Part shown: in pieces, positions 1 through 64,000 of the stretch
Numbering within the stretch: the first letter of the stretch is position 1
Layout of the letters: every line of letters starts with the position of its first letter
NCBI GenBank assembly: GCA_023247445.1
Contig: JAHFGL010000003.1
Span: 14,128-78,127, forward strand
DNA: 64,000 bases
Reading direction: 5' to 3'
From: Candidatus Omnitrophota bacterium
Lineage (GTDB): Bacteria > Omnitrophota > Gorgyraeia > Zapsychrales > Zapsychraceae
The notes under the pieces: model-generated
Told to the model about the DNA's origin: nothing
What the model saw: the letters and a program-made list of their open reading frames with translations, nothing else
Databases searched by the model: none
Made by a program: the position numbers and the translations under genes

Positions 1-13
1 TGAAACTGGTGAA

Positions 14-766
14 GTGATGCTGGATCTCTCTCGGGGAAAAATGTTTCGAGACAACGAAATTGCCAAATTTAATAGTATTGGATTAGATGAGAAAAGAGTT
101 TCGGGGATTTTAGCAGGAACAGAGGCATTTGATTTGGACTCGGTTCAAGGGGATGTCTTCGGTTCTTTTGGATTTATCACTGATAATCAAGTTTTTCAGA
201 TGGAAGCGCCAAAAGAAGACGGCGATGATATTGTTGTCCGCGGTTTAGTCATGAGTTTGGAGAATGGAAGAATTAAAGTTGAGATGGTTGAGGGGCGAGG
301 GAATAGAAACAAACTATTGCAGGAAGATGATGAAGATGTTTTGGTCTATTCAGTTGTTGGCGATGGTTTTTACGCCGACGAAGCGCTTGTGACAACGAAA
401 CCAAGTGAAACAATGCAAGAATTTGAAGCTGCTTCTGCACCAGATAAGAAGACGAATTTAGGAGAGAAGAAGTACGGTGGTATCAATCTTAATCCGGCGC
501 TACTTGATCTTCAGATCAAACGCGATGGGCAGGGGATTCCACTACCGATGAATCAACAGCCGATTGAAAATATGCATATTGAAGGATTTTTACCGGTCTT
601 TATTAAACTCACGACGATTACCGATTTGCCGCTGATGCTAGGAATTAATATTCCGGCAGACAAGAAAGATGACGAGAAGACTGATATTAGTTTCAATGTA
701 AGTAGCTTGCCGGTTGAGTATCGTGAAGAGTTTTTGGCGAAAGAGTTGGAGTTGGTGGAAGTGTAG
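14..766 (+). CDS. hypothetical protein; may extend upstream of the window (no in-frame stop before nt 14)
   Basis: 750-nt ORF with no motif I recognise; GTG/ATG start at 14/17, reading frame open to the window edge. Confidence 0.35.
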   Translation: MMLDLSRGKMFRDNEIAKFNSIGLDEKRVSGILAGTEAFDLDSVQGDVFGSFGFITDNQVFQMEAPKEDGDDIVVRGLVMSLENGRIKVEMVEGRGNRNKLLQEDDEDVLVYSVVGDGFYADEALVTTKPSETMQEFEAASAPDKKTNLGEKKYGGINLNPALLDLQIKRDGQGIPLPMNQQPIENMHIEGFLPVFIKLTTITDLPLMLGINIPADKKDDEKTDISFNVSSLPVEYREEFLAKELELVEV

Positions 767-860
767 TTAGGGTATTAGGTGATTTGGTGATTAGGGACAG
801 GGGATTAGGTTAGTAGGATATTAGGGACTGAGAGTTAGCGGATTAGGGAATTAGGGACTG
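767..860. repeat. left arm of an inverted repeat flanking the four-helix-bundle gene (degenerate TTAGGGA/ATTAGGG-type units)
   Basis: repeated ttagggtattagg / gattagggaattagggactg units; their reverse complement recurs at 1271-1352 (cagtccctattcacccaataacc). Confidence 0.5.
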
Positions 861-865
861 AAAGG

Positions 866-1270
866 TTGCAAGAAAGGAGGATAGTGATGCCTACGTTTAA
901 AGATTTATGGATTTGGAAAGAATCTCATCAATTAATGCTTGAGATCCACGAGTTAGCTAAGAAGTTACCTGCCGAAGAAAAATTCAGAAAACGAGATCAA
1001 ATAGAAAGATCATCTTCTTCCATCGCTGATAATATTGCCGAAGGTTACGCGGCGTATTATTACAATGATAAGATAAAAACTTTCTACATTGCGCGTAAAG
1101 AAGTAGCAGAGACTCAAAATCACATTGAGGCTTTGGTAGGAAAGAATTATTTGGATAGAAAACAAGCTGATCTTTGGATTAATCAATATAATCGAATAAT
1201 TGCTGGTATTAATGGGTTAGTTGCTTATATTCGCGATAAAAGTCGAAGTGAAGCGCAAAAGAAAAGGTAA
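866..1270 (+). CDS. four-helix-bundle protein of the 23S rRNA intervening-sequence protein family
   Basis: 134 aa; KESHQL..EIHELAKKLP...SSSIADNIAEGY pattern typical of the TIGR02436-type IVS proteins; RBS aaggagg upstream. Confidence 0.75.
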   Translation: MQERRIVMPTFKDLWIWKESHQLMLEIHELAKKLPAEEKFRKRDQIERSSSSIADNIAEGYAAYYYNDKIKTFYIARKEVAETQNHIEALVGKNYLDRKQADLWINQYNRIIAGINGLVAYIRDKSRSEAQKKR

Positions 1271-1352
1271 TTTGGTTATTGGGTCCATCGACGTCCCTAT
1301 TCCCCTAATAATCTAATCACCAGTCCCTATTCACCCAATAACCTAATATCCT
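1271..1352. repeat. right arm of the inverted repeat flanking the four-helix-bundle gene
   Basis: tccctattcccctaataatctaatcaccagtccctattcacccaataacctaat is the reverse complement of the left-arm units. Confidence 0.5.
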
Positions 1353-1445
1353 TTTTCCATTCTTTCTCCTAAAAAAATCCTTCCCTATCCCGTTCCTTAA
1401 TGCTATCTTATTTTTTGAAAACTCCCTGCAATTTTATTTATTCTT

Positions 1446-1586
1446 CGTCATTCTGAGCGATAGCGCACTGACTTTTCCATATTTATATTTAGATGAAGTC
1501 AGTACGTACCAACTTCATCTAAAACTATTAAGGAAAGTTGGTGCGAAGAATCTCCTGAGATCCTTCGGCTTTGCCTCAGGATGACG
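1446..1586 (+). mobile_element. MITE-like palindromic element, copy 1 (TIR + X hairpin + Y palindrome + TIR)
   Basis: cgtcattctgagcg ... cctcaggatgacg terminal inverted repeats; internal hairpin gtactgactt...aagtcagtac; palindrome ctcctgagatccttcg; near-identical copies at 25718, 39752 and 45686. Confidence 0.7.
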
Positions 1587-1613
1587 AAAAATAAGAATTA
1601 ATATATTAAGGCA

Positions 1614-3788
1614 TTGATGTTGTTTGCGCAAAACTCCAAAGATTCTTCATCCCCGTTTTCCCTTCCTGTTTTATTCTTCATCACGTTTCTCTTATGGATC
1701 TTTGCTTTTAAGGATTTTGTTTTTGACAAGATCACGCTAAGCTCGGATGCCTTGGCCTATTATGAACATTTTAAGGTTTTTACTGATGGTCTAAGGCGCG
1801 GGGTTTTCCCAATGTGGGATCCAACCTGGATCACAGGCATTCCAGAAGAATTCTTTTTGCGTCGGATGGGATCATTTAATCCCTTTATTTGGATTATTAT
1901 TATATTTAATAAAATTGGAATTCCTTACAACATTGCCTATCTTCTTTTCTTAAGTTGTTATTATTTTTTTGGCATGGTCGGATTCTATTTATTAGCCAAA
2001 CGCATAATAAAAGATTCTGCCATCGCTTTCTTGGCATATCTACTTCTGATGTTTTCTTCGCTGGGGACAAGAATGTTTGATTCCTATATTCTCCTTACCT
2101 TTGTCCCGATGGTCTGGTTTTTTTTCTTCTGCGTTGCCTTTTGTCAAAATCCGCAGCGGTTTTATTTCTTGGGCCTTATTTTTAGTCTGATGATTTTGTT
2201 TACAACCTACATCCCATTTTATTTTATAACTATCTTTTTAACATTCTTGATTTCTTTGGTGATCTTGTATTTTGCGCAATTAAAAGAGATCGCCGCAAAA
2301 GCGTTGTTTTTTATAAAGGGGAACAAAGGTTTTGTTATTTTGTGCTGTTTGTTCTTTTTCATATCTCTTTGGCCGGGCTGTTTATTTTATAAAGAAGCGC
2401 AGAAGGGGGAGATGGTATTTTTTGAGCGGCATTCGACCTCGAGCGTTTCAAACCAGGTCAGCGTTGGCATTGAAACTGTCACAAGCTGGGGAATCGAGGA
2501 AGATATTGCTTACGCGAGCGCCTTCACCGATTTGAAACGATTTAAGTTTGCCATTCTTTATATATCCTTTTTTGCCTATTTGATTTTTCTTTTGGGCATT
2601 ATTACTGATGTTAACAGAAAAATTCTGTTTCTTTTTGTCTGGGCGGGCCTGCTTATTCTAATAACGACGCCGCGTCTTAGTGGGATTTATGATTATCTTT
2701 ATCAACATGTTTTCTATTTTAAATATTTCCGGAATCTTCATTTCTTCCTGTGGCTAGTTTTACTTCCCATATTTATTCTTTTTTTATCTGGGCAATTAAA
2801 AAATTTATTATCTTTTCAACCTAAGACCAAAACCGGTCGAATTGGTTTTTTAACATTTATTACGTTAGTCCATGCTGGTTTTCTCTACTTTATCTATTCT
2901 CAGGGAAGCAATATCGCCAGCTCTTATGCAGTTGTCATTTTAAGTTGGTTGTTTCTAACGTTATATTTCTTGGGGCGGATTAAAACGTGTTATTTGCCCA
3001 TTATATTTTTGGTCATTGTGATTATCCAGCCGCTGGAGGTTTATCATTATTTATCGCGCAACTCTATCCCCAAGGTTAAAAGTTTTAAACATGTGTATGA
3101 ATCTGATTATTTGTTTCCCAGGATGATACAAACTGAAAATAAATTGATAGAAATGAAGCAAAGTTTTGCCCAGGAGATAAAGGGATTATCTCACTATGCT
3201 GAAAATAAAACGTCCAATTCTTACATTGGACTTAAGTGGATGAATCTTTTTAAGAATAATTTGAATTTAAAGATATTTGATGAATACTCGGCCTATAAGA
3301 TTGTTCTTTATGATCATGTCGAATGGATGAAAGATGACCAAGTTGATTTTGAGCGTCTGGGTAAGGCTATTGCCAACAGCGAAAACGTTGCGTTTATTTC
3401 TGAGTCGCCTCAGAAAGAGGGAGTGGGTGCTTTAGGATCATCAGCGCAAATTATTACAGCTGAATCTAAGGAGGTAAAGATTTTGAAATATGATTTTAAT
3501 GACGTGATATTAAAAACTAATCTCAATAAAGAGAAATTTTTAGTTTATAACGATAGCTATCATAGTGGTTGGCATGTGTTTATCGATGGGAAAGAGGCGC
3601 CCTTATTTCGAACGAATGTTGCCTTTAAAGGTGTTTGGGTGCCCGCGGGAGAACATCAGGTATGGTTTCGCTTTGGCACAGCGCTTGATTATTTTCGAAA
3701 TTATTTTCTTCTTATGATGTTTTATGCCGTTTTTATTTATTTATTATTTCTGGGAAAGAATTTGTATTCTCAAAAAGTGATTAATTAA
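1614..3788 (+). CDS. polytopic membrane protein, YfhO-like GT-C glycosyltransferase family (assignment tentative); paralog of 4713-6950
   Basis: 724 aa, many TM segments; C-terminal LVYNDSYHSGWHVFIDGKEAPLFRTNVAFKGVWVPAGEHQVWFRF resembles the YfhO C-terminal signature; about 60% identical by eye to the downstream copy. Confidence 0.45.
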   Translation: MMLFAQNSKDSSSPFSLPVLFFITFLLWIFAFKDFVFDKITLSSDALAYYEHFKVFTDGLRRGVFPMWDPTWITGIPEEFFLRRMGSFNPFIWIIIIFNKIGIPYNIAYLLFLSCYYFFGMVGFYLLAKRIIKDSAIAFLAYLLLMFSSLGTRMFDSYILLTFVPMVWFFFFCVAFCQNPQRFYFLGLIFSLMILFTTYIPFYFITIFLTFLISLVILYFAQLKEIAAKALFFIKGNKGFVILCCLFFFISLWPGCLFYKEAQKGEMVFFERHSTSSVSNQVSVGIETVTSWGIEEDIAYASAFTDLKRFKFAILYISFFAYLIFLLGIITDVNRKILFLFVWAGLLILITTPRLSGIYDYLYQHVFYFKYFRNLHFFLWLVLLPIFILFLSGQLKNLLSFQPKTKTGRIGFLTFITLVHAGFLYFIYSQGSNIASSYAVVILSWLFLTLYFLGRIKTCYLPIIFLVIVIIQPLEVYHYLSRNSIPKVKSFKHVYESDYLFPRMIQTENKLIEMKQSFAQEIKGLSHYAENKTSNSYIGLKWMNLFKNNLNLKIFDEYSAYKIVLYDHVEWMKDDQVDFERLGKAIANSENVAFISESPQKEGVGALGSSAQIITAESKEVKILKYDFNDVILKTNLNKEKFLVYNDSYHSGWHVFIDGKEAPLFRTNVAFKGVWVPAGEHQVWFRFGTALDYFRNYFLLMMFYAVFIYLLFLGKNLYSQKVIN

Positions 3789-4708
3789 TGATCAAATTTT
3801 TCTCGTTTATAACTCGAAAAGTATTTTTTCTCTACATTGTAATCTTTTTTATCGCTTATCGTTTTTTGGATTATCAAAGCGTATTTGAGATTAGTCGGTT
3901 GAAAACCTTGAACCGGCTTGTGCCGCCGTCTTTTAGTGGTCTTGTCCAATATAGTCAGGGCACAGAACAGTTAAAGAAAGAGGACTTAGAAAGTTATTTG
4001 TATTATTTTAATAAAGTCATAGAATATGTTCCCTATGAGTCAGACCTGGCGGATGCGTATGGCATGTTGGGATTTTGTTACTATGCCAAGGGAGAGCCGC
4101 ACAAGGCGATTGATTTTTACAAAAAAGCCATCGGTCTTAATCCGCATTTCTTTTGGTTTCACTATAACCTTGGTCTTATTTATTACAAACAAGGCCGTTA
4201 TAAGGAAGCGATGGATAGTTTGGATCATGCTATTTCTTCAAATCCGGGAGTTATTGTTGAAGTACTGAAAACATCCAGGATTTACCGCCAGGTTATGGAG
4301 TTATCAAAGTATTCTACGCAAAACATGGACATTGGATTAAAGACAGTTTATCGCAATGCTTATTTGCTTTTGATTACGATGCATGATGCTCGTAAAGATT
4401 ATCCAAAGATGTTTGATTATGCCGGTGTTGCTATTGAGGTGAAGCTAGATGATGACGGTTTATTTTATTTTTATCAGGGATTGGCAGCCTATCGTTTGAA
4501 ATCATATAATAATGCGATTTTTGCTCTACAGGAAAGTCTTCGCCGAAACCAAAACAATGCCGACACTTTTTATTATTTTGGTTTATCATTAGATGCTGTT
4601 GGGAAAAAAGATTATGCGCAGGCCTTTTTGAAGCAAGCCGAGGTGAGAAGAAGAGTTACCCAGGGGTATTCGTTTGACCCACAGAAGGTTAATTTAAAAA
4701 TATTTTGA
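3788..4708 (+). CDS. TPR-repeat protein with N-terminal TM anchor; paralog of 6940-7863
   Basis: AYGMLGFCYYAKGEPHKAIDFYKKAIGLNPHFFWFHYNLGLIYYKQGRYKEA is a classic TPR pair; start overlaps the upstream stop (ATGA). Confidence 0.6.
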   Translation: MIKFFSFITRKVFFLYIVIFFIAYRFLDYQSVFEISRLKTLNRLVPPSFSGLVQYSQGTEQLKKEDLESYLYYFNKVIEYVPYESDLADAYGMLGFCYYAKGEPHKAIDFYKKAIGLNPHFFWFHYNLGLIYYKQGRYKEAMDSLDHAISSNPGVIVEVLKTSRIYRQVMELSKYSTQNMDIGLKTVYRNAYLLLITMHDARKDYPKMFDYAGVAIEVKLDDDGLFYFYQGLAAYRLKSYNNAIFALQESLRRNQNNADTFYYFGLSLDAVGKKDYAQAFLKQAEVRRRVTQGYSFDPQKVNLKIF

Positions 4709-4712
4709 TTGT

Positions 4713-6950
4713 ATGACTAAATATCTAAGAAAAGTTAAACAGTTTTTTCGTTTGGACAACATTGCTTTCTTGCTGTGTCTGGCGTTTTTGATTTGGTTTT
4801 ATGCTTTCCGAGGATTTTTGTTAGATAAATTGACACTCACCTCGGATGCCATGGCCTATTATGATCATTTTAAATTTTTTGCCGATGCTTTAAAGCGTGG
4901 GGTGTATCCTTTATGGGATCCAACCTTTGAGCATGGGATCCCGGTCGAGTTTTTCTTGCGTCGGATAGGTTCTTTTAATCCACTCATTCTTTTCCCATTT
5001 CTTCTTAATAAGCTTGGGATACCTCATGTTTTATCGTATTTATTTTTCTTAGGATTTTATTATTTCTTAGGGATGATTGGGTTTTATTTAATTGCCAAGA
5101 AAATCTTTAAGAATCCCGCGGTCGCCTTTGTTGCTTGTTTACTTCTTATGTTTTCTTCACTGGGGACTCGCCTATTTGATTCGTATATCTTGTTAACGTT
5201 TATTCCCATGGTATGGTTTTTTTATTTTTGCGTGTCATTTTTTGATAGGCCGCAACGATTTTATTTTATCGGCATGATTTTTACGCTAATGATTTTGTTT
5301 GTAACGTATATTCCGTTTTATTTTATTACCATTTTGGGGGCTTTTCTTATTTTGTTTGGTATCTTTTATTTTTCTCATCTTGCCAGCGTTATTAATCGTG
5401 TGAAAGAATTCTTTAAAGGTAACCGCATCTTTGGTGCCTTGTGTCTTTTAGCTTTTTTAATATCGTTATGGCCAGGATATGCGTTTTATAAAGAAACGAA
5501 AGCAGGCGGGCCCGATGCAACCTTGGGAGATAACACAGCGGAGTTTATTTTGCCGGAACGACATGCGACATCCACCTCAGATAGTCAGATCGGGGTCGGG
5601 ATCTCAACAAGTACGTCCTGGGGTATAGAAGAAGATTTGGCCTATAGTCAACACTTTCGAGATTATAAAGAAATTGGATTTGCGGTTGTGTATATCCCCA
5701 TATATGCCTTTATTTTGTTTTGGATTGGGGCTTTTGCAACAACCCAGAGAAATTTTTTCCTTCTCTTTGGGTGGGGGTGTCTTTTGTTATTTATGACGAC
5801 CCCGCGGATTACGGGTCTTTATGAATTCTTGTATGACCATGTTTTTTATTTTAAATATTTTAGAAACTTACATTTCTTCCTTTGGCTGATTTTGCTACCG
5901 CTTTTTATTCTTGTCTTGGCCCAACAATTAAAGAGTTTCTTAAATTTTAAACCACAACGACAAGCCCAGCGGCATGGATTGTTGGCTTTTCTTGCCGTGA
6001 TCCATATCGGTTTTGCAATCTTGGCCTATCTTCAAGGGCAAAATATTGTGTCAACGTATGCCGTTATCGGATTAAGCTTCGGGGTTTTGGTGGCGCATGT
6101 CTACGGATGGCTTAATCCCCGTTATTTACCTGCGTTATTTTTGCTTCTGGTGGTTACTCAACCCCTCGAGGTTTATCATTATTTGAGTAAGAACGCGGTT
6201 ATTAAAGAATATAAATATCGATACGATGAGCCAAATTATTATTTGTCTTTAGGAGCTCAATACAACGATAAAGATCTGTTTAAAGTTCAAGCTGAGAATA
6301 AGGATTTAGTAGGGAATATTGATCAGGTTGTTGATAAGAAGTCAACGCGATCTTATATCAATGTTAAATGGAAAAGTTTCCTTGAGGAAAATTTAAATTC
6401 CACCGTTTATGGGAATTATATGCTTTGTAAAGCACTTCTCTATGATCATGTTGAGTGGATTGATGATGATCATATGGATTTAGAACGTATCGGTAAGGCT
6501 TTTCAGAAATTAGAGAATACAGTCTTTGTGTCTGTTGGCAAGGGAGAGCACCCTCAGGAAGAAGGGGCTATAAAATCTGGATCCAAACCAGAGATTCTTA
6601 CGAAGGATTCAAAGAATCTCCAGATTTTAGAATCTGATTTTAATCATTTTAAAATTAAAGTTCGTTCAGATCGGCCCAAATTTCTTGTTTATAACGACAG
6701 TTATCATAGCGAATGGCAGGTTTTTGTTAATGGCCAGAAAATGCCGTTATATCGAGCGAATATAGCCTTTAAAGGTGTTTGGGTCCCCGCTGGTGAGAGT
6801 GTTGTTTATTTTCGTTATGGCTCGCCGACACGTTATTTTAGAAATTATTTGCTACTAGCGGTATTTTATAGCATGTTTATTTATTTGCTGCTGTTATGGT
6901 ATCAATTTTATAGAAAAAAATCCGGAGTAATCCATCCTCATGAAGTTTAA
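4713..6950 (+). CDS. polytopic membrane protein, YfhO-like (tentative); tandem paralog of 1614-3788
   Basis: 745 aa; conserved blocks LTSDAMAYYDHFKFFADALKRGVYPLWDP, PRITGLYEFLYDHVFYFKYFRNLHFFLW and C-terminal LVYNDSYHSEWQVFVNGQKMPLYRANIAFKGVWVPAGE. Confidence 0.45.
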   Translation: MTKYLRKVKQFFRLDNIAFLLCLAFLIWFYAFRGFLLDKLTLTSDAMAYYDHFKFFADALKRGVYPLWDPTFEHGIPVEFFLRRIGSFNPLILFPFLLNKLGIPHVLSYLFFLGFYYFLGMIGFYLIAKKIFKNPAVAFVACLLLMFSSLGTRLFDSYILLTFIPMVWFFYFCVSFFDRPQRFYFIGMIFTLMILFVTYIPFYFITILGAFLILFGIFYFSHLASVINRVKEFFKGNRIFGALCLLAFLISLWPGYAFYKETKAGGPDATLGDNTAEFILPERHATSTSDSQIGVGISTSTSWGIEEDLAYSQHFRDYKEIGFAVVYIPIYAFILFWIGAFATTQRNFFLLFGWGCLLLFMTTPRITGLYEFLYDHVFYFKYFRNLHFFLWLILLPLFILVLAQQLKSFLNFKPQRQAQRHGLLAFLAVIHIGFAILAYLQGQNIVSTYAVIGLSFGVLVAHVYGWLNPRYLPALFLLLVVTQPLEVYHYLSKNAVIKEYKYRYDEPNYYLSLGAQYNDKDLFKVQAENKDLVGNIDQVVDKKSTRSYINVKWKSFLEENLNSTVYGNYMLCKALLYDHVEWIDDDHMDLERIGKAFQKLENTVFVSVGKGEHPQEEGAIKSGSKPEILTKDSKNLQILESDFNHFKIKVRSDRPKFLVYNDSYHSEWQVFVNGQKMPLYRANIAFKGVWVPAGESVVYFRYGSPTRYFRNYLLLAVFYSMFIYLLLLWYQFYRKKSGVIHPHEV

Positions 6951-7863
6951 ACCACAAATCAAATGGTTATTATTTCTTAATAGGGCGATTATTTTTTATC
7001 TTCTTTTATTTGTTGTCCTGGCGGTTTCTCTAAATCAAACCAGAACAAAATTAAAAGTTAATCTCTTGGCCCTTAATCGTTTAATGCCGTCTTTTGATTA
7101 TTTGGTTAGCTTTGAGGCAGGCGCGGCGCCTTTTAAGGCCAGTGAATTTGATAAATATGTCGACTACTATGAAAATTTTGTTAAATTCGTCCAGGATAGG
7201 CCAGAGGCGTATACGATGCTTGGGTTTTGTTATTATCATATGGGAAAAACAAAGAAGGCGATTTCATTTTATGAAAAGGCGATTAAGTTAGATCCTGATT
7301 ATTTTTGGCCTTATTACAATTTAGGATTAATTTATTTTAAAGAAGGGGATTTTGCGGGGGCAGTTAATTATCTTGGTAAGGCGGTTGATATCAGCCCAGA
7401 TTATTCTTTCAAACTTGTCCGCAATTCAAAACTTTATCGTCCCATTCAAGCGGTCAGTAGTGTTAATTCAGATTTTAAAGCTTTAAAAAAGATGAAGGTT
7501 TACTACACCTATTCTTATAATCTTTTGATTCTAAGTTATATTCAGATGGGAAATTTTCAGAAGGCTTTTGAGGCGGCCAATTTTGGGATTAATTCTAATT
7601 TTGGTCATCAAGATTTTCTTCATTATTATGCAGGGTTAGCCAATTTAAAAATGGGAAACCCTAAATTAGCCATTGTTTATTTTAGAGAATGTATAAACAA
7701 GAATAAGAATTATGTTGATGCTTACAAAGGGTTAGCCCAGGCGCTTATCGCGATGGGAGAAAAAGAGCGGGCGAAAGAGGTGACCAATGCGACCCCATTT
7801 CTATCCAAAGAAAATCCACAAGATATGTTTGACCCAAAGTTAATAAGGTTACAACTTTTTTAA
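6940..7863 (+). CDS. TPR-repeat protein with TM anchor; paralog of 3788-4708
   Basis: AYTMLGFCYYHMGKTKKAISFYEKAIKLDPDYFWPYYNLGLIYFKEGDFAGA. Confidence 0.6.
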   Translation: MKFKPQIKWLLFLNRAIIFYLLLFVVLAVSLNQTRTKLKVNLLALNRLMPSFDYLVSFEAGAAPFKASEFDKYVDYYENFVKFVQDRPEAYTMLGFCYYHMGKTKKAISFYEKAIKLDPDYFWPYYNLGLIYFKEGDFAGAVNYLGKAVDISPDYSFKLVRNSKLYRPIQAVSSVNSDFKALKKMKVYYTYSYNLLILSYIQMGNFQKAFEAANFGINSNFGHQDFLHYYAGLANLKMGNPKLAIVYFRECINKNKNYVDAYKGLAQALIAMGEKERAKEVTNATPFLSKENPQDMFDPKLIRLQLF

Positions 7864-7872
7864 AATCGCTGC

Positions 7873-9039
7873 ATGAATCTAAAAGAAAAAGTTTTCTCCA
7901 AATTCCCCGTATGGTGTTTTATCGTTTTTGCTGCGATGTGCCTTCTTCATTATTTTTCCCTGCGGCCGTTATGGCTTGATGAACAATTCATTTTAAATAA
8001 CATTCAAGATTATAATTATGTCCAAGTTTTTGGTCCTTTAAAGAATCTGCAGGCTTTTCCCCGGGTTTATTTGGTTGTAGTCAAAGCTTTTTCACAGGCA
8101 TTTGATTATCATTTGCTTTCACTGCGGTTTTTTTCTTTGGTTTTTATGCTGGGCGCTTTTGTAATCTGGATAAAGCTGTATCAACGCCAGTGGCAAGACA
8201 AGGTGGGGATATTTTTATCGATATTATCTTTTACCGTTAGTTATCAATTGGTCTATTATTCTGCTGAACTCAAACCTTATTCGATGGATGTTTTAGCGGT
8301 TGGATTATTTTGTTTGTTTTTTTACTATCAACAACAATTTGTTAGTAAGAGTCCAACAGCTTGGCTGTATTGTACGAGCATTCTTTTACCTTTCTTGATT
8401 TTCTTTTCCTATGCGGGTTGTTTCGTGTTTTGGATGGTCGGTTATAATTTTATAATTCTTATCCGAGATAACAAAAAGTTGATTCCCGTTTTTCTGGTCA
8501 ATGCCGCTGTGTCTTTATTGTGCCTGGCCCTTCTTTATTTTATCGATTTAAGGCATGGCATGTATATGAACGGGTTTTATCAGTATTGGAAAAATTATTT
8601 TTTAGGCATAAATTCTTTTACGGCCTTTATAACTCCGTTTGGCGAGGCCTTAAAAGAAATTGGAACATGGTGGTATGGCAATACTAAGTTATTAATCCGC
8701 ATGGCAACCCCGTTTTTGCCTTTATTGGTATTTTCTTTGGCGAAATATGGCTTTGGCGGATGGAAGAAAAATGGCTGGGGAATTTTTACGATCCCGCGGA
8801 TGTTTGGTGTTCTTTTTGTGGAATTGATCATTTTAAGCATTTGCCACAAATATCCTTTTACCGGTGATCGCATCACATTATTTCTGGCGCCATTTGTTTT
8901 TTATATGATTGTTAAAGGGATTGATAGCTTACGGAAGATTAAGATTCTTCATGCCATTTGCTTTGGGTATTATTTATTTTTTCTGGGCGTTTGTTTGGTT
9001 AGCAGCTTTCTCCATTATCTGAGTCTTTACAAACAGTAG
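7873..9039 (+). CDS. polytopic membrane protein, GT-C fold (PMT/ArnT GT39/GT83-like) glycosyltransferase candidate
   Basis: 388 aa; first-loop LRPLWLDEQF acidic motif after TM1, then many TM segments. Confidence 0.4.
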   Translation: MNLKEKVFSKFPVWCFIVFAAMCLLHYFSLRPLWLDEQFILNNIQDYNYVQVFGPLKNLQAFPRVYLVVVKAFSQAFDYHLLSLRFFSLVFMLGAFVIWIKLYQRQWQDKVGIFLSILSFTVSYQLVYYSAELKPYSMDVLAVGLFCLFFYYQQQFVSKSPTAWLYCTSILLPFLIFFSYAGCFVFWMVGYNFIILIRDNKKLIPVFLVNAAVSLLCLALLYFIDLRHGMYMNGFYQYWKNYFLGINSFTAFITPFGEALKEIGTWWYGNTKLLIRMATPFLPLLVFSLAKYGFGGWKKNGWGIFTIPRMFGVLFVELIILSICHKYPFTGDRITLFLAPFVFYMIVKGIDSLRKIKILHAICFGYYLFFLGVCLVSSFLHYLSLYKQ

Positions 9040-9046
9040 TCTAACC

Positions 9047-10528
9047 ATGTCTGCACGATTATTTTTTCGATTTATTTTAATCATTATCCTTCCTGGAGTA
9101 TTAGCTTTTATTCTAACAACGCTGATTTGTTCCTCACAAAACACATTGGCCCATAATGGTCGATGGATTTCTACTAAAACAACTTTGCAAAAACCAGTTT
9201 CAGGTGCATTTACTTTTTTGACGACGCGTCAGGCTTTAGCCAAGAACCGATTGAATCTTGGCGCCTGGCATGGATATCAAGAAGTCATTTACAAAGATCC
9301 ACTTTCTATTAAGGATATTTCTTTTGATGTCTATTATCCAATGCCGAGTTATTTGACATTTATTTTTAATAAGGATTCTTCGGGGTTTGACGGCATTCGT
9401 TTAAGTGCGCATCCTATTTTTAAGAATATTTATTTAAAGTCGGATGAAACTGGCCAATTTTTGAAGAAGATGAATCTTCCGATGGATTCCTTGGCGCTTC
9501 ATCGTTGGCATCATGTAGCAATGGTTTGTGAAGAAGGTGGTTTGTCTTTATATGTCGATCGTTTATTGTGGGGGAAGATTTATTCCACGTGTTTGTCTGA
9601 TCGATATCTTGGATTTCGGAGTGGTAAGAAAGATATTTTGGTTGATAACGTCGTAATCCACCTAAAAGATTCTGCGACTACGATTCATGAAGACTTCTCT
9701 AATCGAGGAAGATTTATCACCATTTTGGGTGTTATATGGATCGTTGGTTGTCTTATTTCGTTTATATATAAAGGAAGAGAACTTCTTGGTTTACAAAGCC
9801 TTCTGATTCTTTTGTGCAGCTTAATTTATTTTTTTGATAATCAATTTCAAGCGCTTAGATATCCGATAGCTTCATCCTTTAAGAAACAAGAAGAGGTTTA
9901 TTGGAAAATGGCCCAAAGAGATAGGGTCTGTGATCTTTTAAGGAAACAGTATAATTTTTCAGCCCAAAATGATATTGATCGCATTTTGTTTATTGGCAGT
10001 TCACAAACTTGGGGGGCGGGAGTGCTTAAGGAAGAAGATAATTTTGTTTCGCATCTTGAGAAACACTTCAATAAAAGGAAATTTGGGAATCGAGCTGTAT
10101 CTTGTATTAATGCCGGCATCTCTGGGCTAGATGCACCAGCCCTTTTTGATTTATACGAAAAAGAATGGATCAATCTTGCGCCCGAGTGGGTTGTTATCAA
10201 TCTATCTTTTAATGATCGTCTTGATCCAAAGAAATTTGCTTTAAGTTTAAAGAAATTTATTCATTTGAATTTGGTTAAAGGAATTAAGACCATATTTGTT
10301 TTAGAAGCCACTTCACTGGAAGATGAAGAGTTGACATTTCCAGCTTATGCCGCGATGAAAGAGGTGGCCCTCAACAATAATATTCCCATTATTGATATGC
10401 ATCAATTCTTAAAAGGTCACTATGATGACGGTTTTTTGTGGTGGGACACGGTGCATTTAACCACCTTTGGACACAAATTATTGGCGGACACCTTGGCTAA
10501 AGAGTTAAGTAAAATTATTAATAAATAA
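9047..10528 (+). CDS. membrane-anchored protein with a LamG/ConA-like domain and a C-terminal SGNH/GDSL hydrolase domain
   Basis: N-terminal TM; WHHVAMVCEEGGLSLYVDRLLWG (LamG-like); ILFIGSSQTWGAGV (GDSL block I) and WWDTVHLTTFGHKLLA (DxxH block V). Confidence 0.55.
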   Translation: MSARLFFRFILIIILPGVLAFILTTLICSSQNTLAHNGRWISTKTTLQKPVSGAFTFLTTRQALAKNRLNLGAWHGYQEVIYKDPLSIKDISFDVYYPMPSYLTFIFNKDSSGFDGIRLSAHPIFKNIYLKSDETGQFLKKMNLPMDSLALHRWHHVAMVCEEGGLSLYVDRLLWGKIYSTCLSDRYLGFRSGKKDILVDNVVIHLKDSATTIHEDFSNRGRFITILGVIWIVGCLISFIYKGRELLGLQSLLILLCSLIYFFDNQFQALRYPIASSFKKQEEVYWKMAQRDRVCDLLRKQYNFSAQNDIDRILFIGSSQTWGAGVLKEEDNFVSHLEKHFNKRKFGNRAVSCINAGISGLDAPALFDLYEKEWINLAPEWVVINLSFNDRLDPKKFALSLKKFIHLNLVKGIKTIFVLEATSLEDEELTFPAYAAMKEVALNNNIPIIDMHQFLKGHYDDGFLWWDTVHLTTFGHKLLADTLAKELSKIINK

Positions 10529-10634
10529 CAAAATAGTGGCCAAAATAATCTTGCTATAAATATTCGATACATATATAATAGCGCTCCAAGTGTAGAGAAA
10601 CTATACAGTTATGTGAGGAGCAGCGTTTTAAATA

Positions 10635-10786
10635 AAATTCCAATAAACAAGTACCAAATACCAAGCAATGCACAAATCCCAATGACCAAAATTTAGTTTT
10701 GTACCTTGTTAATTGGATTTTTTTTGGTATTTGTGATTTTGGATTTGTATATTGTCTGTGATTTGGTGTTTGGGATTTGGAATTTT
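10635..10786 (+). promoter_or_regulatory. long imperfect hairpin (A/C-rich arm then G/T-rich arm) immediately upstream of the trxA RBS; copy A of a three-member family
   Basis: aaattccaataaacaagtaccaaataccaa...ttggtatttgtgattttggatttg...tgggatttggaatttt; arms are complementary (ccaaataccaa/ttggtatttgg, caaatcccaa/ttgggatttg); followed by aaaagaggagg and ATG. Confidence 0.4.
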
Positions 10787-10802
10787 AAAAGAGGAGGATT
10801 GA

Positions 10803-11123
10803 ATGTCTGTTGCACAAATTACAGGGAAGAATTTTGAGAACGAAGTTGCTAAATCCAACTTGCCGGTTTTAGTTGATTTTTGGGCCGAGTGGTGTGGCCC
10901 TTGCCGGATGATTACCCCCATTGTTGATGAAATTGCTAAAGACTTAACTGGAAAGTTAAAGGTCGGGAAGGTTAACGTTGATGATGAACAAGAATTAGCC
11001 GCCCGATTTAATATTATGTCCATTCCGACGCTTCTCATTTTTAAAAAAGGCGAGGCCGTTGATCAAATTGTTGGTGCGATGTCGAAAGATCAGCTTTTAG
11101 CTAGGATAAATCCGAATTTATAA
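10803..11123 (+). CDS. trxA: thioredoxin
   Basis: 106 aa; WAEWCGPCR active site; strong RBS gaggagg. Confidence 0.9.
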   Translation: MSVAQITGKNFENEVAKSNLPVLVDFWAEWCGPCRMITPIVDEIAKDLTGKLKVGKVNVDDEQELAARFNIMSIPTLLIFKKGEAVDQIVGAMSKDQLLARINPNL

Positions 11124-11130
11124 GGGGCAA

Positions 11131-11188
11131 GTAGCAAGGGGCATGGGTCAAGGACATATTCCTTGCTACATGACCCTTGACCCTTTTA
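11131..11188 (+). terminator. rho-independent terminator after trxA
   Basis: GGGTCAAGG...CCTTGACCC 9-bp stem (with a nested alternative TAGCAAGG/CCTTGCTA) followed by TTTT. Confidence 0.5.
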
Positions 11189-11197
11189 GGAGAATTT

Positions 11198-11548
11198 ATG
11201 TTCATTCATTTCTGCAAATCCAAACTAGCTCACGCAACCATTAACGAAGCCGAACTTCATTATGAGGGAAGCATCACCATTGATGCCAATTTGCTTAAAG
11301 CCGTCGATATTATTCCTGGTGAAAAAGTCGAGGTTCTTAACATTAATAATGGAAATCGGTTCGAAACATATGCCATTGCTGGAGAGCCTGGTTCTGGTCA
11401 TATTTGCCTTAACGGTCCTGCCGCTCGCTTAGGGCTTGTGGGAGATAAGATCATCATATTAAGTTATGTTCTTTTGGATCCCAACGAAGCCAAAACGTTT
11501 AAGACAAAAGTTGTTCACTTAGATGCTCACAACAAAATTAAAAATTAG
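11198..11548 (+). CDS. panD: aspartate 1-decarboxylase
   Basis: KLHRATV-like [21 protein letters not shown], then ...[26 protein letters not shown]; ATG at 11198 follows aggag (the ORF track starts earlier at 11177). Confidence 0.8.
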
Positions 11549-12029
11549 ACTTTACGGCGACCCATGCCTTCGTAAAAAGTCTACTCTTTTAAAAGAAGTA
11601 GGTCCTTCCGAGCGTATTTTAATTGATTCCATGATTGCCACGATGCATGACTATAAGGGGATTGGTCTGGCGGCGCCGCAGGTGGGTGTTAACCAGCGCA
11701 TTATTGTTGCTGATATCGGAGAAGGCCCCATGGCCTTAATTAATCCTAAAATTATAAGAAAGTCAGGAACAGATATTTTGGAAGAAGGCTGTTTAAGTAT
11801 TCCCGGCATTACGGTCAAGATTAAGCGTGCGCAAAAAGTTTTGGTTCAATACACCGATCATAATAATAAATCTGTCGAGAAGGTTTTTGAAGATTTACTG
11901 GCGCGGGTGATTTTGCACGAAACGGATCATTTAGATGGGAAGTTGATCATTGATTATGCGACGATTGTAGCTAAACGGAAATTTAAAAACCAACTCAAAG
12001 AAATTGAAGCTAGCCAAAAGAAGTCATAA
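11523..12029 (+). CDS. def: peptide deformylase
   Basis: [18 protein letters not shown] and HETDHLDG motifs; overlaps the panD 3' end by 26 nt. Confidence 0.85.
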
Positions 12030-12949
12030 TGCCCCAATTATTAGAAGATAATCCAACCGCCGATAATAATCGTTTACCGCTGTGGTTTAATCAGCCAATT
12101 CCGAATATGGATAAAATTCGGGAAATGAAGGGGCTGTTTCGCTCTTCGGGACTGCATACGGTTTGCGAAAGCGCGCATTGCCCTAATATTGGTAAATGCT
12201 GGGGAGAAGGAGTTGCCACATTTATGATTTTAGGCGAGATCTGCACGCGTGCGTGTCGCTTTTGTGCGGTTAAAGCGGGCAAGGCGATGGATGTTGATTT
12301 AGAAGAACCCAAGAATGTGGCGCTCGCGGTCCAAAAATTAAAATTACGTTATGTGGTCATTACATCTGTTGCTCGTGATGATTTAGATGATGAAGGGGCG
12401 GATCATTTTGCGCAAACTATATCTGAAATTAGGCGGATAATGCCGCAAACAAAGATTGAGGTTTTGATTCCAGACTTTTCCAACAAAATGGATAGTCTTA
12501 AGAAACTTGTTGCCGCCAAACCCGAAGTTGTCAGCCATAATATCGAAACGGTTCGTCGGCTGTCGCCAAAAATTAGACCACAGGCCCAGTATGATCGATC
12601 GCTGGAGGTTCTGCGTAATTTTAAGAAATTGGATGTAAGTATTTTTACCAAATCAAGTTTTATGGTTGGACTAGGAGAAACAGACGAAGAAATCGACGTC
12701 GTCATGCAAGATTTATTAAAAGCAGAGTGTGATATTTTAACGATCGGTCAATATTTAGCGCCAACTAAATTAAAACGGCATCTGAAAGTTTCACGATTTG
12801 CGACACCCAAAGAATTTGACAATTATAAACAGCGGGGCCTGGCGATGGGATTTAAACATGTGATGAGTGGCCCTCTCGTGCGAAGTTCTTTTATCGCTGA
12901 AGAAGGATATAAAGAATGTTTTGGAAAGGGCGTTGCTAAAAATGTCTGA
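12029..12949 (+). CDS. lipA: lipoyl synthase
   Basis: CPNIGKCWG auxiliary-cluster motif and CTRACRFCAV radical-SAM CxxxCxxC motif. Confidence 0.9.
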   Translation: MPQLLEDNPTADNNRLPLWFNQPIPNMDKIREMKGLFRSSGLHTVCESAHCPNIGKCWGEGVATFMILGEICTRACRFCAVKAGKAMDVDLEEPKNVALAVQKLKLRYVVITSVARDDLDDEGADHFAQTISEIRRIMPQTKIEVLIPDFSNKMDSLKKLVAAKPEVVSHNIETVRRLSPKIRPQAQYDRSLEVLRNFKKLDVSIFTKSSFMVGLGETDEEIDVVMQDLLKAECDILTIGQYLAPTKLKRHLKVSRFATPKEFDNYKQRGLAMGFKHVMSGPLVRSSFIAEEGYKECFGKGVAKNV

Positions 12950-13940
12950 ACCTAAGAAAAAAAATAATCTTCTTTCATGGCTAATGCGGGTTGGGTTTAG
13001 CGCAGCTTTATTAGGTTATATATTTTCTAAAATTGATATAACACAAACATGGACCGTGTTTAAGTCCGCCGATTTTAGCTATATTTTTTATGCCTGGTGG
13101 GTGTTTTGTTTTATTAATGCCATTATTCTTTGGCGATGGTTTACTCTTATTCGAGCTGTTGATTTAACGACACCTTTTTTTACCGTCGCACGGTATTTTC
13201 TTGTTGGTTTGTTTGGAAATTTATTTCTTCCGAGTGCGGTTGGTGGAGATATTATCAAAATTGTTGGTTTGTGTAAGGATAGTCATCAAAAACCTAAGGT
13301 TGTTGCCTCGGTCCTACTTGATCGCCTTAGTGGTTTTTCAGGAATCGTGGTCGTTGCCATTGGCGCATTTCTGTTTGGATACCGTATTATCAATAACCCC
13401 TCACTTTTAATTTTTGTTATGATTTTGGCGGCGGTATCATTGACCGTCACATTTATATTGTTTAATGAAAGAATTTATTCTTTTTCTTGTCAGATTTTTA
13501 ATGCCTTTCCCCGTGTTAAAAACAGTCTGATGAGCCTACATTACGATGTGTCGTTATTAAAAACGAAGAAAATTGAAGGATTTAAAGCTATTGGTTTTTC
13601 CTGTATGGCTCAAATTTTATTAGCGTTTGTTTTTTATTTGGTGGCCAAAGCTCTGCACCAAGATATTCCAATAATCTATTTTCTAATTTTTGTTCCCATG
13701 ATTTGCGTCGTTTCATCAGTTCCCTCCATTGGTGGATTAGGTGTTCGAGAAGCAGGGGCGGTTTATTTGTTTACCAAAATTGGAGTGCCTTCCAACATCG
13801 CTCTTAGCATTTCGTTAATTAATTTTTCTTTTATGGTGCTTATTGGTCTTTTAGGCGGAATTGTCTATGTCATTACACTATCTTCTAGACGGGTACAACA
13901 TTATCCATCAGATACCAAAGCTAAGCCTCGAGAAGCTTGA
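12942..13940 (+). CDS. flippase-like membrane protein (UPF0104 / lysylphosphatidylglycerol-synthase TM-region family)
   Basis: GLFGNLFLPSAVGGDIIKI signature; about 8 TM segments; ATG at 12942 overlaps the lipA stop (the track start at 12867 is probably too early). Confidence 0.55.
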   Translation: MSEPKKKNNLLSWLMRVGFSAALLGYIFSKIDITQTWTVFKSADFSYIFYAWWVFCFINAIILWRWFTLIRAVDLTTPFFTVARYFLVGLFGNLFLPSAVGGDIIKIVGLCKDSHQKPKVVASVLLDRLSGFSGIVVVAIGAFLFGYRIINNPSLLIFVMILAAVSLTVTFILFNERIYSFSCQIFNAFPRVKNSLMSLHYDVSLLKTKKIEGFKAIGFSCMAQILLAFVFYLVAKALHQDIPIIYFLIFVPMICVVSSVPSIGGLGVREAGAVYLFTKIGVPSNIALSISLINFSFMVLIGLLGGIVYVITLSSRRVQHYPSDTKAKPREA

Positions 13941-14367
13941 AGTTCAGCGTAAAGAATTGGTACGCTTTATTGAGATGCATGGGCTTAAAGGGAGCATTAA
14001 TAATCAGTTAACCATTGTTTTTGACGGGAAGGCGACGGTTTTTGGTTCTTTTGAAAGTGGGCCAGTTAAGGTCATTTTTTCTCATGGCGAATCGGCTGAT
14101 GAAAAAATAAAGAGAATTGTTAGTGATGCTGGGGATAAGAAAAATATTGTTGTCGTGACTGATGATCGCGATATTCAATATGCGATAAGAGCCTTAGGGG
14201 CGAAATCGATGGCGGTTAAAGAATTTTTGTCAAAGGCCAAACCTTCTTTAATGGCCAGCAATGTGAAGAAAAAGCAATTGAAAGAAAATAAACAAATTTC
14301 AAATGTCCTGGAATCTAAGATTACGTCGGAATTCGAACGCATTTGGCTCAAATCAAAAGAAAAATAA
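13861..14367 (+). CDS. NYN-domain (YacP/Rae1-like) predicted RNase
   Basis: LLDGYNIIHQ N-terminal motif and VVVTDDRDIQ acidic block typical of YacP-like NYN domains. Confidence 0.5.
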   Translation: MSMSLHYLLDGYNIIHQIPKLSLEKLEVQRKELVRFIEMHGLKGSINNQLTIVFDGKATVFGSFESGPVKVIFSHGESADEKIKRIVSDAGDKKNIVVVTDDRDIQYAIRALGAKSMAVKEFLSKAKPSLMASNVKKKQLKENKQISNVLESKITSEFERIWLKSKEK

Positions 14368-14373
14368 TTAACC

Positions 14374-15141
14374 ATGACATTGATGGCTGTATACCAACAA
14401 GTAGTAAGAAGCTTAGGTAATGCTCTTTGGTTTTTAGGAGAGATTTTCGGGAATATCCTCCGCGGGAAAATTCGTTTTGGGGAAGTCCTTAAGCAGGTTT
14501 ATGAACAAGGATTGCAATCGGTTGTTATTGTTGTTTTAACTTCGCTCGCGTCAGGACTTGTTTTGGCCTTGCAAGGATATGTGGCGATGTCACGCTTTGG
14601 GGCTAAAGAGTTTGTGGCGGATCTGGTGGCGCTGTCACTCGTGCGGGAGCTAGGTCCTGTCTTTACCGCTCTTGTTTTTTCTGGAAAGGCAGGCGCGCGT
14701 ATTACAGCTGAACTGGGAACGATGAATGTTAACGACCAAATTTTAGCGACGCGGACTTTGGGTGTTGATCCTATGGAGTTTCTTGTTGTTCCACGAATGG
14801 TTGCCTGTTTTTTGGTTTTACCAATTTTAACGATCATTTCGGAATTTTGTGGCATCATGGGCGGATATTTTGTGGGGGTAACGCAGGCTCACATTGCTGG
14901 TGTTTATTATATTAACGAGACAATTCGCGCGATCCATTATGTCGATTTCTTTAGCGGCTTTATCAAAGTTTTTTTCTTTGCGATTTTAATCGGATGGATT
15001 TGCTGTTATGAAGGATTTTCGACGAAGGGCGGATCTTTAGGGGTTGGAAAATATACGACAAAGGCTGTTGCCTATTCGTATATTTTTGTTATTTTATTAA
15101 ATACATTATTAACGAAAGTCATTTTAACTTTCTGGGGGTAA
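14374..15141 (+). CDS. mlaE: ABC transporter permease, MlaE family
   Basis: LVRELGPVFTALVFSGKAGARITAELGTM matches the MlaE/Ttg2B signature. Confidence 0.8.
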   Translation: MTLMAVYQQVVRSLGNALWFLGEIFGNILRGKIRFGEVLKQVYEQGLQSVVIVVLTSLASGLVLALQGYVAMSRFGAKEFVADLVALSLVRELGPVFTALVFSGKAGARITAELGTMNVNDQILATRTLGVDPMEFLVVPRMVACFLVLPILTIISEFCGIMGGYFVGVTQAHIAGVYYINETIRAIHYVDFFSGFIKVFFFAILIGWICCYEGFSTKGGSLGVGKYTTKAVAYSYIFVILLNTLLTKVILTFWG

Positions 15142-15143
15142 GG

Positions 15144-15497
15144 ATGAAAAGGTTGTTTAATAAGAACAATTTGTTTCTTTGTTGTTATGTATTTTTGACT
15201 TGTTGCTTTATTGGTTGTGTGAGTACGGTTGGCAATGATGGACAATTGCAAAGTTATTCGTTTGCCACTGTTGAGCCCCAATGGATTCGCGATGGAGAGC
15301 CCATTGAGTTTGATCAGGAATTATGGTATCCGGCTGATGATACAGAGAATTTGACGGATAACGAAGTAACGCTTTTAACGGAACATCGTGGTGTTCAAGT
15401 TTTTATTGATGAGAAGGATGTTAAACCATATCACAGGCTTTACACTAAATTTGGTAAAAATAAATTTAGATATTTTGAAAAGCAAACCGCCGAATGA
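15144..15497 (+). CDS. small lipoprotein of unknown function, inserted between mlaE and mlaF
   Basis: signal peptide with lipobox FIGC; 117 aa. Confidence 0.45.
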   Translation: MKRLFNKNNLFLCCYVFLTCCFIGCVSTVGNDGQLQSYSFATVEPQWIRDGEPIEFDQELWYPADDTENLTDNEVTLLTEHRGVQVFIDEKDVKPYHRLYTKFGKNKFRYFEKQTAE

Positions 15498-16210
15498 TTC
15501 GTGTCCGAAATGTTTCAAAAAGTTTTAACGATCAATTAGTCCTTAATGATGTTAGTCTCGACATTAAGAGCGAAGAAATTTTTGTTGTCTTAGGTGAGAG
15601 CGGCGCTGGTAAAAGTGTTCTTTTAAAACATTTGATTGGGCTTCTTCAGCCTGACTCCGGGACGATTCAAATTGACAATGAGGACATCACGCATTTGCCG
15701 GAGAGCAAATTGCTTAAAATGAGAAAAAAGATGGGATACCTTTTTCAAGAAGGGGCTTTGTACGATTTTATGACGGTTTTTGAGAACATTGCTTTTCCTC
15801 TACGGGAGCATGCCCACCTGGATGAAAAAACTATTCGGCAGAAGGTTAAAGATATTTTGAAGATGATTGATTTGGACGAGGTTGAAGAAAAAATGCCAGC
15901 ACAGTTAAGCGGTGGGATGAAGAAAAGAGTGGCGCTCGCCAGGGCCATGATTTTGGATTCTAAAATATTGTTTTGTGATGAGCCGACTTCGGGTTTAGAC
16001 CCAATCCGTAGCCGAGATGTATCGGATTTGATCCGTAATGTCTCGAGGAAATTTGGGTGCACCACGGTGATTACTTCTCATGATATTCGAAATTCTTTTC
16101 GTGTGGCTGATCGATTGGCACTAATTCATGATGGAAAGATTATTGCCATGGGAACACAAGATGAACTTAAAGCATCAAAAGATGCATTCGTTAAAGAATT
16201 TATTAGTTAA
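15494..16210 (+). CDS. mlaF: ABC transporter ATP-binding protein, MlaF family
   Basis: Walker A GESGAGKS, ABC signature LSGGMKKRVALARA, Walker B ILFCDEPTSGLD. Confidence 0.85.
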   Translation: MIRVRNVSKSFNDQLVLNDVSLDIKSEEIFVVLGESGAGKSVLLKHLIGLLQPDSGTIQIDNEDITHLPESKLLKMRKKMGYLFQEGALYDFMTVFENIAFPLREHAHLDEKTIRQKVKDILKMIDLDEVEEKMPAQLSGGMKKRVALARAMILDSKILFCDEPTSGLDPIRSRDVSDLIRNVSRKFGCTTVITSHDIRNSFRVADRLALIHDGKIIAMGTQDELKASKDAFVKEFIS

Positions 16211-16237
16211 TGTTCACACCAGATAAACTTTAGCTTT

Positions 16238-16927
16238 TTGGGTTTGAAAGGACATATGGACAAAAAAGAAAAGAGAACTCAATATTTAGCTGCACTTTTT
16301 TTTATTGGTGGGATTGTGCTTATTATGGTTTTTATCTTTACCATTGGTAAAGATAAAGGATTCTCGCGGCCAAAATTTCAAGTTTCTGTTTTGTTTAAGA
16401 ATGTGGGAGGTTTAAGTGAAGGCGCTCCAACCCGTCTGGCGGGTGTTAATGTTGGTAATGTTGCTAGCATCGATTTTTTGGATAAAGAAATTGAAGGCCG
16501 ACGGGTCAAAGTTACACTGAATATTTATAACAAATATCGACAACAGTTAAATAAGAATGTTAGCTTTGCTATTAAAACCGAAGGGGTTTTGGGGGAGAAA
16601 CTTGTTGAGATTTATGTTATTGATAATTTAAGTAAAATTGATCTTAGCCAGCAGATTTTTGGGGAAGATCCTTTGGATGTTCAGGATCTAGCTCAAGTTT
16701 TCTCTGGCGCGGCGGAATCTTTTACGAAGACTTCCGATGAATTAAGTAAGATTGATATGGTTAAGCTTTCGGATGTTTTGCTTGAGGCATCACAATCGCT
16801 TATTAAAACTTCCAACAACATTAATGTGATGGTAGGTGAGTTGCAAGAAACAACACGAAAAACAAAGCGTCTGATTGACCGTGTTGAACAAAAAGTGATT
16901 GAAGGAAATTTATTTAAAGTTTTCTAA
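16238..16927 (+). CDS. mlaD: MCE-domain protein, MlaD family
   Basis: N-terminal TM plus MCE fold (VGGLSEGAPTRLAGVNVGNVASI); follows mlaF. Confidence 0.7.
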   Translation: MGLKGHMDKKEKRTQYLAALFFIGGIVLIMVFIFTIGKDKGFSRPKFQVSVLFKNVGGLSEGAPTRLAGVNVGNVASIDFLDKEIEGRRVKVTLNIYNKYRQQLNKNVSFAIKTEGVLGEKLVEIYVIDNLSKIDLSQQIFGEDPLDVQDLAQVFSGAAESFTKTSDELSKIDMVKLSDVLLEASQSLIKTSNNINVMVGELQETTRKTKRLIDRVEQKVIEGNLFKVF

Positions 16928-16944
16928 AGGCAAAAGGATTCTCA

Positions 16945-17241
16945 ATGTTTGTTCTAAGTAATTTTATTATCGCATTGGCAAAAATGGTGGATGCTGTTTT
17001 ATGGCTAGCCCCTTGGCTAATCTTTGTCAGAGTTGCGCTTAGTTGGGTTAACGCTGATCCTTATAATCCTATTGTTCAATTTCTTTGTCGGATAACAGAG
17101 CCAGTCTTAGCGTTTTTTAGAAGGTTTTTACCGCCGATCAGCGGATTTGATGTTTCGCCGATTATTGCGTGTGTCGTTATTATGTTTTTGCGATCATTTT
17201 TAGTCACGACACTTTTTGATTTGGCTTTTCGTTTGCGGTAA
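16945..17241 (+). CDS. YggT family membrane protein
   Basis: 98 aa, two TM segments; PIVQFLCRITEPVLAFFRRFLPPISGFDVSPIIA. Confidence 0.6.
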   Translation: MFVLSNFIIALAKMVDAVLWLAPWLIFVRVALSWVNADPYNPIVQFLCRITEPVLAFFRRFLPPISGFDVSPIIACVVIMFLRSFLVTTLFDLAFRLR

Positions 17242-17322
17242 CTTAATTTAGGTCTTGCAAATTTTTTGGAGATAGAGTATAAGATTGCTATTCATATTTT
17301 GTAATTTCGAAAAGAGGTTATT

Positions 17323-17613
17323 ATGTTTGATAAAATGAAACAATTGATGGAAATGAAAAAACAGGCCGATCAGATCAAACGCGAGTTGGATGCATCAAGC
17401 GTTGAGGTGACAGAAGTCCGTGGTATTAAAATTGTTATTAATGGATCTCAAGATATTCAATCGTTGGAACTTGATGAGAGTTTGTTGGGCGCCTCCAATA
17501 AGAGTAGATTAGAAGGGGATTTGAAAAAAAGCTTAAATGCCGCCATCAAAAAGTCGCAGATGTTAGCCGCTCAAAAAATGAAGAACCTTATGCCAGGTTT
17601 TCCTGGGCTTTAA
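17323..17613 (+). CDS. ybaB: nucleoid-associated protein YbaB/EbfC
   Basis: 96 aa; MKQLMEMKKQADQIKRELDASSVEVTEVRGIKIVINGSQDI pattern. Confidence 0.75.
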   Translation: MFDKMKQLMEMKKQADQIKRELDASSVEVTEVRGIKIVINGSQDIQSLELDESLLGASNKSRLEGDLKKSLNAAIKKSQMLAAQKMKNLMPGFPGL

Positions 17614-17646
17614 ATAAGGGTTAACGTAATTTAAAAAGGAGTTATC

Positions 17647-17880
17647 ATGCCGTATGATGCATCATTAGATGTGGTATCTTTTAAAGAAGCAAAAGAGTTT
17701 GATGATACGCGTATTACTGTTGGTATTTTTTCTTATAATAACGGGGAAAAGAAATTGCAGATTTCTCGTGAGAATTTGAATCAAGAAAATGAATGGCGTT
17801 TTGCGAAGTTAGGACGTTTAAACAAGAACGAAGCCAAAGAAATTATTCCGATTTTGATTAAAGCTGCAGAAAATATGTAA
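17647..17880 (+). CDS. small protein, possibly YdbC-like (PC4-fold) ssDNA-binding
   Basis: 77 aa; SYNNGEKKLQISRE...FAKLGRLNKNEAKEI resembles the YdbC ISWNGR.PKYDLRDW...GKGITLSNEE pattern; weak. Confidence 0.3.
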   Translation: MPYDASLDVVSFKEAKEFDDTRITVGIFSYNNGEKKLQISRENLNQENEWRFAKLGRLNKNEAKEIIPILIKAAENM

Positions 17881-17968
17881 AATTATCCCGGGATTATTTA
17901 ATCTTAAATAATTCTGGGATGATTTATTTCTAGTACATTATCTCCAAAATTTGAAAGGGTATTTGATC

Positions 17969-18445
17969 ATGACAGATTCTGTATATTTGACAAGGGCGGG
18001 TTATAAAAAGCTGATGAAAGAGCTGGAACAGCAAAAATCAGAGAGACTGAAGATTGCCAAGGCTATCGAAGAGGCACGGTTACAAGGTGATATCTCTGAG
18101 AATGCTGAATATGATGCGGCTAAAGATGCTCAGGCGCATAATGCTGTCAGAATAGCTGAGCTAGAAACTAAATTGACCAAGGTTAGAATTATTGAAGATG
18201 AGAATATTCCCTCCGATAAGATTTTTATTGGGGCGATCGTTAAGTTAAAAGATCAGGACACAGGTGAGCAACTTACCTATATGCTCGTTTCTCCGGAAGA
18301 GGCAGATTACGAAGAAAATAAACTCTCCATTTATTCACCCATCGGTAAGGCTTTGATGGGGCACGCCCAAGGTGAGATTCTTTCCATTAAAGTTCCCGCC
18401 GGAATTCTTAAGTACAAAGTTGTAAAAATCGAACGCCCTAAGTAG
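17969..18445 (+). CDS. greA: transcription elongation factor GreA
   Basis: MTDSVYLTRAGYKKLMKELE N-terminal coiled coil, C-terminal FKBP-like domain; ATG at 17969 (the track uses an upstream TTG at 17951). Confidence 0.85.
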   Translation: MTDSVYLTRAGYKKLMKELEQQKSERLKIAKAIEEARLQGDISENAEYDAAKDAQAHNAVRIAELETKLTKVRIIEDENIPSDKIFIGAIVKLKDQDTGEQLTYMLVSPEEADYEENKLSIYSPIGKALMGHAQGEILSIKVPAGILKYKVVKIERPK

Positions 18446-18484
18446 GGAATAGGGTTTAGGGATCAGGGGTTAACTATTTAATCG

Positions 18485-19990
18485 TTATCCGCTGGTTTTA
18501 TCCATCCACAAAGCATAAATTACCCAGAAAACGACTGTCGGTAAGGCCGCGTATAAAATGCGGTGTAAGGTGACTTGTAGCCACCAATCGATGGGGAAGT
18601 ACGTATTGATGAAGTAGTAAAAAGTAATGACCGCCGTATAAGCGATAAAAAATAGAGGGAAAATAATTATACGGGGATTTAATAAATGCTTATTGGTGCC
18701 GATTAGAATGGCGATCAAAAGAAGCAAAATAACATTGTACCCGTGCGGTAAGCTCATCCATAAACCATTGAGCCCAGGTAAAATAATTGGCCCAAAACTA
18801 AAAAGAATGATACATAGCTTTAATATTATCCAGCGTTGATCGCTTAAGAGTAACCCCGCCACTAAAACCAACCATAAGCCATTCCAATTTGGACTGACAA
18901 TTTCTGCTAAATAAAACGATAAAATATATTCTAATCTAAATAAGCTGACAGGTTTTATTGTTGAAACAAGACCATTAATCATGGTGATGTTTTTTGGTGC
19001 ATAAAATCCATAGAAAATAATGGATGGAATAGAAGCGATGGCGCCGGCAATAAAAAATGTCTTTAAGATTTTCCATTTATCCTTTGCTGAATCTTTCCAG
19101 AAAATATAAGGCACGGCTAAGCATAGAATGATGAGAGCGGCAATCAAGGCTTCACCTTTTGTAAAGCTTAAGAAAGCTAAGAAAGTTCCGGCGAGTAAAG
19201 CGTAAATGGGATGGTGGGTTTCTTTTAATTCGATTAGGCAAAAGAAGCTGGCCAAAAGATAAAAGCTCACAACGATGTCGCAGTATTGACTCAAAGATAA
19301 TTTAATATAAAAAGGCATGCTTAAAATGACGAGCGCGGTAAGAAAAGAAAATATACTTTTTGTTTTGTGCCTGAGGGCGAAAGAAAGTAGTCCGATGGTT
19401 AAAAAGGTAAATAAGAAAGAAGTGAAAATGGATGCTTCGACATCAGGTTGGTTGATGAATGTCCAACCCCAGAGAATGGTGCAGGGCAGAAATAAGGGAT
19501 AGTGTGGGCTTGATCGCCATAAAATAGAAGTAAACATTCGCTTCCAATCATCACCGCTTAAAAATAGAAATTTTGCTTTGAGATTCCATACCGACCACGC
19601 ATCCCATCCTCCGTAGGCATAAAAATGGGCATGGATCCATAATGGTAAAGAGATGATAATTAAAAATAGAAATGGGTAGAGAGCTTTTTGGCTAAAAGTG
19701 TTTGGTGGGAAAATTGGTGATTTATCTTTGTTCCACTTTAGAATTTGGATAATGGTTAGCAAACAAAGAACGATTAAATTTCCACTAATGATAAACAGGC
19801 GATTAAATTGATTAAATAAAATAAAACTAGAGAAAACAATGCTTGAACTTATACCAATGCCTAATCCAGCGGCCAAGAAAAGATGAATTGAAGGTGGTAT
19901 CTTGTGTTCTTTAGACGAAAAAAGGTTGATCGCTAAATATCCAATCGTAAAGGAGATAAAAAATGGTAAGTAGACTAATAAGAGATTCAT
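18485..19990 (-). CDS. polytopic membrane protein; paralog of the N-terminal half of the 998-aa protein
   Basis: 501 aa; shared blocks LAAGLGIGISSSIVF/LALGLGLGFSSFITF and YGGWDAWSVWNLKAKFLF/YGEWDAWAMWNLKTKFLL. Confidence 0.5.
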   Translation of the reverse strand: MNLLLVYLPFFISFTIGYLAINLFSSKEHKIPPSIHLFLAAGLGIGISSSIVFSSFILFNQFNRLFIISGNLIVLCLLTIIQILKWNKDKSPIFPPNTFSQKALYPFLFLIIISLPLWIHAHFYAYGGWDAWSVWNLKAKFLFLSGDDWKRMFTSILWRSSPHYPLFLPCTILWGWTFINQPDVEASIFTSFLFTFLTIGLLSFALRHKTKSIFSFLTALVILSMPFYIKLSLSQYCDIVVSFYLLASFFCLIELKETHHPIYALLAGTFLAFLSFTKGEALIAALIILCLAVPYIFWKDSAKDKWKILKTFFIAGAIASIPSIIFYGFYAPKNITMINGLVSTIKPVSLFRLEYILSFYLAEIVSPNWNGLWLVLVAGLLLSDQRWIILKLCIILFSFGPIILPGLNGLWMSLPHGYNVILLLLIAILIGTNKHLLNPRIIIFPLFFIAYTAVITFYYFINTYFPIDWWLQVTLHRILYAALPTVVFWVIYALWMDKTSG

Positions 19991-20418
19991 GGCTTTCTTC
20001 GGATTAATATCATTCCAAATTTATTTACAAACAAAGGTTCAGCATTTAATTCTTTAATTTTTTCAAGGGCCTGAAGATCGTTTTTACAGACTAAAAGAAT
20101 GAATTCATGATTTGTATTGTTGTAGTCAAGCACCGTGGGCGCCAAAATAAATTGAGCCTGAGAAAATAGTTTGTTTGATTCATCATCATTGGTGTCGCTA
20201 TAATAGCCCAAGAGGTTAATCTTTTTGGTAATGTTTTCTAATCCTAGGAATTTGCCCCCGATGACTTGATGCTTTAGATATTTTTTAAATGTTTTAATGC
20301 GGTTGACCTCGGGGATAAAGACAATAACATTAAAAATAATAATGGCCAGGAAGGAGACGATAAGAATTCTCTGGGGCAAAGATTTTGGCCAATTTATTTT
20401 AAATGAGGGCAACGTCAT
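19987..20418 (-). CDS. small single-TM protein; paralog of 23408-23869
   Basis: 143 aa; shares SQAQFILAPTVLDY / LQAQYFLAPTILEL with the 153-aa protein; 4-nt overlap with the downstream gene. Confidence 0.45.
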   Translation of the reverse strand: MTLPSFKINWPKSLPQRILIVSFLAIIIFNVIVFIPEVNRIKTFKKYLKHQVIGGKFLGLENITKKINLLGYYSDTNDDESNKLFSQAQFILAPTVLDYNNTNHEFILLVCKNDLQALEKIKELNAEPLFVNKFGMILIRRKP

Positions 20419-23411
20419 GGATTTATTTGCGGATTTGGTTTGGTGGCTAGTAGGGTGTTCGCCACATCAAAATTCTTTAAAACTTTTAGATTATATTTTG
20501 CCAAAACAAAGAAATCTTGGAGCCAGTCTTTACTTTCAGGTAAATGGCTCTTCGGGGTTGTTAGATAATAATAATCAAATATTCCATTGGGTCCTTGGCG
20601 GTTAACCTGTTTTAGCCATGTCAGATGATATTTTTCGCGGTAGAAATTAATACTTGGTTCAAAAAGCCAGTTGATCCCAAGGCTCACAGAATTTTCATTT
20701 AAGTTCTTCGTTTTGGGCGCATCTTGCATAATAAATTTTACGGCGTCTTTGGTTGACGCATCGAACTGCCATTCATAAAAGTATTTGATGTTAGCACACC
20801 CAAGAAAGTGGACGAAATAAATTGTTGTTAAAGCATAGAAAAAAGTTTGGGCGGATAATCTAAGGGCTTTCTGAGGAATCGATTGGGCTACTCCTATCAA
20901 GATGACCACAACCATCATAAAAAGAAAAACAAAATAAAGGGCTGTTCTTCCCATAACAAACTTTGTCCCTAAAATTTTCCATTGAAGGAAGATTAAGGAT
21001 GCGCAAAGAAATAGGATTGTTAGGATTCCCATTAAGAATTTATCAGTTGATGAGAACGGTTTTTTCATTATCAGTAGTTGCGCTAGATGGGCTACGCTAA
21101 GAGTTAAAATAGATATGATCAGAAATTTAATGATTAAAATAATATTTAGTCCATCGATAGCTTTTGCGTAAAGGGTGCTATCAATTAAACTTGTTACAGT
21201 GTCCGTCCAGAATCCTTTGTCCCCGCCATAATAAAGTTCATGATAAGTTAATAATTTTTGTAGCGGGACAATGTAAAGAGCCCCCACCACAATTGAACTT
21301 AAGATAATAGAAGGAAAGAGGTTTTTTAGTAGACGTTTAAATATTTCTTTTTCGCGAAATGATTGCAAAAGTTCAAAGCCAAATAGAAACATGATGATAG
21401 CTAGATGAATATGGAGAAAGGCGAGGTTAGATAAAGTAGCCAGAACTAATAACCAAGAGCAAAGGATTAAATTTTTTCTGTAAAGAAGAATGTCATTTGT
21501 CATCAGGATTTTAAAAAAATAATATAAACCCAAAGCCAGAAATCCTAGGCCCAACGCATACCCTCGGGCGCAGGAAAATAAATCTAGCATATAAGGATTG
21601 CACGTCAGCAAAAGAAGTCCTGCGATAAGACTTGGTCCACGTAGAACGATCGAACAAATTTTATAAGCAGCAAACAGAAAAAGCGCATGACCGATCAAAG
21701 CCGGAATTCTTATCGCAAATTCTGACAATCCAAAACAATTGACTGAAATTTTAATAAGTAAACTATTGAGCAGATGGTTGTTTGATGGGTGCGGCTGACT
21801 AAAGGTTAATATTTGAAGAAATGAGGCCGAGGCATGACGCAGATATGTTAACGCTTCATCATGGGTGATCGATATGTTGTAAGCACGGATGAGCGTATAA
21901 ATAAATAATCCCGCCATGATGAGAAAGCAGATCCAGTGAGTAATTCTATTTCTGTCATCCTGAGCGTAGCGAAGGATCTCAGGATTCTTACGTGGCTTGA
22001 GATTTTTTGCCTCGCTCTTGGCAGGCTCAGAATGTTGGGGTGATAACTTTGTTGTTTGGTCTGACCAATAACAAAAAAATGATAGAAAGAGAATGGAGGG
22101 CAAAAGCTGCAGGTAAAGGCGCTCCAGTGACATTGACAGCCACCAATGGATATCGATATTGGTGTTGACCAGATAGATAAAGATTAGGATCGCGATGTAA
22201 GTAATGATGGAGAAGCTAATAATTTTATTTTCTTTATAAAATAATTTTGGAAATTTTAGGATGCCCAACAAAATAACCAATAACCAAATAAAGCTCCATC
22301 GTTTATCAATGATCTCGTTGAATACTGTTTTTTGAATGAGCAGAAATTTTTGGGCCTGTGTAATGTTTAGCTGAACTGCTTTTAAGCTGGGAAGAATATC
22401 TTCGTTGGGCGGCGCCAGGAATACTTTGAAGATGATCGTTGGCAATGCGGCAACGATTAATCCTATCAACATAAAGCGAATCAGGCTCCAACTTGTTTTC
22501 TTGCTTATCGTTTTATCAAATATTAGATAAAGTGTCGTGACGCTTGCCAAGATCCCCGTCATTACCATGCCTTCATTCTTGATGAAGGACAAAAATCCCA
22601 GGAATAGTCCATAAAGAATAGCCACGCGGTGATCTTTTAAATGCATCATGATGATCATTGTGACAAATGCGGCCAAAAGATAATACGCTAAGACAATATC
22701 GGCATATTGGGCCGTCGACCAAAAAATGAAATAAGGATGAGATAAAAGTAATAAGGAGGCAAAAATTCCAGCGGGCTTTAAATTAAGATGCTTTAAGGCC
22801 GCATAGACTAAAAGACAGGCGCTGACCGTAAATAAAAAAGACGTTATAAGCGGAATTGGAAAAAGATTGTTGGCGAAAAAGGAATAAATCCAAACATTAA
22901 CAAATGGTAAGAAAAGTGGGTAGTCGGGATGAGTATGCCAGTTTAGGCCTGATAAAATATCTTGCCAGGGCGTTTGGCTAAAGAGGAGAAACTTGGTTTT
23001 TAAATTCCACATCGCCCAGGCGTCCCATTCGCCGTAGGGATGTTTTTGGATAAGGAATAAGATTATTCCAGACAAGATAAGCCAGCAACAAGCAATTAGA
23101 ATATCTAATGGTTTAAGATTTTTTATCGATTTTTTAAATTGGTCAACGAGTGATGAGGAGCGCAACGACGAGAAATTAAGATAGATTAATAGAATTAAGA
23201 AAAGAAGATTGGCCGTAACAATGGCCAACGCATTAAATTGACGCAGGAATAAGAAAGAAAAGAATGTAATAAATGAGGAGAATCCTAATCCAAGGCCAAG
23301 GGCGAGTAAGAGATGAAGGCTTAATGAAATTGGTTTTGTATTTTTTAATAAAAAAGAAATGGCGAGGAATCCAAGGCAAAAAGAAATAAGGTAGGGGAAA
23401 AAATGGATCAT
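20415..23411 (-). CDS. large polytopic membrane protein: N-terminal module like 18485-19990, an RPE/MITE-encoded linker, and a C-terminal GT-C (PMT/ArnT-like) glycosyltransferase module
   Basis: 998 aa; C-half has ISITHDEALTYLRHA and NNHLLNSLL first-loop motifs typical of GT39/GT83; linker ...HSEPAKSEAKNLKPRKNPEILRYAQDD is encoded by the repeat at 21954-22035. Confidence 0.55.
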   Translation of the reverse strand: MIHFFPYLISFCLGFLAISFLLKNTKPISLSLHLLLALGLGLGFSSFITFFSFLFLRQFNALAIVTANLLFLILLIYLNFSSLRSSSLVDQFKKSIKNLKPLDILIACCWLILSGIILFLIQKHPYGEWDAWAMWNLKTKFLLFSQTPWQDILSGLNWHTHPDYPLFLPFVNVWIYSFFANNLFPIPLITSFLFTVSACLLVYAALKHLNLKPAGIFASLLLLSHPYFIFWSTAQYADIVLAYYLLAAFVTMIIMMHLKDHRVAILYGLFLGFLSFIKNEGMVMTGILASVTTLYLIFDKTISKKTSWSLIRFMLIGLIVAALPTIIFKVFLAPPNEDILPSLKAVQLNITQAQKFLLIQKTVFNEIIDKRWSFIWLLVILLGILKFPKLFYKENKIISFSIITYIAILIFIYLVNTNIDIHWWLSMSLERLYLQLLPSILFLSFFCYWSDQTTKLSPQHSEPAKSEAKNLKPRKNPEILRYAQDDRNRITHWICFLIMAGLFIYTLIRAYNISITHDEALTYLRHASASFLQILTFSQPHPSNNHLLNSLLIKISVNCFGLSEFAIRIPALIGHALFLFAAYKICSIVLRGPSLIAGLLLLTCNPYMLDLFSCARGYALGLGFLALGLYYFFKILMTNDILLYRKNLILCSWLLVLATLSNLAFLHIHLAIIMFLFGFELLQSFREKEIFKRLLKNLFPSIILSSIVVGALYIVPLQKLLTYHELYYGGDKGFWTDTVTSLIDSTLYAKAIDGLNIILIIKFLIISILTLSVAHLAQLLIMKKPFSSTDKFLMGILTILFLCASLIFLQWKILGTKFVMGRTALYFVFLFMMVVVILIGVAQSIPQKALRLSAQTFFYALTTIYFVHFLGCANIKYFYEWQFDASTKDAVKFIMQDAPKTKNLNENSVSLGINWLFEPSINFYREKYHLTWLKQVNRQGPNGIFDYYYLTTPKSHLPESKDWLQDFFVLAKYNLKVLKNFDVANTLLATKPNPQINP
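21954..22035 (-). mobile_element. MITE-like element, copy 2 (short, degenerate), translated in-frame within the 998-aa ORF
   Basis: gtcatcctgagcgtagcgaaggatctcagg...gcaggctcagaatg; minus-strand translation RYAQDD from the TIR. Confidence 0.55.
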
Positions 23412-23869
23412 CGTTTTCTTTGCGTCAAGGCCTGTCCGTAGTCATTGTGGGCCACTGGACGGGCATTAATTTTTCTTAACACCATTGGAAGAATTGTATA
23501 ATCAGGAAAGTCGACAATGTTAAATACTGGATTGGGTCGATTGAGTTCTAAGATCGTTGGCGCCAAGAAATACTGTGCTTGTAAGAAAATCCCATCGTTT
23601 TTTTCTCGCGACATATCTTTGCTGGTTAAATAGCCAACACGTTCTATCCCAGCGAGTTTAGGTTTGAAGGTGAGAAATTGATACCCTGGCTCGTAATAAG
23701 TGCTATAACCACTGGCAACATGGGCCATGACACTAATATAAAGAGAAATAATATTATGGATAAGAAGTCCGCAGGTTAATGCCAAAATGAGGGTGTTTAC
23801 GTGAAACCATTTTTTGGGGAACATAGGCGAAGCTATTTTATTACTGGACCTTTGAGAAAACAAGCTCAA
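23408..23869 (-). CDS. small single-TM protein; paralog of 19987-20418
   Basis: 153 aa; overlaps the start of the 998-aa gene by 4 nt. Confidence 0.45.
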   Translation of the reverse strand: MSLFSQRSSNKIASPMFPKKWFHVNTLILALTCGLLIHNIISLYISVMAHVASGYSTYYEPGYQFLTFKPKLAGIERVGYLTSKDMSREKNDGIFLQAQYFLAPTILELNRPNPVFNIVDFPDYTILPMVLRKINARPVAHNDYGQALTQRKR

Positions 23870-23997
23870 AATTACCCGCCGCGCATCTAATTTGAAGAGA
23901 AGTAAAACTAAAAATTAGGGCTTTCTTAAATTTATCTTAGTCAGTATAATATAGCCCGTTTAGAGACATTATTTTGTTTAGACAACAGCATTAAAAT

Positions 23998-24122
23998 AAA
24001 TTCCAATAAACAAGTACCAAATACCAAACAATCCACAAATACCAATGACCAAAAGTCATATTTAGCTTTGTAGTTTGTTAATTGGAATTTGTTTGGTATT
24101 TGAGATTTGGGATTTTGAATTT
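23998..24122 (+). promoter_or_regulatory. long imperfect hairpin element, copy B, immediately upstream of the RBS of the Gfo/Idh/MocA gene
   Basis: aaattccaataaacaagtaccaaataccaaacaatccacaaataccaa ... ttggaatttgtttggtatttgagatttgggattttgaattt, then aaaaagaggag. Confidence 0.4.
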
Positions 24123-24139
24123 AAAAAGAGGAGAAGAAG

Positions 24140-25156
24140 TTGGTTCATGTCGGGATTATCGGTTGTGGTCATTGGGGGCCCAACCACGTTCGTATTTTTT
24201 CACAGCTCTTAAATTCTAAGGCCTTGATGTGCGCTGATTTTGATGAAGGCCGGCTTAAAACGATAAAAAGTTTATTTCCTCAGATTGAGACAACCACAGA
24301 TTATAAGAAGATTTTAGCGAATAAAGAGATCCATGCGGTCTGCATCGCGACTCCAACCAATACACATTATTCGATAGCCAAAGAAGCCTTGGAACATGAC
24401 AAACATGTCTTGTGTGAAAAGCCTCTTGCGTTAACTTCCTCCGAATGTGAAGAGCTCAAAAATCTGGCCCGTGACAAAAATCGGCTGCTTATGGTTGGAC
24501 ATGTTTTTCTTTTTAATAAAGGAATTTTGTGGCTTAAGGAATATATTCAGTCAGGGGAGTTGGGGCATATTCATTATGCGTATGCTACAAGAACTAATCT
24601 GGGGCCGTTTCGTTATGATGTTAATGCGCTTTGGGATTTGGCGCCGCATGATATTTCAATCTTTAATTTTTTGTTTAATAGTGCGCCGGTAAATGTCTCG
24701 GCCCGCGGACAAAAATGTTTGGGGAATTCGCAGGAAGATTTGGCCTTTGCCACGTTAGAGTATCCGGGGAATTGTATGGCGAACGTCCATGTCAGCTGGC
24801 TTGATCCTAAAAAGGTTCGACAGATTACAATCGTTGGTGATAAGAAAATGGTGGTTTGGGATGATTTGGATAATCTCGGGCCCATTCAGCTTTATGATAA
24901 ACATGTCGAGAAAACGTCAACCTTCTATGCCACGTATGGTGAATTTCAGTTATTGTCTAAAGAAGGAAATATTACGATTCCCAAAATAGGATTTAATGAG
25001 CCCCTTAAAGCGCAGGCTGAATATTTTATTAATTGTATTGAGCAAAATAAAAATCCTGATGTCTGTGACGCGCAAAAAGGATTGGACGTCACAAAAACTT
25101 TGTGTGCGATTCAGCAATCTATGGATCGTAAAGGTGAATGCGTGGTGGTTAAGTGA
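24140..25156 (+). CDS. Gfo/Idh/MocA family NAD-dependent oxidoreductase (WbpB-like UDP-sugar 3-dehydrogenase candidate)
   Basis: VGIIGCGHWGPNHVR Rossmann motif and EKPLALTSSECEEL block; TTG start after aggag. Confidence 0.75.
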   Translation: MVHVGIIGCGHWGPNHVRIFSQLLNSKALMCADFDEGRLKTIKSLFPQIETTTDYKKILANKEIHAVCIATPTNTHYSIAKEALEHDKHVLCEKPLALTSSECEELKNLARDKNRLLMVGHVFLFNKGILWLKEYIQSGELGHIHYAYATRTNLGPFRYDVNALWDLAPHDISIFNFLFNSAPVNVSARGQKCLGNSQEDLAFATLEYPGNCMANVHVSWLDPKKVRQITIVGDKKMVVWDDLDNLGPIQLYDKHVEKTSTFYATYGEFQLLSKEGNITIPKIGFNEPLKAQAEYFINCIEQNKNPDVCDAQKGLDVTKTLCAIQQSMDRKGECVVVK

Positions 25157-25710
25157 GTTATTTTAAACATGAAAAAGCGATGGTCCATCCTGACGCCAAA
25201 ATTGGGGAAGGAACGCGTTGTTGGGCCAACACCAATGTTCAAGCAGGCGCTGTCATTGGTCAAGGATGTAATATCTGCGATGGCAGCTTTGTTGAAAAGG
25301 GGGCGGTCGTTGGCCATCATGTGACGATCAAACACCATGTCTCTATTTTTGATGGGGTGACTATTGAAGATGATGTTTTTATTGGATCCAATATTGCTTT
25401 TATCAATGATCGTTATCCGCGCAGCAATCGTAAAGATGCATGGACGCTTGAGAAGACGTTGGTTAAAAAGGGAGCAACCATTGGAACAAATGCCGTTATC
25501 TTATGTGGCTTAACGATTGGTCAATATGCGCTTGTGGCCGCAGGAGCGGTTGTTGTTAAGAATGTTTTAGATCACGAGGTTGTGGCTGGAAATCCTGCAC
25601 GAGCGAAAGGTTATGCCTGCCACTGCGGACGTCCGCTTGATGCCAAATATAAATGTGCGAAATGTAAACGGCAATATCGTAAGAAAAAATTTGGATTGGA
25701 AGAAAAATAA
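25153..25710 (+). CDS. hexapeptide-repeat (left-handed beta-helix) acetyltransferase, WbpD/PglD-like, with a C-terminal Cys-rich tail
   Basis: repeated [LIV]G.....G hexads (IGSNIAFINDRY, IGTNAVILCGLTIGQYALVAAGAVV); tail CHCGRPLDAKYKCAKCKRQY; 4-nt overlap with the upstream gene. Confidence 0.7.
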   Translation: MSYFKHEKAMVHPDAKIGEGTRCWANTNVQAGAVIGQGCNICDGSFVEKGAVVGHHVTIKHHVSIFDGVTIEDDVFIGSNIAFINDRYPRSNRKDAWTLEKTLVKKGATIGTNAVILCGLTIGQYALVAAGAVVVKNVLDHEVVAGNPARAKGYACHCGRPLDAKYKCAKCKRQYRKKKFGLEEK

Positions 25711-25717
25711 ATTTATT

Positions 25718-25890
25718 GTCATTCTTCGTTCCGCAAAGCGGAACGAAGAATCTCAGGACACTTAAAACTTATGGGATCCTTCGCATCAACTTTCCTTTAA
25801 TATTTTAGAGGAAGTTGGTACGTACTGACTTCATCTAAATATAAATTATGGAAAAGTCAGTACGCTACGCTCCATTAGACGAGAGCGTCG
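25718..25890 (-). mobile_element. MITE-like element, copy 3 (opposite orientation to copy 1)
   Basis: gtcattcttcgttccgcaaagcggaacgaagaatctcagg...gggatccttcgc...ggtacgtactgacttcatctaaatataaattatggaaaagtcagtacgctacgctc. Confidence 0.7.
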
Positions 25891-25903
25891 AATAAAATAT
25901 AAA

Positions 25904-26635
25904 ATGTCGAAAATTCTGGTCTGTCCGGTTGCCTTTAATGAACATGTGAAGTTAAAGAATGCGATTGAACGCTTTTTGAAATCTGCTGCTTATGGCAAAG
26001 TCGATTATTTAATCGTTGATGACGGTTCAACTGACGGCACAACCGAAATGATTGTAAGTTACGCCTCTTCGGGAGTTAAGACGATTAAGCATGGGCAGCG
26101 AAGCGGCGTTGGCGTTGCGATTCGCACGGCAATCAACCATGCTAAAGTTCGTGGTTATGAAATTTTAGTGATCATGGCGGGCAATGATAAAGATAATCCC
26201 GAAGAGATTCCACGGTTGATTGATCCGATTGTTAAAGAAGGTTATGATTTTGTGCAAGGTTCACGTTATAAGGGCGCCAATGGCATCGGCGGTGATATGC
26301 CGTTTTATCGAAAGGTAGCAACGAAGCTTCATCCACTTCTTATGTCGATTATTACGGGCCAGAAGATAACAGACTCGACTAATGGTTTTCGAGCTTTTCG
26401 ACTTTCGATTTTTGATAATAAAGATATTAATATTGATCAACCGTGGCTGGACAAATATGAACTTGAGCCGTATTTGCTTTTTAAAGCAATTAAGTTGGGA
26501 TATAAATTTCAAGAAGCGGCTGTTACAAAGATTTATCCATCTAAGAAGCTTGGTTACACCAAGATGCAACCGTTTATCGGCTGGTGGAGCATTTTAAGAC
26601 CAGTAATTTTTTTAGGTTTAGGAATCAAAAAATAA
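25904..26635 (+). CDS. GT2 family glycosyltransferase, polyprenyl-phosphate sugar synthase-like (DPM1/CsbB/ArnC-like)
   Basis: DYLIVDDGSTDGT nucleotide-sugar-binding motif; 243 aa with a C-terminal hydrophobic tail. Confidence 0.75.
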   Translation: MSKILVCPVAFNEHVKLKNAIERFLKSAAYGKVDYLIVDDGSTDGTTEMIVSYASSGVKTIKHGQRSGVGVAIRTAINHAKVRGYEILVIMAGNDKDNPEEIPRLIDPIVKEGYDFVQGSRYKGANGIGGDMPFYRKVATKLHPLLMSIITGQKITDSTNGFRAFRLSIFDNKDINIDQPWLDKYELEPYLLFKAIKLGYKFQEAAVTKIYPSKKLGYTKMQPFIGWWSILRPVIFLGLGIKK

Positions 26636-26666
26636 TTTACATCAACATATAACAAAGGATACCCAC

Positions 26667-26942
26667 ATGAAACAAAAACATCTTCTAATAGTATTAACGG
26701 TGTTGTTGGTTGGTTGTGCTTATAAAGGACAGCAGGCGCTTGAAACCTATATTGATGAACCCGAAACAATTTTGCGTGATCCTCATTTTACTAATTATCA
26801 AGAAGCCAGTGATCATTTAGAAAGCGAATATTTAAAGAAGACGATCACCTATGCCGAGTATGTAGAAAAGAAAAAAGAGCTGGATGATAAGTACGCGAAA
26901 GAAGTCCATGAGCGTGATTCAATCGTCGCTCCGGGGCAATAA
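26667..26942 (+). CDS. small lipoprotein, unknown function
   Basis: signal peptide plus lipobox LLVGCAYKG. Confidence 0.4.
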   Translation: MKQKHLLIVLTVLLVGCAYKGQQALETYIDEPETILRDPHFTNYQEASDHLESEYLKKTITYAEYVEKKKELDDKYAKEVHERDSIVAPGQ

Positions 26943-26943
26943 T

Positions 26944-27678
26944 ATGCGCCTTTATGGTAAAAATCCTGTTATTGAACGCTTACGTTCGAATCCCACCACG
27001 ATAAAGAAAATATTTATTGAAGATAATTTCTCAGAGGCTTCGTATATCCATCAGAAGGCGAAGAAATGGGGGATCTCTGTTTTTATTATCACGCGAGCTA
27101 GAATGATTAAGATCGCGCGCAATATTAATACTCAGGGGATTTTAGTTGAGGTCGATGATTTTGTTTACACGCCTTACGATGAACTTCTTGAAGATGCGCG
27201 AGATAAACATAAGTGTATTTTGTTTTTAGATGAATTAAATGATCCGCAGAATTTGGGCGGCATTATCCGTAGTGTTGCTTGTTTGGGAAAGTTTTCGATT
27301 GTCCTGCCCACCCATGATTCGGTCAGCGTCACTGATGCTGTTTTACGTGTTGCCTCCGGTGGTGATAATTATGTCAAGATTGCCAGGGTTTCTAATTTAA
27401 CGAATGCGATTAAATCCGCCAAAGATTCAGATTTTGAGATTGCCGGTGCTGTCGTTGAGGGTGGAGAATCGTTAATTGATGTTACGTTTCCATATCCATT
27501 AGGACTGGTGGTTGGCTCGGAACAAAAGGGAATTCGTGAGGTGATTCGTAAACATTTAGATTTACAGGTAACCATCCCAATGGCGGCTGCTTCTGGGCTG
27601 TCTTATAACGTGACCCACGCCACAACCATGTTTTGCTATGAAATCACACGACAAAAAAAGCTCAGAGAAAAAAAGTAA
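26944..27678 (+). CDS. TrmH/SpoU family RNA 2'-O-methyltransferase (RlmB-like)
   Basis: MRLYGKNPVIERL N-terminus; LGGIIRS and VVGSEQKGI SPOUT motifs; ATG at 26944 directly after the upstream stop. Confidence 0.7.
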   Translation: MRLYGKNPVIERLRSNPTTIKKIFIEDNFSEASYIHQKAKKWGISVFIITRARMIKIARNINTQGILVEVDDFVYTPYDELLEDARDKHKCILFLDELNDPQNLGGIIRSVACLGKFSIVLPTHDSVSVTDAVLRVASGGDNYVKIARVSNLTNAIKSAKDSDFEIAGAVVEGGESLIDVTFPYPLGLVVGSEQKGIREVIRKHLDLQVTIPMAAASGLSYNVTHATTMFCYEITRQKKLREKK

Positions 27679-28258
27679 AGTATCGGCGGAAACGCATCTC
27701 ATCAATTTATTTGCTGAAGCGGGCCTTTTAAAAAAGGTCAAGCGCAGCGGTTGGTGGGTGGTTGGTATCCGCAATCCTGAAAGTGTGGCTGATCATTCTT
27801 TTCGCTGCGCCATTATCGGGTATCACATTGCCCAATTAGAAAAGGTTGACCCTTATAAAGTTTTGGTGATGACTTTATTTAATGACATCCATGAAGCGCG
27901 GATTAATGATTTGCATAAAATGGGTCATTATTACATTGATTTTAAAGATGCGGAAAAGAAAGTTTTCAAAGATCAGGTAAAATATTTGGGAAGTAAGGTT
28001 AAGCTCGAGATGGAGGATTGCCGCCGAGGATATGATGAGCAGAAGACTAAAGAAAGCATCGTCGCCCGCGATGCGGATATTTTAGAGTGTTTGCTGCAGG
28101 CAAAAGAATATTATGAGGAAGGCTATACGAAGGCCAAGAAATTTTTCCAAAAAGCCCCGGGTTATTTGAAAACAAAAACCGCAAAGCGTCTTTGGCAACA
28201 GATTAAACGTTGGGATAGCTCAAAGTGGTGGGAAGATGTGGTTAAATTTGAAAGATAG
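27638..28258 (+). CDS. HD-domain phosphohydrolase (YfbR-like 5'-deoxynucleotidase family)
   Basis: RSGWWVVGIRNPESVADHSFRCAIIGYHIA HD motif region. Confidence 0.6.
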   Translation: MKSHDKKSSEKKSKVSAETHLINLFAEAGLLKKVKRSGWWVVGIRNPESVADHSFRCAIIGYHIAQLEKVDPYKVLVMTLFNDIHEARINDLHKMGHYYIDFKDAEKKVFKDQVKYLGSKVKLEMEDCRRGYDEQKTKESIVARDADILECLLQAKEYYEEGYTKAKKFFQKAPGYLKTKTAKRLWQQIKRWDSSKWWEDVVKFER

Positions 28259-29120
28259 AGAAGTTAAATTCCAAATTACAAATCCAAAACCACAAACAAA
28301 TTCTAAATTCCAAACTCCAAATCATAAACGTTTTGGGCTTGGTGTTTGTTTATTGTCTGTGATTTGGAATTTGTGGTTTGTGCTTTTTCTTTCAGGTTGT
28401 GGAACTTTCGGAAATTATAATGCCGCCACGGGCCATCGAGAATTCATCGCCATCCCGACCAATCAAGAAGTTTCCATGGGGCAGGGAATTCATCAAGATA
28501 TTCTTAAGAAATATAGACTTTGTACAGATCAATCCAAGGTTCAACGAGTCGAGCGAATTGGTCTGCGGGTTGCCCAAATCTCGGACCGTCAGGATTATCA
28601 ATACCATTTTTATGTTTTAGAGAGTGATGATCTTAATGCTTTTACTACGCCGGGTGGAAGTGTTTATCTTTATACAGGGTTACTAGATAAGTTAACGACC
28701 GATGATCAAGTGGCGGCTGTTATCGCCCATGAGATCGGTCATTGCGCGGCTCGTCACACGATTAAAAAATATCAAGCGGCGCTTGGTTATCAATTGGTCG
28801 GCAACATTCTTTTAAGCCAAATTCAAGGATCCCAAGCTAAACAAGTTACTTCCTTGGGATCAAATTTAGCGATGAATCTTGTTTTTTCTGCTTATGGCCG
28901 TGGCGATGAATATGAAGCTGATCGTTTGGGTATTAAATATTTGTATTTAGCTGGATATGATTTGGAAGGGATGGTTGAAACGTTGGGGGTATTAAAGCAG
29001 GCCTCCAAAGGCTCTAAACCACCGCTTATTTTAAGCAGTCATCCCTACGTGGAAGATCGTATTGAAGAAGTGAAAAAAGAAATTGTCAAAGTCCGACAAC
29101 AATTTAAAGATGATTCGTAA
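28236..29120 (+). CDS. M48 family zinc metallopeptidase (BepA/LoiP-like) with lipoprotein-type signal; true start uncertain
   Basis: AHEIGHCAARH (HExxH), signal/lipobox LFLSGCGT; the first ~40 codons of the tracked ORF translate the hairpin repeat, so the real start is probably an in-frame TTG/GTG near 28340-28350. Confidence 0.7.
   Translation: MWLNLKDREVKFQITNPKPQTNSKFQTPNHKRFGLGVCLLSVIWNLWFVLFLSGCGTFGNYNAATGHREFIAIPTNQEVSMGQGIHQDILKKYRLCTDQSKVQRVERIGLRVAQISDRQDYQYHFYVLESDDLNAFTTPGGSVYLYTGLLDKLTTDDQVAAVIAHEIGHCAARHTIKKYQAALGYQLVGNILLSQIQGSQAKQVTSLGSNLAMNLVFSAYGRGDEYEADRLGIKYLYLAGYDLEGMVETLGVLKQASKGSKPPLILSSHPYVEDRIEEVKKEIVKVRQQFKDDS
28266..28382 (+). promoter_or_regulatory. hairpin element, copy C, overlapping the 5' end of the M48 peptidase ORF
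   Basis: aaattccaaattacaaatccaaaaccacaaacaaattc...ttggtgtttgtttattgtctgtgatttggaatttgtggtttgtg; shares tattgtctgtgatttgg exactly with copy A. Confidence 0.35.
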
Positions 29121-29198
29121 AATTCTTTTTTAAACATTTTTTAGCAAAAAAATAATGTTAAGATAAAAACGTTATCCGCGATACAAAGGAAGATTGGA

Positions 29199-29501
29199 AT
29201 GGAACGCATAGGGATCGCCGCCAGCAAAATTTCCAAAGGAAATCTTTTTCTTTATAATCTCAATGTTGTTTTGATCTCATTTTTGTTTTCGTTGTTTATT
29301 TTTGTGATCGCAGGATCAACGGTTCTTTTTGCTCTGATGATCATTGGCTATGTGGCCGGTGAGATTAAGGGGGCTGATTTTGATAAGAAATGGTTTTCGA
29401 TTTTTAGTATTTGTATGGTGACATTAACTATTTTGATTGGCTTATTTAACCTCTTTGCCATTTCAAGGAATTTAAAATTTAAAAAAGGAAAAGGCCTTTA
29501 A
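29199..29501 (+). CDS. small membrane protein, unknown
   Basis: 100 aa, 2-3 TM segments. Confidence 0.3.
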   Translation: MERIGIAASKISKGNLFLYNLNVVLISFLFSLFIFVIAGSTVLFALMIIGYVAGEIKGADFDKKWFSIFSICMVTLTILIGLFNLFAISRNLKFKKGKGL

Positions 29502-29513
29502 AATCTAAAAACT

Positions 29514-31832
29514 ATGCTCAATAAACACATTGTCTTCAAAGATTTTGTTCAACAGTTATCGATTGGCGCGCTACGTGCATCAGCGACAAAAAAGGCAAAG
29601 GTTTTGTATGCCAATAGCACATTTTGTCAAATGTTTGGCCACAAGGAGCGGGATGTTTGGGATTTATATGTTGAGGAATTGTTTGCAGAACGTCGGCGCT
29701 ATTTGATGTTTAATAAAGATCTGTTAGAGAACAATGTTGTCAAGAACTTTGAGATTCGTTTAAAAGGCCCTGCGAAGAAAACATTTTGGGGTTCGATCTC
29801 TGCTTTAACTGTCTTTGATGATCGAGGAAAGCCAAAATATTTTGATCTAGTCATTGAAGATATTTCGATTCAAAAAAAATATGAGAAGAGTCTTATTGAA
29901 TCAAAAGAATTATTTCAGACGGTCTTTAATAATACCGCGGCCGCCATTACGGTTACTGATAAAGACGAACGAATTATCGCCTGGAATCCTTTTGCTGAAA
30001 AAATGCTTGGATTAACTAAAGAAGAGCTTTTTAATAAACCGGTCAAAGATCTGTATCCTCCCAAAGAATGGCGTCGAATTCGAGCCTTTCGTATCCGTCA
30101 ACGAGGGATGCTTGCTGATATTGAAATCAAAATTTATAAAAAAAGCAATGGCACGCTTGATGCCAGCTTGTCAATTTCTGTTCTTAAAGATTCTGAAGGT
30201 AATGTGATTGGATCGATCGGAATTATTCGTGACATCACCGCGCAAAAAGCAGCGGAACGCAGAATTAAAGATTCAGAAAACAAGATTCGTGTCATTCTTG
30301 ATAACTCAGCGGCCGCCATCACCTTAATTGATGAGAAAGAACGGATTATTTCTTGGAATAGGTTCACCGAACATTTGTTGGGGATGAAAAGAAGCGATCT
30401 TTATTTAAGGCCGGTCAGCACTCTTTATCCAGAAGAAGAGTGGAAGAAGATTCGCGCTGAAAATATTCGTACAATTGGATCCAAACATCATTTAGCGACT
30501 AAGGTGATTAATAAAAGGGGTAATATTATTGATATTGACCTTTCTATTAACGTTTTGCGTGACTCCCAGGATAAGATTGTTGGGTCTGTTGGGATTATGC
30601 AAGATATTACTGAGCAAAAGCGTTTCCAGGAAATATTGATTCAAGCAAAGTTAGCTGCGGAGGAGGCCAATAGCGCCAAATCACTTTTCTTAGCCAATAT
30701 GTCGCATGAAGTTCGTACCCCGATGAATACAATTCTCGGCATGATTGATTTAACGCTAGATACGACCTTGGATGAGGAGCAGCGCGATAATCTCGTCGTG
30801 GCTAAAGAGGCCGCTGGTAATTTGCTGAGCCTTATCAACGACATTTTAGATCTTTCCCGTGTTGAGTCAGGAAAACTTACGTTAGAAAATATTGAATTTC
30901 ATTTACCTAATATTTTAAAGAATGTTTGTAAGGGGCTATCCGTTTTAGCGCGTGGCAAAAATTTAGAATTAATTCTAAAAATTCATCCCGATGTCCCTGA
31001 ACTTCTAGAAAGTGATCCTGTGCGACTGCGGCAGATTTTGATTAACTTAATTAATAACGCGATCAAATTTACACCCAAAGGAAAAATTGTTATTGAGGTT
31101 AAGGCTTCGGCAAAAACGGATCAAGAGATTACGCTCACATTTGCCGTCATTGATCAAGGAATTGGAATCGCCAAGGACAAACAAGATTTTATCTTTGAGG
31201 CTTTTACTCAAGCGGATACCTCGACAACCCGGCGTTTTGGCGGCACGGGTCTTGGGCTTGCCATTTCTAAGCGGTTAGTGGAAATGATGGGTGGGCGCAT
31301 TTGGGTTGAGAGTGAAGAAGAAAAAGGAAGCACATTTTATTTTACTGGAGTTTTCAAATATAAAGATAAAGCGTCTTCAGCTGTTTTAACGGAGGAAGAA
31401 TCTCCCGCAGGCATTGAAGATCCGGTGTTAGCCCAACGTATTAAAAGTTTACGGATTCTTTTAGCAGAAGACAATATTGTTAATCAGAAAATTTCGATGC
31501 GTTTATTAGAGAAGCAAGGTTGGCATGTAGTGACGGTTGATAATGGCAAGGAAGTTGTTGATCGCATGAGTAAGGATCATTTTGATATTGTCCTTATGGA
31601 TGCCCAAATGCCTATTTTGGATGGTTTTGAGGCGACAAAAATTATCCGTGATAATGAAAAGCATACGGGTAAACATATCCCCATCATTGCCTTAACAGCC
31701 CGTGCCATGCAGGAAGACCGTAAGCGTTGTTTAGATGCGGGAATGGATGGATATGTGGCGAAACCCATCGATCGCAAAAAACTTTTTGAAGAAATCATCA
31801 ATGTTTTTAAAAAAGGAATTGTTCATGAATGA
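29514..31832 (+). CDS. hybrid sensor histidine kinase (PAS domains, HisKA, HATPase_c, C-terminal receiver)
   Basis: [11 protein letters not shown]-box, [12 protein letters not shown]2 box, receiver [13 protein letters not shown]...[19 protein letters not shown]. Confidence 0.85.
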
Positions 31833-32178
31833 TGAGATATTAGATTTGAATGAGTTTTTAGAAAGAGTTCAAGACGATAAAGAATTATTGCTTGAACTTT
31901 TTGATATTTTTATCGCTGACTACAAAGAAAAAAGTCAATTGCTGCAAACAGCCATCGACACCAATAATTATGAGCAAATTAAAAATATTGCCCATTCGCT
32001 GAAAGGATCATCAGGAAATATTTCAGCAAAACTCTTGCGGGCAAGCTGTTTAAAGTTAGAAGAGATAGGGAAAAATGGTGACTTGGCGCAAGCCAAGGAA
32101 TATTTGATTCAGATGGATAAACACTTTCAAGATCTTTTAGTTCGTATTGAGGCCACTAAGCAACAGTTAAAGAGTTGA
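31825..32178 (+). CDS. Hpt (histidine phosphotransfer) domain protein
   Basis: HSLKGSSGNISA conserved His motif; ATG at 31825 overlaps the kinase stop. Confidence 0.6.
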   Translation: MNDEILDLNEFLERVQDDKELLLELFDIFIADYKEKSQLLQTAIDTNNYEQIKNIAHSLKGSSGNISAKLLRASCLKLEEIGKNGDLAQAKEYLIQMDKHFQDLLVRIEATKQQLKS

Positions 32179-34046
32179 AAAATCCTTTTCTATCAGAACT
32201 TCAGTTGCGTCTTAAAGCCTTAACTCAAAGGCGAATAACCATTATTTTATGCGTGGTGGGATTCTTGGCGTATGCCAATGCTATTCCACATCCTTTTGTC
32301 CACGATGATGTTGTTTTTATCCAGCAGAATCCTCACATCGCTGATTTAAATTTAAAAAATATTTTTTGGCAAACAATCCCTCAGCATGGGCAACTCGGCT
32401 TCATTAATAATTATTATCGTCCGCTTTTAGAGTTTTTTAACCGTCTTCAATATCAAATCTTTCATCTTAATCCATACGGATATCATTTAACCAATGTTGT
32501 GATTCACTTGATCAACGGACTTTTGGTTTATCAACTTGTTTATCTTTTAAGAAAAAGAAGGGCGTTGTTGTTTAAAGATGCGGCTTGGATTTCTGAGGAT
32601 GGGTGGGACAAAGGGTTTGCGTTAACAGCGGCTTTACTATTTTTAGTTCATCCTGCTCAATCGGAGGCGGTGGCTTGTATTTCCGGGATCTCCAATCTTT
32701 TAAATACGCTATTATCTTTTGGAGTGCTTTATTTGTATTTAACTTCTTTTGGTGATGATAAAAAGCGTAATTTGACTAGATATGCTTGGTCGCTGGTTTT
32801 GTACTTTTTGTCTTTGTTATCCAAAGAACAGTCGGCAATATTGCCACTGATTATTGTTTTGTGTGAATGGGCATTACCAGCCCGCGGGCAGAATCAATCA
32901 AGTAAGGCTTTAAAGTTAAGTGGTTATTTTCTCATCGTAGGATTTTATTTCTTAATGCGGCAGGCCATTTTGGGGCATTTTTTAACACCGCCGTTGGATT
33001 CTCCCGCTGAGATGCAACTACGTTTGTTAGCTTTACCGAGAATATTTTTTACATACCTTGGTATTCTTTTTGTCCCACATGATTTGCACTATTACCGCTG
33101 TCTCGATTTTCTTAAGCCATATATATTTTCTCTCGTTTTTTTCTCTTTGTTTATCATCGTCATTGGACTACTCATCAAATTGATAGCCCCAGCCCGGCGT
33201 AGATTATTGTTTTTTGGATTGGGATGGTTTTTGATCGCCCTTTTGCCTGTGCTTAATATTTTTCCGTTGGTTAATGAATATTCTCTTTTATTAACGGCCG
33301 AACATTTCCTCTATTTTGCCATTGTTGGAATGATTATTTTTATCTTAAGCCTAGGTGAATCCTGGATTGAAAGTGTTAGGAAGATGGAGGCGGTCTATAT
33401 TGTTTCCATGATACTCGTCAGCGTCCTTGTCACGTTTTTTTTAATGACGATTAAACAAAATACTTATTGGCGAGGAGAAATTCCGCTTTTTAAAAGAACG
33501 ATTAAGTATGAACGCAATTTTGGTCGAGCCCGTATTCTTTTGGCCAAGGCCTATGCGCGCAGTGGCCAATATGAGGAAGCCATAAGGCAATACGGCTGGG
33601 CGTATGACATCATGAAAAAATATGCCGATAAAGTAAAAGATGAAAAGATAAAGGCCTTTTATTTAGACTATATTAAGGAAATATATTTGGATTTAGCCCA
33701 TTGTCATGAAGCGATGGGAGATTTTGAAGCGACCGCCAAGTATTATCTTAAAGTCATTCAAATCGATCCTCAGAATAGTTTTCTTTACAGTAATTTGGGT
33801 CTTAATTATTTAAAGATTAATAATATCAATAAGGCTCTTGGCGCTTTTGAAAAAGCGGTTGCGTTAAATGATAATGATTTAATGGCCAAGAATAGTTTGG
33901 CTATTTGCTATAAAGAGGTCGGACGATTAGAAGAGGCCCAAGAGCTTTTGCGCGAGATTGTTGAACGTGATCCACAGTCTGCCTCAGCTAAACAAAATTT
34001 AGAAAATCTTATTTCTCCCAGTAATTTATCAAATGAGACACCATAA
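32175..34046 (+). CDS. TMTC-like GT-C glycosyltransferase (DUF1736-type TM domain) fused to C-terminal TPR repeats
   Basis: first-loop PHPFVHDDVVFIQQNP (F-x-DD...N motif of TMTC/PMT-like), about 10 TM segments, then TPRs (AKAYARSGQYEEAIRQY, ...GLNYLKINNINKALGAFEKAVALN); TTG start. Confidence 0.5.
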   Translation: MKNPFLSELQLRLKALTQRRITIILCVVGFLAYANAIPHPFVHDDVVFIQQNPHIADLNLKNIFWQTIPQHGQLGFINNYYRPLLEFFNRLQYQIFHLNPYGYHLTNVVIHLINGLLVYQLVYLLRKRRALLFKDAAWISEDGWDKGFALTAALLFLVHPAQSEAVACISGISNLLNTLLSFGVLYLYLTSFGDDKKRNLTRYAWSLVLYFLSLLSKEQSAILPLIIVLCEWALPARGQNQSSKALKLSGYFLIVGFYFLMRQAILGHFLTPPLDSPAEMQLRLLALPRIFFTYLGILFVPHDLHYYRCLDFLKPYIFSLVFFSLFIIVIGLLIKLIAPARRRLLFFGLGWFLIALLPVLNIFPLVNEYSLLLTAEHFLYFAIVGMIIFILSLGESWIESVRKMEAVYIVSMILVSVLVTFFLMTIKQNTYWRGEIPLFKRTIKYERNFGRARILLAKAYARSGQYEEAIRQYGWAYDIMKKYADKVKDEKIKAFYLDYIKEIYLDLAHCHEAMGDFEATAKYYLKVIQIDPQNSFLYSNLGLNYLKINNINKALGAFEKAVALNDNDLMAKNSLAICYKEVGRLEEAQELLREIVERDPQSASAKQNLENLISPSNLSNETP

Positions 34047-34048
34047 TT

Positions 34049-34729
34049 ATGACAACTATTAATATTGTTATCGGCATTGGAATTCTTTTTATATTGGTTT
34101 TGTTGGTGGGTCTTTTTTTTATGCCGACTGAAAAGAAAGTTGAGAAGAAAAAGAAAAAAGAGAAGACTGAACCCGAAGCTGACACGAAAGATTGGCAGCA
34201 AACGGTTACGAAGCTTCAGCACCATGTTCAATCGCTCCATAAACAAATTGAGGATCTTGACCGCAGCGTCAAATCAAAAGATAAGCAACTTATCATCGAG
34301 ATAGCTAAGGCCAAGAAGTTACAAGAAAAAATAACGCAAGAGCGCAGTTGGCATGAAAAAGAAAAGTCTGAGGTGGATCGTAAAGGAGGCGAGTTTAAGA
34401 AATTGCAGGACGAACTTGCTAAGTCACAAGATCATTTTTCAAAAGAACATGCTTTAACACTGCGTTTGGAACAGGAACTTAAAGAGCTTAGATTGGTGAT
34501 GGATTCTACGAATAGTCAACGGCGTGCCGCTGAAGCCGAGAGTGCGCAACTAAAAGCTCAAGTTGAAAGTTATCGTAAAGACACAGCGCAGTTACGTAGA
34601 GAAAATACGGAATTATCCAAGAAAAAAGAAGATGCCTCGTGGATTGCGAAATCTGAATATGAGCGCGTTGAGAAATTGTTGAGGGAAAAGGAAAAAGAAT
34701 TTGAGCGCATCAAGCGAGAGGCCAGTTAG
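34049..34729 (+). CDS. membrane-anchored coiled-coil protein
   Basis: N-terminal TM, then a K/E-rich heptad-like region. Confidence 0.4.
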   Translation: MTTINIVIGIGILFILVLLVGLFFMPTEKKVEKKKKKEKTEPEADTKDWQQTVTKLQHHVQSLHKQIEDLDRSVKSKDKQLIIEIAKAKKLQEKITQERSWHEKEKSEVDRKGGEFKKLQDELAKSQDHFSKEHALTLRLEQELKELRLVMDSTNSQRRAAEAESAQLKAQVESYRKDTAQLRRENTELSKKKEDASWIAKSEYERVEKLLREKEKEFERIKREAS

Positions 34730-35885
34730 ATTTGCCAAGCGAACGAATTGGATTCTGTCGTCGAATGAGCTCATGACGGCTTTGCAAAAGCTGCGTGATG
34801 AGAAGGTCACGATTTTTGATCTGACGGAATCTAATCCTACCCGATGTCAGTTTAAATATCCCCAAGATAAAATCTTAAGCGCGTTAGCGTCAGTAAAAAA
34901 TTTAGCGTATGAACCAAATCCACGCGGTTCGCTTGCGGCTCGTGAAGCGATTGCGAAATATTATCAAGCGAAGAAGTTTGACGTTTCCCCCGAAGAAATA
35001 TTTCTAACGTCCAGCACATCAGAAGGTTATTCGTATCTGTTTCGATTATTGGCCGATGTTGATGATGAGGTTCTTTTTCCCCAGCCAAGTTATCCGCTTT
35101 TTCAATATTTGGTTGATTTAAATGACCTTAAAATAAATTTTTATCCGCTGACATATGCCGATAGTTGGCACATGAATTTGGAACAGTTGGATGGACAGAT
35201 TAACAGCAAAACCAAAGCGATCGTTGTGGTTAATCCGAATAATCCAACGGGTTCTTTTATAAAAAAGAGTGAACTAAAACAACTTAGTGCCATTTGCAAA
35301 CAAAGAAATATTCCAATTATCGCGGATGAGGTCTTTTATGATTTTGGTTTTGATGATTCACCAGAGGAGAGTTTGGTCAATAACCACGAGGTGTTGACAT
35401 TTGTTTTAGGCGGCGTTTCTAAAACGTTAGCTCTTCCTCAAATGAAATTGTCATGGATTATTGTTAAAGGCCCCAAAGAATTAGTTAAAGCAGCTAACGA
35501 ACGATTGGAAATTATTGCCGACACGTATTTATCTGTTAATGCGCCAACACAAAATGCTTTTAGTGAATGGTTATTATTAAAAGATGAGATTCAGAATGAA
35601 GTTAGAGAACGTTTAAAAAGAAATTATGATTTTATTAAGAAAGAAGTGGCTCAATCGAAAAGTTGTCAGCTTCTTAAGACAGAAGGTGGTTGGTATGCGG
35701 TTTTACGATTACCAGATGATATTGATGAAGAAGATTTTGTGTTGCAATTATTAAGAGAAGATCATGTTTTTGTTCATCCTGGATATTTCTTTGATTTTGA
35801 AGAAGGGGCACATTTGGTTTTAAGCCTTCTTGCGCCTTTTGATATTTTTTGCGATGGTGTCAAAAGGCTGGTAAATAGAATCTAG
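34701..35885 (+). CDS. pyridoxal-phosphate-dependent aminotransferase, class I/II
   Basis: VVNPNNPTG, IADEVFYDF and GGVSKTLALPQMKLSW (Lys-PLP region); alternative ATG at 34773. Confidence 0.7.
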   Translation: MSASSERPVRFAKRTNWILSSNELMTALQKLRDEKVTIFDLTESNPTRCQFKYPQDKILSALASVKNLAYEPNPRGSLAAREAIAKYYQAKKFDVSPEEIFLTSSTSEGYSYLFRLLADVDDEVLFPQPSYPLFQYLVDLNDLKINFYPLTYADSWHMNLEQLDGQINSKTKAIVVVNPNNPTGSFIKKSELKQLSAICKQRNIPIIADEVFYDFGFDDSPEESLVNNHEVLTFVLGGVSKTLALPQMKLSWIIVKGPKELVKAANERLEIIADTYLSVNAPTQNAFSEWLLLKDEIQNEVRERLKRNYDFIKKEVAQSKSCQLLKTEGGWYAVLRLPDDIDEEDFVLQLLREDHVFVHPGYFFDFEEGAHLVLSLLAPFDIFCDGVKRLVNRI

Positions 35886-35953
35886 CGGCCGTATTTTAAG
35901 GCTTGAAAAGTTCTTTCAATTTGGTAAGATGAGTCAAATTTGAGGAGAGAAAA

Positions 35954-36430
35954 TTGATGACTAAACGCCCTGATTGGGATGAATATTTTTTGAAGTTAGC
36001 GATGCTGGCCTCTGAACGCGCCACATGCCCGCGGATGCATTGCGGCTGTGTCTTGGTTAAAAATAAAAATGTTATTGCCACAGGTTATAATGGTTCGATT
36101 CCCGGCGATGATCATTGTGAAGATGCTGGATGTATGGTGGTCGACAATCATTGTGTACGTACAGTTCATGCGGAGATGAATGCGCTTATCCAAGCCGCTC
36201 GGCGTGGTCATGCGGTTGATGGCGCAACGGCCTACATCACGAATATGTCATGCACAACCTGTGCGAAGGCGCTTATTATCGGTGGAGTCACACGTGTTGT
36301 TGTCTTTTCTGATTATCATGATACGCTTGCCACTGAATTTTTTGCCAAAGCGGGTGTCAAAATTGATAAGCATGCGATTCCCTCGAAAGAGATTAGTTAT
36401 AACCTGAAAGATTATTCTTCAGCTCGCTAA
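35954..36430 (+). CDS. dCMP deaminase (ComEB-like)
   Basis: HAEMNAL and MSCTTCAKALI zinc-binding motifs of cytidine/dCMP deaminases. Confidence 0.8.
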   Translation: MMTKRPDWDEYFLKLAMLASERATCPRMHCGCVLVKNKNVIATGYNGSIPGDDHCEDAGCMVVDNHCVRTVHAEMNALIQAARRGHAVDGATAYITNMSCTTCAKALIIGGVTRVVVFSDYHDTLATEFFAKAGVKIDKHAIPSKEISYNLKDYSSAR

Positions 36431-36461
36431 GCGAGACAGGCATTGAATGGAATCTAATTTT

Positions 36462-36490
36462 ATAGGCAACCGATTAAGGGTTGCCTATTT
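36462..36490 (+). terminator. possible terminator hairpin after the dCMP deaminase gene
   Basis: ataggcaacc-gattaag-ggttgcctat 10-bp stem followed by tttggtct. Confidence 0.35.
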
Positions 36491-36521
36491 GGTCTGTATC
36501 AAGTAGGAGCTATGAACCAAT

Positions 36522-36917
36522 ATGCCAGATATCAAAATATTAATGGCGGATGATGAACCGGATGTTTTAGCCATTCTGGCCAAGAAAGTGGCTAAGGAAG
36601 GTTACTTCGTCTTGACGGCCAAAGATGGAGAAGAGGCTTGGCAAAAGATTCAAATGGAATCTCCCGATATTATTATTTTGGATTTGACGATGCCAAAGAA
36701 GGATGGCTTGGAAATTCTAAGAGATCTGCGGGCCAATCCTCCGTCAAGCAAATGGCAGGCGGTTATCATTGTTTCTGCACGTGATGAACTGGAAGATATG
36801 CAAAAAGGATATTCTTTGGAAGCAGATCACTACATCTCCAAGCCCTGCACCGTAGAAGATATTCTAAAAGCCATTCGGCTGATGATCGCGTTAATTCCTC
36901 AGCGTAAATCCAAATGA
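36522..36917 (+). CDS. single-domain response regulator (CheY-like receiver)
   Basis: ILMADDEPDVL...DIIILDLTMPKKDGLEILRDLR...KPC. Confidence 0.8.
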   Translation: MPDIKILMADDEPDVLAILAKKVAKEGYFVLTAKDGEEAWQKIQMESPDIIILDLTMPKKDGLEILRDLRANPPSSKWQAVIIVSARDELEDMQKGYSLEADHYISKPCTVEDILKAIRLMIALIPQRKSK

Positions 36918-36944
36918 GAAGGTTCATTTAAGAAATAACAGAGG

Positions 36945-37754
36945 ATGAAAATTTTTATCTACATTATTATTGGCGCAGGACTAATCATTGCGTACGTGCG
37001 CTTTTTAGAAAAGAAAATGGTTTTTGTACCATCGCGTGTTTTAGCGCATCGTCCTTTAGATATTGGGTTAGCTTATGACGATGTTTCTTTGACGACAGAA
37101 GATGGGGTTAAGCTCAATGGTTGGTTTATTAAGTCTTCTGACACGAACATAAATAGCACGCTTGTTTATTTTCATGGCAACGCAGGAAATATTGGTGATC
37201 GATTAGACAAGATTGGGATTTTTGCAAGGCTTGGGCTTAATGTTTTTATTATCGATTATCGGGGTTACGGCAAAAGTCAAGGCCGGCCAAGCGAAGAGGG
37301 AGCCTACAAGGATGCCTTGGCGGCGTATGATTATTTATTACGGCGCGATGATATCGATCCCAAGAAAATAATTGGATATGGGGGTTCCTTGGGTGGCGCC
37401 ATTGCCATTGACCTGGCAACGAAGCGTCCGGTTGCGGCGCTTATTGTTGATTCGTCCTTTAGCTCTGCTGCGGATATGTCGAAACGTATTTTTCCGTTTC
37501 TTCCGACGGCCATCTTAAGCACAAAGATGGATTCACTATCAAAGGTAAAAAACATAACGGCGCCTAAATTATTTATTCATAGCCGTGAAGATACGGTTGT
37601 GCCGTTTGTATTTGGAGAAAAATTGTATCAAGCGGCGGCCGCGCCAAAAGAATTCCTAGAAATTAAGGGCGGACATAATGATTCACATTTATTTGATCAG
37701 GACAATTTTGAAGGTGGCATTCGGAGTTTCTTGAAGAGTTTAAATTTAATTTAA
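36945..37754 (+). CDS. alpha/beta hydrolase
   Basis: N-terminal TM; HGNAGN oxyanion region; GGSLGG nucleophile elbow. Confidence 0.65.
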   Translation: MKIFIYIIIGAGLIIAYVRFLEKKMVFVPSRVLAHRPLDIGLAYDDVSLTTEDGVKLNGWFIKSSDTNINSTLVYFHGNAGNIGDRLDKIGIFARLGLNVFIIDYRGYGKSQGRPSEEGAYKDALAAYDYLLRRDDIDPKKIIGYGGSLGGAIAIDLATKRPVAALIVDSSFSSAADMSKRIFPFLPTAILSTKMDSLSKVKNITAPKLFIHSREDTVVPFVFGEKLYQAAAAPKEFLEIKGGHNDSHLFDQDNFEGGIRSFLKSLNLI

Positions 37755-37757
37755 AGT

Positions 37758-38972
37758 TTGATTAAGATCATGAATCAATTTTTAAAAACGAAGAAAACGC
37801 AAATCATTGGTCCTGATAATAAACCGATTACGCTTCGAGGTGTCAATTTCGGCGGGTGGCTGATGATGGAGGCCTATATTCTTTATGCGCCCAATAATCC
37901 GGAACGAGGGTTCAAGGAAGATTTTGCCAAAAAGTTAGGGCCCGCCGCGCTTAAATCATTTGAGAAAAATTTTCGCGCCAATTTTGTTTGTGAAGATGAT
38001 TTTAAGAATATTGCCCAGCTTGGATTTAATTGTGTCCGCGTGCCGTTTAACCATCGCCTTGTTGAATCGACACCGTATCATTATTCTAAGGAAGGCCTAA
38101 AAGTTTTGGATGATGTGCTCGCGTGGGCCAAGAAATATAAAGTTTATGTTATCTTGGATCTTCACGGCGCAGCTGGGTGTCAAAATCACGATTGGCACTC
38201 TGATAGTTTTGGCAAAGCCGAGCTTTGGACGAACAAAGTTTATCAAAAACGAACCTTAGCCCTTTGGAAATTTATTGCTGACCGTTATAAAAATGAACCA
38301 TATTTGGCTGGATATGATTTACTCAACGAATCGATACTTACTGACACAAAGCTTTTGAATAGATTTTATAAGGAGATTATTGGCGGCATTCGCCACGTTG
38401 ATAAAAATCATATTTTATTTATCGAGGGAAACCGTTGGGCGCAAGATATTGAGTGCTTGGAAGAATTTGATGATGATAATTATGCCTTGAGTATTCATAA
38501 TTATGAGCCGATTGATTTTACATTTAACTTTGTGCCGCAGTTGTCGTATCCACTCAAATCGAAACAGGGGAGTTGGGATAAAAAGACAACGTATCAACAT
38601 TTATTAAAGCATAAAAAGTTATCAGATGCGCGCGGCGTGCCGATTTTCGTTGGAGAATTTGGCATTAATGCCCGTAATAGTTTTTATGGTGAAGATAAAT
38701 GGCTCGATGACACACTTCGTTGTTATAAAGAACTTGGTTTTCATTGGACTTATTGGACTTATAAAGCGATTAAGAATTTTGTTTTTCCCGATGGGGTTTA
38801 CAGTTATCTTAGCAATCCGCCGTGGGTCAATCGTGTTGGCCCCAAGATGGGTTGGGATACGTTCGCCAGCCACTGGCCTACACGACAAAAAGAGATGATT
38901 GAATCATGGCAGACCAAGAATTTTGAACCAAATACAGCCGTACTTAAAACATTACAAAAATATGCTCGATAA
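37758..38972 (+). CDS. glycoside hydrolase family 5
   Basis: GYDLLNES (NEP-like acid/base region), HNYEP, and FVGEFG nucleophile motif. Confidence 0.55.
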   Translation: MIKIMNQFLKTKKTQIIGPDNKPITLRGVNFGGWLMMEAYILYAPNNPERGFKEDFAKKLGPAALKSFEKNFRANFVCEDDFKNIAQLGFNCVRVPFNHRLVESTPYHYSKEGLKVLDDVLAWAKKYKVYVILDLHGAAGCQNHDWHSDSFGKAELWTNKVYQKRTLALWKFIADRYKNEPYLAGYDLLNESILTDTKLLNRFYKEIIGGIRHVDKNHILFIEGNRWAQDIECLEEFDDDNYALSIHNYEPIDFTFNFVPQLSYPLKSKQGSWDKKTTYQHLLKHKKLSDARGVPIFVGEFGINARNSFYGEDKWLDDTLRCYKELGFHWTYWTYKAIKNFVFPDGVYSYLSNPPWVNRVGPKMGWDTFASHWPTRQKEMIESWQTKNFEPNTAVLKTLQKYAR

Positions 38973-39762
38973 AATTACCAGCCTCACTAATCCAAAAGTT
39001 AAAGAACTCGTTAAACTGCGCGAAGCGGCTCAGCGAAAGAAGTCGGGGGTCATTGTCGTTGAAGGATATCGTGAAATTGAGCGTGCTATTGAAGCGAAGG
39101 TGAACTTTAAGGAATTTTATATCTGTAAATATTTTGTTAAAACGTTAGCGCAAAAAGAAACGCTTAAGAAAATCATGGCGCTTAATGTCCCGATTTATGA
39201 GACAAGCAGCGAAGTGTATGAAAAAATTTCATATGGTGACCGCAATGAAGGATTGATGGCGATTGCTCAGCCAAAGTATTCATCATTCTTCGATTTGCCA
39301 TCGAAAGACGATTTGTTTATTCTGGTTATTGAGCAGGTTGAGAAGCCTGGAAATTTGGGCGCGATCCTGCGTACTGCTGATGGCGTGGGCGTTGATGGCA
39401 TCATCGTCTGTGATGCCAAAACGGATATTTATAATCCAAATGTGATTCGTTCAAGTTTGGGAACAATTTTTTCAACTAAAGTGGTTGTTAGTTCTGTTGC
39501 CCCAACTTTTGATTTCTTAAAGTCGAAGGGAGTCAAGATTTGTGCGACGAGTCCTGATGCCGATTTTATTTATTCCAAGGCTGATTTAAAAGCGCCGGTT
39601 GCCATTGTCGTTGGCAGTGAACAGGAGGGCTTAAGTCGATTTTGGTTAAGTAAAGCGGATTTAAAGGTAAGAATTCCAATGCGTGGGAAAGCTGATTCGC
39701 TTAATGTCTCGACATCAACGGCAATTTTGCTTTATGAAGCGCTGAGACAATCGTCATCCTGA
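38962..39762 (+). CDS. TrmH/SpoU family RNA methyltransferase; its stop codon lies in the MITE TIR
   Basis: LGAILRTADGVGVDGII and VVGSEQEGLS SPOUT motifs; last codons caa tcg tca tcc tga are the MITE TIR cgtcatcctga. Confidence 0.7.
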   Translation: MLDKITSLTNPKVKELVKLREAAQRKKSGVIVVEGYREIERAIEAKVNFKEFYICKYFVKTLAQKETLKKIMALNVPIYETSSEVYEKISYGDRNEGLMAIAQPKYSSFFDLPSKDDLFILVIEQVEKPGNLGAILRTADGVGVDGIIVCDAKTDIYNPNVIRSSLGTIFSTKVVVSSVAPTFDFLKSKGVKICATSPDADFIYSKADLKAPVAIVVGSEQEGLSRFWLSKADLKVRIPMRGKADSLNVSTSTAILLYEALRQSSS

Positions 39763-39900
39763 AGGAGCAAAGCGTACTGACTTTTCCATAATTTATATTT
39801 AGATGAAGTCAGTACGTACCAACTTCCTCTAAAATATTAAAGGACAGTTGGTGCGACTGAAGGATCTCTTAAGAGATCCTTCGCTTACGCTCAGGATGAC
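39752..39900 (+). mobile_element. MITE-like element, copy 4 (full length, same orientation as copy 1)
   Basis: cgtcatcctgaaggagcaaagcgtactgacttttccataatttatatttagatgaagtcagtacgtacc...gaaggatctcttaagagatccttcgcttacgctcaggatgacg. Confidence 0.75.
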
Positions 39901-39929
39901 GAGAAATCATGCTATTTCTCGAAATTAAA

Positions 39930-40646
39930 ATGAAAACAAAAATTCGTCTACAAGTATTCTTGTCGCATAATGGTGTTTGTTCACGGCGAAAGGCCTTTGA
40001 TTTAATTCAAAGTGGCCAAGTCGCGGTTAATGGACGGATTGTTAAAGAACCATCAACGGCCATTGATGCTGATCGTGATGAAATTTACGTTGATGGCAGC
40101 GAAATAAAGTCTAAGGCCTTTGATTATATTTTATTAAATAAGCCTAAAGGCGTTACCACAACTAAGGCTGATCAGTTTGCCGAGAAGACAGTTCTGGAAT
40201 TATTGCCCAAAGAATTTCAGCATTTAGTCCCGGTTGGACGTTTGGATAAAGATACAGAAGGATTGCTCTTATTAACTAATGATGGTGATGTGGCGTATAA
40301 ACTAACGCATCCAAAATTTAATGTCGGCAAAACATATTTCGTTAGAGTACGATGGGAGTTAACAGAGGCTAAACGAAAAAAATTAGAGCAAGGTATTATC
40401 TTAGAAGGAACGAAAACATCGCCGGCAAAAGTTGAAGAGGTCAAATATACTAATGATCAGACGGAGTTTAACATCACGATTCATGAAGGCCGTAAGCGTC
40501 AGGTAAGACTTATGTGCGCCAAGGTTGGCCTGCCAGTTATTTATTTAAGACGTTTAACTCAAGGGCCGCTTGAGTTGGGAGATTTACAACTAGGGAAATA
40601 TCGAGCATTAACCAAGGATGAAATTGAAAGGCTTCGCAGTTTGTAA
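39930..40646 (+). CDS. pseudouridine synthase, RsuA/RluB family (S4 domain plus catalytic domain)
   Basis: S4 region RLQVFLSHNGVCSRRKAFDLIQSGQVAVNG; catalytic GRLDKDTEGLLLLTNDG. Confidence 0.8.
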   Translation: MKTKIRLQVFLSHNGVCSRRKAFDLIQSGQVAVNGRIVKEPSTAIDADRDEIYVDGSEIKSKAFDYILLNKPKGVTTTKADQFAEKTVLELLPKEFQHLVPVGRLDKDTEGLLLLTNDGDVAYKLTHPKFNVGKTYFVRVRWELTEAKRKKLEQGIILEGTKTSPAKVEEVKYTNDQTEFNITIHEGRKRQVRLMCAKVGLPVIYLRRLTQGPLELGDLQLGKYRALTKDEIERLRSL

Positions 40647-40655
40647 GATATAAAT

Positions 40656-42602
40656 ATGATTACGATAAATAATTTAACGATGGGATTTACCAACCGTACG
40701 CTCTTTAAGGATGTTACTTTTAGCATTTTTCCCAATGAAAAAATTGGTTTAACTGGACCCAACGGCGCGGGAAAGACAACACTCTTCTCTATTATATTAG
40801 GCGATATGCAGCCGATTTCGGGAAGTGTCGTTGTACAAAAGAATATCAGCATTGGATATTTACCGCAGGAGTCACGATTTGATTCGACGAAAACGGTGCT
40901 AGAAGAAATTACCGAGGGCGACGCGCGCATTCGAACGCTCATGGATGAGAAACGTAAACTCGAGGATGATAATAAAGCAGATTCGAATCGCTACGGCGAC
41001 GTTTTGCATGAGCTGGAACAACTGGGGATTTATGATATTGAACATAAGGCCGAAAAGATTTTGATGGGACTTGGATTTAAGACGACCGATTTTAATCGGC
41101 CGATTTCAAATTTAAGCGGCGGCTGGCAGATGCGCGCGCTTTTGGCGAAGCTTTTAACATATTCTTATGATTTACTTTTGCTCGATGAGCCTACAAACTA
41201 TTTGGATTTAAACGCGACGCTTTGGCTAAAAGGTTTTTTAGCCAACTATCCCGGCGCGTTTGTTCTTATCTCTCATGACCGCGTCTTTTTAAATGATGTC
41301 ACCAACTATACGATTATCTTAGAGCGCAATGGAATGACGAAGGTCAAAGGAAACTATGAAGAATATGAAATCCAAAAAGGTTTGACTGTTAAACATTTGG
41401 AACGTCAGCAAAAGGTTGTTGAGAAAAAGCGTGAACAACTGGAAAGGTTTGCTGAACGTTTTCATGCGCAGCCTAACAAAGCCTCAGCGGTGCGCAACAA
41501 ACGTAAACAATTGGAAAAGTTGGAAGAGATTGATCTGCCGCAACAGCAAAGAAGTATGGAGGCCTTTGAGTTTTCTAATATCCAACAAAGTGGATATGTG
41601 GTTGTCCATATGGAGAAGGTCAGTAAGAGTTATGTAGAGAAGAAAGTTTATCAGGATTTAGATTTTGAGATTATCCGTGGACAAAAGGTCTGTTTGGTTG
41701 GACCAAACGGCGCAGGAAAGTCTACTCTTCTTAAAATGCTCGCTGGTGCCATTGCCGCCGATAGCGGGACAATTAAATATGGCCACAAAGTTGATTTGGG
41801 ATATTTTTCACAATCACGAATGGATGTTTTAAGTCCGGAGAAAAATCCGCTGGAAGAAGTTTATTCGGCTGCCGAAGGCAAGGGCGTTCAAACGACACAA
41901 ATCCGTAGTCTCTTGGGACTTTTTAATTTTCATGGTGATGATGTATTTAAGCCGGTTAAGGTTCTTTCGGGAGGAGAAAAAAGCCGTTTGATCTTGGCCA
42001 AACTTTTGATTAATCCACCGAACTTTATGCTTTTAGACGAACCTACAACTCATCTTGATCTTGACGGCGTTCGCGCGCTAACGAGTGCTTTTCAATCTTT
42101 TGAAGGAACGATTTGTTTTATCAGTCACGATCTTTACTTTATTCGAGAGTTGGCGGACACAATTGTTGAAGTCGATAGTGGTCATATTAAAGTTTATTCA
42201 GGTGGACTGGAATATTATTTAGAGAAGCGAGAAGAAAAGGACGCCGAGCTTAAAGAACAAAAACGTCAGGAAAAGTTGGGGCAGCAAGAACAAAAGAAAC
42301 AAGAGCAGAAAAAACAAGAGAAAGACAATTCTCACCTGAGTCAATTACATAAACAGCATAACGAGGCGCTCAAACGCATCGGGCAGATTAAAAACGAAAT
42401 TAAAAGTTTGGAAGATGAGCAAAAAGAAATCGAGACGGAAAGTTATGTTAAGGCCCGCGCTTTGGCCAAGATGTATGAATCCAAAGACGGTGAGAAGATT
42501 AAGGAATATGGCAAGCGGCTCAAAGATATTCAAGCCCGCCAGCGCGAAATTGAGACGACGATAAAGAATTTAAGAGAAGAGCGCGACAGAATTAGTAAGT
42601 GA
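40656..42602 (+). CDS. ABC-F family ATPase (two ABC domains plus C-terminal coiled coil; Uup/YheS-like)
   Basis: two Walker A sites (GPNGAGKTT, GPNGAGKST), two signatures (LSGGWQMR, LSGGEKSR), K/E-rich coiled-coil tail. Confidence 0.85.
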   Translation: MITINNLTMGFTNRTLFKDVTFSIFPNEKIGLTGPNGAGKTTLFSIILGDMQPISGSVVVQKNISIGYLPQESRFDSTKTVLEEITEGDARIRTLMDEKRKLEDDNKADSNRYGDVLHELEQLGIYDIEHKAEKILMGLGFKTTDFNRPISNLSGGWQMRALLAKLLTYSYDLLLLDEPTNYLDLNATLWLKGFLANYPGAFVLISHDRVFLNDVTNYTIILERNGMTKVKGNYEEYEIQKGLTVKHLERQQKVVEKKREQLERFAERFHAQPNKASAVRNKRKQLEKLEEIDLPQQQRSMEAFEFSNIQQSGYVVVHMEKVSKSYVEKKVYQDLDFEIIRGQKVCLVGPNGAGKSTLLKMLAGAIAADSGTIKYGHKVDLGYFSQSRMDVLSPEKNPLEEVYSAAEGKGVQTTQIRSLLGLFNFHGDDVFKPVKVLSGGEKSRLILAKLLINPPNFMLLDEPTTHLDLDGVRALTSAFQSFEGTICFISHDLYFIRELADTIVEVDSGHIKVYSGGLEYYLEKREEKDAELKEQKRQEKLGQQEQKKQEQKKQEKDNSHLSQLHKQHNEALKRIGQIKNEIKSLEDEQKEIETESYVKARALAKMYESKDGEKIKEYGKRLKDIQARQREIETTIKNLREERDRISK

Positions 42603-42612
42603 CCACGAAGTG

Positions 42613-42678
42613 GTCATCCTGAGGAACGCAGTGACGAAGGATCTCTTAAGAGATCCTTCGCTGGCGCTCAGGATTACG
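42613..42678 (+). mobile_element. MITE-like element, copy 5 (short form: TIR + Y palindrome + TIR)
   Basis: gtcatcctgaggaacgcagtgacgaaggatctcttaagagatccttcgctggcgctcaggattacg. Confidence 0.65.
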
Positions 42679-42679
42679 G

Positions 42680-42955
42680 ATGGTTTACAAATTAAGGAAT
42701 ATGCGACTAAAAATAGATTTACACGACATTTATTCCAGCAGCCGTGAGCTTGAGCGATCCTTAACGGATATCATGCAAGAGGCGCAAGATAAAAAAGCAG
42801 ATTTAATTGAGATCATTCCTGGTAAAGGTTCTGGTCAGCTCAAAAAATATGTCCTGCGATTTCTAGAAAAAGGGTACAAGAATGTTTATCATCGCATCGA
42901 GAAGGATGATAAAAATTGGGGCCGCATCTTTGTTCACTTTCGGTGGTCAAAGTAA
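42680..42955 (+). CDS. Smr-domain protein
   Basis: LKIDLHD...AQDKKADLIEIIPGKGSGQLKKYVLRFL matches the Smr DLHG...IIHGKG.G pattern. Confidence 0.55.
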   Translation: MVYKLRNMRLKIDLHDIYSSSRELERSLTDIMQEAQDKKADLIEIIPGKGSGQLKKYVLRFLEKGYKNVYHRIEKDDKNWGRIFVHFRWSK

Positions 42956-43018
42956 AACAAATTCTTGAAATATGATCAGTAATTCTTATGGTATACTATC
43001 CGCGAAAGGATAAAAATT

Positions 43019-43240
43019 ATGATCAAACAAGCCAAATATTCAGTTATTCAATCCACCAAAGATATTTTAGGTGGTGTACCTGTCTTTAAAGGCACGCGGG
43101 TTCCAATTAAAACACTTATTGATTACTTGGAACAGGGCGAGACCATTGAGGATTTTTTAGAGGGTTTTCCAACAGTTTCCAGAAAACAGGTGATTCATTT
43201 ATTAGAGGAAGCTAAGGAGAAAGTTCTTGCCGGGATTTAA
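43019..43240 (+). CDS. DUF433-domain protein (antitoxin-like)
   Basis: GGVPVFKGTRVPIKTLIDYLEQGETIEDFLEGFPTVSRKQV. Confidence 0.6.
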   Translation: MIKQAKYSVIQSTKDILGGVPVFKGTRVPIKTLIDYLEQGETIEDFLEGFPTVSRKQVIHLLEEAKEKVLAGI

Positions 43241-43553
43241 GATACTTCTTGATGAATGTGTCGACCATCGGTTAGCTAAAACCATCTCCCACCATTCCGT
43301 TAAAACAGTTTTCGATATGGGTTGGTCTGGATTAAAAAATGGCGAATTGCTTACGAAGGCCCAAGAGCGATTTGATATTTTTCTTACAACGGATCGAAAT
43401 TTATCAACTCAGCAAAATCTTGTTCGCTATGATATTGCGATTTTAGTCCTTTGCGTACCTAGTAATACACTTGATGATCTCAAAGAAGTTTTGTCTAAAG
43501 GGCTTAAACAATTACATTTTCTGCAGAAAGGCAAAGCCACTTTCATCAAATGA
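43227..43553 (+). CDS. DUF5615 (PIN-like) protein, putative toxin partner of the DUF433 gene
   Basis: MPGFKILLDECVDHRLAKTI...; 14-nt overlap with the upstream gene. Confidence 0.5.
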   Translation: MPGFKILLDECVDHRLAKTISHHSVKTVFDMGWSGLKNGELLTKAQERFDIFLTTDRNLSTQQNLVRYDIAILVLCVPSNTLDDLKEVLSKGLKQLHFLQKGKATFIK

Positions 43554-43957
43554 AAAGATTAGTTAATTTGTTAATTGTAACGATTTTCTTCAGTGGCTGC
43601 TCGATTCTTGGCCACATGGATGAGCTGTTGACGTTAAAGGCTGTGGGCGATGAGCAGGCAGCAATGGATCGTGAAGTTGGACAGCAAAAGAAGAAGTTTG
43701 CGTTATTAGTTGAAGCCACGAAAAAAGATTCCTTCCTCAAAGATTATTCCACTAAAGACAAGATTAGACGACGATTCGGTGACCCAGTATTTACTCGGCC
43801 AGAAACTAAAGATGGTCAGGAGCTTGAGCTTTGGTTGTATCGTCACGGCACAAAGTTTTCTGAGGGAGATAAGGTTTATTTGTATTTTAACCCAACAGCA
43901 AATCTGATGAGTTGGGAATATGTCGAAGCTCCCAAAAAAGAAGCAGAGAGTAAATAG
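43550..43957 (+). CDS. lipoprotein, unknown function
   Basis: signal plus lipobox FFSGCS. Confidence 0.4.
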   Translation: MKRLVNLLIVTIFFSGCSILGHMDELLTLKAVGDEQAAMDREVGQQKKKFALLVEATKKDSFLKDYSTKDKIRRRFGDPVFTRPETKDGQELELWLYRHGTKFSEGDKVYLYFNPTANLMSWEYVEAPKKEAESK

Positions 43958-44666
43958 TTTCCTCCAAAGTGCTTACCAGAAATTATTTAAACATTTTGGT
44001 CCGCAACACTGGTGGCCTGGCGAAACCCCATTTGAAATAATTGTTGGCGCGATCCTTACCCAAAATACAAATTGGGGCAACGTTGAGAAAGCCATCCGCA
44101 ATTTAAAGCATGAAAAAGTTTTAACCCCGCAGGCGCTCCACCAAATTTCGCAATCCAAATTAGCTGCACTCATTAAACCCGCCGGATATTTCAACGTCAA
44201 AGCCAAACGCCTAAAGAATTTTATCGATTATTTATTTGCCGAATACGATGGAAGTTTAGCGAAGATGAAGAGGGAGAAACTTTCAACCTTACGCCTTAAA
44301 CTTTTAACCATTAACGGCATCGGTCCCGAAACAGCGGACTCGATTTTGTTGTACGCCTTTGCCAAACCGACATTCGTTGTCGATGCGTATACAAAACGTC
44401 TTTTATATCGGCACAATATTATTGAACACGATGCCACGTATCATGACGTTAAAGATTTATTTGAAACTTTTTTTAAGCACGATAGCAAATTTTTTAATGA
44501 ATACCATGCGTTGATTGTTCGTCTGGGAAAAGATTATTGTAAGACAAAAGCTCTCTGCCAGCTCTGTCCGCTGAATGATTTGGAATATTCCCTAATCCGC
44601 AAATGCCCCGACTGCCACCGCGCACTTACTCATAGTTCTCTTTCCCATTCTTGTGCTAAAAAATAG
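43920..44666 (+). CDS. endonuclease III-like HhH-GPD DNA glycosylase with a C-terminal [4Fe-4S] Cys cluster
   Basis: IIVGAILTQNTNWGNVEKA; HhH region LLTINGIGPETADSILLYAF; CKTKALCQLCPL...C. Confidence 0.6.
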   Translation: MSKLPKKKQRVNSFLQSAYQKLFKHFGPQHWWPGETPFEIIVGAILTQNTNWGNVEKAIRNLKHEKVLTPQALHQISQSKLAALIKPAGYFNVKAKRLKNFIDYLFAEYDGSLAKMKREKLSTLRLKLLTINGIGPETADSILLYAFAKPTFVVDAYTKRLLYRHNIIEHDATYHDVKDLFETFFKHDSKFFNEYHALIVRLGKDYCKTKALCQLCPLNDLEYSLIRKCPDCHRALTHSSLSHSCAKK

Positions 44667-44690
44667 TGTGAGTTAGTTATAACTATGTTG

Positions 44691-44888
44691 TCTGTGGTTT
44701 AGGCATATTATTACAGAGCGAGTTCCGCAGCTGATCGACTACAAAAATTTGGTTTAGCCATATGATCAGTCGCTCAAACATGCTCCCTTTGGTCGCAAAC
44801 TCGCTTTGTGATCATATGGCTAAACCATTGCGAAAAGTCGATCTCGCGAGGACTGTTTGAGCGAATAATAATATGCCTAAACCACAGG
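44691..44888. repeat. unique ~200 bp nested palindromic element (MITE-like or structured RNA)
   Basis: outer IR ctgtggtttaggcatattattac / gaataataatatgcctaaaccacag; inner IR tggtttagccatatgatca / tgatcatatggctaaacca; further dyads cgctcaaaca / tgtttgagcg and gatcgac / gtcgatc. Confidence 0.6.
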
Positions 44889-44997
44889 TCATTCTCCGTT
44901 TTTGCCCCTAAGTCACAACAGTAATTTTTTGGCATTTTCCCCAATCACATGGCATACTTTTGCCTATAAATCCTGTCTTTAGTAGTTAATTAATATT

Positions 44998-47900
44998 ATG
45001 TATATTTACAAGAAAAACCAAAACTCATGTGGTAGCCGCCGGCTTATTTCAACCGTCTTACTGATAGCCTTTGGATTGACCTCATTTTTGCCTCCCAATC
45101 TTAGCTGGGCGCAGGTTGTGCCCTTAACAGGACTCAATCTTCCTATTCCGGGAACGGTCATCAATTTAAGTCCCGCCTTTATTCCCGCGCATGTCACCGG
45201 CATTGCCATTCATCCCGACGATCCATTTAAATTCGATTTTATTATTGATACCGGTGATGATCATTTAGAAGGTGAGGCGTTTAAACAGGAATCGATGAAG
45301 CTGATTAAATATTTTATGGCCTCCCTAACGGTGCCGGAGAATCAGATGTGGGTTAATCTTTCGCCATATGAAAAGAATCGTATCATTGCGGATGGACTGG
45401 GGCAGACGGAGATGGGCCGCGACATGCTTGGCCAAGATTATATTTTGAAACAATTAACGGCATCTTTAATGTCACCTGAGAATGAATGGGGACAAAAGTT
45501 TTGGGATCGTGTTCATAAAGAAGTTAAAGAAAAATATGGCAACATTGATATTCCAACGGATACGTTTAACAAAATTTGGATTCTGCCGGATAAGGCGTCG
45601 GTTTATGTTCATGACAATCGCGCGTTTGTTGTTGAGAATCATTTAAAGGTGATGTTGGAGGAAGATTACGTGGCGCTTTCTAATAGTCATCCTGAAGGAG
45701 CGAATGCGACTGAAGGATCTCCGAAGAGATCCTTCGCATCAACTTTCCTTAATGGTTTTGAGAAGAAGTTGGTACGTACTGACTTCCTCCAAATTGAATT
45801 AAGGAAAAGTCAGTACGCTGCGCTCAGGATGACGGAGCCAATCAAAGAAATTTTAAAAGAAATTCTCCTTCCCGAAATCGAGAAGGAAGTTAACAACGGC
45901 AAGAATTTTGCCCAGCTGCGACAGATTTTTTATTCAATGATTTTAGCCACGTGGTATAAACAGAATTTGAAAAAGAGCTTGTTCACCAAAAATTACGCCA
46001 ATCAAAACAAGATTGAAGGAATCGACCTTCAAGATAAAAAAATCAGTGAGAAGATTTACAACCAATATTTAGAAGCCTTCCAAAAAGGTGTCTCCAATTT
46101 AATTAAAGAAGAGTATGATCCGCAAACTCAGGAAGTTATCCCGCGCAAATATTTCTCGGGAGGAGTTCAGGGAGTCGAAGACGCGGCGATCTTGACAAGT
46201 CTGCCTTCGAGTTGGATGGAAGCTCAAATAAATCGCGATCATGCGATGGTCACCGCCGGCATCGATCCTCTCGGCCCTCAAGCTTCCGATGAGGCGATGG
46301 TGACTTATGCCGAAGGAACAGATCAACAATACCTCAAGAGGCTGGATAAGATGTTTCGGGCAATTGCTGGTTCCGCCGATGTGGATGGTTCGGCTTATAA
46401 AGATTTTCAAAGAGGAGTTTCTCAATTAATAACAGATGGCGTGATCACGGGTTTAGTTGCAAGAAGGCAAGTTTGGGATTTTATGAAATCTGTGGCCCAA
46501 GGTGTTGCGTCAGGCGATCGGACAGAATTGCAACAACTGAGATTCCTCTTGAATTCTCCCGAGGAGATTACGTTATCTCATTTTATGAGAATAAGGATTC
46601 GAAAAGAAAAAACAAGTAAACGAATGATTAGAGTTGTTCAAAGAGTCCCTGGAATGCTTGCTCATTCCCAAGCGTTGTTGCAGGACATTGTGGGTAAAAT
46701 AAAACGTAATGAGCCGGTTAAAATATGTTTTGTCTGTAATATGAATGTTCACCGCAGTGCCGTCGCCCATGTCTTAGTAATGGATCAAGCTCAAAAATTA
46801 GGAAGGACCAATGTTGAGATTGTCTCTGGCGGGACATTTGATTCAAATGAACATTTAAATTCTAAATTAAGATCTGGATTCAAGAAAATTTTAGAGGCCA
46901 GGGGTGTTGACAGCGACATCATTAATCGATTTCGTACCAGAGATGTAACTAAAGAAGATTTAGAAGATTCTCAGTTAATTGTGATTGCAGAACCAATGAA
47001 CCTAGAGAGGTTGTCAGAGTTTGAAAATGAGGTTCCAGGGTTGTATGAGAAGATGATATTTTTTACATCGATTAATCCCGTCGTAGATGCCCAGCATCCG
47101 GATCATGTGATGCCAGATCCTTATGATTCAAGTAAGATATCAGCAGAAGGGTTGGTTGATTTAATAGAACAAGAAATAATTCCGCGGTTGTTTCCAACCG
47201 ACCCCGCCCTCCAGCCTTTGGCTGGAGAGGCCTCGGCATCCCGTAAGCGGGATGACCGGGCGATGTTGACTAAAACGGAACAAACTCCTCAAGCTCTGGT
47301 TGAAGATTTAAAACGCGCTGCTGCCGAGGATCCTGGCAATATTGTGGATGTTTTGTATGACCGTGGTTTTAGAAAACCGGATGAACCATTCAACGTGTAT
47401 CTTATGATAAAGAATCATAAAGGTCCGATCTTGGATATTAGAACTGGTGAGGAGTTGCAAAATTGGCCAGCCGAGCAGTTAGTCGGCCGTCAGTGGAGAA
47501 GGGCCGACGTTTATATTAGAAAAGATGACCCAAGAGGTTTGGGAGTTTTGGTGATCGATTCTGATAATATTTTGACCGCGCGCGAAAGTCATCAATTTAG
47601 AGAAAGAAATTGGCGGGATTTGGCTCAAAAAAGAGGACTGATTGTTTATACCGGAGTCAATGCCATCAATCGTGAGTTGATAACCGCGCATCGAATTTTA
47701 AAAGAAGACGGCACGATTGTTGAAAAGGAATATGGTGATTCACCGCCATTCGACTTAAAGGTCACAAAAGAGTCAATCCTGATACGTATTGGCGATGGTG
47801 TTTTTTTTATCGAGTTGGATGAGTCGATGCTGACATACTCTGAAGACCAATGGGATAAAGTCAATCAAACGTACGAGAGCCTTCGCAAATTAGCCCAGAG

Positions 47901-49578
47901 TATTAAAGATGATCTTGATGCAAAGTTAGGGCCTGGATTTGTTGAGGAGTTAACGGGGTTAGTTGATCGATTACCCGAAAATGAAACTCAGGCCAGAGAA
48001 AGGTTAGGCGAAGATGACGCAATGAAATTGTTGGAGGACACCAACCGATTAGCCAATCTTGCTTTTGTGACAATCGATCAAATTTTAACATCATCTCATG
48101 AAAAGATTACATCATTAGGTCTTGATAATATTCTTCAGTCTGATTTAGAAAGTCCAAGGTATCCGATAAAAGAAGGATTTCGCAGCTACGACATAATTCG
48201 TGATTTTACTGAAAAATTGGGCAAGGTTAAAGGGGCTATGGATGGAATGAGTTCTCGGAATCTTAGTCGAGATACAGTTTATGGAGAATTTAATAGTTGT
48301 AAGCTTTTCTCGTCAATGGCTTTAAAAAGAATTGTAGCATTTGTCAACTTATTGGATCATGTTGTTGATCTACAAAGCGAGTCCTTTGAGAAATTTAAAG
48401 AGGAGATAAAATCAAGTACCGTATCTTTTAGAGAATCAAAAAGTTTACCCGAGTATATTTATCGATATTTTTTAATCCCGTATCAAGAAGCTTTGGCAGA
48501 GCGAGAAGCCATTGCTGAACCTATTCCCGATGAGGCGCTGTTGGCTCACCCGGAAGATTTGGTTGGGGGAGAAATAAATTTAAGATATTTGCGACGGATT
48601 CAAAAAATTGTTAATTCCAGCAAGGCTGATACAAAAAAGATCGCCATGTATGTGGGGGCTGGGGCGGATATCAGTGCTGCGCTTCTAGCGATTGATGCGA
48701 CGGACTATATTTTTATCGATCAAATTCCATTTGATACGGATAAACGAAAGGTCAGCGCCAAGACATTGGCTCGCGACATGGAAATTTATTTCCATGACAA
48801 GATGGGCAAAGGATATGGCAATTATTTGGCGATGAAGTCGGTTGGTCGGATTCGGCCATTTTTTATAAAAGAATTAGAATTGTTAGGAATTGATCCTAAG
48901 GATGTTTCAATTAAAAAAGATAAAAATAATCCAAATGTTTTTAGAATTAGTTTTGAGTATAAAGGCCAGAGGAGAACGGTTACCTATGTTGGTAATGCGG
49001 ATGCGACAAGGCCAGCCAAATTCGCCTCGCTTATTAAACGTTTGGGCCGAGCTGATTTTCTAATGATTAGAGCCGGCAATTACAGTGAGCGCAATCCAAA
49101 ACCATTATTAACGCGGACTTTTGTTATGAAACATTTAAAACCATCAGGACATCTTATTGTAGATTCCCTCGATGGGTTGACGGCCAAGGATGGACTACGT
49201 GATTTAGTTGAGCAGAAGCATTTGCGTGATGCCGTTTTAACTAGACTGGAACGCGATGGGGCGGGGTTAGGGTATGGTGATCGTTACGCCCCGCAATCAT
49301 ATATTTATATAAACAATCTCGATGAGGCGCTAGTGACGGATAAAGCAGTGACTAGTGAAGTTCCTGGTGGGATTGATTTTAATCCTGCGAATATGAATTT
49401 CAATTCAAACGGCGATAAGATTCAAATCAACTTACCGATGGCAGATCCCGCGATGCTGGGAGTAGAATCACCCGTCCGTGGTTATCAACCGGTCATTATT
49501 GAAATCACTCCGATAACAAATTTTCCGCTATTGCTCGGACTTAAAGATGAGCACGTGACGCAGATTTCTTATAACTAA
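44998..49578 (+). CDS. giant secreted multidomain protein (1526 aa) with an embedded LMW protein-tyrosine-phosphatase-like domain and an in-frame MITE
   Basis: signal peptide ...FLPPNLSWA-QV; CX5R(S) P-loop VKICFVCNMNVHRSAVAH plus PDPYDS Asp loop at about aa 570-730; possible Rossmann-like MYVGAGADISAALLAIDATDYIFIDQ near the C-terminus. Confidence 0.65.
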   Translation: MYIYKKNQNSCGSRRLISTVLLIAFGLTSFLPPNLSWAQVVPLTGLNLPIPGTVINLSPAFIPAHVTGIAIHPDDPFKFDFIIDTGDDHLEGEAFKQESMKLIKYFMASLTVPENQMWVNLSPYEKNRIIADGLGQTEMGRDMLGQDYILKQLTASLMSPENEWGQKFWDRVHKEVKEKYGNIDIPTDTFNKIWILPDKASVYVHDNRAFVVENHLKVMLEEDYVALSNSHPEGANATEGSPKRSFASTFLNGFEKKLVRTDFLQIELRKSQYAALRMTEPIKEILKEILLPEIEKEVNNGKNFAQLRQIFYSMILATWYKQNLKKSLFTKNYANQNKIEGIDLQDKKISEKIYNQYLEAFQKGVSNLIKEEYDPQTQEVIPRKYFSGGVQGVEDAAILTSLPSSWMEAQINRDHAMVTAGIDPLGPQASDEAMVTYAEGTDQQYLKRLDKMFRAIAGSADVDGSAYKDFQRGVSQLITDGVITGLVARRQVWDFMKSVAQGVASGDRTELQQLRFLLNSPEEITLSHFMRIRIRKEKTSKRMIRVVQRVPGMLAHSQALLQDIVGKIKRNEPVKICFVCNMNVHRSAVAHVLVMDQAQKLGRTNVEIVSGGTFDSNEHLNSKLRSGFKKILEARGVDSDIINRFRTRDVTKEDLEDSQLIVIAEPMNLERLSEFENEVPGLYEKMIFFTSINPVVDAQHPDHVMPDPYDSSKISAEGLVDLIEQEIIPRLFPTDPALQPLAGEASASRKRDDRAMLTKTEQTPQALVEDLKRAAAEDPGNIVDVLYDRGFRKPDEPFNVYLMIKNHKGPILDIRTGEELQNWPAEQLVGRQWRRADVYIRKDDPRGLGVLVIDSDNILTARESHQFRERNWRDLAQKRGLIVYTGVNAINRELITAHRILKEDGTIVEKEYGDSPPFDLKVTKESILIRIGDGVFFIELDESMLTYSEDQWDKVNQTYESLRKLAQSIKDDLDAKLGPGFVEELTGLVDRLPENETQARERLGEDDAMKLLEDTNRLANLAFVTIDQILTSSHEKITSLGLDNILQSDLESPRYPIKEGFRSYDIIRDFTEKLGKVKGAMDGMSSRNLSRDTVYGEFNSCKLFSSMALKRIVAFVNLLDHVVDLQSESFEKFKEEIKSSTVSFRESKSLPEYIYRYFLIPYQEALAEREAIAEPIPDEALLAHPEDLVGGEINLRYLRRIQKIVNSSKADTKKIAMYVGAGADISAALLAIDATDYIFIDQIPFDTDKRKVSAKTLARDMEIYFHDKMGKGYGNYLAMKSVGRIRPFFIKELELLGIDPKDVSIKKDKNNPNVFRISFEYKGQRRTVTYVGNADATRPAKFASLIKRLGRADFLMIRAGNYSERNPKPLLTRTFVMKHLKPSGHLIVDSLDGLTAKDGLRDLVEQKHLRDAVLTRLERDGAGLGYGDRYAPQSYIYINNLDEALVTDKAVTSEVPGGIDFNPANMNFNSNGDKIQINLPMADPAMLGVESPVRGYQPVIIEITPITNFPLLLGLKDEHVTQISYN
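45686..45834 (-). mobile_element. MITE-like element, copy 6, full length and translated in-frame inside the giant ORF
   Basis: gtcatcctgaaggagcgaatgcgactgaaggatctccgaagagatccttcgc...ggtacgtactgacttcctccaaattgaattaaggaaaagtcagtacgctgcgctcaggatgacg encodes SHPEGANATEGSPKRSFASTFLNGFEKKLVRTDFLQIELRKSQYAALRMTE. Confidence 0.7.
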
Positions 49579-49601
49579 CGTGAGTTCGGTATTTATATTT
49601 T

Positions 49602-49681
49602 GTCATCCTGAGGAACGAAGTGACGAAGGATCTCCGATTATTTTAAGTACTTTGAGATTCTTCGCTTCGCTCAGAATGACG
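49602..49681 (+). mobile_element. MITE-like element, copy 7 (short form)
   Basis: gtcatcctgaggaacgaagtgacgaaggatctccgatta...gagattcttcgcttcgctcagaatgacg. Confidence 0.65.
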
Positions 49682-49694
49682 TAAACGTTTTAAA

Positions 49695-50213
49695 CTAGAT
49701 CATTAAAAGTGCAGCGTTGGCGCGAAGATAGTTACGCACATCTTCCGTAAAAGGCAAAAAGACCTTATAAAACAATTTGCCTTTTTGTTGCGCAACCTTT
49801 TTAATCTTTGTTTGGAATTGGATTTTGGATTCTTTAGGCGAGTGGCCTTCGTTTTGAAAGCTGATGGTAACCTCTGCGATTGTTCCTTCAGCAATAAAGG
49901 AAGGAATGTCGCAGGAAAGGCCGATGAGATTAATATCATGAGTGCGGCTGATAATAAAATGATCGTTGACCTTTAAATGGATCGGCCATTCATAGTGAAA
50001 ACGGCGATAATGACGTTTCTCAGAGAAAACATTTTGATTGTTTTGCACTCCTAAACGATAGCGTGTCCAATCTTGACCATATTTTTTGATCCAGTCTGTT
50101 GCCGCTGTGGCAAAACCAACTTCGCGACCTAATTTTTCACTTTCAAGCCATTTATGTTTACGAATTTCAGCTAACGCTAATTCATCCTGAAGAAATGAGT
50201 AAGTGGTATTCAT
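49695..50213 (-). CDS. PilZ-like domain protein with an unrecognised N-terminal domain
   Basis: RHYRRF (RxxxR) then DINLIGLSCDIP...GTIAEVTISF resembles a degenerate PilZ c-di-GMP-binding fold. Confidence 0.4.
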   Translation of the reverse strand: MNTTYSFLQDELALAEIRKHKWLESEKLGREVGFATAATDWIKKYGQDWTRYRLGVQNNQNVFSEKRHYRRFHYEWPIHLKVNDHFIISRTHDINLIGLSCDIPSFIAEGTIAEVTISFQNEGHSPKESKIQFQTKIKKVAQQKGKLFYKVFLPFTEDVRNYLRANAALLMI

Positions 50214-50430
50214 CGAGGCACCCCATTTTTAAAAAATATTTTAATAGAAGATTTGCATTATAGCAAAGCGAAACATCAAATCAAGATTTTAATAAATTAT
50301 TTTGTCGACGAGGAATGGCATTATTGGTAAGCATAGAATAAAATAGCGACGCGATAAATATTTCATGACTTGCCCATAAACAATTTGCTTTAAAGAGTAT
50401 TCTTTTATATGATATGGCCAACAAATTTAA

Positions 50431-51585
50431 TTGGAGAAAATAGCGATGAACAATGTTGGTCTTATCCTTTTGATTGTAGTCCTGGCCATTGGCTTTTTAG
50501 CGGCATTTTTGGTTGTGGTTATCAATTTGCTGAAGAAACAAATTAGAGAAGAGATAAAATTTAATCAAGATCAGTTTCTGCAATTAGCCCAGCAACAATT
50601 CGAGACCCAGCAAAGCAAATCAACCGCAGAATTAGATCAGCGAAAGCAATCAGTTGAGTCTTCTGTTAGCGGATTAAAGGAAGAATTGGAGCGATATCAG
50701 CGATTGATGCGCGAATTTGAACAGGATCGAGCGAAAAAATATGGAAGCTTAGAAAATGAACTAAAGAATGCATCGACCGCCACTGTCAAATTGCAGGAAA
50801 CGACGAATCATTTAAATAATATTTTGGGCAATGTTAAATTACGTGGTCAGTGGGGCGAGCGCATGGCCGAAGATATTATCCAGTATGCAGGACTTCTGGA
50901 AGGCGTTAATTACCGTAAGCAAACCAAACTCGATTTAACCAACACCATTCCCGACTATACTTTTCTTCTGCCCGATAATCATAAGGTCAACATGGACGTC
51001 AAATTTCCTTATGACAATTACATCAAGATGATGAACGCGCCGGAATCTTTAGAGAAAGAGCATTATCAAAAAGAATTTTCTGGCAACGTCACAAGCCGTA
51101 TTCGGGAACTGCGCAATCGTGGTTATATCAATCCGCAGGAAAATACGCTCGACTTTGTTTTATTATTTATCCCTAGTGAACAGGTGTATGCCTTTATTCA
51201 AGAACAGATGCCGGGGATTATGGATGAAGCGTTAAAGCAAAAGGTCGTGTTGTGTTCGCCGTTTACGCTCTATGCGATGCTGACAGTTATCCGTCAGGCC
51301 TATGAAAATTTCCGTTATGAAAAAGATATGAAGAAGATCATCGATCTTATCGACCAATTTGCTAAGCTTTATGAAAATTTTAAGGTGCGGTTTGAGGATA
51401 TTGGAAAATCGCTCGAGAAGATGGAAGCCACATACAATAATATTAAATTAAATAATTTTAAACAACTTGATACAAAGATAAGACAGATTGATGAACACAA
51501 AAAAGGAAATACAATCCCCCTTAATTCATCCGGCGCCATCATCGACGTATCCAAAGAGTCCTTGGACGATCAAGCCGTTGTTTAA
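50431..51585 (+). CDS. rmuC: DNA recombination protein RmuC
   Basis: N-terminal TM plus coiled coil; C-terminal VVLCSPFTLYAMLTVIRQAYENF conserved block. Confidence 0.8.
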   Translation: MEKIAMNNVGLILLIVVLAIGFLAAFLVVVINLLKKQIREEIKFNQDQFLQLAQQQFETQQSKSTAELDQRKQSVESSVSGLKEELERYQRLMREFEQDRAKKYGSLENELKNASTATVKLQETTNHLNNILGNVKLRGQWGERMAEDIIQYAGLLEGVNYRKQTKLDLTNTIPDYTFLLPDNHKVNMDVKFPYDNYIKMMNAPESLEKEHYQKEFSGNVTSRIRELRNRGYINPQENTLDFVLLFIPSEQVYAFIQEQMPGIMDEALKQKVVLCSPFTLYAMLTVIRQAYENFRYEKDMKKIIDLIDQFAKLYENFKVRFEDIGKSLEKMEATYNNIKLNNFKQLDTKIRQIDEHKKGNTIPLNSSGAIIDVSKESLDDQAVV

Positions 51586-52279
51586 TCATTTCTTCCCGTC
51601 ATCGGTAGTAACCTACGTTAGCGATCAGACGAAAGATTTTAAGCTAAGAGAGAAACAGCTTAGCTTAGAGGATGATCAAAGGAAGTTTCTATCTTCTCAA
51701 TTAGGTTTTGATGTTGGGCATGCGGTTAATATTCAGCAGGTGCATGGTAAAAGGGTTGTGAAAGTTGACGCTCTTTATAATCAATCTCGGTCGATTTTAG
51801 AAGAGGCGGATGGGATTATAACCAATACGATCAATGTCCCGATTGTGATTCGCACTGCCGATTGTTTGCCAATTTTTATTTGTGATGTGAAACAAAAATG
51901 CATTGGCTTGGTTCATGCGGGATGGAAAGGGACCCAGCAAAATATTGTTGGACAGACGCTTATGCTGATGTATAAATACTGGCACTGTGAATTGTCTGAT
52001 ATCAAGGTTGCCATTGGCCCAGCGATTCGATCTTGTTGTTATCAGGTTGGGAAAGAAGTGTCGGATTATTTCCCGTGGGCGATTGTCAAAAAGGACAGCT
52101 CGTTGTATTTAGATTTGCCACAAGTTAATAAGAATCAAATGATTAATTTGGGGCTCCCGCAAGAGAATATTTTTGATTGTGGGATTTGTACTTGTTGTGA
52201 TCATAATTATTTTTCATTTCGTCGGCAAAAAGAGTCCGCTGGTCGAATGATTTCTCTAATGATGTTGCAAGGAGATTAA
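51488..52279 (+). CDS. pgeF: YfiH/PgeF (DUF152) family protein; start uncertain
   Basis: CLPIFICD and GLVHAGWKGT conserved His/Cys motifs; tracked ATG at 51488 lies inside rmuC, an in-frame TTG at 51578 is an alternative. Confidence 0.65.
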   Translation: MMNTKKEIQSPLIHPAPSSTYPKSPWTIKPLFNHFFPSSVVTYVSDQTKDFKLREKQLSLEDDQRKFLSSQLGFDVGHAVNIQQVHGKRVVKVDALYNQSRSILEEADGIITNTINVPIVIRTADCLPIFICDVKQKCIGLVHAGWKGTQQNIVGQTLMLMYKYWHCELSDIKVAIGPAIRSCCYQVGKEVSDYFPWAIVKKDSSLYLDLPQVNKNQMINLGLPQENIFDCGICTCCDHNYFSFRRQKESAGRMISLMMLQGD

Positions 52280-52280
52280 T

Positions 52281-52592
52281 ATGCACGTTGTCATTTTGGT
52301 TACAGCCAAAGATAAAAAAGAAGCTCATAAAATTGCGAACAAGTTAGTGGCAGGGAAGTTGATCGCCTGTGCAAATATTATTAACGGCATTGAATCAGTT
52401 TTTTGGTGGGATGGAAAAATAGATAATGCCAAAGAAGTGCTATTGGTTTTGAAATCTCGAAAGAGTTTGGTTTCAAAGATTATTAAAACGGTTAAATTAG
52501 TTCATAGTTATTCTGTGCCAGAGATTATTGCCTTGCCGATTATTGCCGGGAACAAGGATTATTTAAAATGGATTGATGGATCAACTGGCTAA
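52281..52592 (+). CDS. cutA: divalent-cation tolerance protein CutA
   Basis: 103 aa; VVILVTAKDKKEAHKIANKLVAGKLIACANII...SVFWWDGKI...YSVPEIIALPI. Confidence 0.75.
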   Translation: MHVVILVTAKDKKEAHKIANKLVAGKLIACANIINGIESVFWWDGKIDNAKEVLLVLKSRKSLVSKIIKTVKLVHSYSVPEIIALPIIAGNKDYLKWIDGSTG

Positions 52593-52636
52593 GTATATAG
52601 TAAAAGAAATTTTTTAATCAGCGGAGGTTCTAGATA

Positions 52637-53140
52637 ATGAAATATTTGGGAAGAATAGTTTTTTTGGTAGCGGTTATCATGGTGGCATCTTATGTACCTA
52701 ATTCATCGGCACAATTCTTTATGACGGGAAATCCATTGGTCGGTGAAAAATCTCCAGATTTTACGTTGGACACAACCAGTGGCGAAAAAGTCAACATGAC
52801 GAAGTTTCGTGATAAGCACAGTGCGATAATTTTTTTCTGGGCCACGTGGTGTCCGCATTGCCGTGAACAGCTGAAGGTATTAAACAATGAAAGTGCGAAT
52901 ATGTTAAAGAAGAATATTAAGATTATTTTGGTGGATATCGGTGAGGGGGCCAAACAAGTTCAAGCGCATCTTAAGCGAGAAAAAATTAGCCTCAACGTTT
53001 TTCTGGACCAGGATCAGGCCATCGCTGAGACCTATGCCATCATTGGCGTTCCAACCTTTTTCTTCATTAACAAAAGCGGCGTGATTACTGCCGTTGAGCA
53101 CACTATTCCAGATAATTACGAAGAGATCTTGTCCAAGTAA
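52637..53140 (+). CDS. TlpA-like thiol-disulfide oxidoreductase (secreted thioredoxin fold)
   Basis: signal peptide; FWATWCPHCREQ. Confidence 0.75.
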   Translation: MKYLGRIVFLVAVIMVASYVPNSSAQFFMTGNPLVGEKSPDFTLDTTSGEKVNMTKFRDKHSAIIFFWATWCPHCREQLKVLNNESANMLKKNIKIILVDIGEGAKQVQAHLKREKISLNVFLDQDQAIAETYAIIGVPTFFFINKSGVITAVEHTIPDNYEEILSK

Positions 53141-53174
53141 TAAAACACTAAATCCAAAACTCTAAATAAATTTA

Positions 53175-53210
53175 AAAGCCAAATGCACAAGTTAAGCATT
53201 TGGCTTTTAA
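53175..53210. terminator. bidirectional rho-independent terminator between convergent genes
   Basis: aaagccaaatgc-acaagttaa-gcatttggcttt, a perfect 12-bp stem, A-run upstream and T-run downstream. Confidence 0.55.
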
Positions 53211-53226
53211 GGTTTTATAAGGCCGT

Positions 53227-54699
53227 TTAATTCTTGTTTTTAGGAAGATTATCAACGAGATTAGCTTTAAGTCTTAGGCCCGATAAGAAGTTGCTAAAAA
53301 TTTCATTTCTTTTTTCCATAAAAAGATTTTGAGCAAACTTTTCTTTTTCTTTGGCAAAAACTTCTTTATCTACAGGGATATAAGAATTTAAATGAAGGAT
53401 ACAATAACCATTTTCGGTTTCAACCACATCACTGATTGTGTTATTCTCCGTGAGTGAAAAGGCTGCTTCTTGAAATTCCTTGGCGATACCAACCTTAGGT
53501 AAATAATCCCCGCGATTAAAGCCCGGTGTTTGATAAATTTCTAATCCCAATTGTTTAGCTGCGGCTTGAAAATCTTCGATTTTCGATTTATTTAATTCTT
53601 CTTTTAGACTTTTTAAATATTCTTGAGCCTTGAGCTTCGCAATATCTTTGGCCTTTATTTTTAAAAAGGCTTCTTTAACTTTATCTTTGACTTGAGCATA
53701 ATCTGGGATTTGGCTATCTTTCTTTTCTTTGACCTTGACGATGAAAATACCTTTAGATGTTTCAAAAGGTTCATTGATTCTATTTGTTTCTAGCTGGGAT
53801 ACATATGTCTGTAGTTCAAAAGGCCATCCTAGCGAAAGATTGGGCTGGTCAACGCTAAAAAATCCACTGGTTTGTAAGTTTAAATTATCCTTTTTAGCAA
53901 TTTCTTGTATGTCAGGATTAATAAGGAGTGCTTGATAGACCGATGTCGCTTTTTGCTTCAGCTCAGCCTTCTCAGTTTCTTCAATATTGTCCTTATAATC
54001 AAAACGGATAAAATCGACATTAATGCTAGGGGGAATGCGGAATTCATCTTTATGCTCGGCATAATATTGTTGAGCTTGAGATTCATCGTAGTTAACGTCA
54101 TTTTTGAATGAATCCGTTGAAATTAAACAATAGCTAACTTGTACTTTTTCATTTTGTTTCTTATAAGCGGCAAATACTTCATCTTCGGTTAGTGTCGTCG
54201 CTGAAGCCTCTTGGTCTAGCAATTTACCAAACATCAAGGTATCGCGGACGCTTTCTTCAAAATCTCTGGCTTCCGTTCGAAAACTATAGCGCAGGATATC
54301 GTTGTAAAGCAATGTGTCGAATTGCCCATCTCGTTGAAAGAAAGAGTATTGTTTAATTGTTTCAATAACCTCTTTATCGCTAACTTTAATGTGTCTTCGA
54401 TTGGCTTCCTCTAAAAGAATGAGTCGGTCCCATGTTTCTGCTTCCAAATTTAAGAATGGGCGAGCTTCTCTAAATTTGTCACCATAACGAATCATGGCCT
54501 GAAGTTGGGTGTGTTGATACATGCGTTCAAACTTATCAAGGGAAATTTTGTGGTTAAAGATTTTGCCAGCATAGGTTGGTTGGCCGTTGCCTTGTATCAT
54601 GTAGGCTGTTCCAAAAAATCCAAAAGAGATAATGATAATAATGGCTACAAACCACAAGATTTTCTTAGCAACACCTTTTTTGCGTAACGTTTTTAACAT
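53227..54699 (-). CDS. membrane-anchored periplasmic chaperone / peptidyl-prolyl isomerase, PpiD/SurA family
   Basis: N-terminal TM (ILWFVAIIIIISFGFF), SurA-N-like region, C-terminal parvulin-like segment (EPFETSKGIFIVKVKEKK). Confidence 0.6.
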   Translation of the reverse strand: MLKTLRKKGVAKKILWFVAIIIIISFGFFGTAYMIQGNGQPTYAGKIFNHKISLDKFERMYQHTQLQAMIRYGDKFREARPFLNLEAETWDRLILLEEANRRHIKVSDKEVIETIKQYSFFQRDGQFDTLLYNDILRYSFRTEARDFEESVRDTLMFGKLLDQEASATTLTEDEVFAAYKKQNEKVQVSYCLISTDSFKNDVNYDESQAQQYYAEHKDEFRIPPSINVDFIRFDYKDNIEETEKAELKQKATSVYQALLINPDIQEIAKKDNLNLQTSGFFSVDQPNLSLGWPFELQTYVSQLETNRINEPFETSKGIFIVKVKEKKDSQIPDYAQVKDKVKEAFLKIKAKDIAKLKAQEYLKSLKEELNKSKIEDFQAAAKQLGLEIYQTPGFNRGDYLPKVGIAKEFQEAAFSLTENNTISDVVETENGYCILHLNSYIPVDKEVFAKEKEKFAQNLFMEKRNEIFSNFLSGLRLKANLVDNLPKNKN

Positions 54700-54980
54700 G
54701 AATATTCCTTAATGAATTGATTTTTGGTTAATTGGATTAAAATAAATATGCCGATTATATATTTGAATTACACCTTTTACAAGCGTTTTTCCAAACCTTA
54801 TTTGATTAGTGGCCTAGGAATTAAGACGGTATGCACCTGATTTGCTAAAAGCCCTTTTAGATAATATACTTATGTTGGCCCTTAACAATTGTCTTTACAA
54901 CAAGATAGGCCAAAGATATAATACCGCTTCATTAAAATATGATACGCATATATATAAGAGAAGAAGGGTTATTTTAAAAG

Positions 54981-55856
54981 ATGAAAAAGTTGAGATTAGG
55001 TCTTCCAAAAGGAAGTTTACAAGAGGCAACCCTCAAGGTTTTTGAACGCGCAGGATTTAAAATCTACGTTTCCTCACGATCCTATTTCCCCACAATTGAT
55101 GATGTTGAAATTCAACCCGTTCTTTTGCGTGCGCAAGAAATGTCGCGTTATGTCGAGGAAAAGGCGCTAGACTGTGGAATTACAGGGGCTGATTGGACGC
55201 TTGAAAATGGGTCTGATGTTGTTTCGATGGCCGATTTAATTTACGCCAAACAGACGGCTGTTAAAGTGCGTTGGGTTTTGGCCGTGCCGGAAGCTTCTGA
55301 TATAAAAACGGTTAAAGATTTAAGCGGGAAAAGGATTGCGACTGAACTTGTTAACGTGACAAAAAATTATCTAAAGAAAAATAATGTTAAAGCTGATGTT
55401 GAGTTTAGCTGGGGCGCCACCGAGGCGAAAGTTGCTGATGGACTCGTGGATGCGGTCGTTGAGTTGACCGAAACAGGAAGTAGTTTGCGCGCGCACAAAC
55501 TTCGCATTATCGACACCATTGTCGAATCAGTGACACAATTTGTTGCCAATAAAGAGGCCGTTAAAGATCCATGGAAGAAAGATAAGATGGAGCAGATCGT
55601 GATGCTTCTTAAGGGCGCTATTGCAGCCAACAATATGGTTGGCCTTAAAATGAATGTTGAAAAGAAAAAGTTAGATGCTGTTTTAAAGATTTTACCGTCC
55701 TTGCAGAATCCGACGGTGTCACATCTGAGCAAAGACAATTGGCTGGCGGTTGAAACGGTTATTGATGAAAGTACAGTGCGAACATTAATTCCAAAACTTA
55801 AGAATGCCGGGGCTCATGGAATTATCGAGTATTCGTTAAATAAATTAATTTATTAA
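54981..55856 (+). CDS. hisG: ATP phosphoribosyltransferase (long form)
   Basis: [26 protein letters not shown]...; 291 aa with the C-terminal regulatory domain. Confidence 0.85.
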
Positions 55857-55878
55857 CCAATAACGGGGAGTAGATAGT

Positions 55879-55980
55879 ATGCCTTGCGGAAGAAAACGAA
55901 AGTTACGCAAGATCCGAACGCATAAGCGAAAGAAGCGACGAAAGGCTTTGCGTCATCTTAAAAAACGAGCCACGCAATAA
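55879..55980 (+). CDS. 33-aa highly basic small protein, bS22-like (ribosomal protein S22 / AURKAIP1-type) candidate; not in the ORF track
   Basis: MPCGRKRKLRKIRTHKRKKRRKALRHLKKRATQ; RBS ggggag 8 nt upstream. Confidence 0.45.
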   Translation: MPCGRKRKLRKIRTHKRKKRRKALRHLKKRATQ

Positions 55981-56003
55981 ACCTTTTTTAAATAGAGGGT
56001 TTT

Positions 56004-57005
56004 ATGAAAACTTTAAAGATCGTTAAAATTTTGAATCTCTTCATTTTTTTGACGGTGACTTTCTGTTTTTTTTCTCCTAATGCGCAGGCTTTTGTAAATC
56101 CGGATAAGATTTCTACAACCAAAAGTCTGGCGCATTATACGATGGGGCAGATCTATGATTTGCTGGGGGCGACAGAGCGAGCGACTTTAGAATACCAAGC
56201 AGCAGCTGCGTTTGATGAAACAAGTTATCTCATTCATTTGCGGCTAGGTATTAACTATGCTCGTTTAAAGATGACGCCTGAAGCAACAAAAGAGATGCAT
56301 CTGGTTCAAAAGTTTAATCCAGAAGATCTGCAATCTCATTATTTATTAGCCTTGATTTATTCGAATGAAAAAGAATATGAAAAGGCGGCCGATGAATATG
56401 AATTCATTCTAAAGAAGTTCTCCAGCGCCGAACCAAAAAATCCTGAAATCTACGGTTATTTAGCTCAGCTGTACTATTCCCAACGTAAATACGATCAAGC
56501 CATCGAACAGTTTCAGAAAATGTTAATCTTAGATCCCCAAAATGCGGATGTGATGTATTTGTTGGGGGCTTTATATGTTGAGGTTAATCAGCAAGATAAA
56601 GCCATTGAATTATTGGCTCAGTCTGTTGCCATTGATCCTGAGCATGATGGGAGTTTAAATACATTGGCGTATCTTTATGCTGAGAAGAATGAAAAGTTAG
56701 ATGAGGCGTTGGATCTTATTAGCCGGGCATTAAAAATTAGTCCTGATAATGGGGCTTATCTTGATAGTTTAGGTTGGGTTTACTACAAAAAAGGGATGTA
56801 TGAAGATGCTTTGAAAGTGCTCAACAAGGCGGATACCGTTTTACAAGACCCGGTCATTAACGATCATTTGGGCGATGTTTATTATAAAATGAACCGCGTT
56901 GATCAAGCGATTAAATATTGGCAAGGGTCGCTGGATCTTTTACCTAATCAAGAAACGATTATTAAAAAAATTAATAGTGTGAAAAATACACAGGCCAGCC
57001 GTTAG
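56004..57005 (+). CDS. secreted TPR-repeat protein
   Basis: signal peptide ...SPNAQA; multiple TPRs (AADEYEFILKKF, YGYLAQLYYSQRKYDQAIEQFQKMLILDPQN...). Confidence 0.6.
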   Translation: MKTLKIVKILNLFIFLTVTFCFFSPNAQAFVNPDKISTTKSLAHYTMGQIYDLLGATERATLEYQAAAAFDETSYLIHLRLGINYARLKMTPEATKEMHLVQKFNPEDLQSHYLLALIYSNEKEYEKAADEYEFILKKFSSAEPKNPEIYGYLAQLYYSQRKYDQAIEQFQKMLILDPQNADVMYLLGALYVEVNQQDKAIELLAQSVAIDPEHDGSLNTLAYLYAEKNEKLDEALDLISRALKISPDNGAYLDSLGWVYYKKGMYEDALKVLNKADTVLQDPVINDHLGDVYYKMNRVDQAIKYWQGSLDLLPNQETIIKKINSVKNTQASR

Positions 57006-57011
57006 CCCGTC

Positions 57012-57869
57012 ATGAAATCTCTGCATCTTAAGTCTCCTGCCAAAGTTAACCTTTATTTAAAAGTCATTAATAAAAGACCAGATGGATTTCATAATATTGA
57101 AACCCTTTTTGAACGGATTAATCTTTTTGATGATATTTATTTTAAATTGACCAATGATTCAAAGATTCGTATTCGTTGTAATCATCCACACGTTCCTTGT
57201 GGGCCGAAAAATCTTGTTTATAAAGTAGCAAAACTTTTACAGCAAGATTTAGGGATTTCACAAGGGGTTGAAATTCGGATTAACAAGCGAATCCCGGTAG
57301 CTGCAGGGTTGGCTGGCGGATCAAGCAACGCGGCCACCGCTTTGATCGGTCTAAATAAGCTATGGAATTTGGGGCTTAGCCAGAAACAGCTTGTTGGTTA
57401 TGGCCAAACAATAGGTAGTGACGTGGCATTCTTTTTATATGACTATTCTTGGGCTCTGGGAACGCAAAGAGGGGATAAAATTAAGCAGGTTAAAATTCCT
57501 AAAGTTTTGTGGCATGTCCTTGTTATACCTAAGATTAAGTTATATGCCAAAGACGTCTATGGGCACCTGAATTTGAAGTTGACAAAGAGAAATGATGATG
57601 TTACTATTCTAATTCATCATTTGAGAAAAAATAATATTTTTGGTATTTGTTCTTTATTATTAAACGATTTAGAGCCTTCGATAATTGGACTTTGTCCGCG
57701 GTTATTGATATTACAAAAGCGACTAAAGTCGTTGAATACACAAGGAGTTATGATTTCTGGGAGTGGCCCATGTGTTTTTTGCCTTACGGAAAACCAACGG
57801 CAAGCTAAAAAAATTCAAACAATTTTGAAGCGACAATTTGCCCAAGTTTTTGTTGTAAGAACGTTTTAA
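57012..57869 (+). CDS. ispE: 4-diphosphocytidyl-2-C-methyl-D-erythritol kinase
   Basis: PAKVNLYLKV and IPVAAGLAGGSSNAA GHMP-kinase motifs. Confidence 0.8.
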   Translation: MKSLHLKSPAKVNLYLKVINKRPDGFHNIETLFERINLFDDIYFKLTNDSKIRIRCNHPHVPCGPKNLVYKVAKLLQQDLGISQGVEIRINKRIPVAAGLAGGSSNAATALIGLNKLWNLGLSQKQLVGYGQTIGSDVAFFLYDYSWALGTQRGDKIKQVKIPKVLWHVLVIPKIKLYAKDVYGHLNLKLTKRNDDVTILIHHLRKNNIFGICSLLLNDLEPSIIGLCPRLLILQKRLKSLNTQGVMISGSGPCVFCLTENQRQAKKIQTILKRQFAQVFVVRTF

Positions 57870-57885
57870 ATAAGAGATAAACGCC

Positions 57886-58266
57886 ATGGAGATTACAGAA
57901 ATACGTGTATTTCTCAAGGAAGGCCAAGATAAGAAATTAAAAGCGTATACAACAGTTACTTTTGACAACGCTTTTGTGGTTCGAAATATAAAAGTCATTC
58001 AGGGATCAAGCGGTCTTTTTATAGCTATGCCGTCGAGAAAGATGAAGCATGCTTGTTCCAAATGTAATTTTAAGAATGAAGTAGGCAGTAAATTTTGTAA
58101 TCAGTGCGGGGCACAATTACCAGTAATAACTGAGCATGAAGTTGAGGGGGATAATAAGTTAGAGCATCGTGATATTGCTCACCCTATAACGCAGCAATTT
58201 CGTGAATACCTACAGAATAAGATTTTAGAGGCCTTCGCAAAGGAAACTTCGGCAACAGGTCATTGA
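57886..58266 (+). CDS. spoVG: SpoVG family protein with a ~36-aa Cys4 zinc-ribbon insertion
   Basis: MEITEIRVFL...FDNAFVVRNIKVIQGSSGLFIAMPSRK...RDIAHPI is canonical SpoVG; inserted ACSKCNFKNEVGSKFCNQCGAQL between the conserved blocks. Confidence 0.8.
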   Translation: MEITEIRVFLKEGQDKKLKAYTTVTFDNAFVVRNIKVIQGSSGLFIAMPSRKMKHACSKCNFKNEVGSKFCNQCGAQLPVITEHEVEGDNKLEHRDIAHPITQQFREYLQNKILEAFAKETSATGH

Positions 58267-58474
58267 AGCAAAATCTTCCTAAAGGTAAACTCAAATAAAT
58301 AGAAATTTTGATAGTTCTTTTTAATGATTCGATTGTGATTTGTTGTGATGGTTTTGCCCGCCGCTTGCTTTTTAGAAGATTGTGAAAATATTGCCCGGCC
58401 CTGATTTATTTGAATGTTTTGTGGAAATCAGGACTGGTCAAAATTTTTTCTGGATGATTTAATGTGGTAATTTT

Positions 58475-58545
58475 TGCCCGGTGGTGTAATGGTAACACAG
58501 CAGAATTTGGATCTGCTTTTCCAGGTTCGAATCCTGGCTGGGCAG
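58475..58545 (+). tRNA. tRNA-Gln (anticodon UUG), CCA not encoded
   Basis: cloverleaf by hand: acceptor TGCCCGG/CTGGGCA (U1-A72, as in bacterial tRNA-Gln), D-stem GTGT/ACAC, anticodon stem GCAGA/TCTGC with loop ATTTGGA, T-arm CCAGG-TTCGAAT-CCTGG, discriminator G. Confidence 0.8.
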
Positions 58546-58598
58546 TGGTTCGACGCGCTCCAACATAGTTGGAGCTTGCTCACCATTGTTGCGTTGAA

Positions 58599-58640
58599 CC
58601 ATCCTGAGCAAGTGAGTGCAACGAACGCGTCGAAGGAAAA
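58599..58640 (+). repeat. degenerate MITE remnant (TIR-like accatcctgagc...gtcgaagg)
   Basis: accatcctgagcaagtgagtgcaacgaacgcgtcgaagg resembles the short-form left half gtcatcctgaggaacgcagtgacgaagg. Confidence 0.3.
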
Positions 58641-58669
58641 TAGTTACCTCTATTTAGAAATTAAATTAT

Positions 58670-59917
58670 ATGAAAGATTTACGCGCGATCATTCTGGCAG
58701 CTGGCAAAGGTACACGGATGAAATCGGATATCCCGAAGGTTCTCCATAAAGTTTGTGGACAACCAATCATCCAATATGTTTTAGACGTTGTAAAAGCCGT
58801 TGGTTCTTTGACAACATATGTTGTATTGGGACATCAAATTGATAAGGTTAAAGAATATCTACCAAGTGATTTGGTGGCCGTTGAGCAAAAGAAATTATTA
58901 GGCACAGCGGACGCAGTACGCTCGGCTGAAAAATATTTTAAGAATTATCGCGGCGATGTTTTGATTTTATGTGGCGATACACCGCTACTGAGCAAGTCAA
59001 CCGTTCGAAATATTATTCGCAAACATAAAAGTTCAAAGGCCGCGTGTACAGTTTTAACAGCTGTTGTTCATGATCCGAACGGATATGGCCGTATCATTCG
59101 TAGTGACAGCGGTGTGGCGATGGCCATTCGGGAAGATAAGGATGCGGTCGGTTTAGAACGTAACATTGCGGAAATCAACGTCGGGGTTTATTGCTTTCAA
59201 GCTAAGGAACTGTTTGCTGGGTTAAAAGAGATAAAGCTTAACCACAAGAAAAAAGAATTTTATTTAACGGATATCATTGAGTTATTTGCGCGGAAGAATT
59301 TAAAAGTTGTGACGGTTGAGACAGAAGATTCTCAGGAAGGATTGGGTGTTAACACGCGTGAAGATTTAGCGACGGCTGAAACGATTATTCGTCAAAAAGT
59401 TTTAAAAGATTTTATGTTGAGTGGAGTAACAATTGTAGATCCACAAACAACTTATATCGATCGTCATTGCCAGATTGGTCAAGATACAACGATTCGTCCT
59501 TTTACAGTTATTGAAAATAACGTTCGCGTCGGCAAACGTTGTATCATTGGACCTTTTGCAAGGTTAAGGCCAGGGGCGAGAATTGGTAATGATGTTGAGG
59601 TTGGAAATTTTACTGAAGTTAATCGAAGTAAACTTGGCGATCAAACGTTGATGAAACATTTTAGTTATTTGGGTGATGCGATTGTTGGGTCGGGAGTTAA
59701 TATTGGTGCCGGCGTTGTTACGGCCAACTTCGATGGAAAAGAAAAGAATACAACACATATCGGCAATAAAGCTTTTATTGGTTCAGATTCTGTTTTAGTG
59801 GCGCCAGTAAAGATTGGAAAAAAAGCTGTTATAGGCGCGGGCAGCGTTGTGACACGAGGTAAAGTAATTCCTGATAATAAAAAAGCATTTGGCGTTCCAG
59901 CTAGAATCATAGAATAG
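58670..59917 (+). CDS. glmU: bifunctional UDP-N-acetylglucosamine pyrophosphorylase / glucosamine-1-phosphate N-acetyltransferase
   Basis: AIILAAGKGTRMKS N-terminal nucleotidyltransferase motif; C-terminal hexapeptide repeats. Confidence 0.8.
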   Translation: MKDLRAIILAAGKGTRMKSDIPKVLHKVCGQPIIQYVLDVVKAVGSLTTYVVLGHQIDKVKEYLPSDLVAVEQKKLLGTADAVRSAEKYFKNYRGDVLILCGDTPLLSKSTVRNIIRKHKSSKAACTVLTAVVHDPNGYGRIIRSDSGVAMAIREDKDAVGLERNIAEINVGVYCFQAKELFAGLKEIKLNHKKKEFYLTDIIELFARKNLKVVTVETEDSQEGLGVNTREDLATAETIIRQKVLKDFMLSGVTIVDPQTTYIDRHCQIGQDTTIRPFTVIENNVRVGKRCIIGPFARLRPGARIGNDVEVGNFTEVNRSKLGDQTLMKHFSYLGDAIVGSGVNIGAGVVTANFDGKEKNTTHIGNKAFIGSDSVLVAPVKIGKKAVIGAGSVVTRGKVIPDNKKAFGVPARIIE

Positions 59918-59927
59918 GAAAAATAAT

Positions 59928-60878
59928 ATGAATGGTTTAGCGATTTTTACAGGCAATGCAAACCCAGAGTTAGCCAAAAAAATTTGTGCTCTTTTAAAAG
60001 TTAAGTTGACAGATGTTTTGGTTGGGCGTTTTAGCGAAGGCGAAATTCGCGTTAAGATTCAAGAAAATATTCGCGGAAAAGATGTTTTTATTATTCAGCC
60101 GACTTGTCCGCCGACAAATGAGAGCTTGATGGAACTTTTAATTATGATCGATGCGGCCAAGCGTGCTTCTGCTGATCGGATCACGCCAGTTTTGCCTTAT
60201 TATGGTTATGCACGGCAAGATCGTAAAGATCAACCACGCGTTCCTATTACGGCGAAGTTGGTAGCTAATATTATTGTTGCCGCTGGCGCTGATCGTGTTT
60301 TAACGATGGATCTACATGCGAATCAAATTCAAGGATTCTTTGATATACCCGTCGATCATTTGTATGCAATTAATGCCTTATGCGATTATTTTAACCAAAA
60401 AGAAATTAAGAATTTAGTCGTTGTTTCTCCTGATGTCGGTGGTATTAAAATGGCTCGAGCCTATGCGAAACGTTTAGGTGCGCCACTAGCGATCGTTGAT
60501 AAACGTCGTGAGAGTCCAGAAAAAACAGAGGTCATGCACATTTTAGGTGATGTTAAAGGGATGAATGCAGTTTTAGTTGATGATATTGTTGCCACGGGAG
60601 GGTCATTGGTCGAGGCAGCTTCTGCTTTATCTAAAGAAGGTGTTAAAGAAGTTTATGCTGCTGTCAGCCATGGTATTCTTTCTGGGAGCGCCATTGAGAA
60701 ATTAAATAATTGTAAAGTATTAAAGGAACTTGTAATAACGGATAGTATTCCGCTTAGTAAAGAAAAACAAATTGATAAAATTAAAGTCGTGAGTGTCGCA
60801 TCATTATTGGCTGAGGCGATTCAGCGGATTCATGATGAAGAATCGATCAGCTGTTTGTTTGATGAGACACGACAATAA
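59928..60878 (+). CDS. prs: ribose-phosphate pyrophosphokinase
   Basis: LAIFTGNANPELAKKI, PYYGYARQDRK, VLVDDIVATGGS PRPP-binding loop. Confidence 0.9.
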   Translation: MNGLAIFTGNANPELAKKICALLKVKLTDVLVGRFSEGEIRVKIQENIRGKDVFIIQPTCPPTNESLMELLIMIDAAKRASADRITPVLPYYGYARQDRKDQPRVPITAKLVANIIVAAGADRVLTMDLHANQIQGFFDIPVDHLYAINALCDYFNQKEIKNLVVVSPDVGGIKMARAYAKRLGAPLAIVDKRRESPEKTEVMHILGDVKGMNAVLVDDIVATGGSLVEAASALSKEGVKEVYAAVSHGILSGSAIEKLNNCKVLKELVITDSIPLSKEKQIDKIKVVSVASLLAEAIQRIHDEESISCLFDETRQ

Positions 60879-60958
60879 TCCTTGGATTATAGTCCCGAAT
60901 TACATTAATTAATTTGGGGAAATTCGGGGCAGTAACTAAAAAGTGAGGCTAGGAAAAA

Positions 60959-61669
60959 ATGGAAGAAATTAAGTTAGATGTTCAAGTTAGAAATCGAATT
61001 GGAAGCCGTAAGATTCGATCGGTTCGTTCACAGAATTTTGTGCCGGCCGTTGTCTACGGAGGCAAAAAGCAGCAACCTACGACCATCCAGGTTGATCGCA
61101 AAGCCTATGAACGCATCATGCGTAATCATCGAGGAGAAAGCGTGCTCTTTCATCTTAACGTGTTAGATGGAGAGAAGAAACTCAAAGATTATTCCGCTAT
61201 TGTTAAGGAAGAACAACTTGATCCTGTACGTGATGGGGTTTTGCATATCGATTTCTATCGTATTTCTTTAACGGAAGAAATTGAAGTTAAGGTTAAGATT
61301 GTTGCACGCGGCGAGGCCATTGGTGTCAAGCAAGGTGGCGGATCGCTCGAGCATGGTTTATGGGAACTCGATGTTATCTGTTTGCCGACGAAAATTCCAG
61401 CAAAGATTGAGGTTGAGGTCGCTAACTTAAATATTGGTGATGCGATTCATGTTAAAGAACTTGTTTTGCCCGAAGGTGTCAGAACAAAGCATGATCCTGA
61501 CTCAATTGTCGTTTCTGTTGTTCCACCGATGAAAGAAGAAGTTGCTCCTGTTGATGGTGAAACAATCACTGAGCCAGAAGTAACAAAAGAGAAGAAGAAG
61601 GTAGAAGGCGCTGCTGACGCTAAGGCTGAGGGTAAAGCAGAAGAGAAACCGAAAGAAAAAACTAAATAA
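60959..61669 (+). CDS. rplY: 50S ribosomal protein L25 / general stress protein Ctc (long form)
   Basis: GSRKIRSVRSQNFVPAVVYG ... LHIDFYRI; K/E-rich C-terminal tail. Confidence 0.85.
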   Translation: MEEIKLDVQVRNRIGSRKIRSVRSQNFVPAVVYGGKKQQPTTIQVDRKAYERIMRNHRGESVLFHLNVLDGEKKLKDYSAIVKEEQLDPVRDGVLHIDFYRISLTEEIEVKVKIVARGEAIGVKQGGGSLEHGLWELDVICLPTKIPAKIEVEVANLNIGDAIHVKELVLPEGVRTKHDPDSIVVSVVPPMKEEVAPVDGETITEPEVTKEKKKVEGAADAKAEGKAEEKPKEKTK

Positions 61670-61690
61670 TTGGTTGATTAGGTTTTAACC

Positions 61691-62284
61691 TTGTCTGAAT
61701 TGCAACTTATAGTAGGTTTGGGAAATCCTGGCAAAGATTATGAATATACACGACATAATTTGGGATTTCTAGTTGTTGAGCAGTTAGCTAAAGAATTAAG
61801 TTTTCGTTTTAAAAAGAGTTCTTTTACAAAAGGATTTGTAGCCGAAGGCCAGTTTGAGGGAAAAGATGTTGCGCTTCTTTTACCACAAACATTTATGAAT
61901 CATTCTGGCCTCGCTGTAAAACCGATGGTCCAACATAAGAATATTGAGTTATCAAATATTCTAGTTGTTTGTGACGATCTAAATTTGGATTTTGGGCAGA
62001 TGCGGTTGCGGCCCAATGGTTCAGATGGTGGCCATAATGGATTAACTTCTATTAACGAACTTTTGGAGTCCAAAGAATACGCGCGGCTACGGATGGGGAT
62101 TGGTCACCCTGGGCACAAAGATCAAGTGGTTGATTATGTGCTTACAGAATTTAGTAAAGAAGAAAAGAAGGATCTCGATAACTTTATTGAACAGGCGACA
62201 ACGTGTTGTCTGGTGTGGTTGCGAGATGGGATGAATCAAGCTATGGATCAATTTAACAGAAGGAATAAAAATGGTAAAGAATGA
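61691..62284 (+). CDS. pth: peptidyl-tRNA hydrolase
   Basis: LIVGLGNPGKDYEYTRHNLGF, TFMNHSG, NGHNGL motifs; TTG start. Confidence 0.85.
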   Translation: MSELQLIVGLGNPGKDYEYTRHNLGFLVVEQLAKELSFRFKKSSFTKGFVAEGQFEGKDVALLLPQTFMNHSGLAVKPMVQHKNIELSNILVVCDDLNLDFGQMRLRPNGSDGGHNGLTSINELLESKEYARLRMGIGHPGHKDQVVDYVLTEFSKEEKKDLDNFIEQATTCCLVWLRDGMNQAMDQFNRRNKNGKE

Positions 62285-62576
62285 ATTGGTAAGAAAATAC
62301 GAATTGATGGTTATTATCGACGGCAAGTTGCCGAACGAAGAAAAAGAGGCGATTGGCAAAAGTGTTTCTGAGGCGGTTGTTAAAGGTGGCGGCCGTATTG
62401 TCAATAGCCAGGTATGGTTGGATAAACACAAATTAACATTTAAGATAAAAAAATGCGGTGAAGGATTGTATTATCTCGTCAATTTTGAAGCGGACAGCTC
62501 ATCGATTGGTAAGATAGAACCGATACTTCGGCTTAATGAGAAAATTCTTCGTTATCTAGTTAGTGTGATGGAATAA
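62271..62576 (+). CDS. rpsF: 30S ribosomal protein S6
   Basis: RKYELMVIIDGKLPNEEKEA is S6-like; conserved rpsF-ssb-rpsR-rplI order. Confidence 0.75.
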   Translation: MVKNELVRKYELMVIIDGKLPNEEKEAIGKSVSEAVVKGGGRIVNSQVWLDKHKLTFKIKKCGEGLYYLVNFEADSSSIGKIEPILRLNEKILRYLVSVME

Positions 62577-62613
62577 TTATTATTTAAGCGTTTGAGGCAG
62601 AAGGAGGAGTGAA

Positions 62614-63051
62614 ATGGCGAATTTAAACAAAGTTTTTTTAATCGGAAATTTAACTCGGGATCCAGAACTGCGTTACACCCCCGGTGGAACAGCGGTGGCT
62701 AATTTGGGAATAGCCGTTAACAGAAAGTTTAAAGACAGCTCCGGAGAACTTAAAGAAGAAGTTTGCTTTTTGACAGTAACGGTTTGGGATAAACAAGCTG
62801 AGGCTTGCTGTCAGTATTTACAAAAAGGGCGTCCTGTATTTGTTGAAGGCGTTTTGCAATCTCGATTTTGGGAGACATCAGATGGACAAAAAAGAAGTGC
62901 GATTGATGTGCGCGCAGAACGAGTTCAGTTCTTAGGGACGTATGGTACACCAAAAGAAAAGGCAACGGCGGAAACGACCGAAATGGTTGACGCATCGGCA
63001 CAACAGCAAGGCGATGCCATCAAGCCAGAAGATATTGCCTGGGATGAATAA
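62614..63051 (+). CDS. ssb: single-stranded DNA-binding protein
   Basis: MANLNKVFLIGNLTRDPELRYTPGGTAVANLGIAVNR OB-fold; acidic C-terminal tail ...DIAWDE. Confidence 0.85.
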   Translation: MANLNKVFLIGNLTRDPELRYTPGGTAVANLGIAVNRKFKDSSGELKEEVCFLTVTVWDKQAEACCQYLQKGRPVFVEGVLQSRFWETSDGQKRSAIDVRAERVQFLGTYGTPKEKATAETTEMVDASAQQQGDAIKPEDIAWDE

Positions 63052-63080
63052 AATTGTGGTTTAAATGAAAGGGGTTTGCC

Positions 63081-63365
63081 TTGTTTACAAGAAGAGAAAC
63101 TAGAAGAGAAACTAAAAGAGAAAAGAAAACGCCAAGACAAAAGATGGAGAGATTTAAGAAACCGGCAGCGAAGTTTCAATTCTCCAAGGAAAATAAAATC
63201 GATTACAAAAATTTGTCTTTGTTGCAAAAGTTTATAAGCGACCGAAGCAAAATTTATGCTAGACGTACCTCAGGGGTTACAGCCAAAGAGCAGCGTTTAC
63301 TCGTGTCCGCTATTAAAAAAGCCCGCTTTCTTGCCCTGCTTTCAACAGGCGGGATTAAAAAATAA
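63081..63365 (+). CDS. rpsR: 30S ribosomal protein S18 with a basic N-terminal extension
   Basis: [48 protein letters not shown]; TTG start after aaagggg (internal ATG at 63144 is an alternative). Confidence 0.8.
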
Positions 63366-63392
63366 ATTAGCTTTTGTCGTGGAGGATATTCT

Positions 63393-63836
63393 ATGGAAGT
63401 TATATTGATTCAAGATGTTGATCATTTGGGCCGTATAGGAGAGGTTGTTAAGGTTAAAGAGGGATATGCGAGAAATTTACTTCTCCCGAAGAAATTAGCC
63501 TTCTTGGCCACCCCAGCTAACCTAAAACGTATTGACCAAGAAAAAAAGAAAAGACAGGCAGAATATAATAAACATAAAGCGGAAGCTGAAGTATTAGCGG
63601 AGAAGTTAAGTAAAGTTTCTTGTTCGCTTAATGTGGAAGTTAATGATTTAGATAAGTTGTACGGAGCCATTACATCAGCCGAAATTGCCAAGGCTTTGGA
63701 AGTTGAAGGATTCGATATTGACAAAAAGAATGTCGTGTTTGAAAAACCAATTGAAGAGTTGGGCATTTTTGAAGTTGGTATTAAATTACATTCCGAAGTG
63801 ACGGCGAAAGTACGTGTATGGGTTACCAAGAAATAG
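63393..63836 (+). CDS. rplI: 50S ribosomal protein L9
   Basis: MEVILIQDVDHLGRIGEVVKVKEGYARNLLLPKKLA. Confidence 0.85.
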   Translation: MEVILIQDVDHLGRIGEVVKVKEGYARNLLLPKKLAFLATPANLKRIDQEKKKRQAEYNKHKAEAEVLAEKLSKVSCSLNVEVNDLDKLYGAITSAEIAKALEVEGFDIDKKNVVFEKPIEELGIFEVGIKLHSEVTAKVRVWVTKK

Positions 63837-64000
63837 CAAAGATCCCACCGCAGAATTTAGAAGCAGAGAAATCTGTTTTGGGATCTATGTTAATTGATGA
63901 TGAGGCCGTTGGTCTAGCCATTGAAATCTTGGATGATTCCTGGTTCTACGATGAAGCCCACCGCAAGATCTACAAAACCGTTCTTGACCTCTACAGCGAT
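63818..64000 (+). CDS. dnaB: replicative DNA helicase DnaB, N-terminal fragment (continues past the window end)
   Basis: MGYQEIAKIPPQNLEAEKSVLGSMLIDDEAVG... is a canonical DnaB N-terminus; ATG at 63818 overlaps the rplI 3' end; not in the ORF track. Confidence 0.6.
   Translation, partial: MGYQEIAKIPPQNLEAEKSVLGSMLIDDEAVGLAIEILDDSWFYDEAHRKIYKTVLDLYSD

Follow-up and report, generated by a model that had tools for sequence, protein, structure and literature searches.

Three hairpins in an Omnitrophota contig are probably gene-less members of a dispersed palindromic family with the layout of rRNA intervening sequences

The window, by which we mean the entire 64-kb stretch of Omnitrophota DNA that was analysed, carries three related imperfect hairpins, called here copies A, B and C. 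Copy A precedes trxA, whose ORF (10803-11123) encodes a product that matches the thioredoxin Pfam. Copy B precedes an operon beginning with a Gfo/Idh/MocA gene, and copy C overlaps the start of a gene for an M48 lipoprotein peptidase. The features at these sites, and at a possible fourth, are as follows.

10551-10579, plus strand: putative promoter-like TTGCTA-17-TATAAT upstream of A, a consensus match only (consensus scan, 10/12 matches)
10635-10785, no strand assigned: copy A, a hairpin element lacking an ORF (exact and degenerate patterns; fold -48.2 kcal/mol, z -4.0; profile E = 7e-18 on the plus and 4e-17 on the minus strand)
10791-10805, plus strand: Shine-Dalgarno GAGGAGG and ATG of trxA, just outside the stem of A and unpaired in the predicted fold
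23945-23950, plus strand: TATAAT box upstream of B (by sequence, compared with L128 5740-5950 and L127 5960-6210)
23998-24122, no strand assigned: copy B, an ORF-less hairpin and close paralogue of A (patterns; fold -33.9 kcal/mol, z -3.9; profile E = 4e-19, 2e-18)
24128-24142, plus strand: GAGGAG ribosome-binding site and TTG start of the Gfo/Idh/MocA gene (24140-25156)
28236-28400, plus strand: sequence coding for the N-terminus of the M48 lipoprotein peptidase (translation; an identical 294-aa product is on record, P0001)
28266-28382, no strand assigned: copy C, a hairpin element within the 5'-terminal part of the M48 peptidase frame (pattern; folds -34.4 kcal/mol on the plus and -37.6 kcal/mol on the minus strand; profile E = 1e-19, 3e-19; translation)
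53141-53226 (approximate), no strand assigned: possible degenerate or partial fourth copy, not secure (sequence; weak profile matches, E = 0.11 and 0.23)

The relationship among the three copies is far beyond chance, and the hairpins lie where a sequence-only reading had placed them. The 30-mer AAATTCCAATAAACAAGTACCAAATACCAA occurs exactly in A (from 10635) and B (from 23998), whose left arms are 88% identical. Copy C is more distant (approximately 65-70% similarity), sharing TATTGTCTGTGATTTGG with the right arm of A. A degenerate 34-mer matches only A, B and C (the last from 28266), and none of 100 shuffles gave a match. A profile derived from 30 elements, drawn from many phyla, likewise recovers all three at E = 1e-17 to 1e-19. 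Each copy is predicted to form a long imperfect hairpin on the plus strand (z approximately -4), and the minus-strand folds of A, B and C (-38.9, -32.4 and -37.6 kcal/mol, z -4.0 to -5.2) are about as good. The possible fourth copy consists of a left-arm-like A/C stretch and a short terminator-like hairpin, flanked by convergent genes.

The left, A/C-rich arm of copy A spans approximately 10635-10690 and the right, G/T-rich arm approximately 10706-10785, the latter being ~32 nt longer than its counterpart in B, with the extra length confined to this one arm. If the promoter-like sequence upstream is used, copy A would lie inside the trxA 5' UTR. Copy B is situated between a TATAAT box, at which a promoter scan did not detect a complete -35/-10 pair, and the ribosome-binding site of its operon, whose first product has a GFO_IDH_MocA Pfam match starting at residue 3. 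Two syntenic Omnitrophota genomes (L127 and L128) keep the same operon and carry TATAAT boxes at the corresponding place before the orthologous genes, in regions from which the element is absent; this presence/absence comparison rests on one site, B. At both A and B, a gap of 4-5 nt separates the end of the stem from the GAGGAG Shine-Dalgarno core, which is unpaired in the predicted fold. From the boxes upstream, A and B are very probably transcribed leader sequence. The sequence-only reading therefore holds in this respect, but the dedicated, orientation-fixed leader that it proposed is unsupported.

Copy C is not upstream of its gene, as had been suggested, because the M48 reading frame passes through it. 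On translation the left arm gives KFQITNPKPQTNSKFQTPNHKR and the right arm FGLGVCLLSVIWNLWF, followed by VLF-LSGC (the lipobox, with Cys55). The A/C arm thus reads as a polar N-terminal extension of the peptidase and the G/T arm as the predicted hydrophobic core of its lipoprotein signal peptide, which agrees with an earlier remark that the right arm would be translated as part of this peptide. Homologues of the peptidase are mostly 255-265 aa in length and have short lipoprotein signal peptides, and in relatives the same junction holds a different hairpin. Within copy C, the tight terminal inverted repeat ends at 28372.

Two arguments for a fixed orientation carry little weight. The first was that the A/C arm always lies 5' of the G/T arm. 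This rule is uninformative because the reverse complement of an A/C arm followed by a G/T arm is again an A/C arm followed by a G/T arm, and any inverted copy looks identical. The score gap of the family profile between the two strands of the window copies is at most 2.4 bits (family median 12.9), and the orientation shared by A and B is the sole solid orientation statement for the window copies. The second was that all three copies lie upstream of plus-strand genes. This is expected (P ~0.67 for three random sites), since 56 of the 64 greedily selected ORFs (~88% of window genes) are on the plus strand, and C in any case lies within its gene. The genes following A, B and C (trxA, the sugar-modification operon and the M48 lipoprotein peptidase) have no evident function in common.

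The hairpins belong to a widespread family with the consensus AAATTCCAAATnACAAATyCCAAAT ... ATTTGGTGCTTGGrATTTGGAATTT. Its arms are assembled from 7-nt units, nnCAAAT on one and ATTTGnn on the other, between sharp and constant termini (AAATTCC...GGAATTT). A left-arm pattern matches at least 120 genome loci, and the family as a whole spans more than 10 phyla. Among the matches listed are Omnitrophota, Patescibacteria/Saccharibacteria, Bacteroidota, Desulfobacterota, Aminicenantes, Planctomycetota, KSB1, Calditrichia, Clostridia and Gammaproteobacteria; cultured Bacteroidota carriers include Aquimarina, Maribacter, Chitinophaga and Flavobacterium. A complementary arm closes the hairpin in 70 of the 123 left-arm matches listed. 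An independent right-arm pattern also matched in metagenomes, at no fewer than 120 loci, and the left arms there give the same consensus.

Copies mostly adjoin stop codons, to which they are closer than to starts. Among the matches listed, 44 are in sense, 22 antisense, 22 between convergent and 16 between divergent genes, and some copies, C included, lie within reading frames. Both orientations and all four contexts are therefore represented in the family, along with positions inside genes, which is the distribution that the sequence-only reading had named as evidence against a leader. The 2:1 sense bias (p = 0.009) hints at some strand-specific selection, which a purely selfish model does not predict.

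Long members of the family (~0.5 kb) carry a small S23p gene (PF05635/TIGR02436, '23S rRNA intervening-sequence protein') between the family arms. The order arm, S23p gene, arm can be read directly in two loci (L190 and L232), and in two more complex arrangements (L044 and L239) family arms lie right against the gene. Inverted complementarity of the flanks exceeds the 99th percentile of control ORFs for 8 of 11 S23p genes (p = 5e-8). Sampling the same S23p clade protein-first, from Chitinophagales, Brocadiaceae (two genes), Doudnabacteria and groundwater contigs, gave six distinct loci, every one of which is flanked by family arms on both sides. Arm type tracks S23p clade, and all six cyanobacterial plasmid S23p genes (Nostoc, Calothrix, Anabaena, Leptolyngbya) are flanked by inverted heptamer arrays. 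We found no description of such a link between heptamer arrays and S23p in PMC4679880 and PMC4692102. The sole S23p gene of the window (887-1270) falls in another clade, and its arms are different and opposite in polarity. Because the 64-kb window contains no clade-1 S23p gene, a cognate gene elsewhere in this genome is assumed. Loops of some copies hold other nested palindromes; S23p may be a passenger that often nests in hairpin loops rather than the element's own gene.

Given that long members hold S23p in the loop, with arms flanking the gene at six of six loci, the window copies look like ORF-less derivatives. We consider it probable (roughly 70%) that A, B and C are miniature copies of a dispersed palindromic element, similar to an intervening sequence (IVS), whose full-length form carries S23p. 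Gene-less copies of a scattered repeat with S23p-bearing long forms point to a mobile-looking element and not to a dedicated gene switch. The architecture is that of rRNA intervening sequences, which consist of a stem and an S23p ORF and are excised by RNase III (PMC4990558), although it is located outside rRNA. As in the 23S rRNA intervening sequences of Leptospira, Coxiella burnetii and others, complementarity between the ends produces a long stem, a gene of ~115-125 codons from PF05635/TIGR02436 can occupy the loop, and ORF-bearing forms measure ~0.4-0.5 kb. Both are sporadic in distribution, which suggests horizontal transfer, and a mobile-element origin has been proposed for the rRNA sequences (PMC4990558). 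The present family differs in occupying spacers between genes, UTRs and the 5' ends of protein-coding genes, in having stems of 7-nt units with conserved mismatches, and in that most copies, including A, B and C, have lost or never had the ORF.

On this IVS-like reading, copies would be gained or lost at particular sites, as the empty site B in the two syntenic genomes suggests, and would persist where they do little harm, namely in short spacers after stop codons, in 5' UTRs and at the 5' ends of genes whose products are exported. If their spread involves a factor that the element itself encodes, S23p is the obvious candidate. Copies A and B would be co-transcribed in the trxA and Gfo/Idh/MocA leaders, with the ribosome-binding sites left free. 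On the RNA, the long imperfect stem may serve as a substrate for the double-strand-specific RNase III, as in rRNA intervening sequences. Among the mechanisms named in the sequence-only reading (attenuator, thermosensor, RNase III site), this one is plausible because the family is built like those sequences, which RNase III excises (PMC4990558), but the stems might be poor substrates because they are broken by conserved mismatches and have only 11 perfect terminal base pairs. If RNase III does cut, effects on neighbouring genes (leader processing, mRNA stability or partial termination) would be by-products that involve no shared regulatory programme.

If the family were structural RNA punctuation that serves the host, as REP or ERIC sequences do, the hairpins would be bidirectional 3'-end stabilisers or weak terminators selected at gene ends. 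Copies within tens of bases of stop codons, their frequency between convergent genes and the good folds on both strands are all consistent with this proposal, as are the orthologous copies that lie upstream of accC in three species of Aquimarina and keep their stems despite wholly different 6-nt loops. It is nonetheless unlikely as the primary explanation. A terminator scan was negative at A and B, and its matches at C are all upstream of the element; the stems are rich in A-U and G-U pairs, and the U tail is just 3-4 long. Arm-to-arm covariation is almost nil, and mismatches are conserved rather than compensated, which indicates a constraint on sequence and not on stability. The S23p cargo would also be left unexplained. 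Punctuation is compatible with the IVS-like reading as a secondary effect.

A dedicated cis-regulatory leader (an attenuator, RNA thermometer or processing site) that co-regulates the downstream genes is quite unlikely. The positions of A and B between promoter-like sequence and ribosome-binding site fit this view, as do the many family members elsewhere that stop a few bases short of start codons, together with the family's sense bias. These points must be set against the 22 convergent and 22 antisense copies among the matches listed, the general proximity to stop codons, and the near lack of covariation. Moreover, the Shine-Dalgarno core lies outside the stem and is not sequestered, the stronger-folding strand tracks the element and not the direction of transcription, orthologues with the same operon have an empty site B, copy C is coding, the downstream genes are unrelated in function, and the hairpins have no Rfam match.

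We regard as similarly improbable an ordinary MITE, that is, a derivative of a DDE-type insertion sequence that cannot move by itself and is mobilised in trans by a transposase recognising terminal inverted repeats. The family does have such a repeat (AAATTCCAAAT/ATTTGGAATTT), its copies are small, A+T-rich, intergenic and numerous, and site B displays presence and absence. However, target-site duplications of 2-8 bp are not above chance in 114 elements, and no transposase recurs near the ~120 loci, where the only recurrent families are ABC ATPase, response regulator and PilB. The long forms carry S23p and not a transposase. Like ERIC/IRU, Correia (CREE) and similar repeats, the family comprises imperfect palindromes of ~100-150 nt that occur in many copies and in either orientation, co-transcribed with their neighbours. 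Correia and ERIC repeats have reported effects on mRNA processing and stability. The present family lacks sequence similarity to them, target-site duplications and a transposase partner, and has heptamer arms and S23p cargo. It also extends across more than 10 phyla and not within a genus or family, whereas bacterial MITE clusters are reported to be confined essentially to single genera, none of the bacterial clusters at 95% identity mixing phyla (PMC11602168). Reviews cover these small palindromic repeat and MITE classes (PMC3184786, PMC10969869).

Local growth of heptamer arrays by replication slippage, with independent fold-back and convergent likeness across phyla, is highly improbable: the strict 7-nt periodicity, the unequal arms of A and B, one-armed tandem arrays (such as L105, L019 and L008) and a report that heptamers outnumber all other long simple repeats in prokaryotes (Mrazek 2007, cited by PMC4679880) would suit it, but non-identical units recur in identical order across phyla in two independently selected samples (central ACAAAyAAAT, loop-proximal CCAATGACCAAAA, position-specific GGTGCTT), between sharp and constant termini, in a family tied to one clade of a protein gene. 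The known heptamer tandem repeats (STRR, TAACTGA and GGGAATC/GGGGATT of cyanobacteria, Beggiatoaceae, Bacteroidetes and Xanthomonas) share the 7-nt unit, the intergenic location and frequent adjacency to start or stop codons, and they include occasional inverted pairs able to form stem-loops and a patchy cross-phylum spread for which horizontal transfer was suggested (PMC4679880, PMC4692102). Those repeats are mostly direct arrays of one unit, whereas the present family has two complementary arrays of ordered non-identical units in a bounded hairpin with fixed termini.

The loop gene belongs to a family that includes Avd of diversity-generating retroelements, and PF05635 is said to resemble Avd (PMC10053308). 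The likeness is limited to protein fold and family; in the loci read, the S23p genes have no reverse transcriptase, template repeat or variable repeat next to them. The S23p of the window gives weak bAvd and DivGenRetAVD matches. We take the loop product to be a four-helix-bundle protein, kin of Avd; the nearest solved relative, 2rld, was deposited with five chains.

Three related hairpins do lie at the sites named by the sequence-only reading, as evident by exact and degenerate pattern matches. A left-arm 30-mer occurs exactly in copies A (10635) and B (23998). A 34-mer pattern with ten two-fold degenerate positions finds A, B and C (28266) and no other place in the 64 kb, and it matches 0 of 100 shuffles.

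Window 10635-10785: copy A, a hairpin preceding trxA
Window 23998-24122: copy B, a hairpin preceding the Gfo/Idh/MocA operon
Window 28266-28382: copy C, a hairpin inside the 5′ end of the M48 peptidase frame

Copies A and B are close paralogues (88% identity over 73 nt), and C is ~65-70% similar to them and has a 17-mer in common with the right arm of A. Each copy closes as a long imperfect hairpin of 7-nt units with AAATTCC and GGAATTT ends (the right terminus of B is TGAATTT, one mismatch away) around a loop of ~20-55 nt that holds no ORF. Predicted folds of the plus-strand RNAs of A, B and C reach -48.2, -33.9 and -34.4 kcal/mol (z about -4), and those of the minus strand are about as stable (-38.9, -32.4 and -37.6). 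The observation is real, but the interpretation of these structures as gene-specific leaders is not supported. The strict placement of the A/C-rich arm 5′ of the G/T-rich arm had been taken as evidence of orientation. It carries no weight, because the reverse complement of an A/C arm followed by a G/T arm has the same layout; the A/C-first order is therefore true for both orientations, and copies of either look alike. That all three copies stand upstream of a plus-strand gene is expected, given that ~88% of the selected window ORFs are on the plus strand. Three random window sites would all precede a plus-strand gene two times out of three.

The three copies are members of a bounded, cross-phylum family of palindromic repeats. 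A profile built from 30 elements of unrelated genomes recovers A, B and C at E = 7e-18, 4e-19 and 1e-19, and the next best place in the window scores E = 0.1. Their scores on the two strands are nearly equal, differing by at most 2.4 bits versus a family median of 12.9, so the orientation of the window copies is undefined at the family level. When a degenerate left-arm pattern was run against one genome per species (596 Gb), at least 120 loci were found, for which our own arithmetic gives a chance expectation of ~2 matches at uniform composition or ~14 if all genomes were 35% G+C. The matches listed come from Omnitrophota, Patescibacteria, Saccharibacteria, Flavobacteriales, Saprospiraceae, Chitinophaga, Desulfobacterales, Syntrophaceae, Aminicenantes, Phycisphaerae, KSB1, Calditrichia, Stahlbacteria, Clostridia and Gammaproteobacteria. 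The cultured carriers among them, with which experiments could be done, are Aquimarina, Maribacter, Flavobacterium and Chitinophaga japonensis (DSM 13484).

A complementary arm closes the hairpin in 70 of the 123 listed matches (57-279 nt, median 135). The consensus has a 7-nt period and reads AAATTCCAAATnACAAATyCCAAATnACAAAyAAAT..CCAATGACCAAAA on the left and, after the loop, TTTTGGTCATTGG..ATTTrTTTGnnATTTGGTGCTTGGrATTTGGAATTT on the right. Because this first sample had been chosen by its left arm, the search was repeated in metagenomes with a right-arm pattern. At least 120 loci were again obtained, and the left arms of those listed follow the same ordered consensus. Omnitrophota, Patescibacteria, Bacteroidota, Desulfobacterota, Acidobacteriota (Aminicenantes), Planctomycetota and others share the ordered sequence of this noncoding element of ~130 nt; for bacterial MITEs, an essentially genus-specific range has been reported (PMC11602168). 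The exact 27-mer of the A/B type had no match in JGI metagenomes, which thus added no copies from the same organism. Viral contigs yielded only four family matches and plasmids only partial right-arm matches of ~50 nt (Aeromonas and Dolichospermum), and thus phages and plasmids are not obvious carriers. A composition-based detector of A/C-then-G/T hairpins proved too noisy at low energies.

To describe the setting of the copies, genes were called with a simple longest-ORF model and elements were oriented by their conserved arm asymmetry. Intergenic copies among the listed matches of the first sample comprise 29 sense, 16 antisense, 17 convergent and 13 divergent cases, and those of the second comprise 15, 6, 5 and 3. 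The pooled counts are 44, 22, 22 and 16 (sense:antisense 44:22, p = 0.009). This 2:1 sense preference is a bias and not a rule. All four contexts are occupied, and the family is not orientation-fixed, contrary to the expectation of a constant orientation and position relative to a regulated gene. Stop codons lie nearer to the copies than start codons do.

The termini are sharp, with no pairing past AAATTCC/GGAATTT in 90 of 114 elements. Within one element the two arms agree at 26.9 of 42 positions, and arms of different elements at 26.2, so the compensatory base-pair change expected of an RNA leader was not found. Positions 17-19 form a conserved mismatch, reading A-T-y in the left arm and G-C-A in the right arm as reverse complement (the GGTGCTT motif). 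Arms that are hardly more complementary to their own partner, together with this mismatch, point to constraint on the sequence of each arm rather than on stem stability. The ‘minus’ RNA of an element folds better in 41 of 56 cases whatever the direction of the neighbouring genes, which argues against selection tied to host transcripts.

Several variants deserve mention. Orthologous 57-nt copies in three Aquimarina species (L007 847-904, L048 7866-7923 and L096 7206-7263; L-numbers denote loci fetched from other genomes or metagenomes) have nearly identical stems and flanks, and their six loop bases all differ (CACTAT, TACGTC and TAGAAT). This would be explained by a constrained stem or by a hypermutable loop. 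The gene directly downstream is presumably accC, judging from its motifs (MFKKILIANRGEIA...). Unrelated G+C-rich palindromes such as CCTGCCTGCGCGGTAGGCAGG and CGCCTCGTCTTCGACGAGGCG are often present in family loops (L022, L024, L110, L120, L139, L207 and L235), and other small repeats seem to be tolerated in the loop or even to insert there by preference. One-armed versions without a complementary arm also occur (L105 4347-4540, L019 2908-3010 and L008 11-75), either as pure tandem arrays (AAATTCCAAATCAC)n or as runs of several different heptamers. In L019 the array runs right up to a start codon, as TAACTGA arrays do in Beggiatoaceae.

Long members of the family carry a protein gene. At several loci, two half-elements are separated by 280-490 nt. 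The A/C arm stands on the left, the G/T arm on the right, and a gene of ~115-125 codons lies between them (for example, L190 9030-9594 and L232 448-953). The loop gene encodes the PF05635/TIGR02436 ‘23S rRNA intervening-sequence protein’, alias ‘four helix bundle protein’ (hereafter S23p), and Avd, an accessory protein of retroelements, is considered a member of PF05635 (PMC10053308). This ORF is present in the loops of the long relatives L190, L232, L257, L260 and L263 and is absent from A, B and C. Any two 160-nt stretches give large duplex energies, and for this reason the flanks of S23p genes were evaluated by local-alignment scores against 555 control ORFs. Flanking inverted complementarity exceeds the control 99th percentile in 8 of 11 S23p genes drawn from the fetched loci and the window (p = 5e-8).

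The proteins split into two clades. In the first (‘YDLEERT...GANYxEAN’), the upstream arm is C-rich, the downstream arm is G-rich, and the units are of the CAAAT type. The second (‘...NIAEG’) mostly has the opposite polarity and includes cyanobacterial genes as well as one in the window:

Window 769-1345: S23p gene (887-1270) of the second clade with its flanks, polarity opposite to that of A-C, units different

A clade-1 sample chosen by protein, without regard to DNA repeats, was drawn from Chitinophagales, Brocadiaceae (two genes), Doudnabacteria and groundwater contigs. Family arms flank the gene on both sides in all six distinct loci, one of which also adjoins a complete ORF-less family hairpin (E = 1e-19). 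For clade 2, the six plasmid genes of an independent set (from Nostoc, Leptolyngbya, Brasilonema, Anabaena, Calothrix and Aphanizomenonaceae) are all flanked by inverted heptamer arrays, with scores of 17-29 versus a control 99th percentile of 11.5. Clade-1 S23p comprises at least 7,979 clusters, with 66-94% identity among 120 listed matches, and those listed with a source name come from several phyla. At one Brocadiaceae locus (L259 830-1950), two tandem clade-1 genes each have an A/C arm before and a G/T arm after them, which looks like a tandem duplication of the whole ORF-bearing element with a repeat unit of ~510 nt. Whether the S23p gene always points the same way with respect to the arm asymmetry was also considered; this was rejected, since GGTGCTT lies downstream in some loci and AAGCACC upstream in others.

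Among known systems, rRNA intervening sequences (IVS) come closest in architecture and gene family. In these, complementary sequences at the two ends enclose a loop with an S23p ORF, and RNase III carries out the excision; their origin is unknown, and a mobile-element history has been proposed (PMC4990558). Terminal complementary sequences likewise form a stable stem in A, B, C and the ORF-bearing relatives. However, IVS sit in rRNA, within helix 9, 25 or 45 of 23S rRNA, whereas the copies described here lie between or inside protein genes. An Rfam search of the window returned one tRNA only and no rRNA; for the hairpins it gave nothing at the gathering threshold and, up to E 10, only chance matches to microRNA precursors. 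Heptamer tandem repeats (STRR, TAACTGA and GGGAATC) agree with the family in the length of the unit, in lying between genes and in being patchily distributed (PMC4679880, PMC4692102).

The family also has the terminal inverted repeats, small size and many intergenic copies of MITEs. Palindromes of the ERIC, Correia and MITE types resemble it in lifestyle but not in sequence and, unlike the family, come with target-site duplications and a transposase partner and occur in a narrow range of hosts. Among 114 elements, counts of target-site duplications (k = 2-8) equal those of permuted flanks. No transposase family recurs within the local neighbourhood (≤8 kb) of ~120 loci, where the recurrent neighbours are only ABC ATPases, response regulators and PilB-type ATPases. 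Where two copies enclose an ORF, it is S23p, UPF0102 or an ordinary gene.

The evidence also speaks against an attenuator or thermosensor leader. The stem in A and B does stop 4-5 nt 5′ of the GAGGAG core, as first noticed, and that core is unpaired in the predicted folds. The Shine-Dalgarno sequence and start codon of A and B are unpaired in both minimum-energy and centroid folds, so the predicted structure does not sequester them. REP/REPIN elements, described as G+C-rich palindromes of 20-40 nt with a GTAG or CGTC tag and an associated RAYT gene (PMC3733652), do not fit elements of 57-250 nt that are A+T rich and whose consensus carries neither tag. No Y1-transposase-like gene recurs near the ~120 family loci. 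Intrinsic (Rho-independent) termination, with a short G+C-rich stem and U tract, does not describe A, B or C; a terminator scan found no such site at A or B, and its matches near C (28056-28074) are upstream of the element. Integron attC sites and sigma-54 promoters were dismissed because the ends lack GTTRRRY/RYYYAAC cores, with no array and no integrase, and because the GG/GC spacing in TTGGAATTTGGTGC does not fit.

We infer that A, B and C are ORF-less derivatives of an S23p-bearing element. By analogy with IVS, their transcribed stems would be RNase III substrates, and their effects on neighbouring genes are probably incidental. A more far-reaching reading, to which we give a probability of only about one in four, joins four parts: heptamer-armed palindromes and the S23p gene would together make up a previously unrecognised class of transposase-less element spread across bacterial phyla; S23p would serve as a factor of the element itself and bind the 7-nt arrays in single-stranded DNA or RNA; A, B, C and other hairpins without an ORF would be non-autonomous derivatives of the element; and classical 23S rRNA IVS and cyanobacterial STRR-type heptamer arrays would be special cases. 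Searches of the literature open without subscription turned up papers on heptamer repeats, MITEs, IVS and Avd, none of which reports the hairpin family, a connection of S23p with heptamers outside rRNA, or free-standing S23p genes between inverted heptamer arrays; searching by sequence gave irrelevant matches only. The family is a widespread, apparently undescribed IVS-like element that deserves follow-up. This wider result is more interesting than the one for the window, as it ties an element to a very abundant and highly conserved small protein. It offers a testable handle on the origin of rRNA intervening sequences, on what S23p does, and on why heptamer repeats are so abundant between the genes of cyanobacteria and other bacteria.

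For the window itself the practical gain is small: its hairpins belong in the annotation as repeat elements and not as a regulon signal. Upstream of copy A is a promoter-like TTGCTA-17-TATAAT. When orthologues of this site were sought, the nearest lipase homologues proved to be 40% identical and not syntenic with trxA. Copy B lies between a TATAAT box and a ribosome-binding site. In two syntenic Omnitrophota contigs (L127 and L128) the equivalent operon has a TATAAT box and a 5′ region of ~40-45 nt without the element; these are empty sites, and site B is polymorphic between genomes.

Copy C is coding. The M48 frame reads through it, and its right arm is translated within the signal peptide, as the sequence-only reading had proposed for the case that the tracked start is used. 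The A/C arm yields KFQITNPKPQTNSKFQTPNHKR and the G/T arm FGLGVCLLSVIWNLWF, followed by the lipobox VLF-LSGC. On reading the sequence and its translation, no in-frame ATG, GTG or TTG was found between 28248 and the G/T arm, so the element must be translated if the signal peptide is to have a charged N-region, and the start of the peptidase should stay 5′ of copy C. Most M48 homologues are 255-265 aa long and have short lipoprotein signal peptides, and the source names of the closest ones place the organism in Candidatus Omnitrophota. As a corollary of the far-reaching reading above, insertions at 5′ gene ends could be co-opted as signal peptides, since A/C arms encode polar and G/T arms hydrophobic residues in every frame; this peptidase would be an example.

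A/C arms are sometimes read inside long ORFs elsewhere. In a Patescibacteria locus (L002 ~2650-2850), an apparent in-frame NSKLQITNSKLQI... segment lies within a 1158-codon ORF that we take to be leucyl-tRNA synthetase from motifs such as TTRPDTLFG. In L260 (1001-1060) the arm is read as an N-terminal extension of the S23p gene. Such ORFs may be over-extended gene calls or real translated insertions.

At the junction between the HD-domain gene and M48, syntenic with window 28260-28400, L127 (10020-10110) and L128 (10020-10165) have another hairpin, broadly similar in type to copy C, made of AAGACCA/TGGTCTT units. Its T-rich arm likewise encodes a signal-peptide core (SLVFGLWSSIF-LTGC) and is a tandem of GTCTTTG/GTCTTCG, matching the high-affinity heptamer of B. 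subtilis CspB, GTCTTTG/T (PMC1904285). The GGTCTTT units of L127 and L128 match this consensus, and the GnnyTTG units of the window family resemble it. Possible binding of cold-shock proteins to the G/T arm is only a lead suggested by this motif likeness.

Other window spacers hold at least two further intergenic palindromic repeat families, TTTAGATGAAGTCAGTACGTACCAACTTCATCTAAA and GAAGGATCTCTTAAGAGATCCTTCG with ...CTCAGGATGACG:

Window 1487-1538, 25803-25854, 39797-39848 and 45757-45808: further palindromic repeats
Window 39859-39901, 42636-42678 and 45712-45754: further palindromic repeats

The two members of one 98-nt pair (25781-25878 and 39759-39856) show 94% complementarity. In an unrelated metagenome (L245), the loop of a family hairpin contains a nested repeat with similar motifs (...GAAGGATCTC..., ...GAGATTCTTCGCTCC..., ...AGAATGACG). 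The window also contains two adjacent paralogous genes of ~725-745 codons (1614-3788 and 4713-6950), with stretches of 70-78% DNA identity at a constant offset of ~3.1 kb. The tandem duplication spans a gene pair, including 3788-4708 and 6940-7863.

Follow-up and report, generated by a model that had tools for sequence, protein, structure and literature searches.

The window, which is the whole 64-kb stretch of Omnitrophota DNA that was analysed, carries on its minus strand an open reading frame (ORF) of 998 aa that consists of an N-module, a tether coded by a repeat, and a C-module. The genes around this ORF and the copies of the repeat are shown in Table 1. The preliminary description of this DNA had stated that the ORF reads straight through a degenerate repeat, and this is confirmed at the level of the sequence, where copy B is read in frame and the terminal stop is the only one. 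ATGA overlaps form the three other junctions of the operon, and the N/C junction, at which the repeat sits, is the sole exception. The stop of the C-module overlaps the start of the next gene (ATGA), and the C-module is therefore part of the present operon. The divergent neighbouring GT2 gene (25904-26635) is nearest to polyprenyl-phosphate hexose transferases, with scores under the cutoffs.

Table 1. Coordinates of the genes, modules, and repeat copies in the window.
Feature	Position	Strand	Remarks
998-aa ORF (N-module, repeat-coded tether, C-module)	20415..23411	-	Lone terminal stop, none internal
N-module (aa 1-459)	22035..23411	-	GT-C fold, about 13 predicted TM helices
C-module (aa 487-998)	20415..21953	-	GT-C fold by predicted structure, about 11 TM helices and a C-terminal soluble domain; invariant H-D-E after TM1
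153-aa small membrane protein	23408..23869	-	Paralogous to the 143-aa gene; conserved partner on the upstream side of the N-module; ATGA overlap with the 998-aa ORF
143-aa small protein, second cassette	19987..20418	-	ATGA overlaps at both ends
501-aa free-standing N-module paralog	18485..19990	-	32% identity end to end, E 2e-55
Repeat copy A	1447..1585	+	Intergenic, composite
Repeat copy B	21954..22036	- (canonical orientation)	83 nt between two 12-nt terminal inverted repeats; codes aa 460-486
Repeat copy C	39753..39900	+	Occupies the gap between two co-directional genes; its terminal inverted repeat gives the upstream gene its TGA stop
Repeat copy D	42613..42677	+	65-nt core form; 10 nt past one gene, 2 nt ahead of the next
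Repeat copy E	45686..45833	+	In frame inside the 1526-aa ORF 44998-49578
Repeat copy F	49602..49680	+	Intergenic, 79 nt
Repeat copy G	25718..25880	+	Degenerate composite, between acetyltransferase and GT2 genes

The two modules and their homologs

The N half had been described as a paralog of the 501-aa gene, and the two align end to end (residues 4-454 against residues 7-500). The only Pfam match is PMT_2, which lies in the N half and scores 25.9 bits, under the cutoff of 26.1. The searches of the C half against Pfam, NCBIfam, and PDB sequences were all empty, for Pfam even at E 10, and NCBIfam gave no matches for the N half either. Since the sequence annotation of the C half is empty, its GT-C assignment was taken from the predicted structure, and the model confirms it. 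The N half is also predicted to adopt a GT-C fold. The earlier assignment of the C half as PMT/ArnT-like GT-C holds in part: the motifs HDEALTY and NNHLLN are present in the C-module and invariant across its family, and the GT-C fold stands by structure, but the PMT_2 match belongs to the N half. Both halves, and not the C half alone, are thus assigned to GT-C.

The multi-TM architecture of GT-C proteins is present. Both modules also have the conserved acidic residues of the GT-C first extracytoplasmic loop, with the side of the membrane as predicted by the models. The invariant H-D-E of the C-module (aa 517-519) directly follows TM1. The N-module exhibits a GEWDAW motif after TM4 in which G127, W129, and D130 are invariant, while a few homologs have Gly in place of E128. 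All family-invariant residues are retained in both modules. The comparison of the N-module and C-module profiles is not significant (probability 19%), and the modules were therefore treated as distinct GT-C families.

The whole ORF gave 3 proteins only in a word-indexed protein search, and an exhaustive search of 1.84 billion representative proteins was used instead; the counts below refer to its 149 best matches besides the query. When the full ORF was aligned jointly with both sets of homologs in MAFFT, the C homologs were wrongly placed on the N half, and this alignment was not used. Each module family has thousands of relatives in the exhaustive search, every top match has one module only, and the closest homologs are 44-46% identical. 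One half only is matched by 147 of the 149 proteins (56 N-only and 91 C-only). All but 5 of these 147 are of single-module size, those 5 carry an unrelated extension, and the median lengths are 454 aa (N) and 508 aa (C). The termini of the homologs project onto the ORF at aa 457 (IQR 455-460) for N and at aa 481 (IQR 475-484) for C, and among the best matches no single-module homolog alignment covers aa 460-481. The repeat therefore fills the gap between the homolog ends, which bracket residues 460-486, and the earlier claim that it sits exactly at the junction of two modules that also exist separately is borne out.

One alternative for the origin of the ORF is that the N-C fusion predates the repeat, which would have entered a short inter-module linker in frame and been tolerated, much as loops of proteins accommodate the Rickettsia palindromic elements. 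This is consistent with the fusions of the same modules to other partners. The long relatives P0133, P0057, and P0002 have the N-module with a different second membrane module, and in P0094 (3051 aa) a member of the C-module family comes after YfhO and PMT_2 modules, with about 30 aa of linker in between; the upstream module of P0094 is not of the N-module family. However, no N+C fusion was found among the best matches of the 1.84 billion representatives, where an N+C protein with about 110 bits per half would appear, and the module-profile searches found no other protein with both N and C. Without its repeat-coded residues, the supposed linker also consists of the normal C-terminal tail of an N protein and a shorter-than-normal N-terminal tail of a C protein.

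The gene neighbourhoods also bear on this alternative. Both parts occur elsewhere as separate full-length genes, and the metagenome loci L146 and L156 have one gene each for the small protein, N, and C, arranged in the order of the window, with junctions made of a stop, 1 nt, and a start. The preliminary description had set two genes against one fused gene as the possible states of related loci; these two loci have separate abutting genes, and no already-fused homolog is among the best matches. They are the only N-then-C loci, this adjacency being rare (2/80 N loci), and both are unfused, which argues against an older fusion. In 48 of the 80 metagenome loci, the gene immediately upstream of the N-module gene codes for a homolog of the small protein. 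Of the 80 genome loci retrieved by the C profile, the N and C genes are adjacent in one, in reversed order, and the repeat is absent from all. No close relative or empty site was found in the genome scan with the C profile (best 46% identity) or in the metagenome scan with the N profile (best 41%), and the pre-insertion state was therefore not observed.

The repeat family and copy B

The repeat family has at least 7 copies (A to G) of 65-163 nt in the 64 kb, and none of the seven codes for a transposase. The terminal inverted repeats have 12-nt ends, GTCATCCTGAGC and GCTCAGGATGAC. The 12-mer of the terminal repeat has 9 matches against 0.15 expected, with both ends in 4 copies and one end in the other 3. 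The 18-mer derived from it has 4 matches against 0.00 expected, and the inner arm of the repeat has 16 against 0.77. All seven copies are oriented along the host or upstream gene, and G directly follows six of them. Copies C and D take up entire gene gaps (-10/+8 and +10/+2 nt). Copy E lies inside a conserved pre-existing single gene, where the alignment with an Omnitrophota homolog runs through the site and leaves about 35 aa unmatched, and it would add about 35-50 residues to its host protein. No direct repeat that would mark a target-site duplication was seen around any of the 7 copies in flanks of 12-20 nt. The name MITE used in the preliminary description suits the terminal inverted repeats and the small dispersed copies, but it is a loose label because target-site duplication is not visible. 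The boundary of copy B cannot be fixed, for the same reason and because of the G after 6 of the 7 copies. The repeat matches no Rfam family, the sole Rfam match in the window being a tRNA. Literature searches with the terminal repeat sequence and the repeat-coded peptides gave unrelated primers and words only, and no paper linking Omnitrophota with MITEs was found.

Copy B has a perfect 12-nt end GTCATCCTGAGC at 21954-21965 and a degenerate opposite end GCTCAGAATGTT at 22025-22036. It can be aligned over its full length with copies D and F, and compared with copy C its 3' end differs by 1 edit and its 5' end is degenerate. Its G+C content is 50.6%, against 36-37% in each flanking module, and two of the three reading frames through it are open. 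The repeat-coded peptide HSEPAKSEAKNLKPRKNPEILRYAQDD comprises the 27 residues 460-486 (HSEPAK...RYAQDD) and is coded by 21954-22034. RYAQDD had been attributed to the terminal repeat; it does end the repeat-coded residues, but the share of the terminal repeat is AQDD. The resulting tether is hydrophilic and net-positive. As for its topology, which the preliminary description had also raised, the tether is modelled inside and would probably lie on the cytoplasmic side of the membrane. The RNA of copy B is predicted to fold into a hairpin of -24.6 kcal/mol (z -2.65), and the hairpins of the intergenic copies are stronger.

Misassembly typically occurs at repeats, the sequence comes from a metagenome assembly, and copy B contains an A6 run, so two genes could look like one through an indel within the repeat or a wrong join at it; a 1-base change in the element would part the frames. 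Such a sequencing or assembly artefact is very unlikely on the evidence of the locus. Copy B has diverged from all the other copies and therefore shares few long k-mers with them. The order of small protein, N, and C agrees with L146 and L156, and the ATGA overlap ties the C-module to the next gene. The identical 998-aa protein is also recorded on both a 149-kb NCBI contig and a 22.9-kb ENA contig with the same gene order, although the two records may share source reads.

The in silico removal of the 83 nt at 21954-22036 gives a 460-aa N protein that ends with ...KLSPQK-TAG, and 1 nt past the TAG the C frame follows from codon 490 (509 aa). The flanks of copy B are AAGTTATCACCCC and AGAAATAGAATTACTCACTGG; this excision joins them as CCCCAGAAATAG and the stop is restored. 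The two products agree with the median lengths of the homologs and with the geometry of L146 and L156, and a stop would arise within 2 codons by chance with a probability of 0.10-0.15. If 81 or 84 nt are removed, the ORF stays continuous and fused in frame, so that a boundary shift of 1-2 nt is enough, and the joins that keep the frame across N-C after excision are CCCCAAAGAAAT or CCCAGAAAT. The reconstructed C gene would begin at ATT, and no ATG, GTG, or TTG is found in frame over the 53 codons upstream. The continuous ORF and the lack of a canonical start for a separate C gene both speak for an older fusion, as does copy E with its in-frame position in a single conserved gene. Intergenic members of the family, however, lie at gene junctions, and together with the homologs and with L146 and L156 they make an older fusion unlikely.

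Origin of the fused reading frame

The preliminary description had left open whether the repeat entered a pre-existing linker or created the fusion. The evidence favours creation without amounting to proof: no fusion is known from the matches elsewhere, L146 and L156 are unfused, and almost no linker is left once the repeat is taken away. We lean towards the reading that an insertion of the repeat at a narrow junction between the genes took the stop out of frame, and that the two genes were thereby joined via a cytoplasmic tether. Two neighbouring operon genes, each coding for a complete GT-C-type membrane glycosyltransferase, would thus have been fused by a palindromic MITE-like repeat. The family normally settles in the few bases between co-directional genes, oriented with transcription, and the termination of the upstream gene is set by the frame of the TGA in the terminal repeat GTCATCCTGA. 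This TGA is in frame in copy C and supplies the stop. In copy B it is out of frame, the element is open in that frame, and an insert of 83 nt brings the upstream frame into register with the downstream gene. A single chain of N-module (aa 1-459), tether (aa 460-486), and C-module (aa 487-998) would result. Copy E counts against a fusion made by the repeat, since it indicates that in-frame insertion within a gene is possible. The rarity of adjacent N and C genes, the lack of an empty site, the sensitivity of the excision to its boundary, and the ATT start of the reconstructed C gene also count against it.

The viability of the fusion is suggested by the GT-C folds and invariant residues that are kept, by the tether modelled inside, and by P0094, in which the C-module family tolerates an upstream GT-C-like module. 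On these grounds the chain may be made and may work. It is improbable that the fused ORF, as real DNA, belongs to a damaged operon with no working tandem enzyme, where the C-module would start from the internal Met499 or not be made and the fusion would be neutral or mildly harmful and decaying. By chance about 1/9 to 2/9 of junction insertions would be open and in frame (2/3 of the frames are open and 1/3 of the lengths fit), 7 of the 91 C homologs have N-termini that map to aa 496-501, close to Met499, and the residual hairpin of copy B could hinder ribosomes. However, each family-invariant residue is kept in both modules, and initiation at Met499 would shorten TM1 to 14 residues, compared with 24 in the model. 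Copy B is also the most decayed copy, which suggests a long residence during which neither module was lost. The N/C junction was scanned in the orientation of the gene and has no promoter-like or terminator-like signal.

A broader and more tentative reading is that a transcription-oriented repeat routinely rewrites gene ends in this uncultured lineage, giving a stop in copy C, inserted residues in copy E, and possibly, in copy B, a functional single-chain tandem GT-C enzyme with a cytoplasmic tether made from two genes that had been translationally coupled. If this holds, the locus would be a case of mobile repeats caught in the act of making multidomain membrane proteins. If the fusion created by copy B is real and functional, it would provide a concrete and datable mechanism of domain accretion in membrane proteins, a natural test of the minimal linker for a tandem GT-C enzyme, and a hint that both GT-C families and the small partner form one glycosylation machine. 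For annotators, a long ORF that looks like a fusion may depend on one repeat copy when the metagenome genome is rich in repeats.

Comparison with known systems

Paired GT-C glycosyltransferases such as the Pmt1-Pmt2 heterodimer and EmbA-EmbB are separate polypeptides. The 998-aa ORF is similar to these pairs and to P0094 by analogy, in that two GT-C membrane modules would lie side by side. It differs from the pairs as one chain, known here from sequence and predicted folds, and from P0094 in that the upstream module of the latter is outside the N-module family.

Bacterial in-frame repeats are known mainly from Rickettsia and enterobacteria, and they are usually passengers in one protein or short C-terminal extensions. 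In-frame repeats as such are already known, and the apparent clean fusion of two genes by one copy is unusual. The elements in the window are similar to REP/BIME and IS200/IS605-type repeats, which are hairpin repeats at gene ends without target-site duplication and with a strong orientation bias (7/7 here), but their terminal inverted repeats are long and their modules are nested, unlike simple REP hairpins.

In PMC10969869, the Rickettsia palindromic elements (RPE; Ogata et al. 2000) are described as short dispersed palindromic repeats that occur in frame inside genes and add a hydrophilic peptide while the host protein is not destroyed. Copy E behaves exactly alike, the comparison being one of behaviour and not of sequence. 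Both copy B (998-aa ORF) and copy E (1526-aa ORF) lie in frame in ORFs without stops. Repeat-free homologs are continuous across the site of copy E but end or begin, as separate proteins, at that of copy B. The present family also differs from the RPE so described in its host, which is of another phylum, Omnitrophota, in the intergenic position of most copies, and in the place of copy B, which is not inside one protein but is flanked by two complete enzymes, each with its own gene elsewhere.

The enterobacterial ERIC/RU-1 repeat units are fused to the 3' ends of genes (Delihas 2007, PMC2759123). As with copy B, a repeat at the gene end takes away the normal stop and the protein gains repeat-coded residues (PMC2759123). 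The extension in those proteins ends in or just after the repeat, whereas the frame of copy B continues into the next gene and would give a two-enzyme chain.

Two modules joined by a repeat-coded tether

The preliminary description had reported that the 998-residue ORF reads in frame through a palindromic repeat (copy B). This was borne out, as the only stop is the terminal one and residues 460-486 are the repeat-coded peptide HSEPAKSEAKNLKPRKNPEILRYAQDD. One end of copy B is the perfect GTCATCCTGAGC, the opposite end is the degenerate GCTCAGAATGTT, and the inner arms (CGAAGGATCTC / GAGATTTTTTG) can be aligned with those of the other copies. The G+C content of copy B is 50.6% versus 36-37% in the coding sequence on both sides, and two of its three frames are open in the direction of the gene. 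That the fused frame is an assembly or indel artefact is improbable. The coordinates of the features are listed in the table.

Features of the fused gene, its neighbours, and the repeat family
Feature	Position	Strand	Description
Paralogous gene	18485-19990		501 aa
Small gene	19987-20418		143 aa
998-residue ORF	20415-23411	minus	single stop, terminal
Copy B	21954-22036		palindromic; inside minus-strand 998-aa ORF; 83 nt including both 12-nt terminal repeats
Small gene	23408-23869		153 aa
Divergent neighbours	24140-26635	plus	in order: UDP-GlcNAc 3-dehydrogenase-like oxidoreductase, NeuD/PglB-type acetyltransferase, copy G, 243-aa GT2
Copy A	1447-1585		composite with second hairpin module
Copy C	39753-39900		intergenic; composite with second hairpin module
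Copy D	42613-42677		intergenic; 65-nt core form
Copy E	45686-45833		148 nt; composite; inside plus-strand ORF 44998-49578
Copy F	49602-49680		grouped with B and D, apart from composites
Copy G	25718-25880		composite with second hairpin module
Gene upstream of copy C	38899-39762
Host ORF of copy E	44998-49578	plus	1526 aa

The N half is a paralog of the 501-residue protein, as described earlier: residues 4-454 align with it end to end (32% identity, E 2e-55). The two small genes are also paralogous to each other, and the locus order is therefore small153, N~C, small143, N'. When 1.84 billion representative proteins were searched exhaustively with HMMER, 8417 matches were obtained, and the best 150 were classified. 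Among these, 56 match residues 1-459 alone (median length 454 aa) and 91 match residues 482-998 alone (median length 508 aa). Projected on the query, the N-type homologs end at residue 457 (IQR 455-460), the C-type homologs start at residue 481 (IQR 475-484), and no single-module homolog among these 150 has an alignment covering residues 460-481. The clustering of termini at residues 457 and 481 agrees with the earlier claim that the repeat lies exactly between two modules that exist separately, and the repeat-coded stretch fills precisely the gap left between two proteins that are otherwise independent.

Related loci and the origin of the fusion

The 80 genomic loci retrieved with the C profile have identities of 46% at best, and an N-type gene is nearby in only one, downstream and in the opposite order. 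A C-type gene directly follows N in only two of the 80 metagenome loci retrieved with the N profile (L146 and L156). Both have three separate genes, with lengths of 142-182 aa (small), 497-506 aa (N), and 524 aa (C) and with TGA-n-TTG at the N/C junction. They are the unfused counterparts of the window arrangement, though distant (~30% identity). In the comparison of related loci that had been proposed, these two loci carry separate genes. None of the collections searched yielded a close relative of the window's genome, so no empty site for copy B is available.

The 83 nt of copy B between and including its terminal repeats were removed in silico. This would leave a 460-codon N gene that ends in ...KLSPQK-TAG, one spacer base, and a C frame from codon 490 (509 codons). 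Both lengths agree with the homolog medians, and the junction geometry agrees with that of L146 and L156. The chance of a stop within two codons after a frameshift is 0.10-0.15. The downstream flank of copy B (AGAAATAGA-ATT) is similar to that of copy C (GAGAAATC-ATG). This reconstruction can be no more than suggestive because the boundary cannot be fixed, excision of 81 or 84 nt leaves the ORF fused, and the putative start of the C gene is ATT, with no canonical start upstream.

The persistence of the fused ORF after 81- or 84-nt excision would also fit a fusion that predates the insertion of the repeat. This reading is rather unlikely, and profiles built from each family found no second protein with both modules among the proteins examined. 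It is somewhat more probable than otherwise that insertion of the repeat at a tight gene junction created the fusion. The other three junctions of the operon are ATGA overlaps, and the N/C junction is the exception.

P0133, P0057, and P0002 are long relatives that combine the N-module with an unrelated second membrane part. Another (P0094, 3051 aa) has repeated YfhO-type and PMT_2-type modules, then the C-module family at residues 2550-3048 after a linker of ~30 residues. It shows that GT-C modules can stand in tandem arrays without any repeat.

Predicted function, topology, and gene neighbourhood

The only Pfam match of the ORF is a sub-threshold PMT_2 in the N half (25.9 bits vs 26.1), and the C half has no match in Pfam, NCBIfam, or PDB sequences. 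The N-module comparison gave AglB 20.4, GPI-MT1 20.0, Pmt4 19.7, and ArnT 18.2. The C half is predicted to be a PMT/ArnT-like GT-C module, as had been proposed, and the N half is predicted to be a GT-C enzyme as well. Every family-invariant residue is kept in both modules: G127, W129, and D130 (GEWDAW motif), QYxD, and K-x-E (KNEG) in the N-module, and HDE, H59 of NNHLLN, and R-G-Y of ARGY in the C-module. The other NNHLLN residues are at least 90% conserved. A real read-through that yields a non-functional product is doubtful.

The topology model draws on predicted helices together with the positive-inside rule. With 13 TM helices, the N-module would have every invariant polar motif outside and its C-terminus on the inner side, which would place the tether (8 K+R in the 39 residues that separate the helices) in the cytoplasm, and TM1 of the C-module would lead outward to the HDE loop. 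The model has 18 K+R inside vs 8 outside. The repeat-coded insert is thereby predicted to lie between helices, the point on which a TM prediction had been suggested. With the tether so placed and both tails of free-standing homologs mildly positive, the fusion would be topologically permissible. P0094 shows that a comparable linker length works in nature.

The small membrane protein has no Pfam family and carries a conserved ...QAQ(Y/F)xLAPT... motif. Its homolog lies directly upstream of the N-type gene in 48 of the 80 metagenome loci, so that small and N form a conserved cassette, an uncharacterised two-gene unit. L100 and L106 contain a tandem duplication of this cassette, as does the region 18485-23869 here. 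The divergent neighbours form a sugar-modification set, with the GT2 nearest to polyprenyl-phosphate hexose transferases. They fit a lipid-linked sugar pathway, which is context and not proof because all three score below curated cutoffs.

The repeat family and known repeat systems

The family has seven copies within 64 kb and is far beyond chance, with four matches of the repeat-end 18-mer (0.00 expected), nine of the 12-mer (0.15), and 16 of the inner arm (0.77). The core of ~65 nt comprises the outer TIR and the GAAGGATCTC hairpin. The composites (139-163 nt) also contain a further hairpin module, ACTGACTT.../...AAGTCAGT with CCAACTT/AAGTTGG, which can lie to one side or the other of the core hairpin (C vs E and G). 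Strong hairpins were computed for all copies; the weakest is B (-24.6 kcal/mol, z -2.65), and the z values of the others are -4.5 to -9.7. In their canonical (asymmetric) orientation, all seven copies are on the same strand as the gene that hosts or precedes them, a G directly follows six of the seven, and no target-site duplication was seen at any. The orientation bias and this lack suggest strand-specific insertion (REP or IS200/IS605-like) or RNA-level selection, not a classical cut-and-paste MITE.

Copies C and D each sit between two co-directional genes and take up essentially the entire gap. Copy C shares 10 nt with the end of its upstream gene, supplies that gene's stop TGA from its terminal repeat (GTCATCCTGA), and ends 8 nt before the next gene. 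Copy D starts 10 nt past the upstream stop and ends 2 nt ahead of the next ATG. Copy E (computed hairpin -67 kcal/mol) is in frame and codes for ~50 residues, SHPEGANATEGSPKRSFAS...SQYAALRMT. It is stop-free only in the frame used, and shuffled sequence is open in ~5% of cases. The 5' ends of B and E share a reading frame in which the TGA of the TIR is out of frame; in the frame used for copy C, this TGA serves as a stop. Copy E is a classical RPE-like insertion into one gene, because an Omnitrophota homolog (53% identity) aligns through the site with a gap of ~35 residues.

The first ~400 residues of the ORF hosting copy E are a signal peptide and a conserved domain without a Pfam match, and its C-terminal domain is a low-molecular-weight phosphatase. 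The N-terminal part has more than 2300 relatives; the few named ones are nearly all Candidatus Omnitrophota, and the C-terminal domains of these relatives differ widely (kinase, DnaJ, macro, PGK, methyltransferase, and WD40). It looks like a lineage-specific carrier for many enzymes.

In-frame MITEs and RPEs within genes are well described (PMC10969869), and so are cases in which a repeat unit takes away a stop codon (PMC2759123). A limited literature search found no description of a repeat as a tether between two complete enzymes. Copy E is like an RPE in being an in-frame insertion within a single gene, and the family is like REP or IS200/IS605 elements in its orientation bias and lack of target-site duplication.

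Follow-up and report, generated by a model that had tools for sequence, protein, structure and literature searches.

The animal TMTC1-4 proteins are protein O-mannosyltransferases (CAZy GT105) characterized by DUF1736 and TPRs, and full-length prokaryotic homologues have already been noted, for example the deltaproteobacterial AMJ42_05695 (Eisenhaber et al. 2021, PMC7801869). The TMTC superfamily, with 100,588 clusters at 50% identity (E ≤ 1e-3), is a very large one, and the literature searched gave no biochemical data on a TMTC homologue from bacteria. In the three-component periplasmic glycosylation systems GtrA/GtrB/GtrC, CsbB-GtcA-YfhO and ArnC-ArnE/F-ArnT, a GT2 polyprenyl-phosphate sugar synthase works with one or more GT-C enzymes. 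We analyzed a 64,000-nt sequence from a Candidatus Omnitrophota bacterium (GCA_023247445.1, contig JAHFGL010000003.1, positions 14,128-78,127, forward strand), hereafter the window, in which region 24140-34046 had been proposed to encode a glycosylation system. All open reading frames of the initial annotation were found where it had placed them. The 623-aa product of the last of these genes (32175..34046, + strand) was assigned by profile, fold and motif evidence as a TMTC-like GT-C glycosyltransferase with TPRs; it is a true relative, from a bacterium, of the TMTC enzymes that glycosylate proteins in animals.

This protein has about 11 TM helices in residues 1-445, followed by about four to five TPRs in about residues 450-613. 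When its membrane domain was compared by hhalign with the N-terminal domains of animal TMTC1-4, a full-length match was obtained (99.9%, E 2.7e-34, 389 columns), and an HMM made from TMTC sequences scored 87 bits. The signal was specific, since neither ArnT nor any other membrane protein of the window gave one against the same profiles. AF2 returned pLDDT values of 87 and 82, and the best 18 Foldseek matches were all GT-C enzymes (STT3/PglB, ArnT, Pmt4 and EmbB). The N-terminal 445 residues had no Pfam match of their own, 7 of 16 family members matched PMT_2, and DUF1736 (PF08409) matched neither this protein nor any of the 16. Failure to align with DUF1736 had been put forward as a refuting test; we consider that test mis-specified. 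The TMTC homology and the TPR fusion of the initial annotation hold; the protein has neither a DUF1736 match nor the DW motif of TMTC. From the positive charge of the N-terminus and the count of about 11 TM helices, the TPRs are expected on the periplasmic side.

Conservation was examined in 16-40 sequences at about 45% identity. HDD43-45, YYRP80-83, H159-P160-x-Q162-x-E164 and EHFLY376-380 were invariant, as were K217-E-Q219 and L304-H-Y-Y-R308 save for E218 and H305 (at least 90% each). The near invariance of HDD, YYRP, KEQ and EHFLY indicates purifying selection on an active site. Several motifs of TMTC1-4 recur in the Omnitrophota protein, namely FVHDD...N (M1), YRP (M2), H..N..H, HPxxxEAV and KEQ (M4). 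In M7 the E-H-x-x-Y is kept, but the conserved Arg of TMTC is replaced by His377. The RxD of M3 corresponds to ISN, and the L(C/S)xDW of EL4 to LHYYR, so that DW, whose D is the predicted metal ligand of TMTC, has become YR. The position of LHYYR resembles the H-E-H...R-Y region of ArnT, as described in PMC7801869.

The second enzyme is a 243-aa GT2 polyprenyl-phosphate glycosyltransferase of the DPM1/ArnC/PpgS-like type (25904..26635, + strand; PF00535). Its best PDB sequences were the dolichol-P-mannose synthase 5MLZ (1.7e-11) and ArnC (about 1e-9). The better NCBIfam matches were polyprenyl-phosphate glycosyltransferases (dolichyl-P hexose transferase, PpgS, AglJ and ArnC), all under cut-off, with other GT2 families forming a weak tail at E 1e-7 or worse. 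The profile search thus places it in the polyprenyl-phosphate sugar synthase branch rather than the cellulose- or chitin-synthase branch, and the earlier description as a polyprenyl-phosphate-sugar synthase-like enzyme is borne out at the level of sequence. Residues D39 D40, N94 K96 D97, Q118-Y122, D157-x-T-N-G and R163 were invariant and D95 and F162 nearly so; the motifs DxD, GSRY and DxxNGF were likewise conserved, invariant or nearly so. A hydropathy scan predicted no TM helix; the C-terminal tail is hydrophobic.

Directly upstream of the GT2 gene lie two genes that overlap by 4 bp. The first (24140..25156, + strand) encodes a 338-aa Gfo/Idh/MocA NAD oxidoreductase (GFO; PF01408, PF22725 and PF02894) resembling UDP-GlcNAc 3-dehydrogenases. 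Its best NCBIfam model was NF040723, the archaeal UDP-GlcNAc 3-dehydrogenase (192 bits against an equivalog cut-off of 450, and under every other equivalog cut-off as well), its best PDB sequence was 7BVJ (E 9e-21), and no WbpB/WlbA structure was among its PDB sequence matches at E ≤ 1e-10. By these best matches GFO is nearer to GnnA and archaeal-type enzymes than to WbpB, so that the proposed WbpB-like oxidoreductase keeps its N- and C-terminal family domains but not its closest relative. The second gene (25153..25710, + strand) encodes a 185-aa left-handed beta-helix N-acetyltransferase (LbH; Pfam Hexapep) of the WlbB/QdtC/FdtD class for NDP-3-amino sugars. It matched 4MZU (3e-41), 7S43 (3e-39), WlbB 3MQG (7e-34), 3FS8 (1e-14) and also QdtC, in agreement with its annotation as a WbpD/PglD-like hexapeptide acetyltransferase. 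Both families would fit the suggested 3-oxidation and N-acetylation steps on a 3-amino sugar. The aminotransferase expected between them had been reported missing, and we likewise found no DegT-type sugar aminotransferase among 59 ORFs scanned in the window (these include every ORF of at least 120 aa apart from a few short ones, most of which overlap other genes), and none in the block of about 45 syntenic genomes.

The genes between GT2 and GT-C are of various kinds. A predicted lipoprotein of 91 aa with a signal peptide ending in LLVGC (26667..26942, + strand) had no significant family match, and tblastn found it after GT2 in roughly half of 80 genome loci. It is followed by genes for a SpoU RNA 2'-O-methyltransferase, an HD_3/YfbR-like phosphohydrolase and an M48 peptidase (26884..29120, + strand; Pfam), whose link to glycosylation is not obvious. 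Upstream of the kinase is a 100-aa membrane protein with 2-3 TM helices by hydropathy (29199..29501, + strand), without a family match and present in 49 of 55 loci. The hybrid histidine kinase (HK; 29514..31832, + strand) has three PAS domains, HisKA, HATPase_c and REC, and was found in 50 of 57 loci. As annotated, it is followed by an Hpt phosphotransfer protein gene (31825..32178, + strand; 117 aa, PF01627, HSLKGSSGN motif) that shares 4 bp with the start of the GT-C gene; the Hpt gene lay directly upstream of GT-C in 69 of 71 loci, and several relatives without the kinase retain it. Downstream of GT-C is a membrane-anchored coiled-coil protein of 226 aa (34049..34729, + strand; 59 of 63 loci), the coiled coil being predicted cytoplasmic because a Lys-rich segment comes after the N-terminal TM helix.

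Family and fold, catalytic motif conservation, gene packing and gene order are direct observations; that the block encodes a system dedicated to protein glycosylation, of a general kind already known, is plausible. We tentatively favor, at somewhat less than even probability, a lipid-monosaccharide-dependent periplasmic glycosylation route encoded within it. The DPM1/ArnC-type GT2 would transfer one sugar from a nucleotide sugar to polyprenyl phosphate at the cytoplasmic face, a flippase would turn the lipid-linked sugar over, and the TMTC-family GT-C, whose catalytic DD loop and TPRs would face the periplasm, would move the sugar to an extracytoplasmic acceptor, most likely a protein selected by the TPR domain. 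GFO and LbH probably tailor the donor to a 3-acetamido derivative of UDP-GlcNAc, which would require an aminotransferase encoded elsewhere. We infer that the GT2 feeds the TMTC-like GT-C, and in the same way which sugar is carried, the flippase, the protein acceptor and any control by the HK-Hpt phosphorelay. Protein O-glycosylation by the GT-C is suggested solely by the TPR fusion and by eukaryotic analogy. The window contained no detectable GtrA, GtcA or ArnE/F-like flippase. Counting against the route are the missing DegT enzyme, the presence of LbH in only 38 of 43 syntenic loci (missing from 5), the lack of a DUF1736 match and of the TMTC DW and RxD motifs, and the TMTC-like genes of other phyla, which do not have these neighbors.

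A competing explanation, which we regard as only slightly less probable, is that the genes have independent functions and are neighbors in a tightly packed stretch of chromosome that rearranges slowly. GFO and LbH would then supply a diacetamido sugar to LPS or capsule whose assembly takes place on Und-PP in the cytoplasm, GT2 would be a housekeeping lipid-sugar synthase serving several GT-Cs, and the TMTC-like enzyme would use any lipid-sugar pool present. The gene order GFO-LbH-GT2-lipoprotein-SpoU-HD-M48-small membrane protein-HK-Hpt-GT-C-coiled-coil protein-AlaA-like aminotransferase (an AlaA/TyrB-type amino-acid enzyme) recurs in about 70 species of Omnitrophota and is retained throughout the phylum in a block of about 14 kb, with GFO conserved at its left end. 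GT2 was upstream of GT-C in 43 of 44 loci with sufficient flank, but SpoU (49/50), HD (51/52) and the AlaA-like aminotransferase (51/57) were conserved in place to the same degree, as was M48, and all block genes are tightly packed. Linkage in the block is therefore non-specific, synteny is unable to show a dedicated system, and co-location does not mark out one for glycosylation. Synteny in related contigs also continues into ABC-F, pseudouridine synthase and HhH-GPD genes; moreover, GT2 identity is 71-83% (best 120 homologues) against 37-55% for GT-C, in keeping with a core enzyme that has many clients, and at least five other GT-C candidates share the window. Against independent functions, retention of this order in about 70 species-level genomes at 32-44% GT-C identity is unusual for unrelated genes, and GFO, LbH and GT2 abut or overlap in most species (median gaps of 8 bp from GFO to LbH and -1 bp from LbH to GT2, about 45 species).

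The further GT-C-like proteins, of which at least four had been claimed, do exist as candidates, but their matches are faint. A 153-aa protein and a 998-aa protein with about 20 hydrophobic segments (20415..23869, - strand) are transcribed divergently from the block and conserved upstream wherever the flank is long enough; the latter matched PMT_2 (ArnT/PMT-like) at 24 bits, below the gathering threshold of 26.1, making it a weak candidate for an alternative GT-C partner of GT2. Next to them is a tandem paralogous pair of 143 aa and 501 aa, the latter multi-TM (18485..20418, - strand; 31% identity, E 2e-46, with the 998-aa protein over residues 4-454 of the latter). Each of two paralogous units (1614..7863, + strand) encodes a membrane protein resembling YfhO (724 and 745 aa, 52% identical, C-terminal Pfam matches only, 31.8 and 23.7 bits) and, after it, a protein with TPRs (306 and 307 aa); in a 388-aa protein, the first TM helix is followed by a WLDEQ motif. 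These candidates allow an Arn-like modification of lipid A, LPS or glycan, in which GT2 would place the GFO/LbH amino sugar on undecaprenyl phosphate for the 998-aa or YfhO-like proteins and the TMTC-like enzyme would be no partner. The 998-aa gene is the GT-C candidate nearest to GFO-LbH-GT2, ArnC is one of the closest solved relatives of GT2, and the chemistry would run in the Arn order of oxidation, amination, N-acylation, transfer to Und-P and GT-C. However, the PMT_2 score is below threshold, hhalign aligned the 998-aa protein with neither ArnT nor TMTC, related loci L003 and L004 have a different upstream neighbor, and no ArnA, ArnB, ArnD, ArnE or ArnF homologue was seen in the window; we consider this unlikely. 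That the TMTC-like protein is inactive and serves the HK-Hpt phosphorelay as a membrane-anchored TPR scaffold or as a sensor partner, as the persistent Hpt gene and the altered DW and RxD motifs might suggest, is highly improbable given its near-invariant catalytic motifs and a cytoplasmic Hpt protein opposite predicted periplasmic TPRs.

The tentatively preferred route can be compared with known systems. Like TMTC1-4, the Omnitrophota protein has a GT-C domain of about 11 TM helices and then extracytoplasmic TPRs, but only about four to five of them, and since the protein is bacterial it would take its sugar from a bactoprenyl phosphate and not from a dolichyl phosphate. It shares the GT-C plus TPR architecture of the prokaryotic homologues from uncultured bacteria (PMC7801869), and differs from them in that its gene lies downstream of HK-Hpt in a conserved block specific to the phylum. 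The resemblance to the three-component systems extends to the YfhO-like and PMT_2-like proteins of the window, and the upstream tailoring enzymes recall ArnA/ArnB; unlike in those systems, seven genes separate GT2 from the TMTC-like gene, and the 5MLZ and ArnC chains are membrane-spanning and longer (322-374 aa). The UDP-2,3-diacetamido-sugar pathways (WbpB/WbpE/WbpD = WlbA/WlbC/WlbB, the archaeal route and GnnA/GnnB) likewise combine a Gfo/Idh/MocA 3-dehydrogenase-like enzyme with a WlbB-class N-acetyltransferase, here from overlapping genes, but include the linking aminotransferase. In actinobacterial protein O-mannosylation, with the polyprenyl-P-mannose synthase Ppm1 and PMT, a short, soluble or peripheral GT2 similarly feeds a PMT-clan GT-C protein glycosyltransferase, whose extracytoplasmic domain is a different one, without TPRs. 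The Omnitrophota GT-C plus TPR protein resembles TMTC far more than it does PMT or ArnT.

We compared the membrane domain of the 623-aa GT-C protein encoded at 32175-34046 (+) with animal TMTC proteins, using as reference the published alignment of the N-terminal domains of animal TMTC1-4 (supplementary file of PMC7801869). A profile of 16 family members aligned in hhalign with the eight animal TMTC domains over 389 of 430 columns (99.9 %, E 2.7e-34). The window sequence alone reached E 8e-21 against the animal profile in hhalign, and it scored 87 bits with an HMM built from the eight animal TMTCs. As controls, ArnT and the window's five other multi-TM proteins gave no signal against these TMTC profiles. 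The likeness of this membrane domain is specific to TMTC and is not a general GT-C likeness.

The initial annotation had called this protein TMTC-like and expected its first-loop motif to align with DUF1736. Pfam recognized residues 451-607 through TPR_1, TPR_2 and related models, and residues 1-445 matched no model, DUF1736 included. PF08409 (DUF1736) gave no match to the window protein at E <=1 (above about 0.1 most matches are lost to the HMMER filters) or to the 16 family members at E <=10, nor was it found in the best 120 homologues (precomputed Pfam) or in 10 more distant relatives; PF13231 (PMT_2) matched 7 of the 16 members, with a best value of 8e-8. The DUF1736 region still aligned within the global hhalign comparison, where the position of the animal DW is taken by Y307-R308. 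Animal TMTCs carry DW as motif M5 of the DUF1736 loop, and PF08409 fails to match because M5 is replaced by Y307-R308, with H305 before it, giving the EL4 motif LHYYR. DUF1736 is in fact the loop joining TM7 to TM8, so a first-loop motif was the wrong place to look for it. Thus the homology to TMTC extends over the full length, while the DUF1736 definition, taken literally, is not satisfied; for this reason we use the name TMTC-like and regard 32175-34046 as a bacterial relative of TMTC rather than as a strict member of the family that DUF1736 defines.

The AlphaFold (AF2) model of the TMTC-like protein has about 11 TM helices and, after TM11, about nine TPR helices, with a pLDDT of 87 at full length and 82 for the membrane domain alone. 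From the number of TM helices and the positive-inside rule, the TPR array is predicted to be extracytoplasmic. Full-length queries in Foldseek and in the PDB sequence-profile search returned TPR proteins only, and both searches were rerun with the N-terminal domain alone. The top 18 Foldseek matches of the membrane domain were then all GT-C enzymes, namely STT3/PglB, ArnT, Pmt4 and EmbB (E 3e-3 to 0.13, TM-score 0.34-0.51), whereas its profile found no solved sequence relative in the PDB at E <=10. The protein is predicted to adopt a GT-C membrane fold of the PMT clan, in which TM1 is followed by an acidic catalytic loop. H43-D44-D45 and Y80-Y81-R82-P83 were invariant in the 16-sequence alignment. 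Among 40 homologues of 38-54 % identity, the invariant residues were H43-D44, Y80-Y81-R82-P83, H104/N107/H111, H159-P160-x-Q162-x-E164, K217, L304, Y306-Y307-R308 and H377-F378-x-Y380, and D45, E218, Q219, H305, E376 and L379 were each present in at least 90 % of the sequences.

The 243-aa GT2 protein (25904-26635, +) matched PF00535 at 77.7 bits. Its only solved sequence relatives were the Pyrococcus dolichyl-P-mannose synthase (PDB 5MLZ) and ArnC, and its top five NCBIfam matches were all polyprenyl-phosphate glycosyltransferases (dolichyl-P hexose transferase, PpgS, AglJ, ArnC and PgfS), at scores of no more than 70 bits against curated cut-offs of 325-529 bits, which is short of equivalog-level sugar specificity. 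The DxD-type and acceptor-loop motifs DD, N-D-K-D, QGSRY and D-x-T-N-G-F-R were invariant in 17 homologues (D95 and F162 nearly so), and identity to the best 120 homologues was 71-83 %. These data place the GT-A domain of GT2 closest to enzymes with polyprenyl-phosphate acceptors (DPM1/GtrB/ArnC/PpgS type). Because its solved relatives, NCBIfam matches and motifs are all of this type, a cellulose- or chitin-synthase-like enzyme is excluded and the proposed polyprenyl-phosphate-sugar synthase-like assignment is retained. The ORFs of the region also lie where the initial annotation had placed them, and their families hold up.

Upstream of GT2 is a putative sugar-modification pair, which had been described as a WbpB-like oxidoreductase and a WbpD/PglD-like acetyltransferase lacking the aminotransferase between them. 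The oxidoreductase, GFO (24140-25156, +), has the N- and C-terminal domains of the Gfo/Idh/MocA family. Its best NCBIfam model was the archaeal UDP-GlcNAc 3-dehydrogenase (192 bits, equivalog cut-off 450) and its best solved sequence was 7BVJ (9e-21), which we take to be GnnA, the UDP-GlcNAc 3-dehydrogenase of Acidithiobacillus. WbpB and WlbA structures were absent from its PDB sequence matches at E <=1e-10, and "UDP-GlcNAc 3-dehydrogenase-like" is therefore a better name than "WbpB-like". The acetyltransferase LbH (25153-25710, +), a left-handed beta-helix protein whose gene overlaps that of GFO by 4 bp, fared as described: its closest solved relatives (3e-41 to 1e-14) were 4MZU (3e-41), 7S43 (3e-39), WlbB 3MQG (7e-34) and QdtC, all of which presumably N-acetylate NDP-3-amino sugars, and 3MQG was the only one named in the search output as an LPS-biosynthesis acetyltransferase. 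LbH scored 98 bits against the NeuD/PglB/VioB subfamily of NCBIfam (cut-off 161) and is probably an N-acetyltransferase of the WbpD/WlbB class.

The absence of the aminotransferase was borne out, since a scan of 59 window ORFs gave no PLP enzyme of the DegT/WbpE type. The genes for GFO and LbH sit side by side in about 45 related loci, and in no relative does a DegT-type gene lie between them. A class I/II aminotransferase at 34701-35885 was considered for the missing role and rejected, its closest relatives being AlaA and tyrosine/aspartate aminotransferases. Since no such enzyme was found and 5 of 43 loci lack LbH, the sugar pair either needs a gene elsewhere or departs from the WbpB/E/D scheme.

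Homologues of the TMTC-like protein carry the names Omnitrophota or Omnitrophica, and their surroundings are conserved. A gene order common to five encoding contigs, and clearest in four relatives, runs from GFO through (LbH), GT2, a small lipoprotein, a SpoU methylase, an HD hydrolase, an M48 peptidase and a small membrane protein to a hybrid histidine kinase (HK), an Hpt phosphotransfer protein, (0 or 3 genes), the GT-C gene, a 226-aa coiled-coil protein and an aminotransferase. We scanned species-representative genomes, obtained 80 loci, and counted each neighbor, in those loci whose flank was long enough, as present when its side and strand were as expected. GT2 was present in 43 of 44 loci and LbH in 38 of 43; the corresponding counts were 49/50 for SpoU, 51/52 for HD, 31/53 for M48, 49/55 for the small membrane protein, 50/57 for HK, 69/71 for Hpt, 59/63 for the coiled-coil protein and 51/57 for the aminotransferase, which is AlaA/TyrB-like. 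Genes further downstream of the aminotransferase were kept in 60-70 %. Packing was tight throughout, with median gaps of 8 bp (GFO-LbH), -1 bp (LbH-GT2), about -15 bp (Hpt-GT-C) and -41 bp (SpoU-HD).

This order of about 12-14 kb (24140-35885 in the window; loci L006-L083) is shared by about 70 species-level Omnitrophota genomes despite a GT-C identity of 32-44 %, and it includes the SpoU and HD genes, which have no obvious glycosylation link. The five most distant loci (27-31 % identity), labeled Gammaproteobacteria, Gottesmanbacteria, "uncultured bacterium", Ratteibacteria and, in one case, Omnitrophota, had none of the block's neighbors, and one of them had a weak GT2 match about 8 kb away. 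The conserved order is real and striking, yet it fails to separate glycosylation genes from RNA-modification or housekeeping genes; since it holds equally for SpoU and HD, synteny cannot prove a dedicated system. Promoter and terminator counts were no higher than in shuffled sequence and thus carry no information on operon boundaries.

Several variations of the block were observed. The LbH-GT2 gap is 193 bp in the window (25710-25904) and at most 30 bp in 40 of 47 relatives; the extra length could reflect an insertion specific to this lineage, or a promoter. HK is absent from L008, L010, L012, L015, L023, L024 and L029, where Hpt still lies directly upstream of the GT-C gene, an odd tie between an orphan Hpt and a glycosyltransferase; L024 (9336-11551) is an example, and its GT-C is only 521 aa long, with fewer TPRs. 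In L004 (8282-10016) and L005 (8317-10016), Hpt and the GT-C gene are separated by three genes, whose products are a protein of about 340 aa, one of about 80 aa and a DUF1318 protein, and in other loci of this type Hpt lies 1.4-2.5 kb upstream. A DUF1318 protein beside a small protein recalls E. coli ydbH-ynbE-ydbL, which we take to act in outer-membrane lipid homeostasis.

The reading best supported, which we hold tentatively and at a little short of an even chance, is that GT2 supplies a lipid-linked sugar used by the TMTC-like enzyme in the periplasm. GT2 would make a polyprenyl-P-monosaccharide, the TMTC-like enzyme would take a donor of this type on the periplasmic side, its periplasmic TPRs would pick the acceptor, most likely a protein, and GFO/LbH might tailor the sugar donor. 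No flippase resembling GtrA or ArnE/F turned up when the small conserved proteins were scanned with Pfam.

The main alternative, which we hold to be slightly less probable, is that the synteny is inherited and the functions are independent; the very highly conserved GT2 would then be an all-purpose donor synthase shared by this genome's many GT-C candidates. The initial annotation had counted at least four further GT-C-like membrane proteins, and five candidates were found: two YfhO-like proteins, a PMT_2-like 998-aa protein, its 501-aa paralogue and a 388-aa protein, which would be the clients. Their candidate GT-C status comes from weak Pfam matches, and hhalign gave nothing for them against the TMTC-like, TMTC and ArnT profiles (an LPG_synthase_TM protein was the non-GT-C control). 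An Arn-like modification of lipid A/LPS through the adjacent PMT_2-like protein is unlikely.

Quite improbable, taken with all its steps jointly, is an Arn-like route directed at proteins, in which UDP-GlcNAc would be 3-oxidized, aminated by an unlinked enzyme and N-acetylated to a diacetamido sugar, which GT2 would load onto undecaprenyl phosphate for flipping; the TMTC-family enzyme would then attach this one residue to envelope proteins that its periplasmic TPRs pick out, and expression would be coupled to the PAS-kinase/Hpt phosphorelay next to it. That the TMTC-like protein, with its predicted catalytic loop, is a non-catalytic scaffold is very improbable.

The window holds further envelope-related and duplicated genes. 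At 18485-23869 (-) lies a tandem duplication of [153-aa + 998-aa] and [143-aa + 501-aa] genes: the 501-aa protein aligns with residues 4-454 of its 998-aa counterpart (31 %, E 2e-46), which looks like two fused multi-TM modules, and the two small proteins have motifs in common, such as (L/S)QAQ(Y/F)(F/I)LAPT. At 1614-7863 a two-gene unit is duplicated. Its first gene encodes a YfhO-like membrane protein, of 724 aa in one copy and 745 aa in the other (52 % identity), and its second a TPR protein of about 306 aa; GT-C candidate and TPR partner are separate genes in this unit, unlike in the fused TMTC-like protein. Envelope-related genes at 7873-10528 and 12867-13940 encode the 388-aa multi-TM protein, whose first TM helix is followed by WLDEQ, a 493-aa protein with a GDSL/SGNH hydrolase domain at its C-terminus, and the protein with an MprF-type LPG_synthase_TM (flippase-like) domain. 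Elsewhere are a 1526-aa ORF (44998-49578) in which Pfam recognizes a low-molecular-weight phosphotyrosine phosphatase domain (residues 576-726) and nothing else, a SpoVG homologue (57886-58266; SpoVG match 1-118) with an apparent zinc-ribbon insertion (DZR/Zn_Ribbon, residues 57-79), and, near the window start, an ORF of the "23S rRNA-intervening sequence protein" family (866-1270; PF05635, 100 bits).

Glycosylation by a GT2 and a GT-C enzyme in a three-component scheme is well known in bacteria (Gtr, Arn, CsbB/YfhO), and the annotation is correct, with a standard glycosylation inference. Bacterial TMTC relatives are extremely numerous: this membrane-domain profile matches about 100,000 clusters at 50 % identity (100,588, with 74,622 at E <=1e-10). 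Full-length prokaryotic TMTC homologues (GT-C + TPR) have been noted without characterization (Eisenhaber et al. 2021, PMC7801869), and "GT105", the CAZy name of the TMTC family, occurs in papers on bacterial genomes and gut metagenomes; no study in the literature searched assigned a function to any bacterial TMTC homologue. In Omnitrophota the context is defined and kept across the phylum: a lipid-sugar synthase of very high conservation, two sugar-tailoring enzymes and a phosphorelay provide concrete candidates for donor and regulation. Were the link between this context and the TMTC-like protein borne out, the family would have a first function, and there would be a clue to how the envelope of this uncultured phylum works; the Arn-like protein route, if true, would assign a function for the first time within the very large prokaryotic TMTC-like family and would be a core Omnitrophota envelope trait. 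The significance would grow considerably if donor and protein acceptor were demonstrated.

Compared with the WbpB/WbpE/WbpD module, a WbpD/WlbB-class LbH is present here, the agreement of GFO is at the level of the Gfo/Idh/MocA family, and no WbpE-type aminotransferase was found among the window ORFs scanned. Compared with animal TMTC, for which seven motifs (M1-M7) have been defined (PMC7801869), the Omnitrophota protein retains M1 (DD), M2 (YRP), M4 (KEQ) and the HPxxxEAV stretch; H43-D44-D45 aligns with FV(H/F)DD of M1, and Y80-Y81-R82-P83 with SYRP of (S/H)KSYRP in M2. M7 is present as E-H-x-x-Y, with His377 in place of the conserved Arg of TMTC, and M3 (RxD) has become ISN. What is particular to the Omnitrophota protein is LHYYR in EL4 in place of DW, together with its phylum-wide conserved context.
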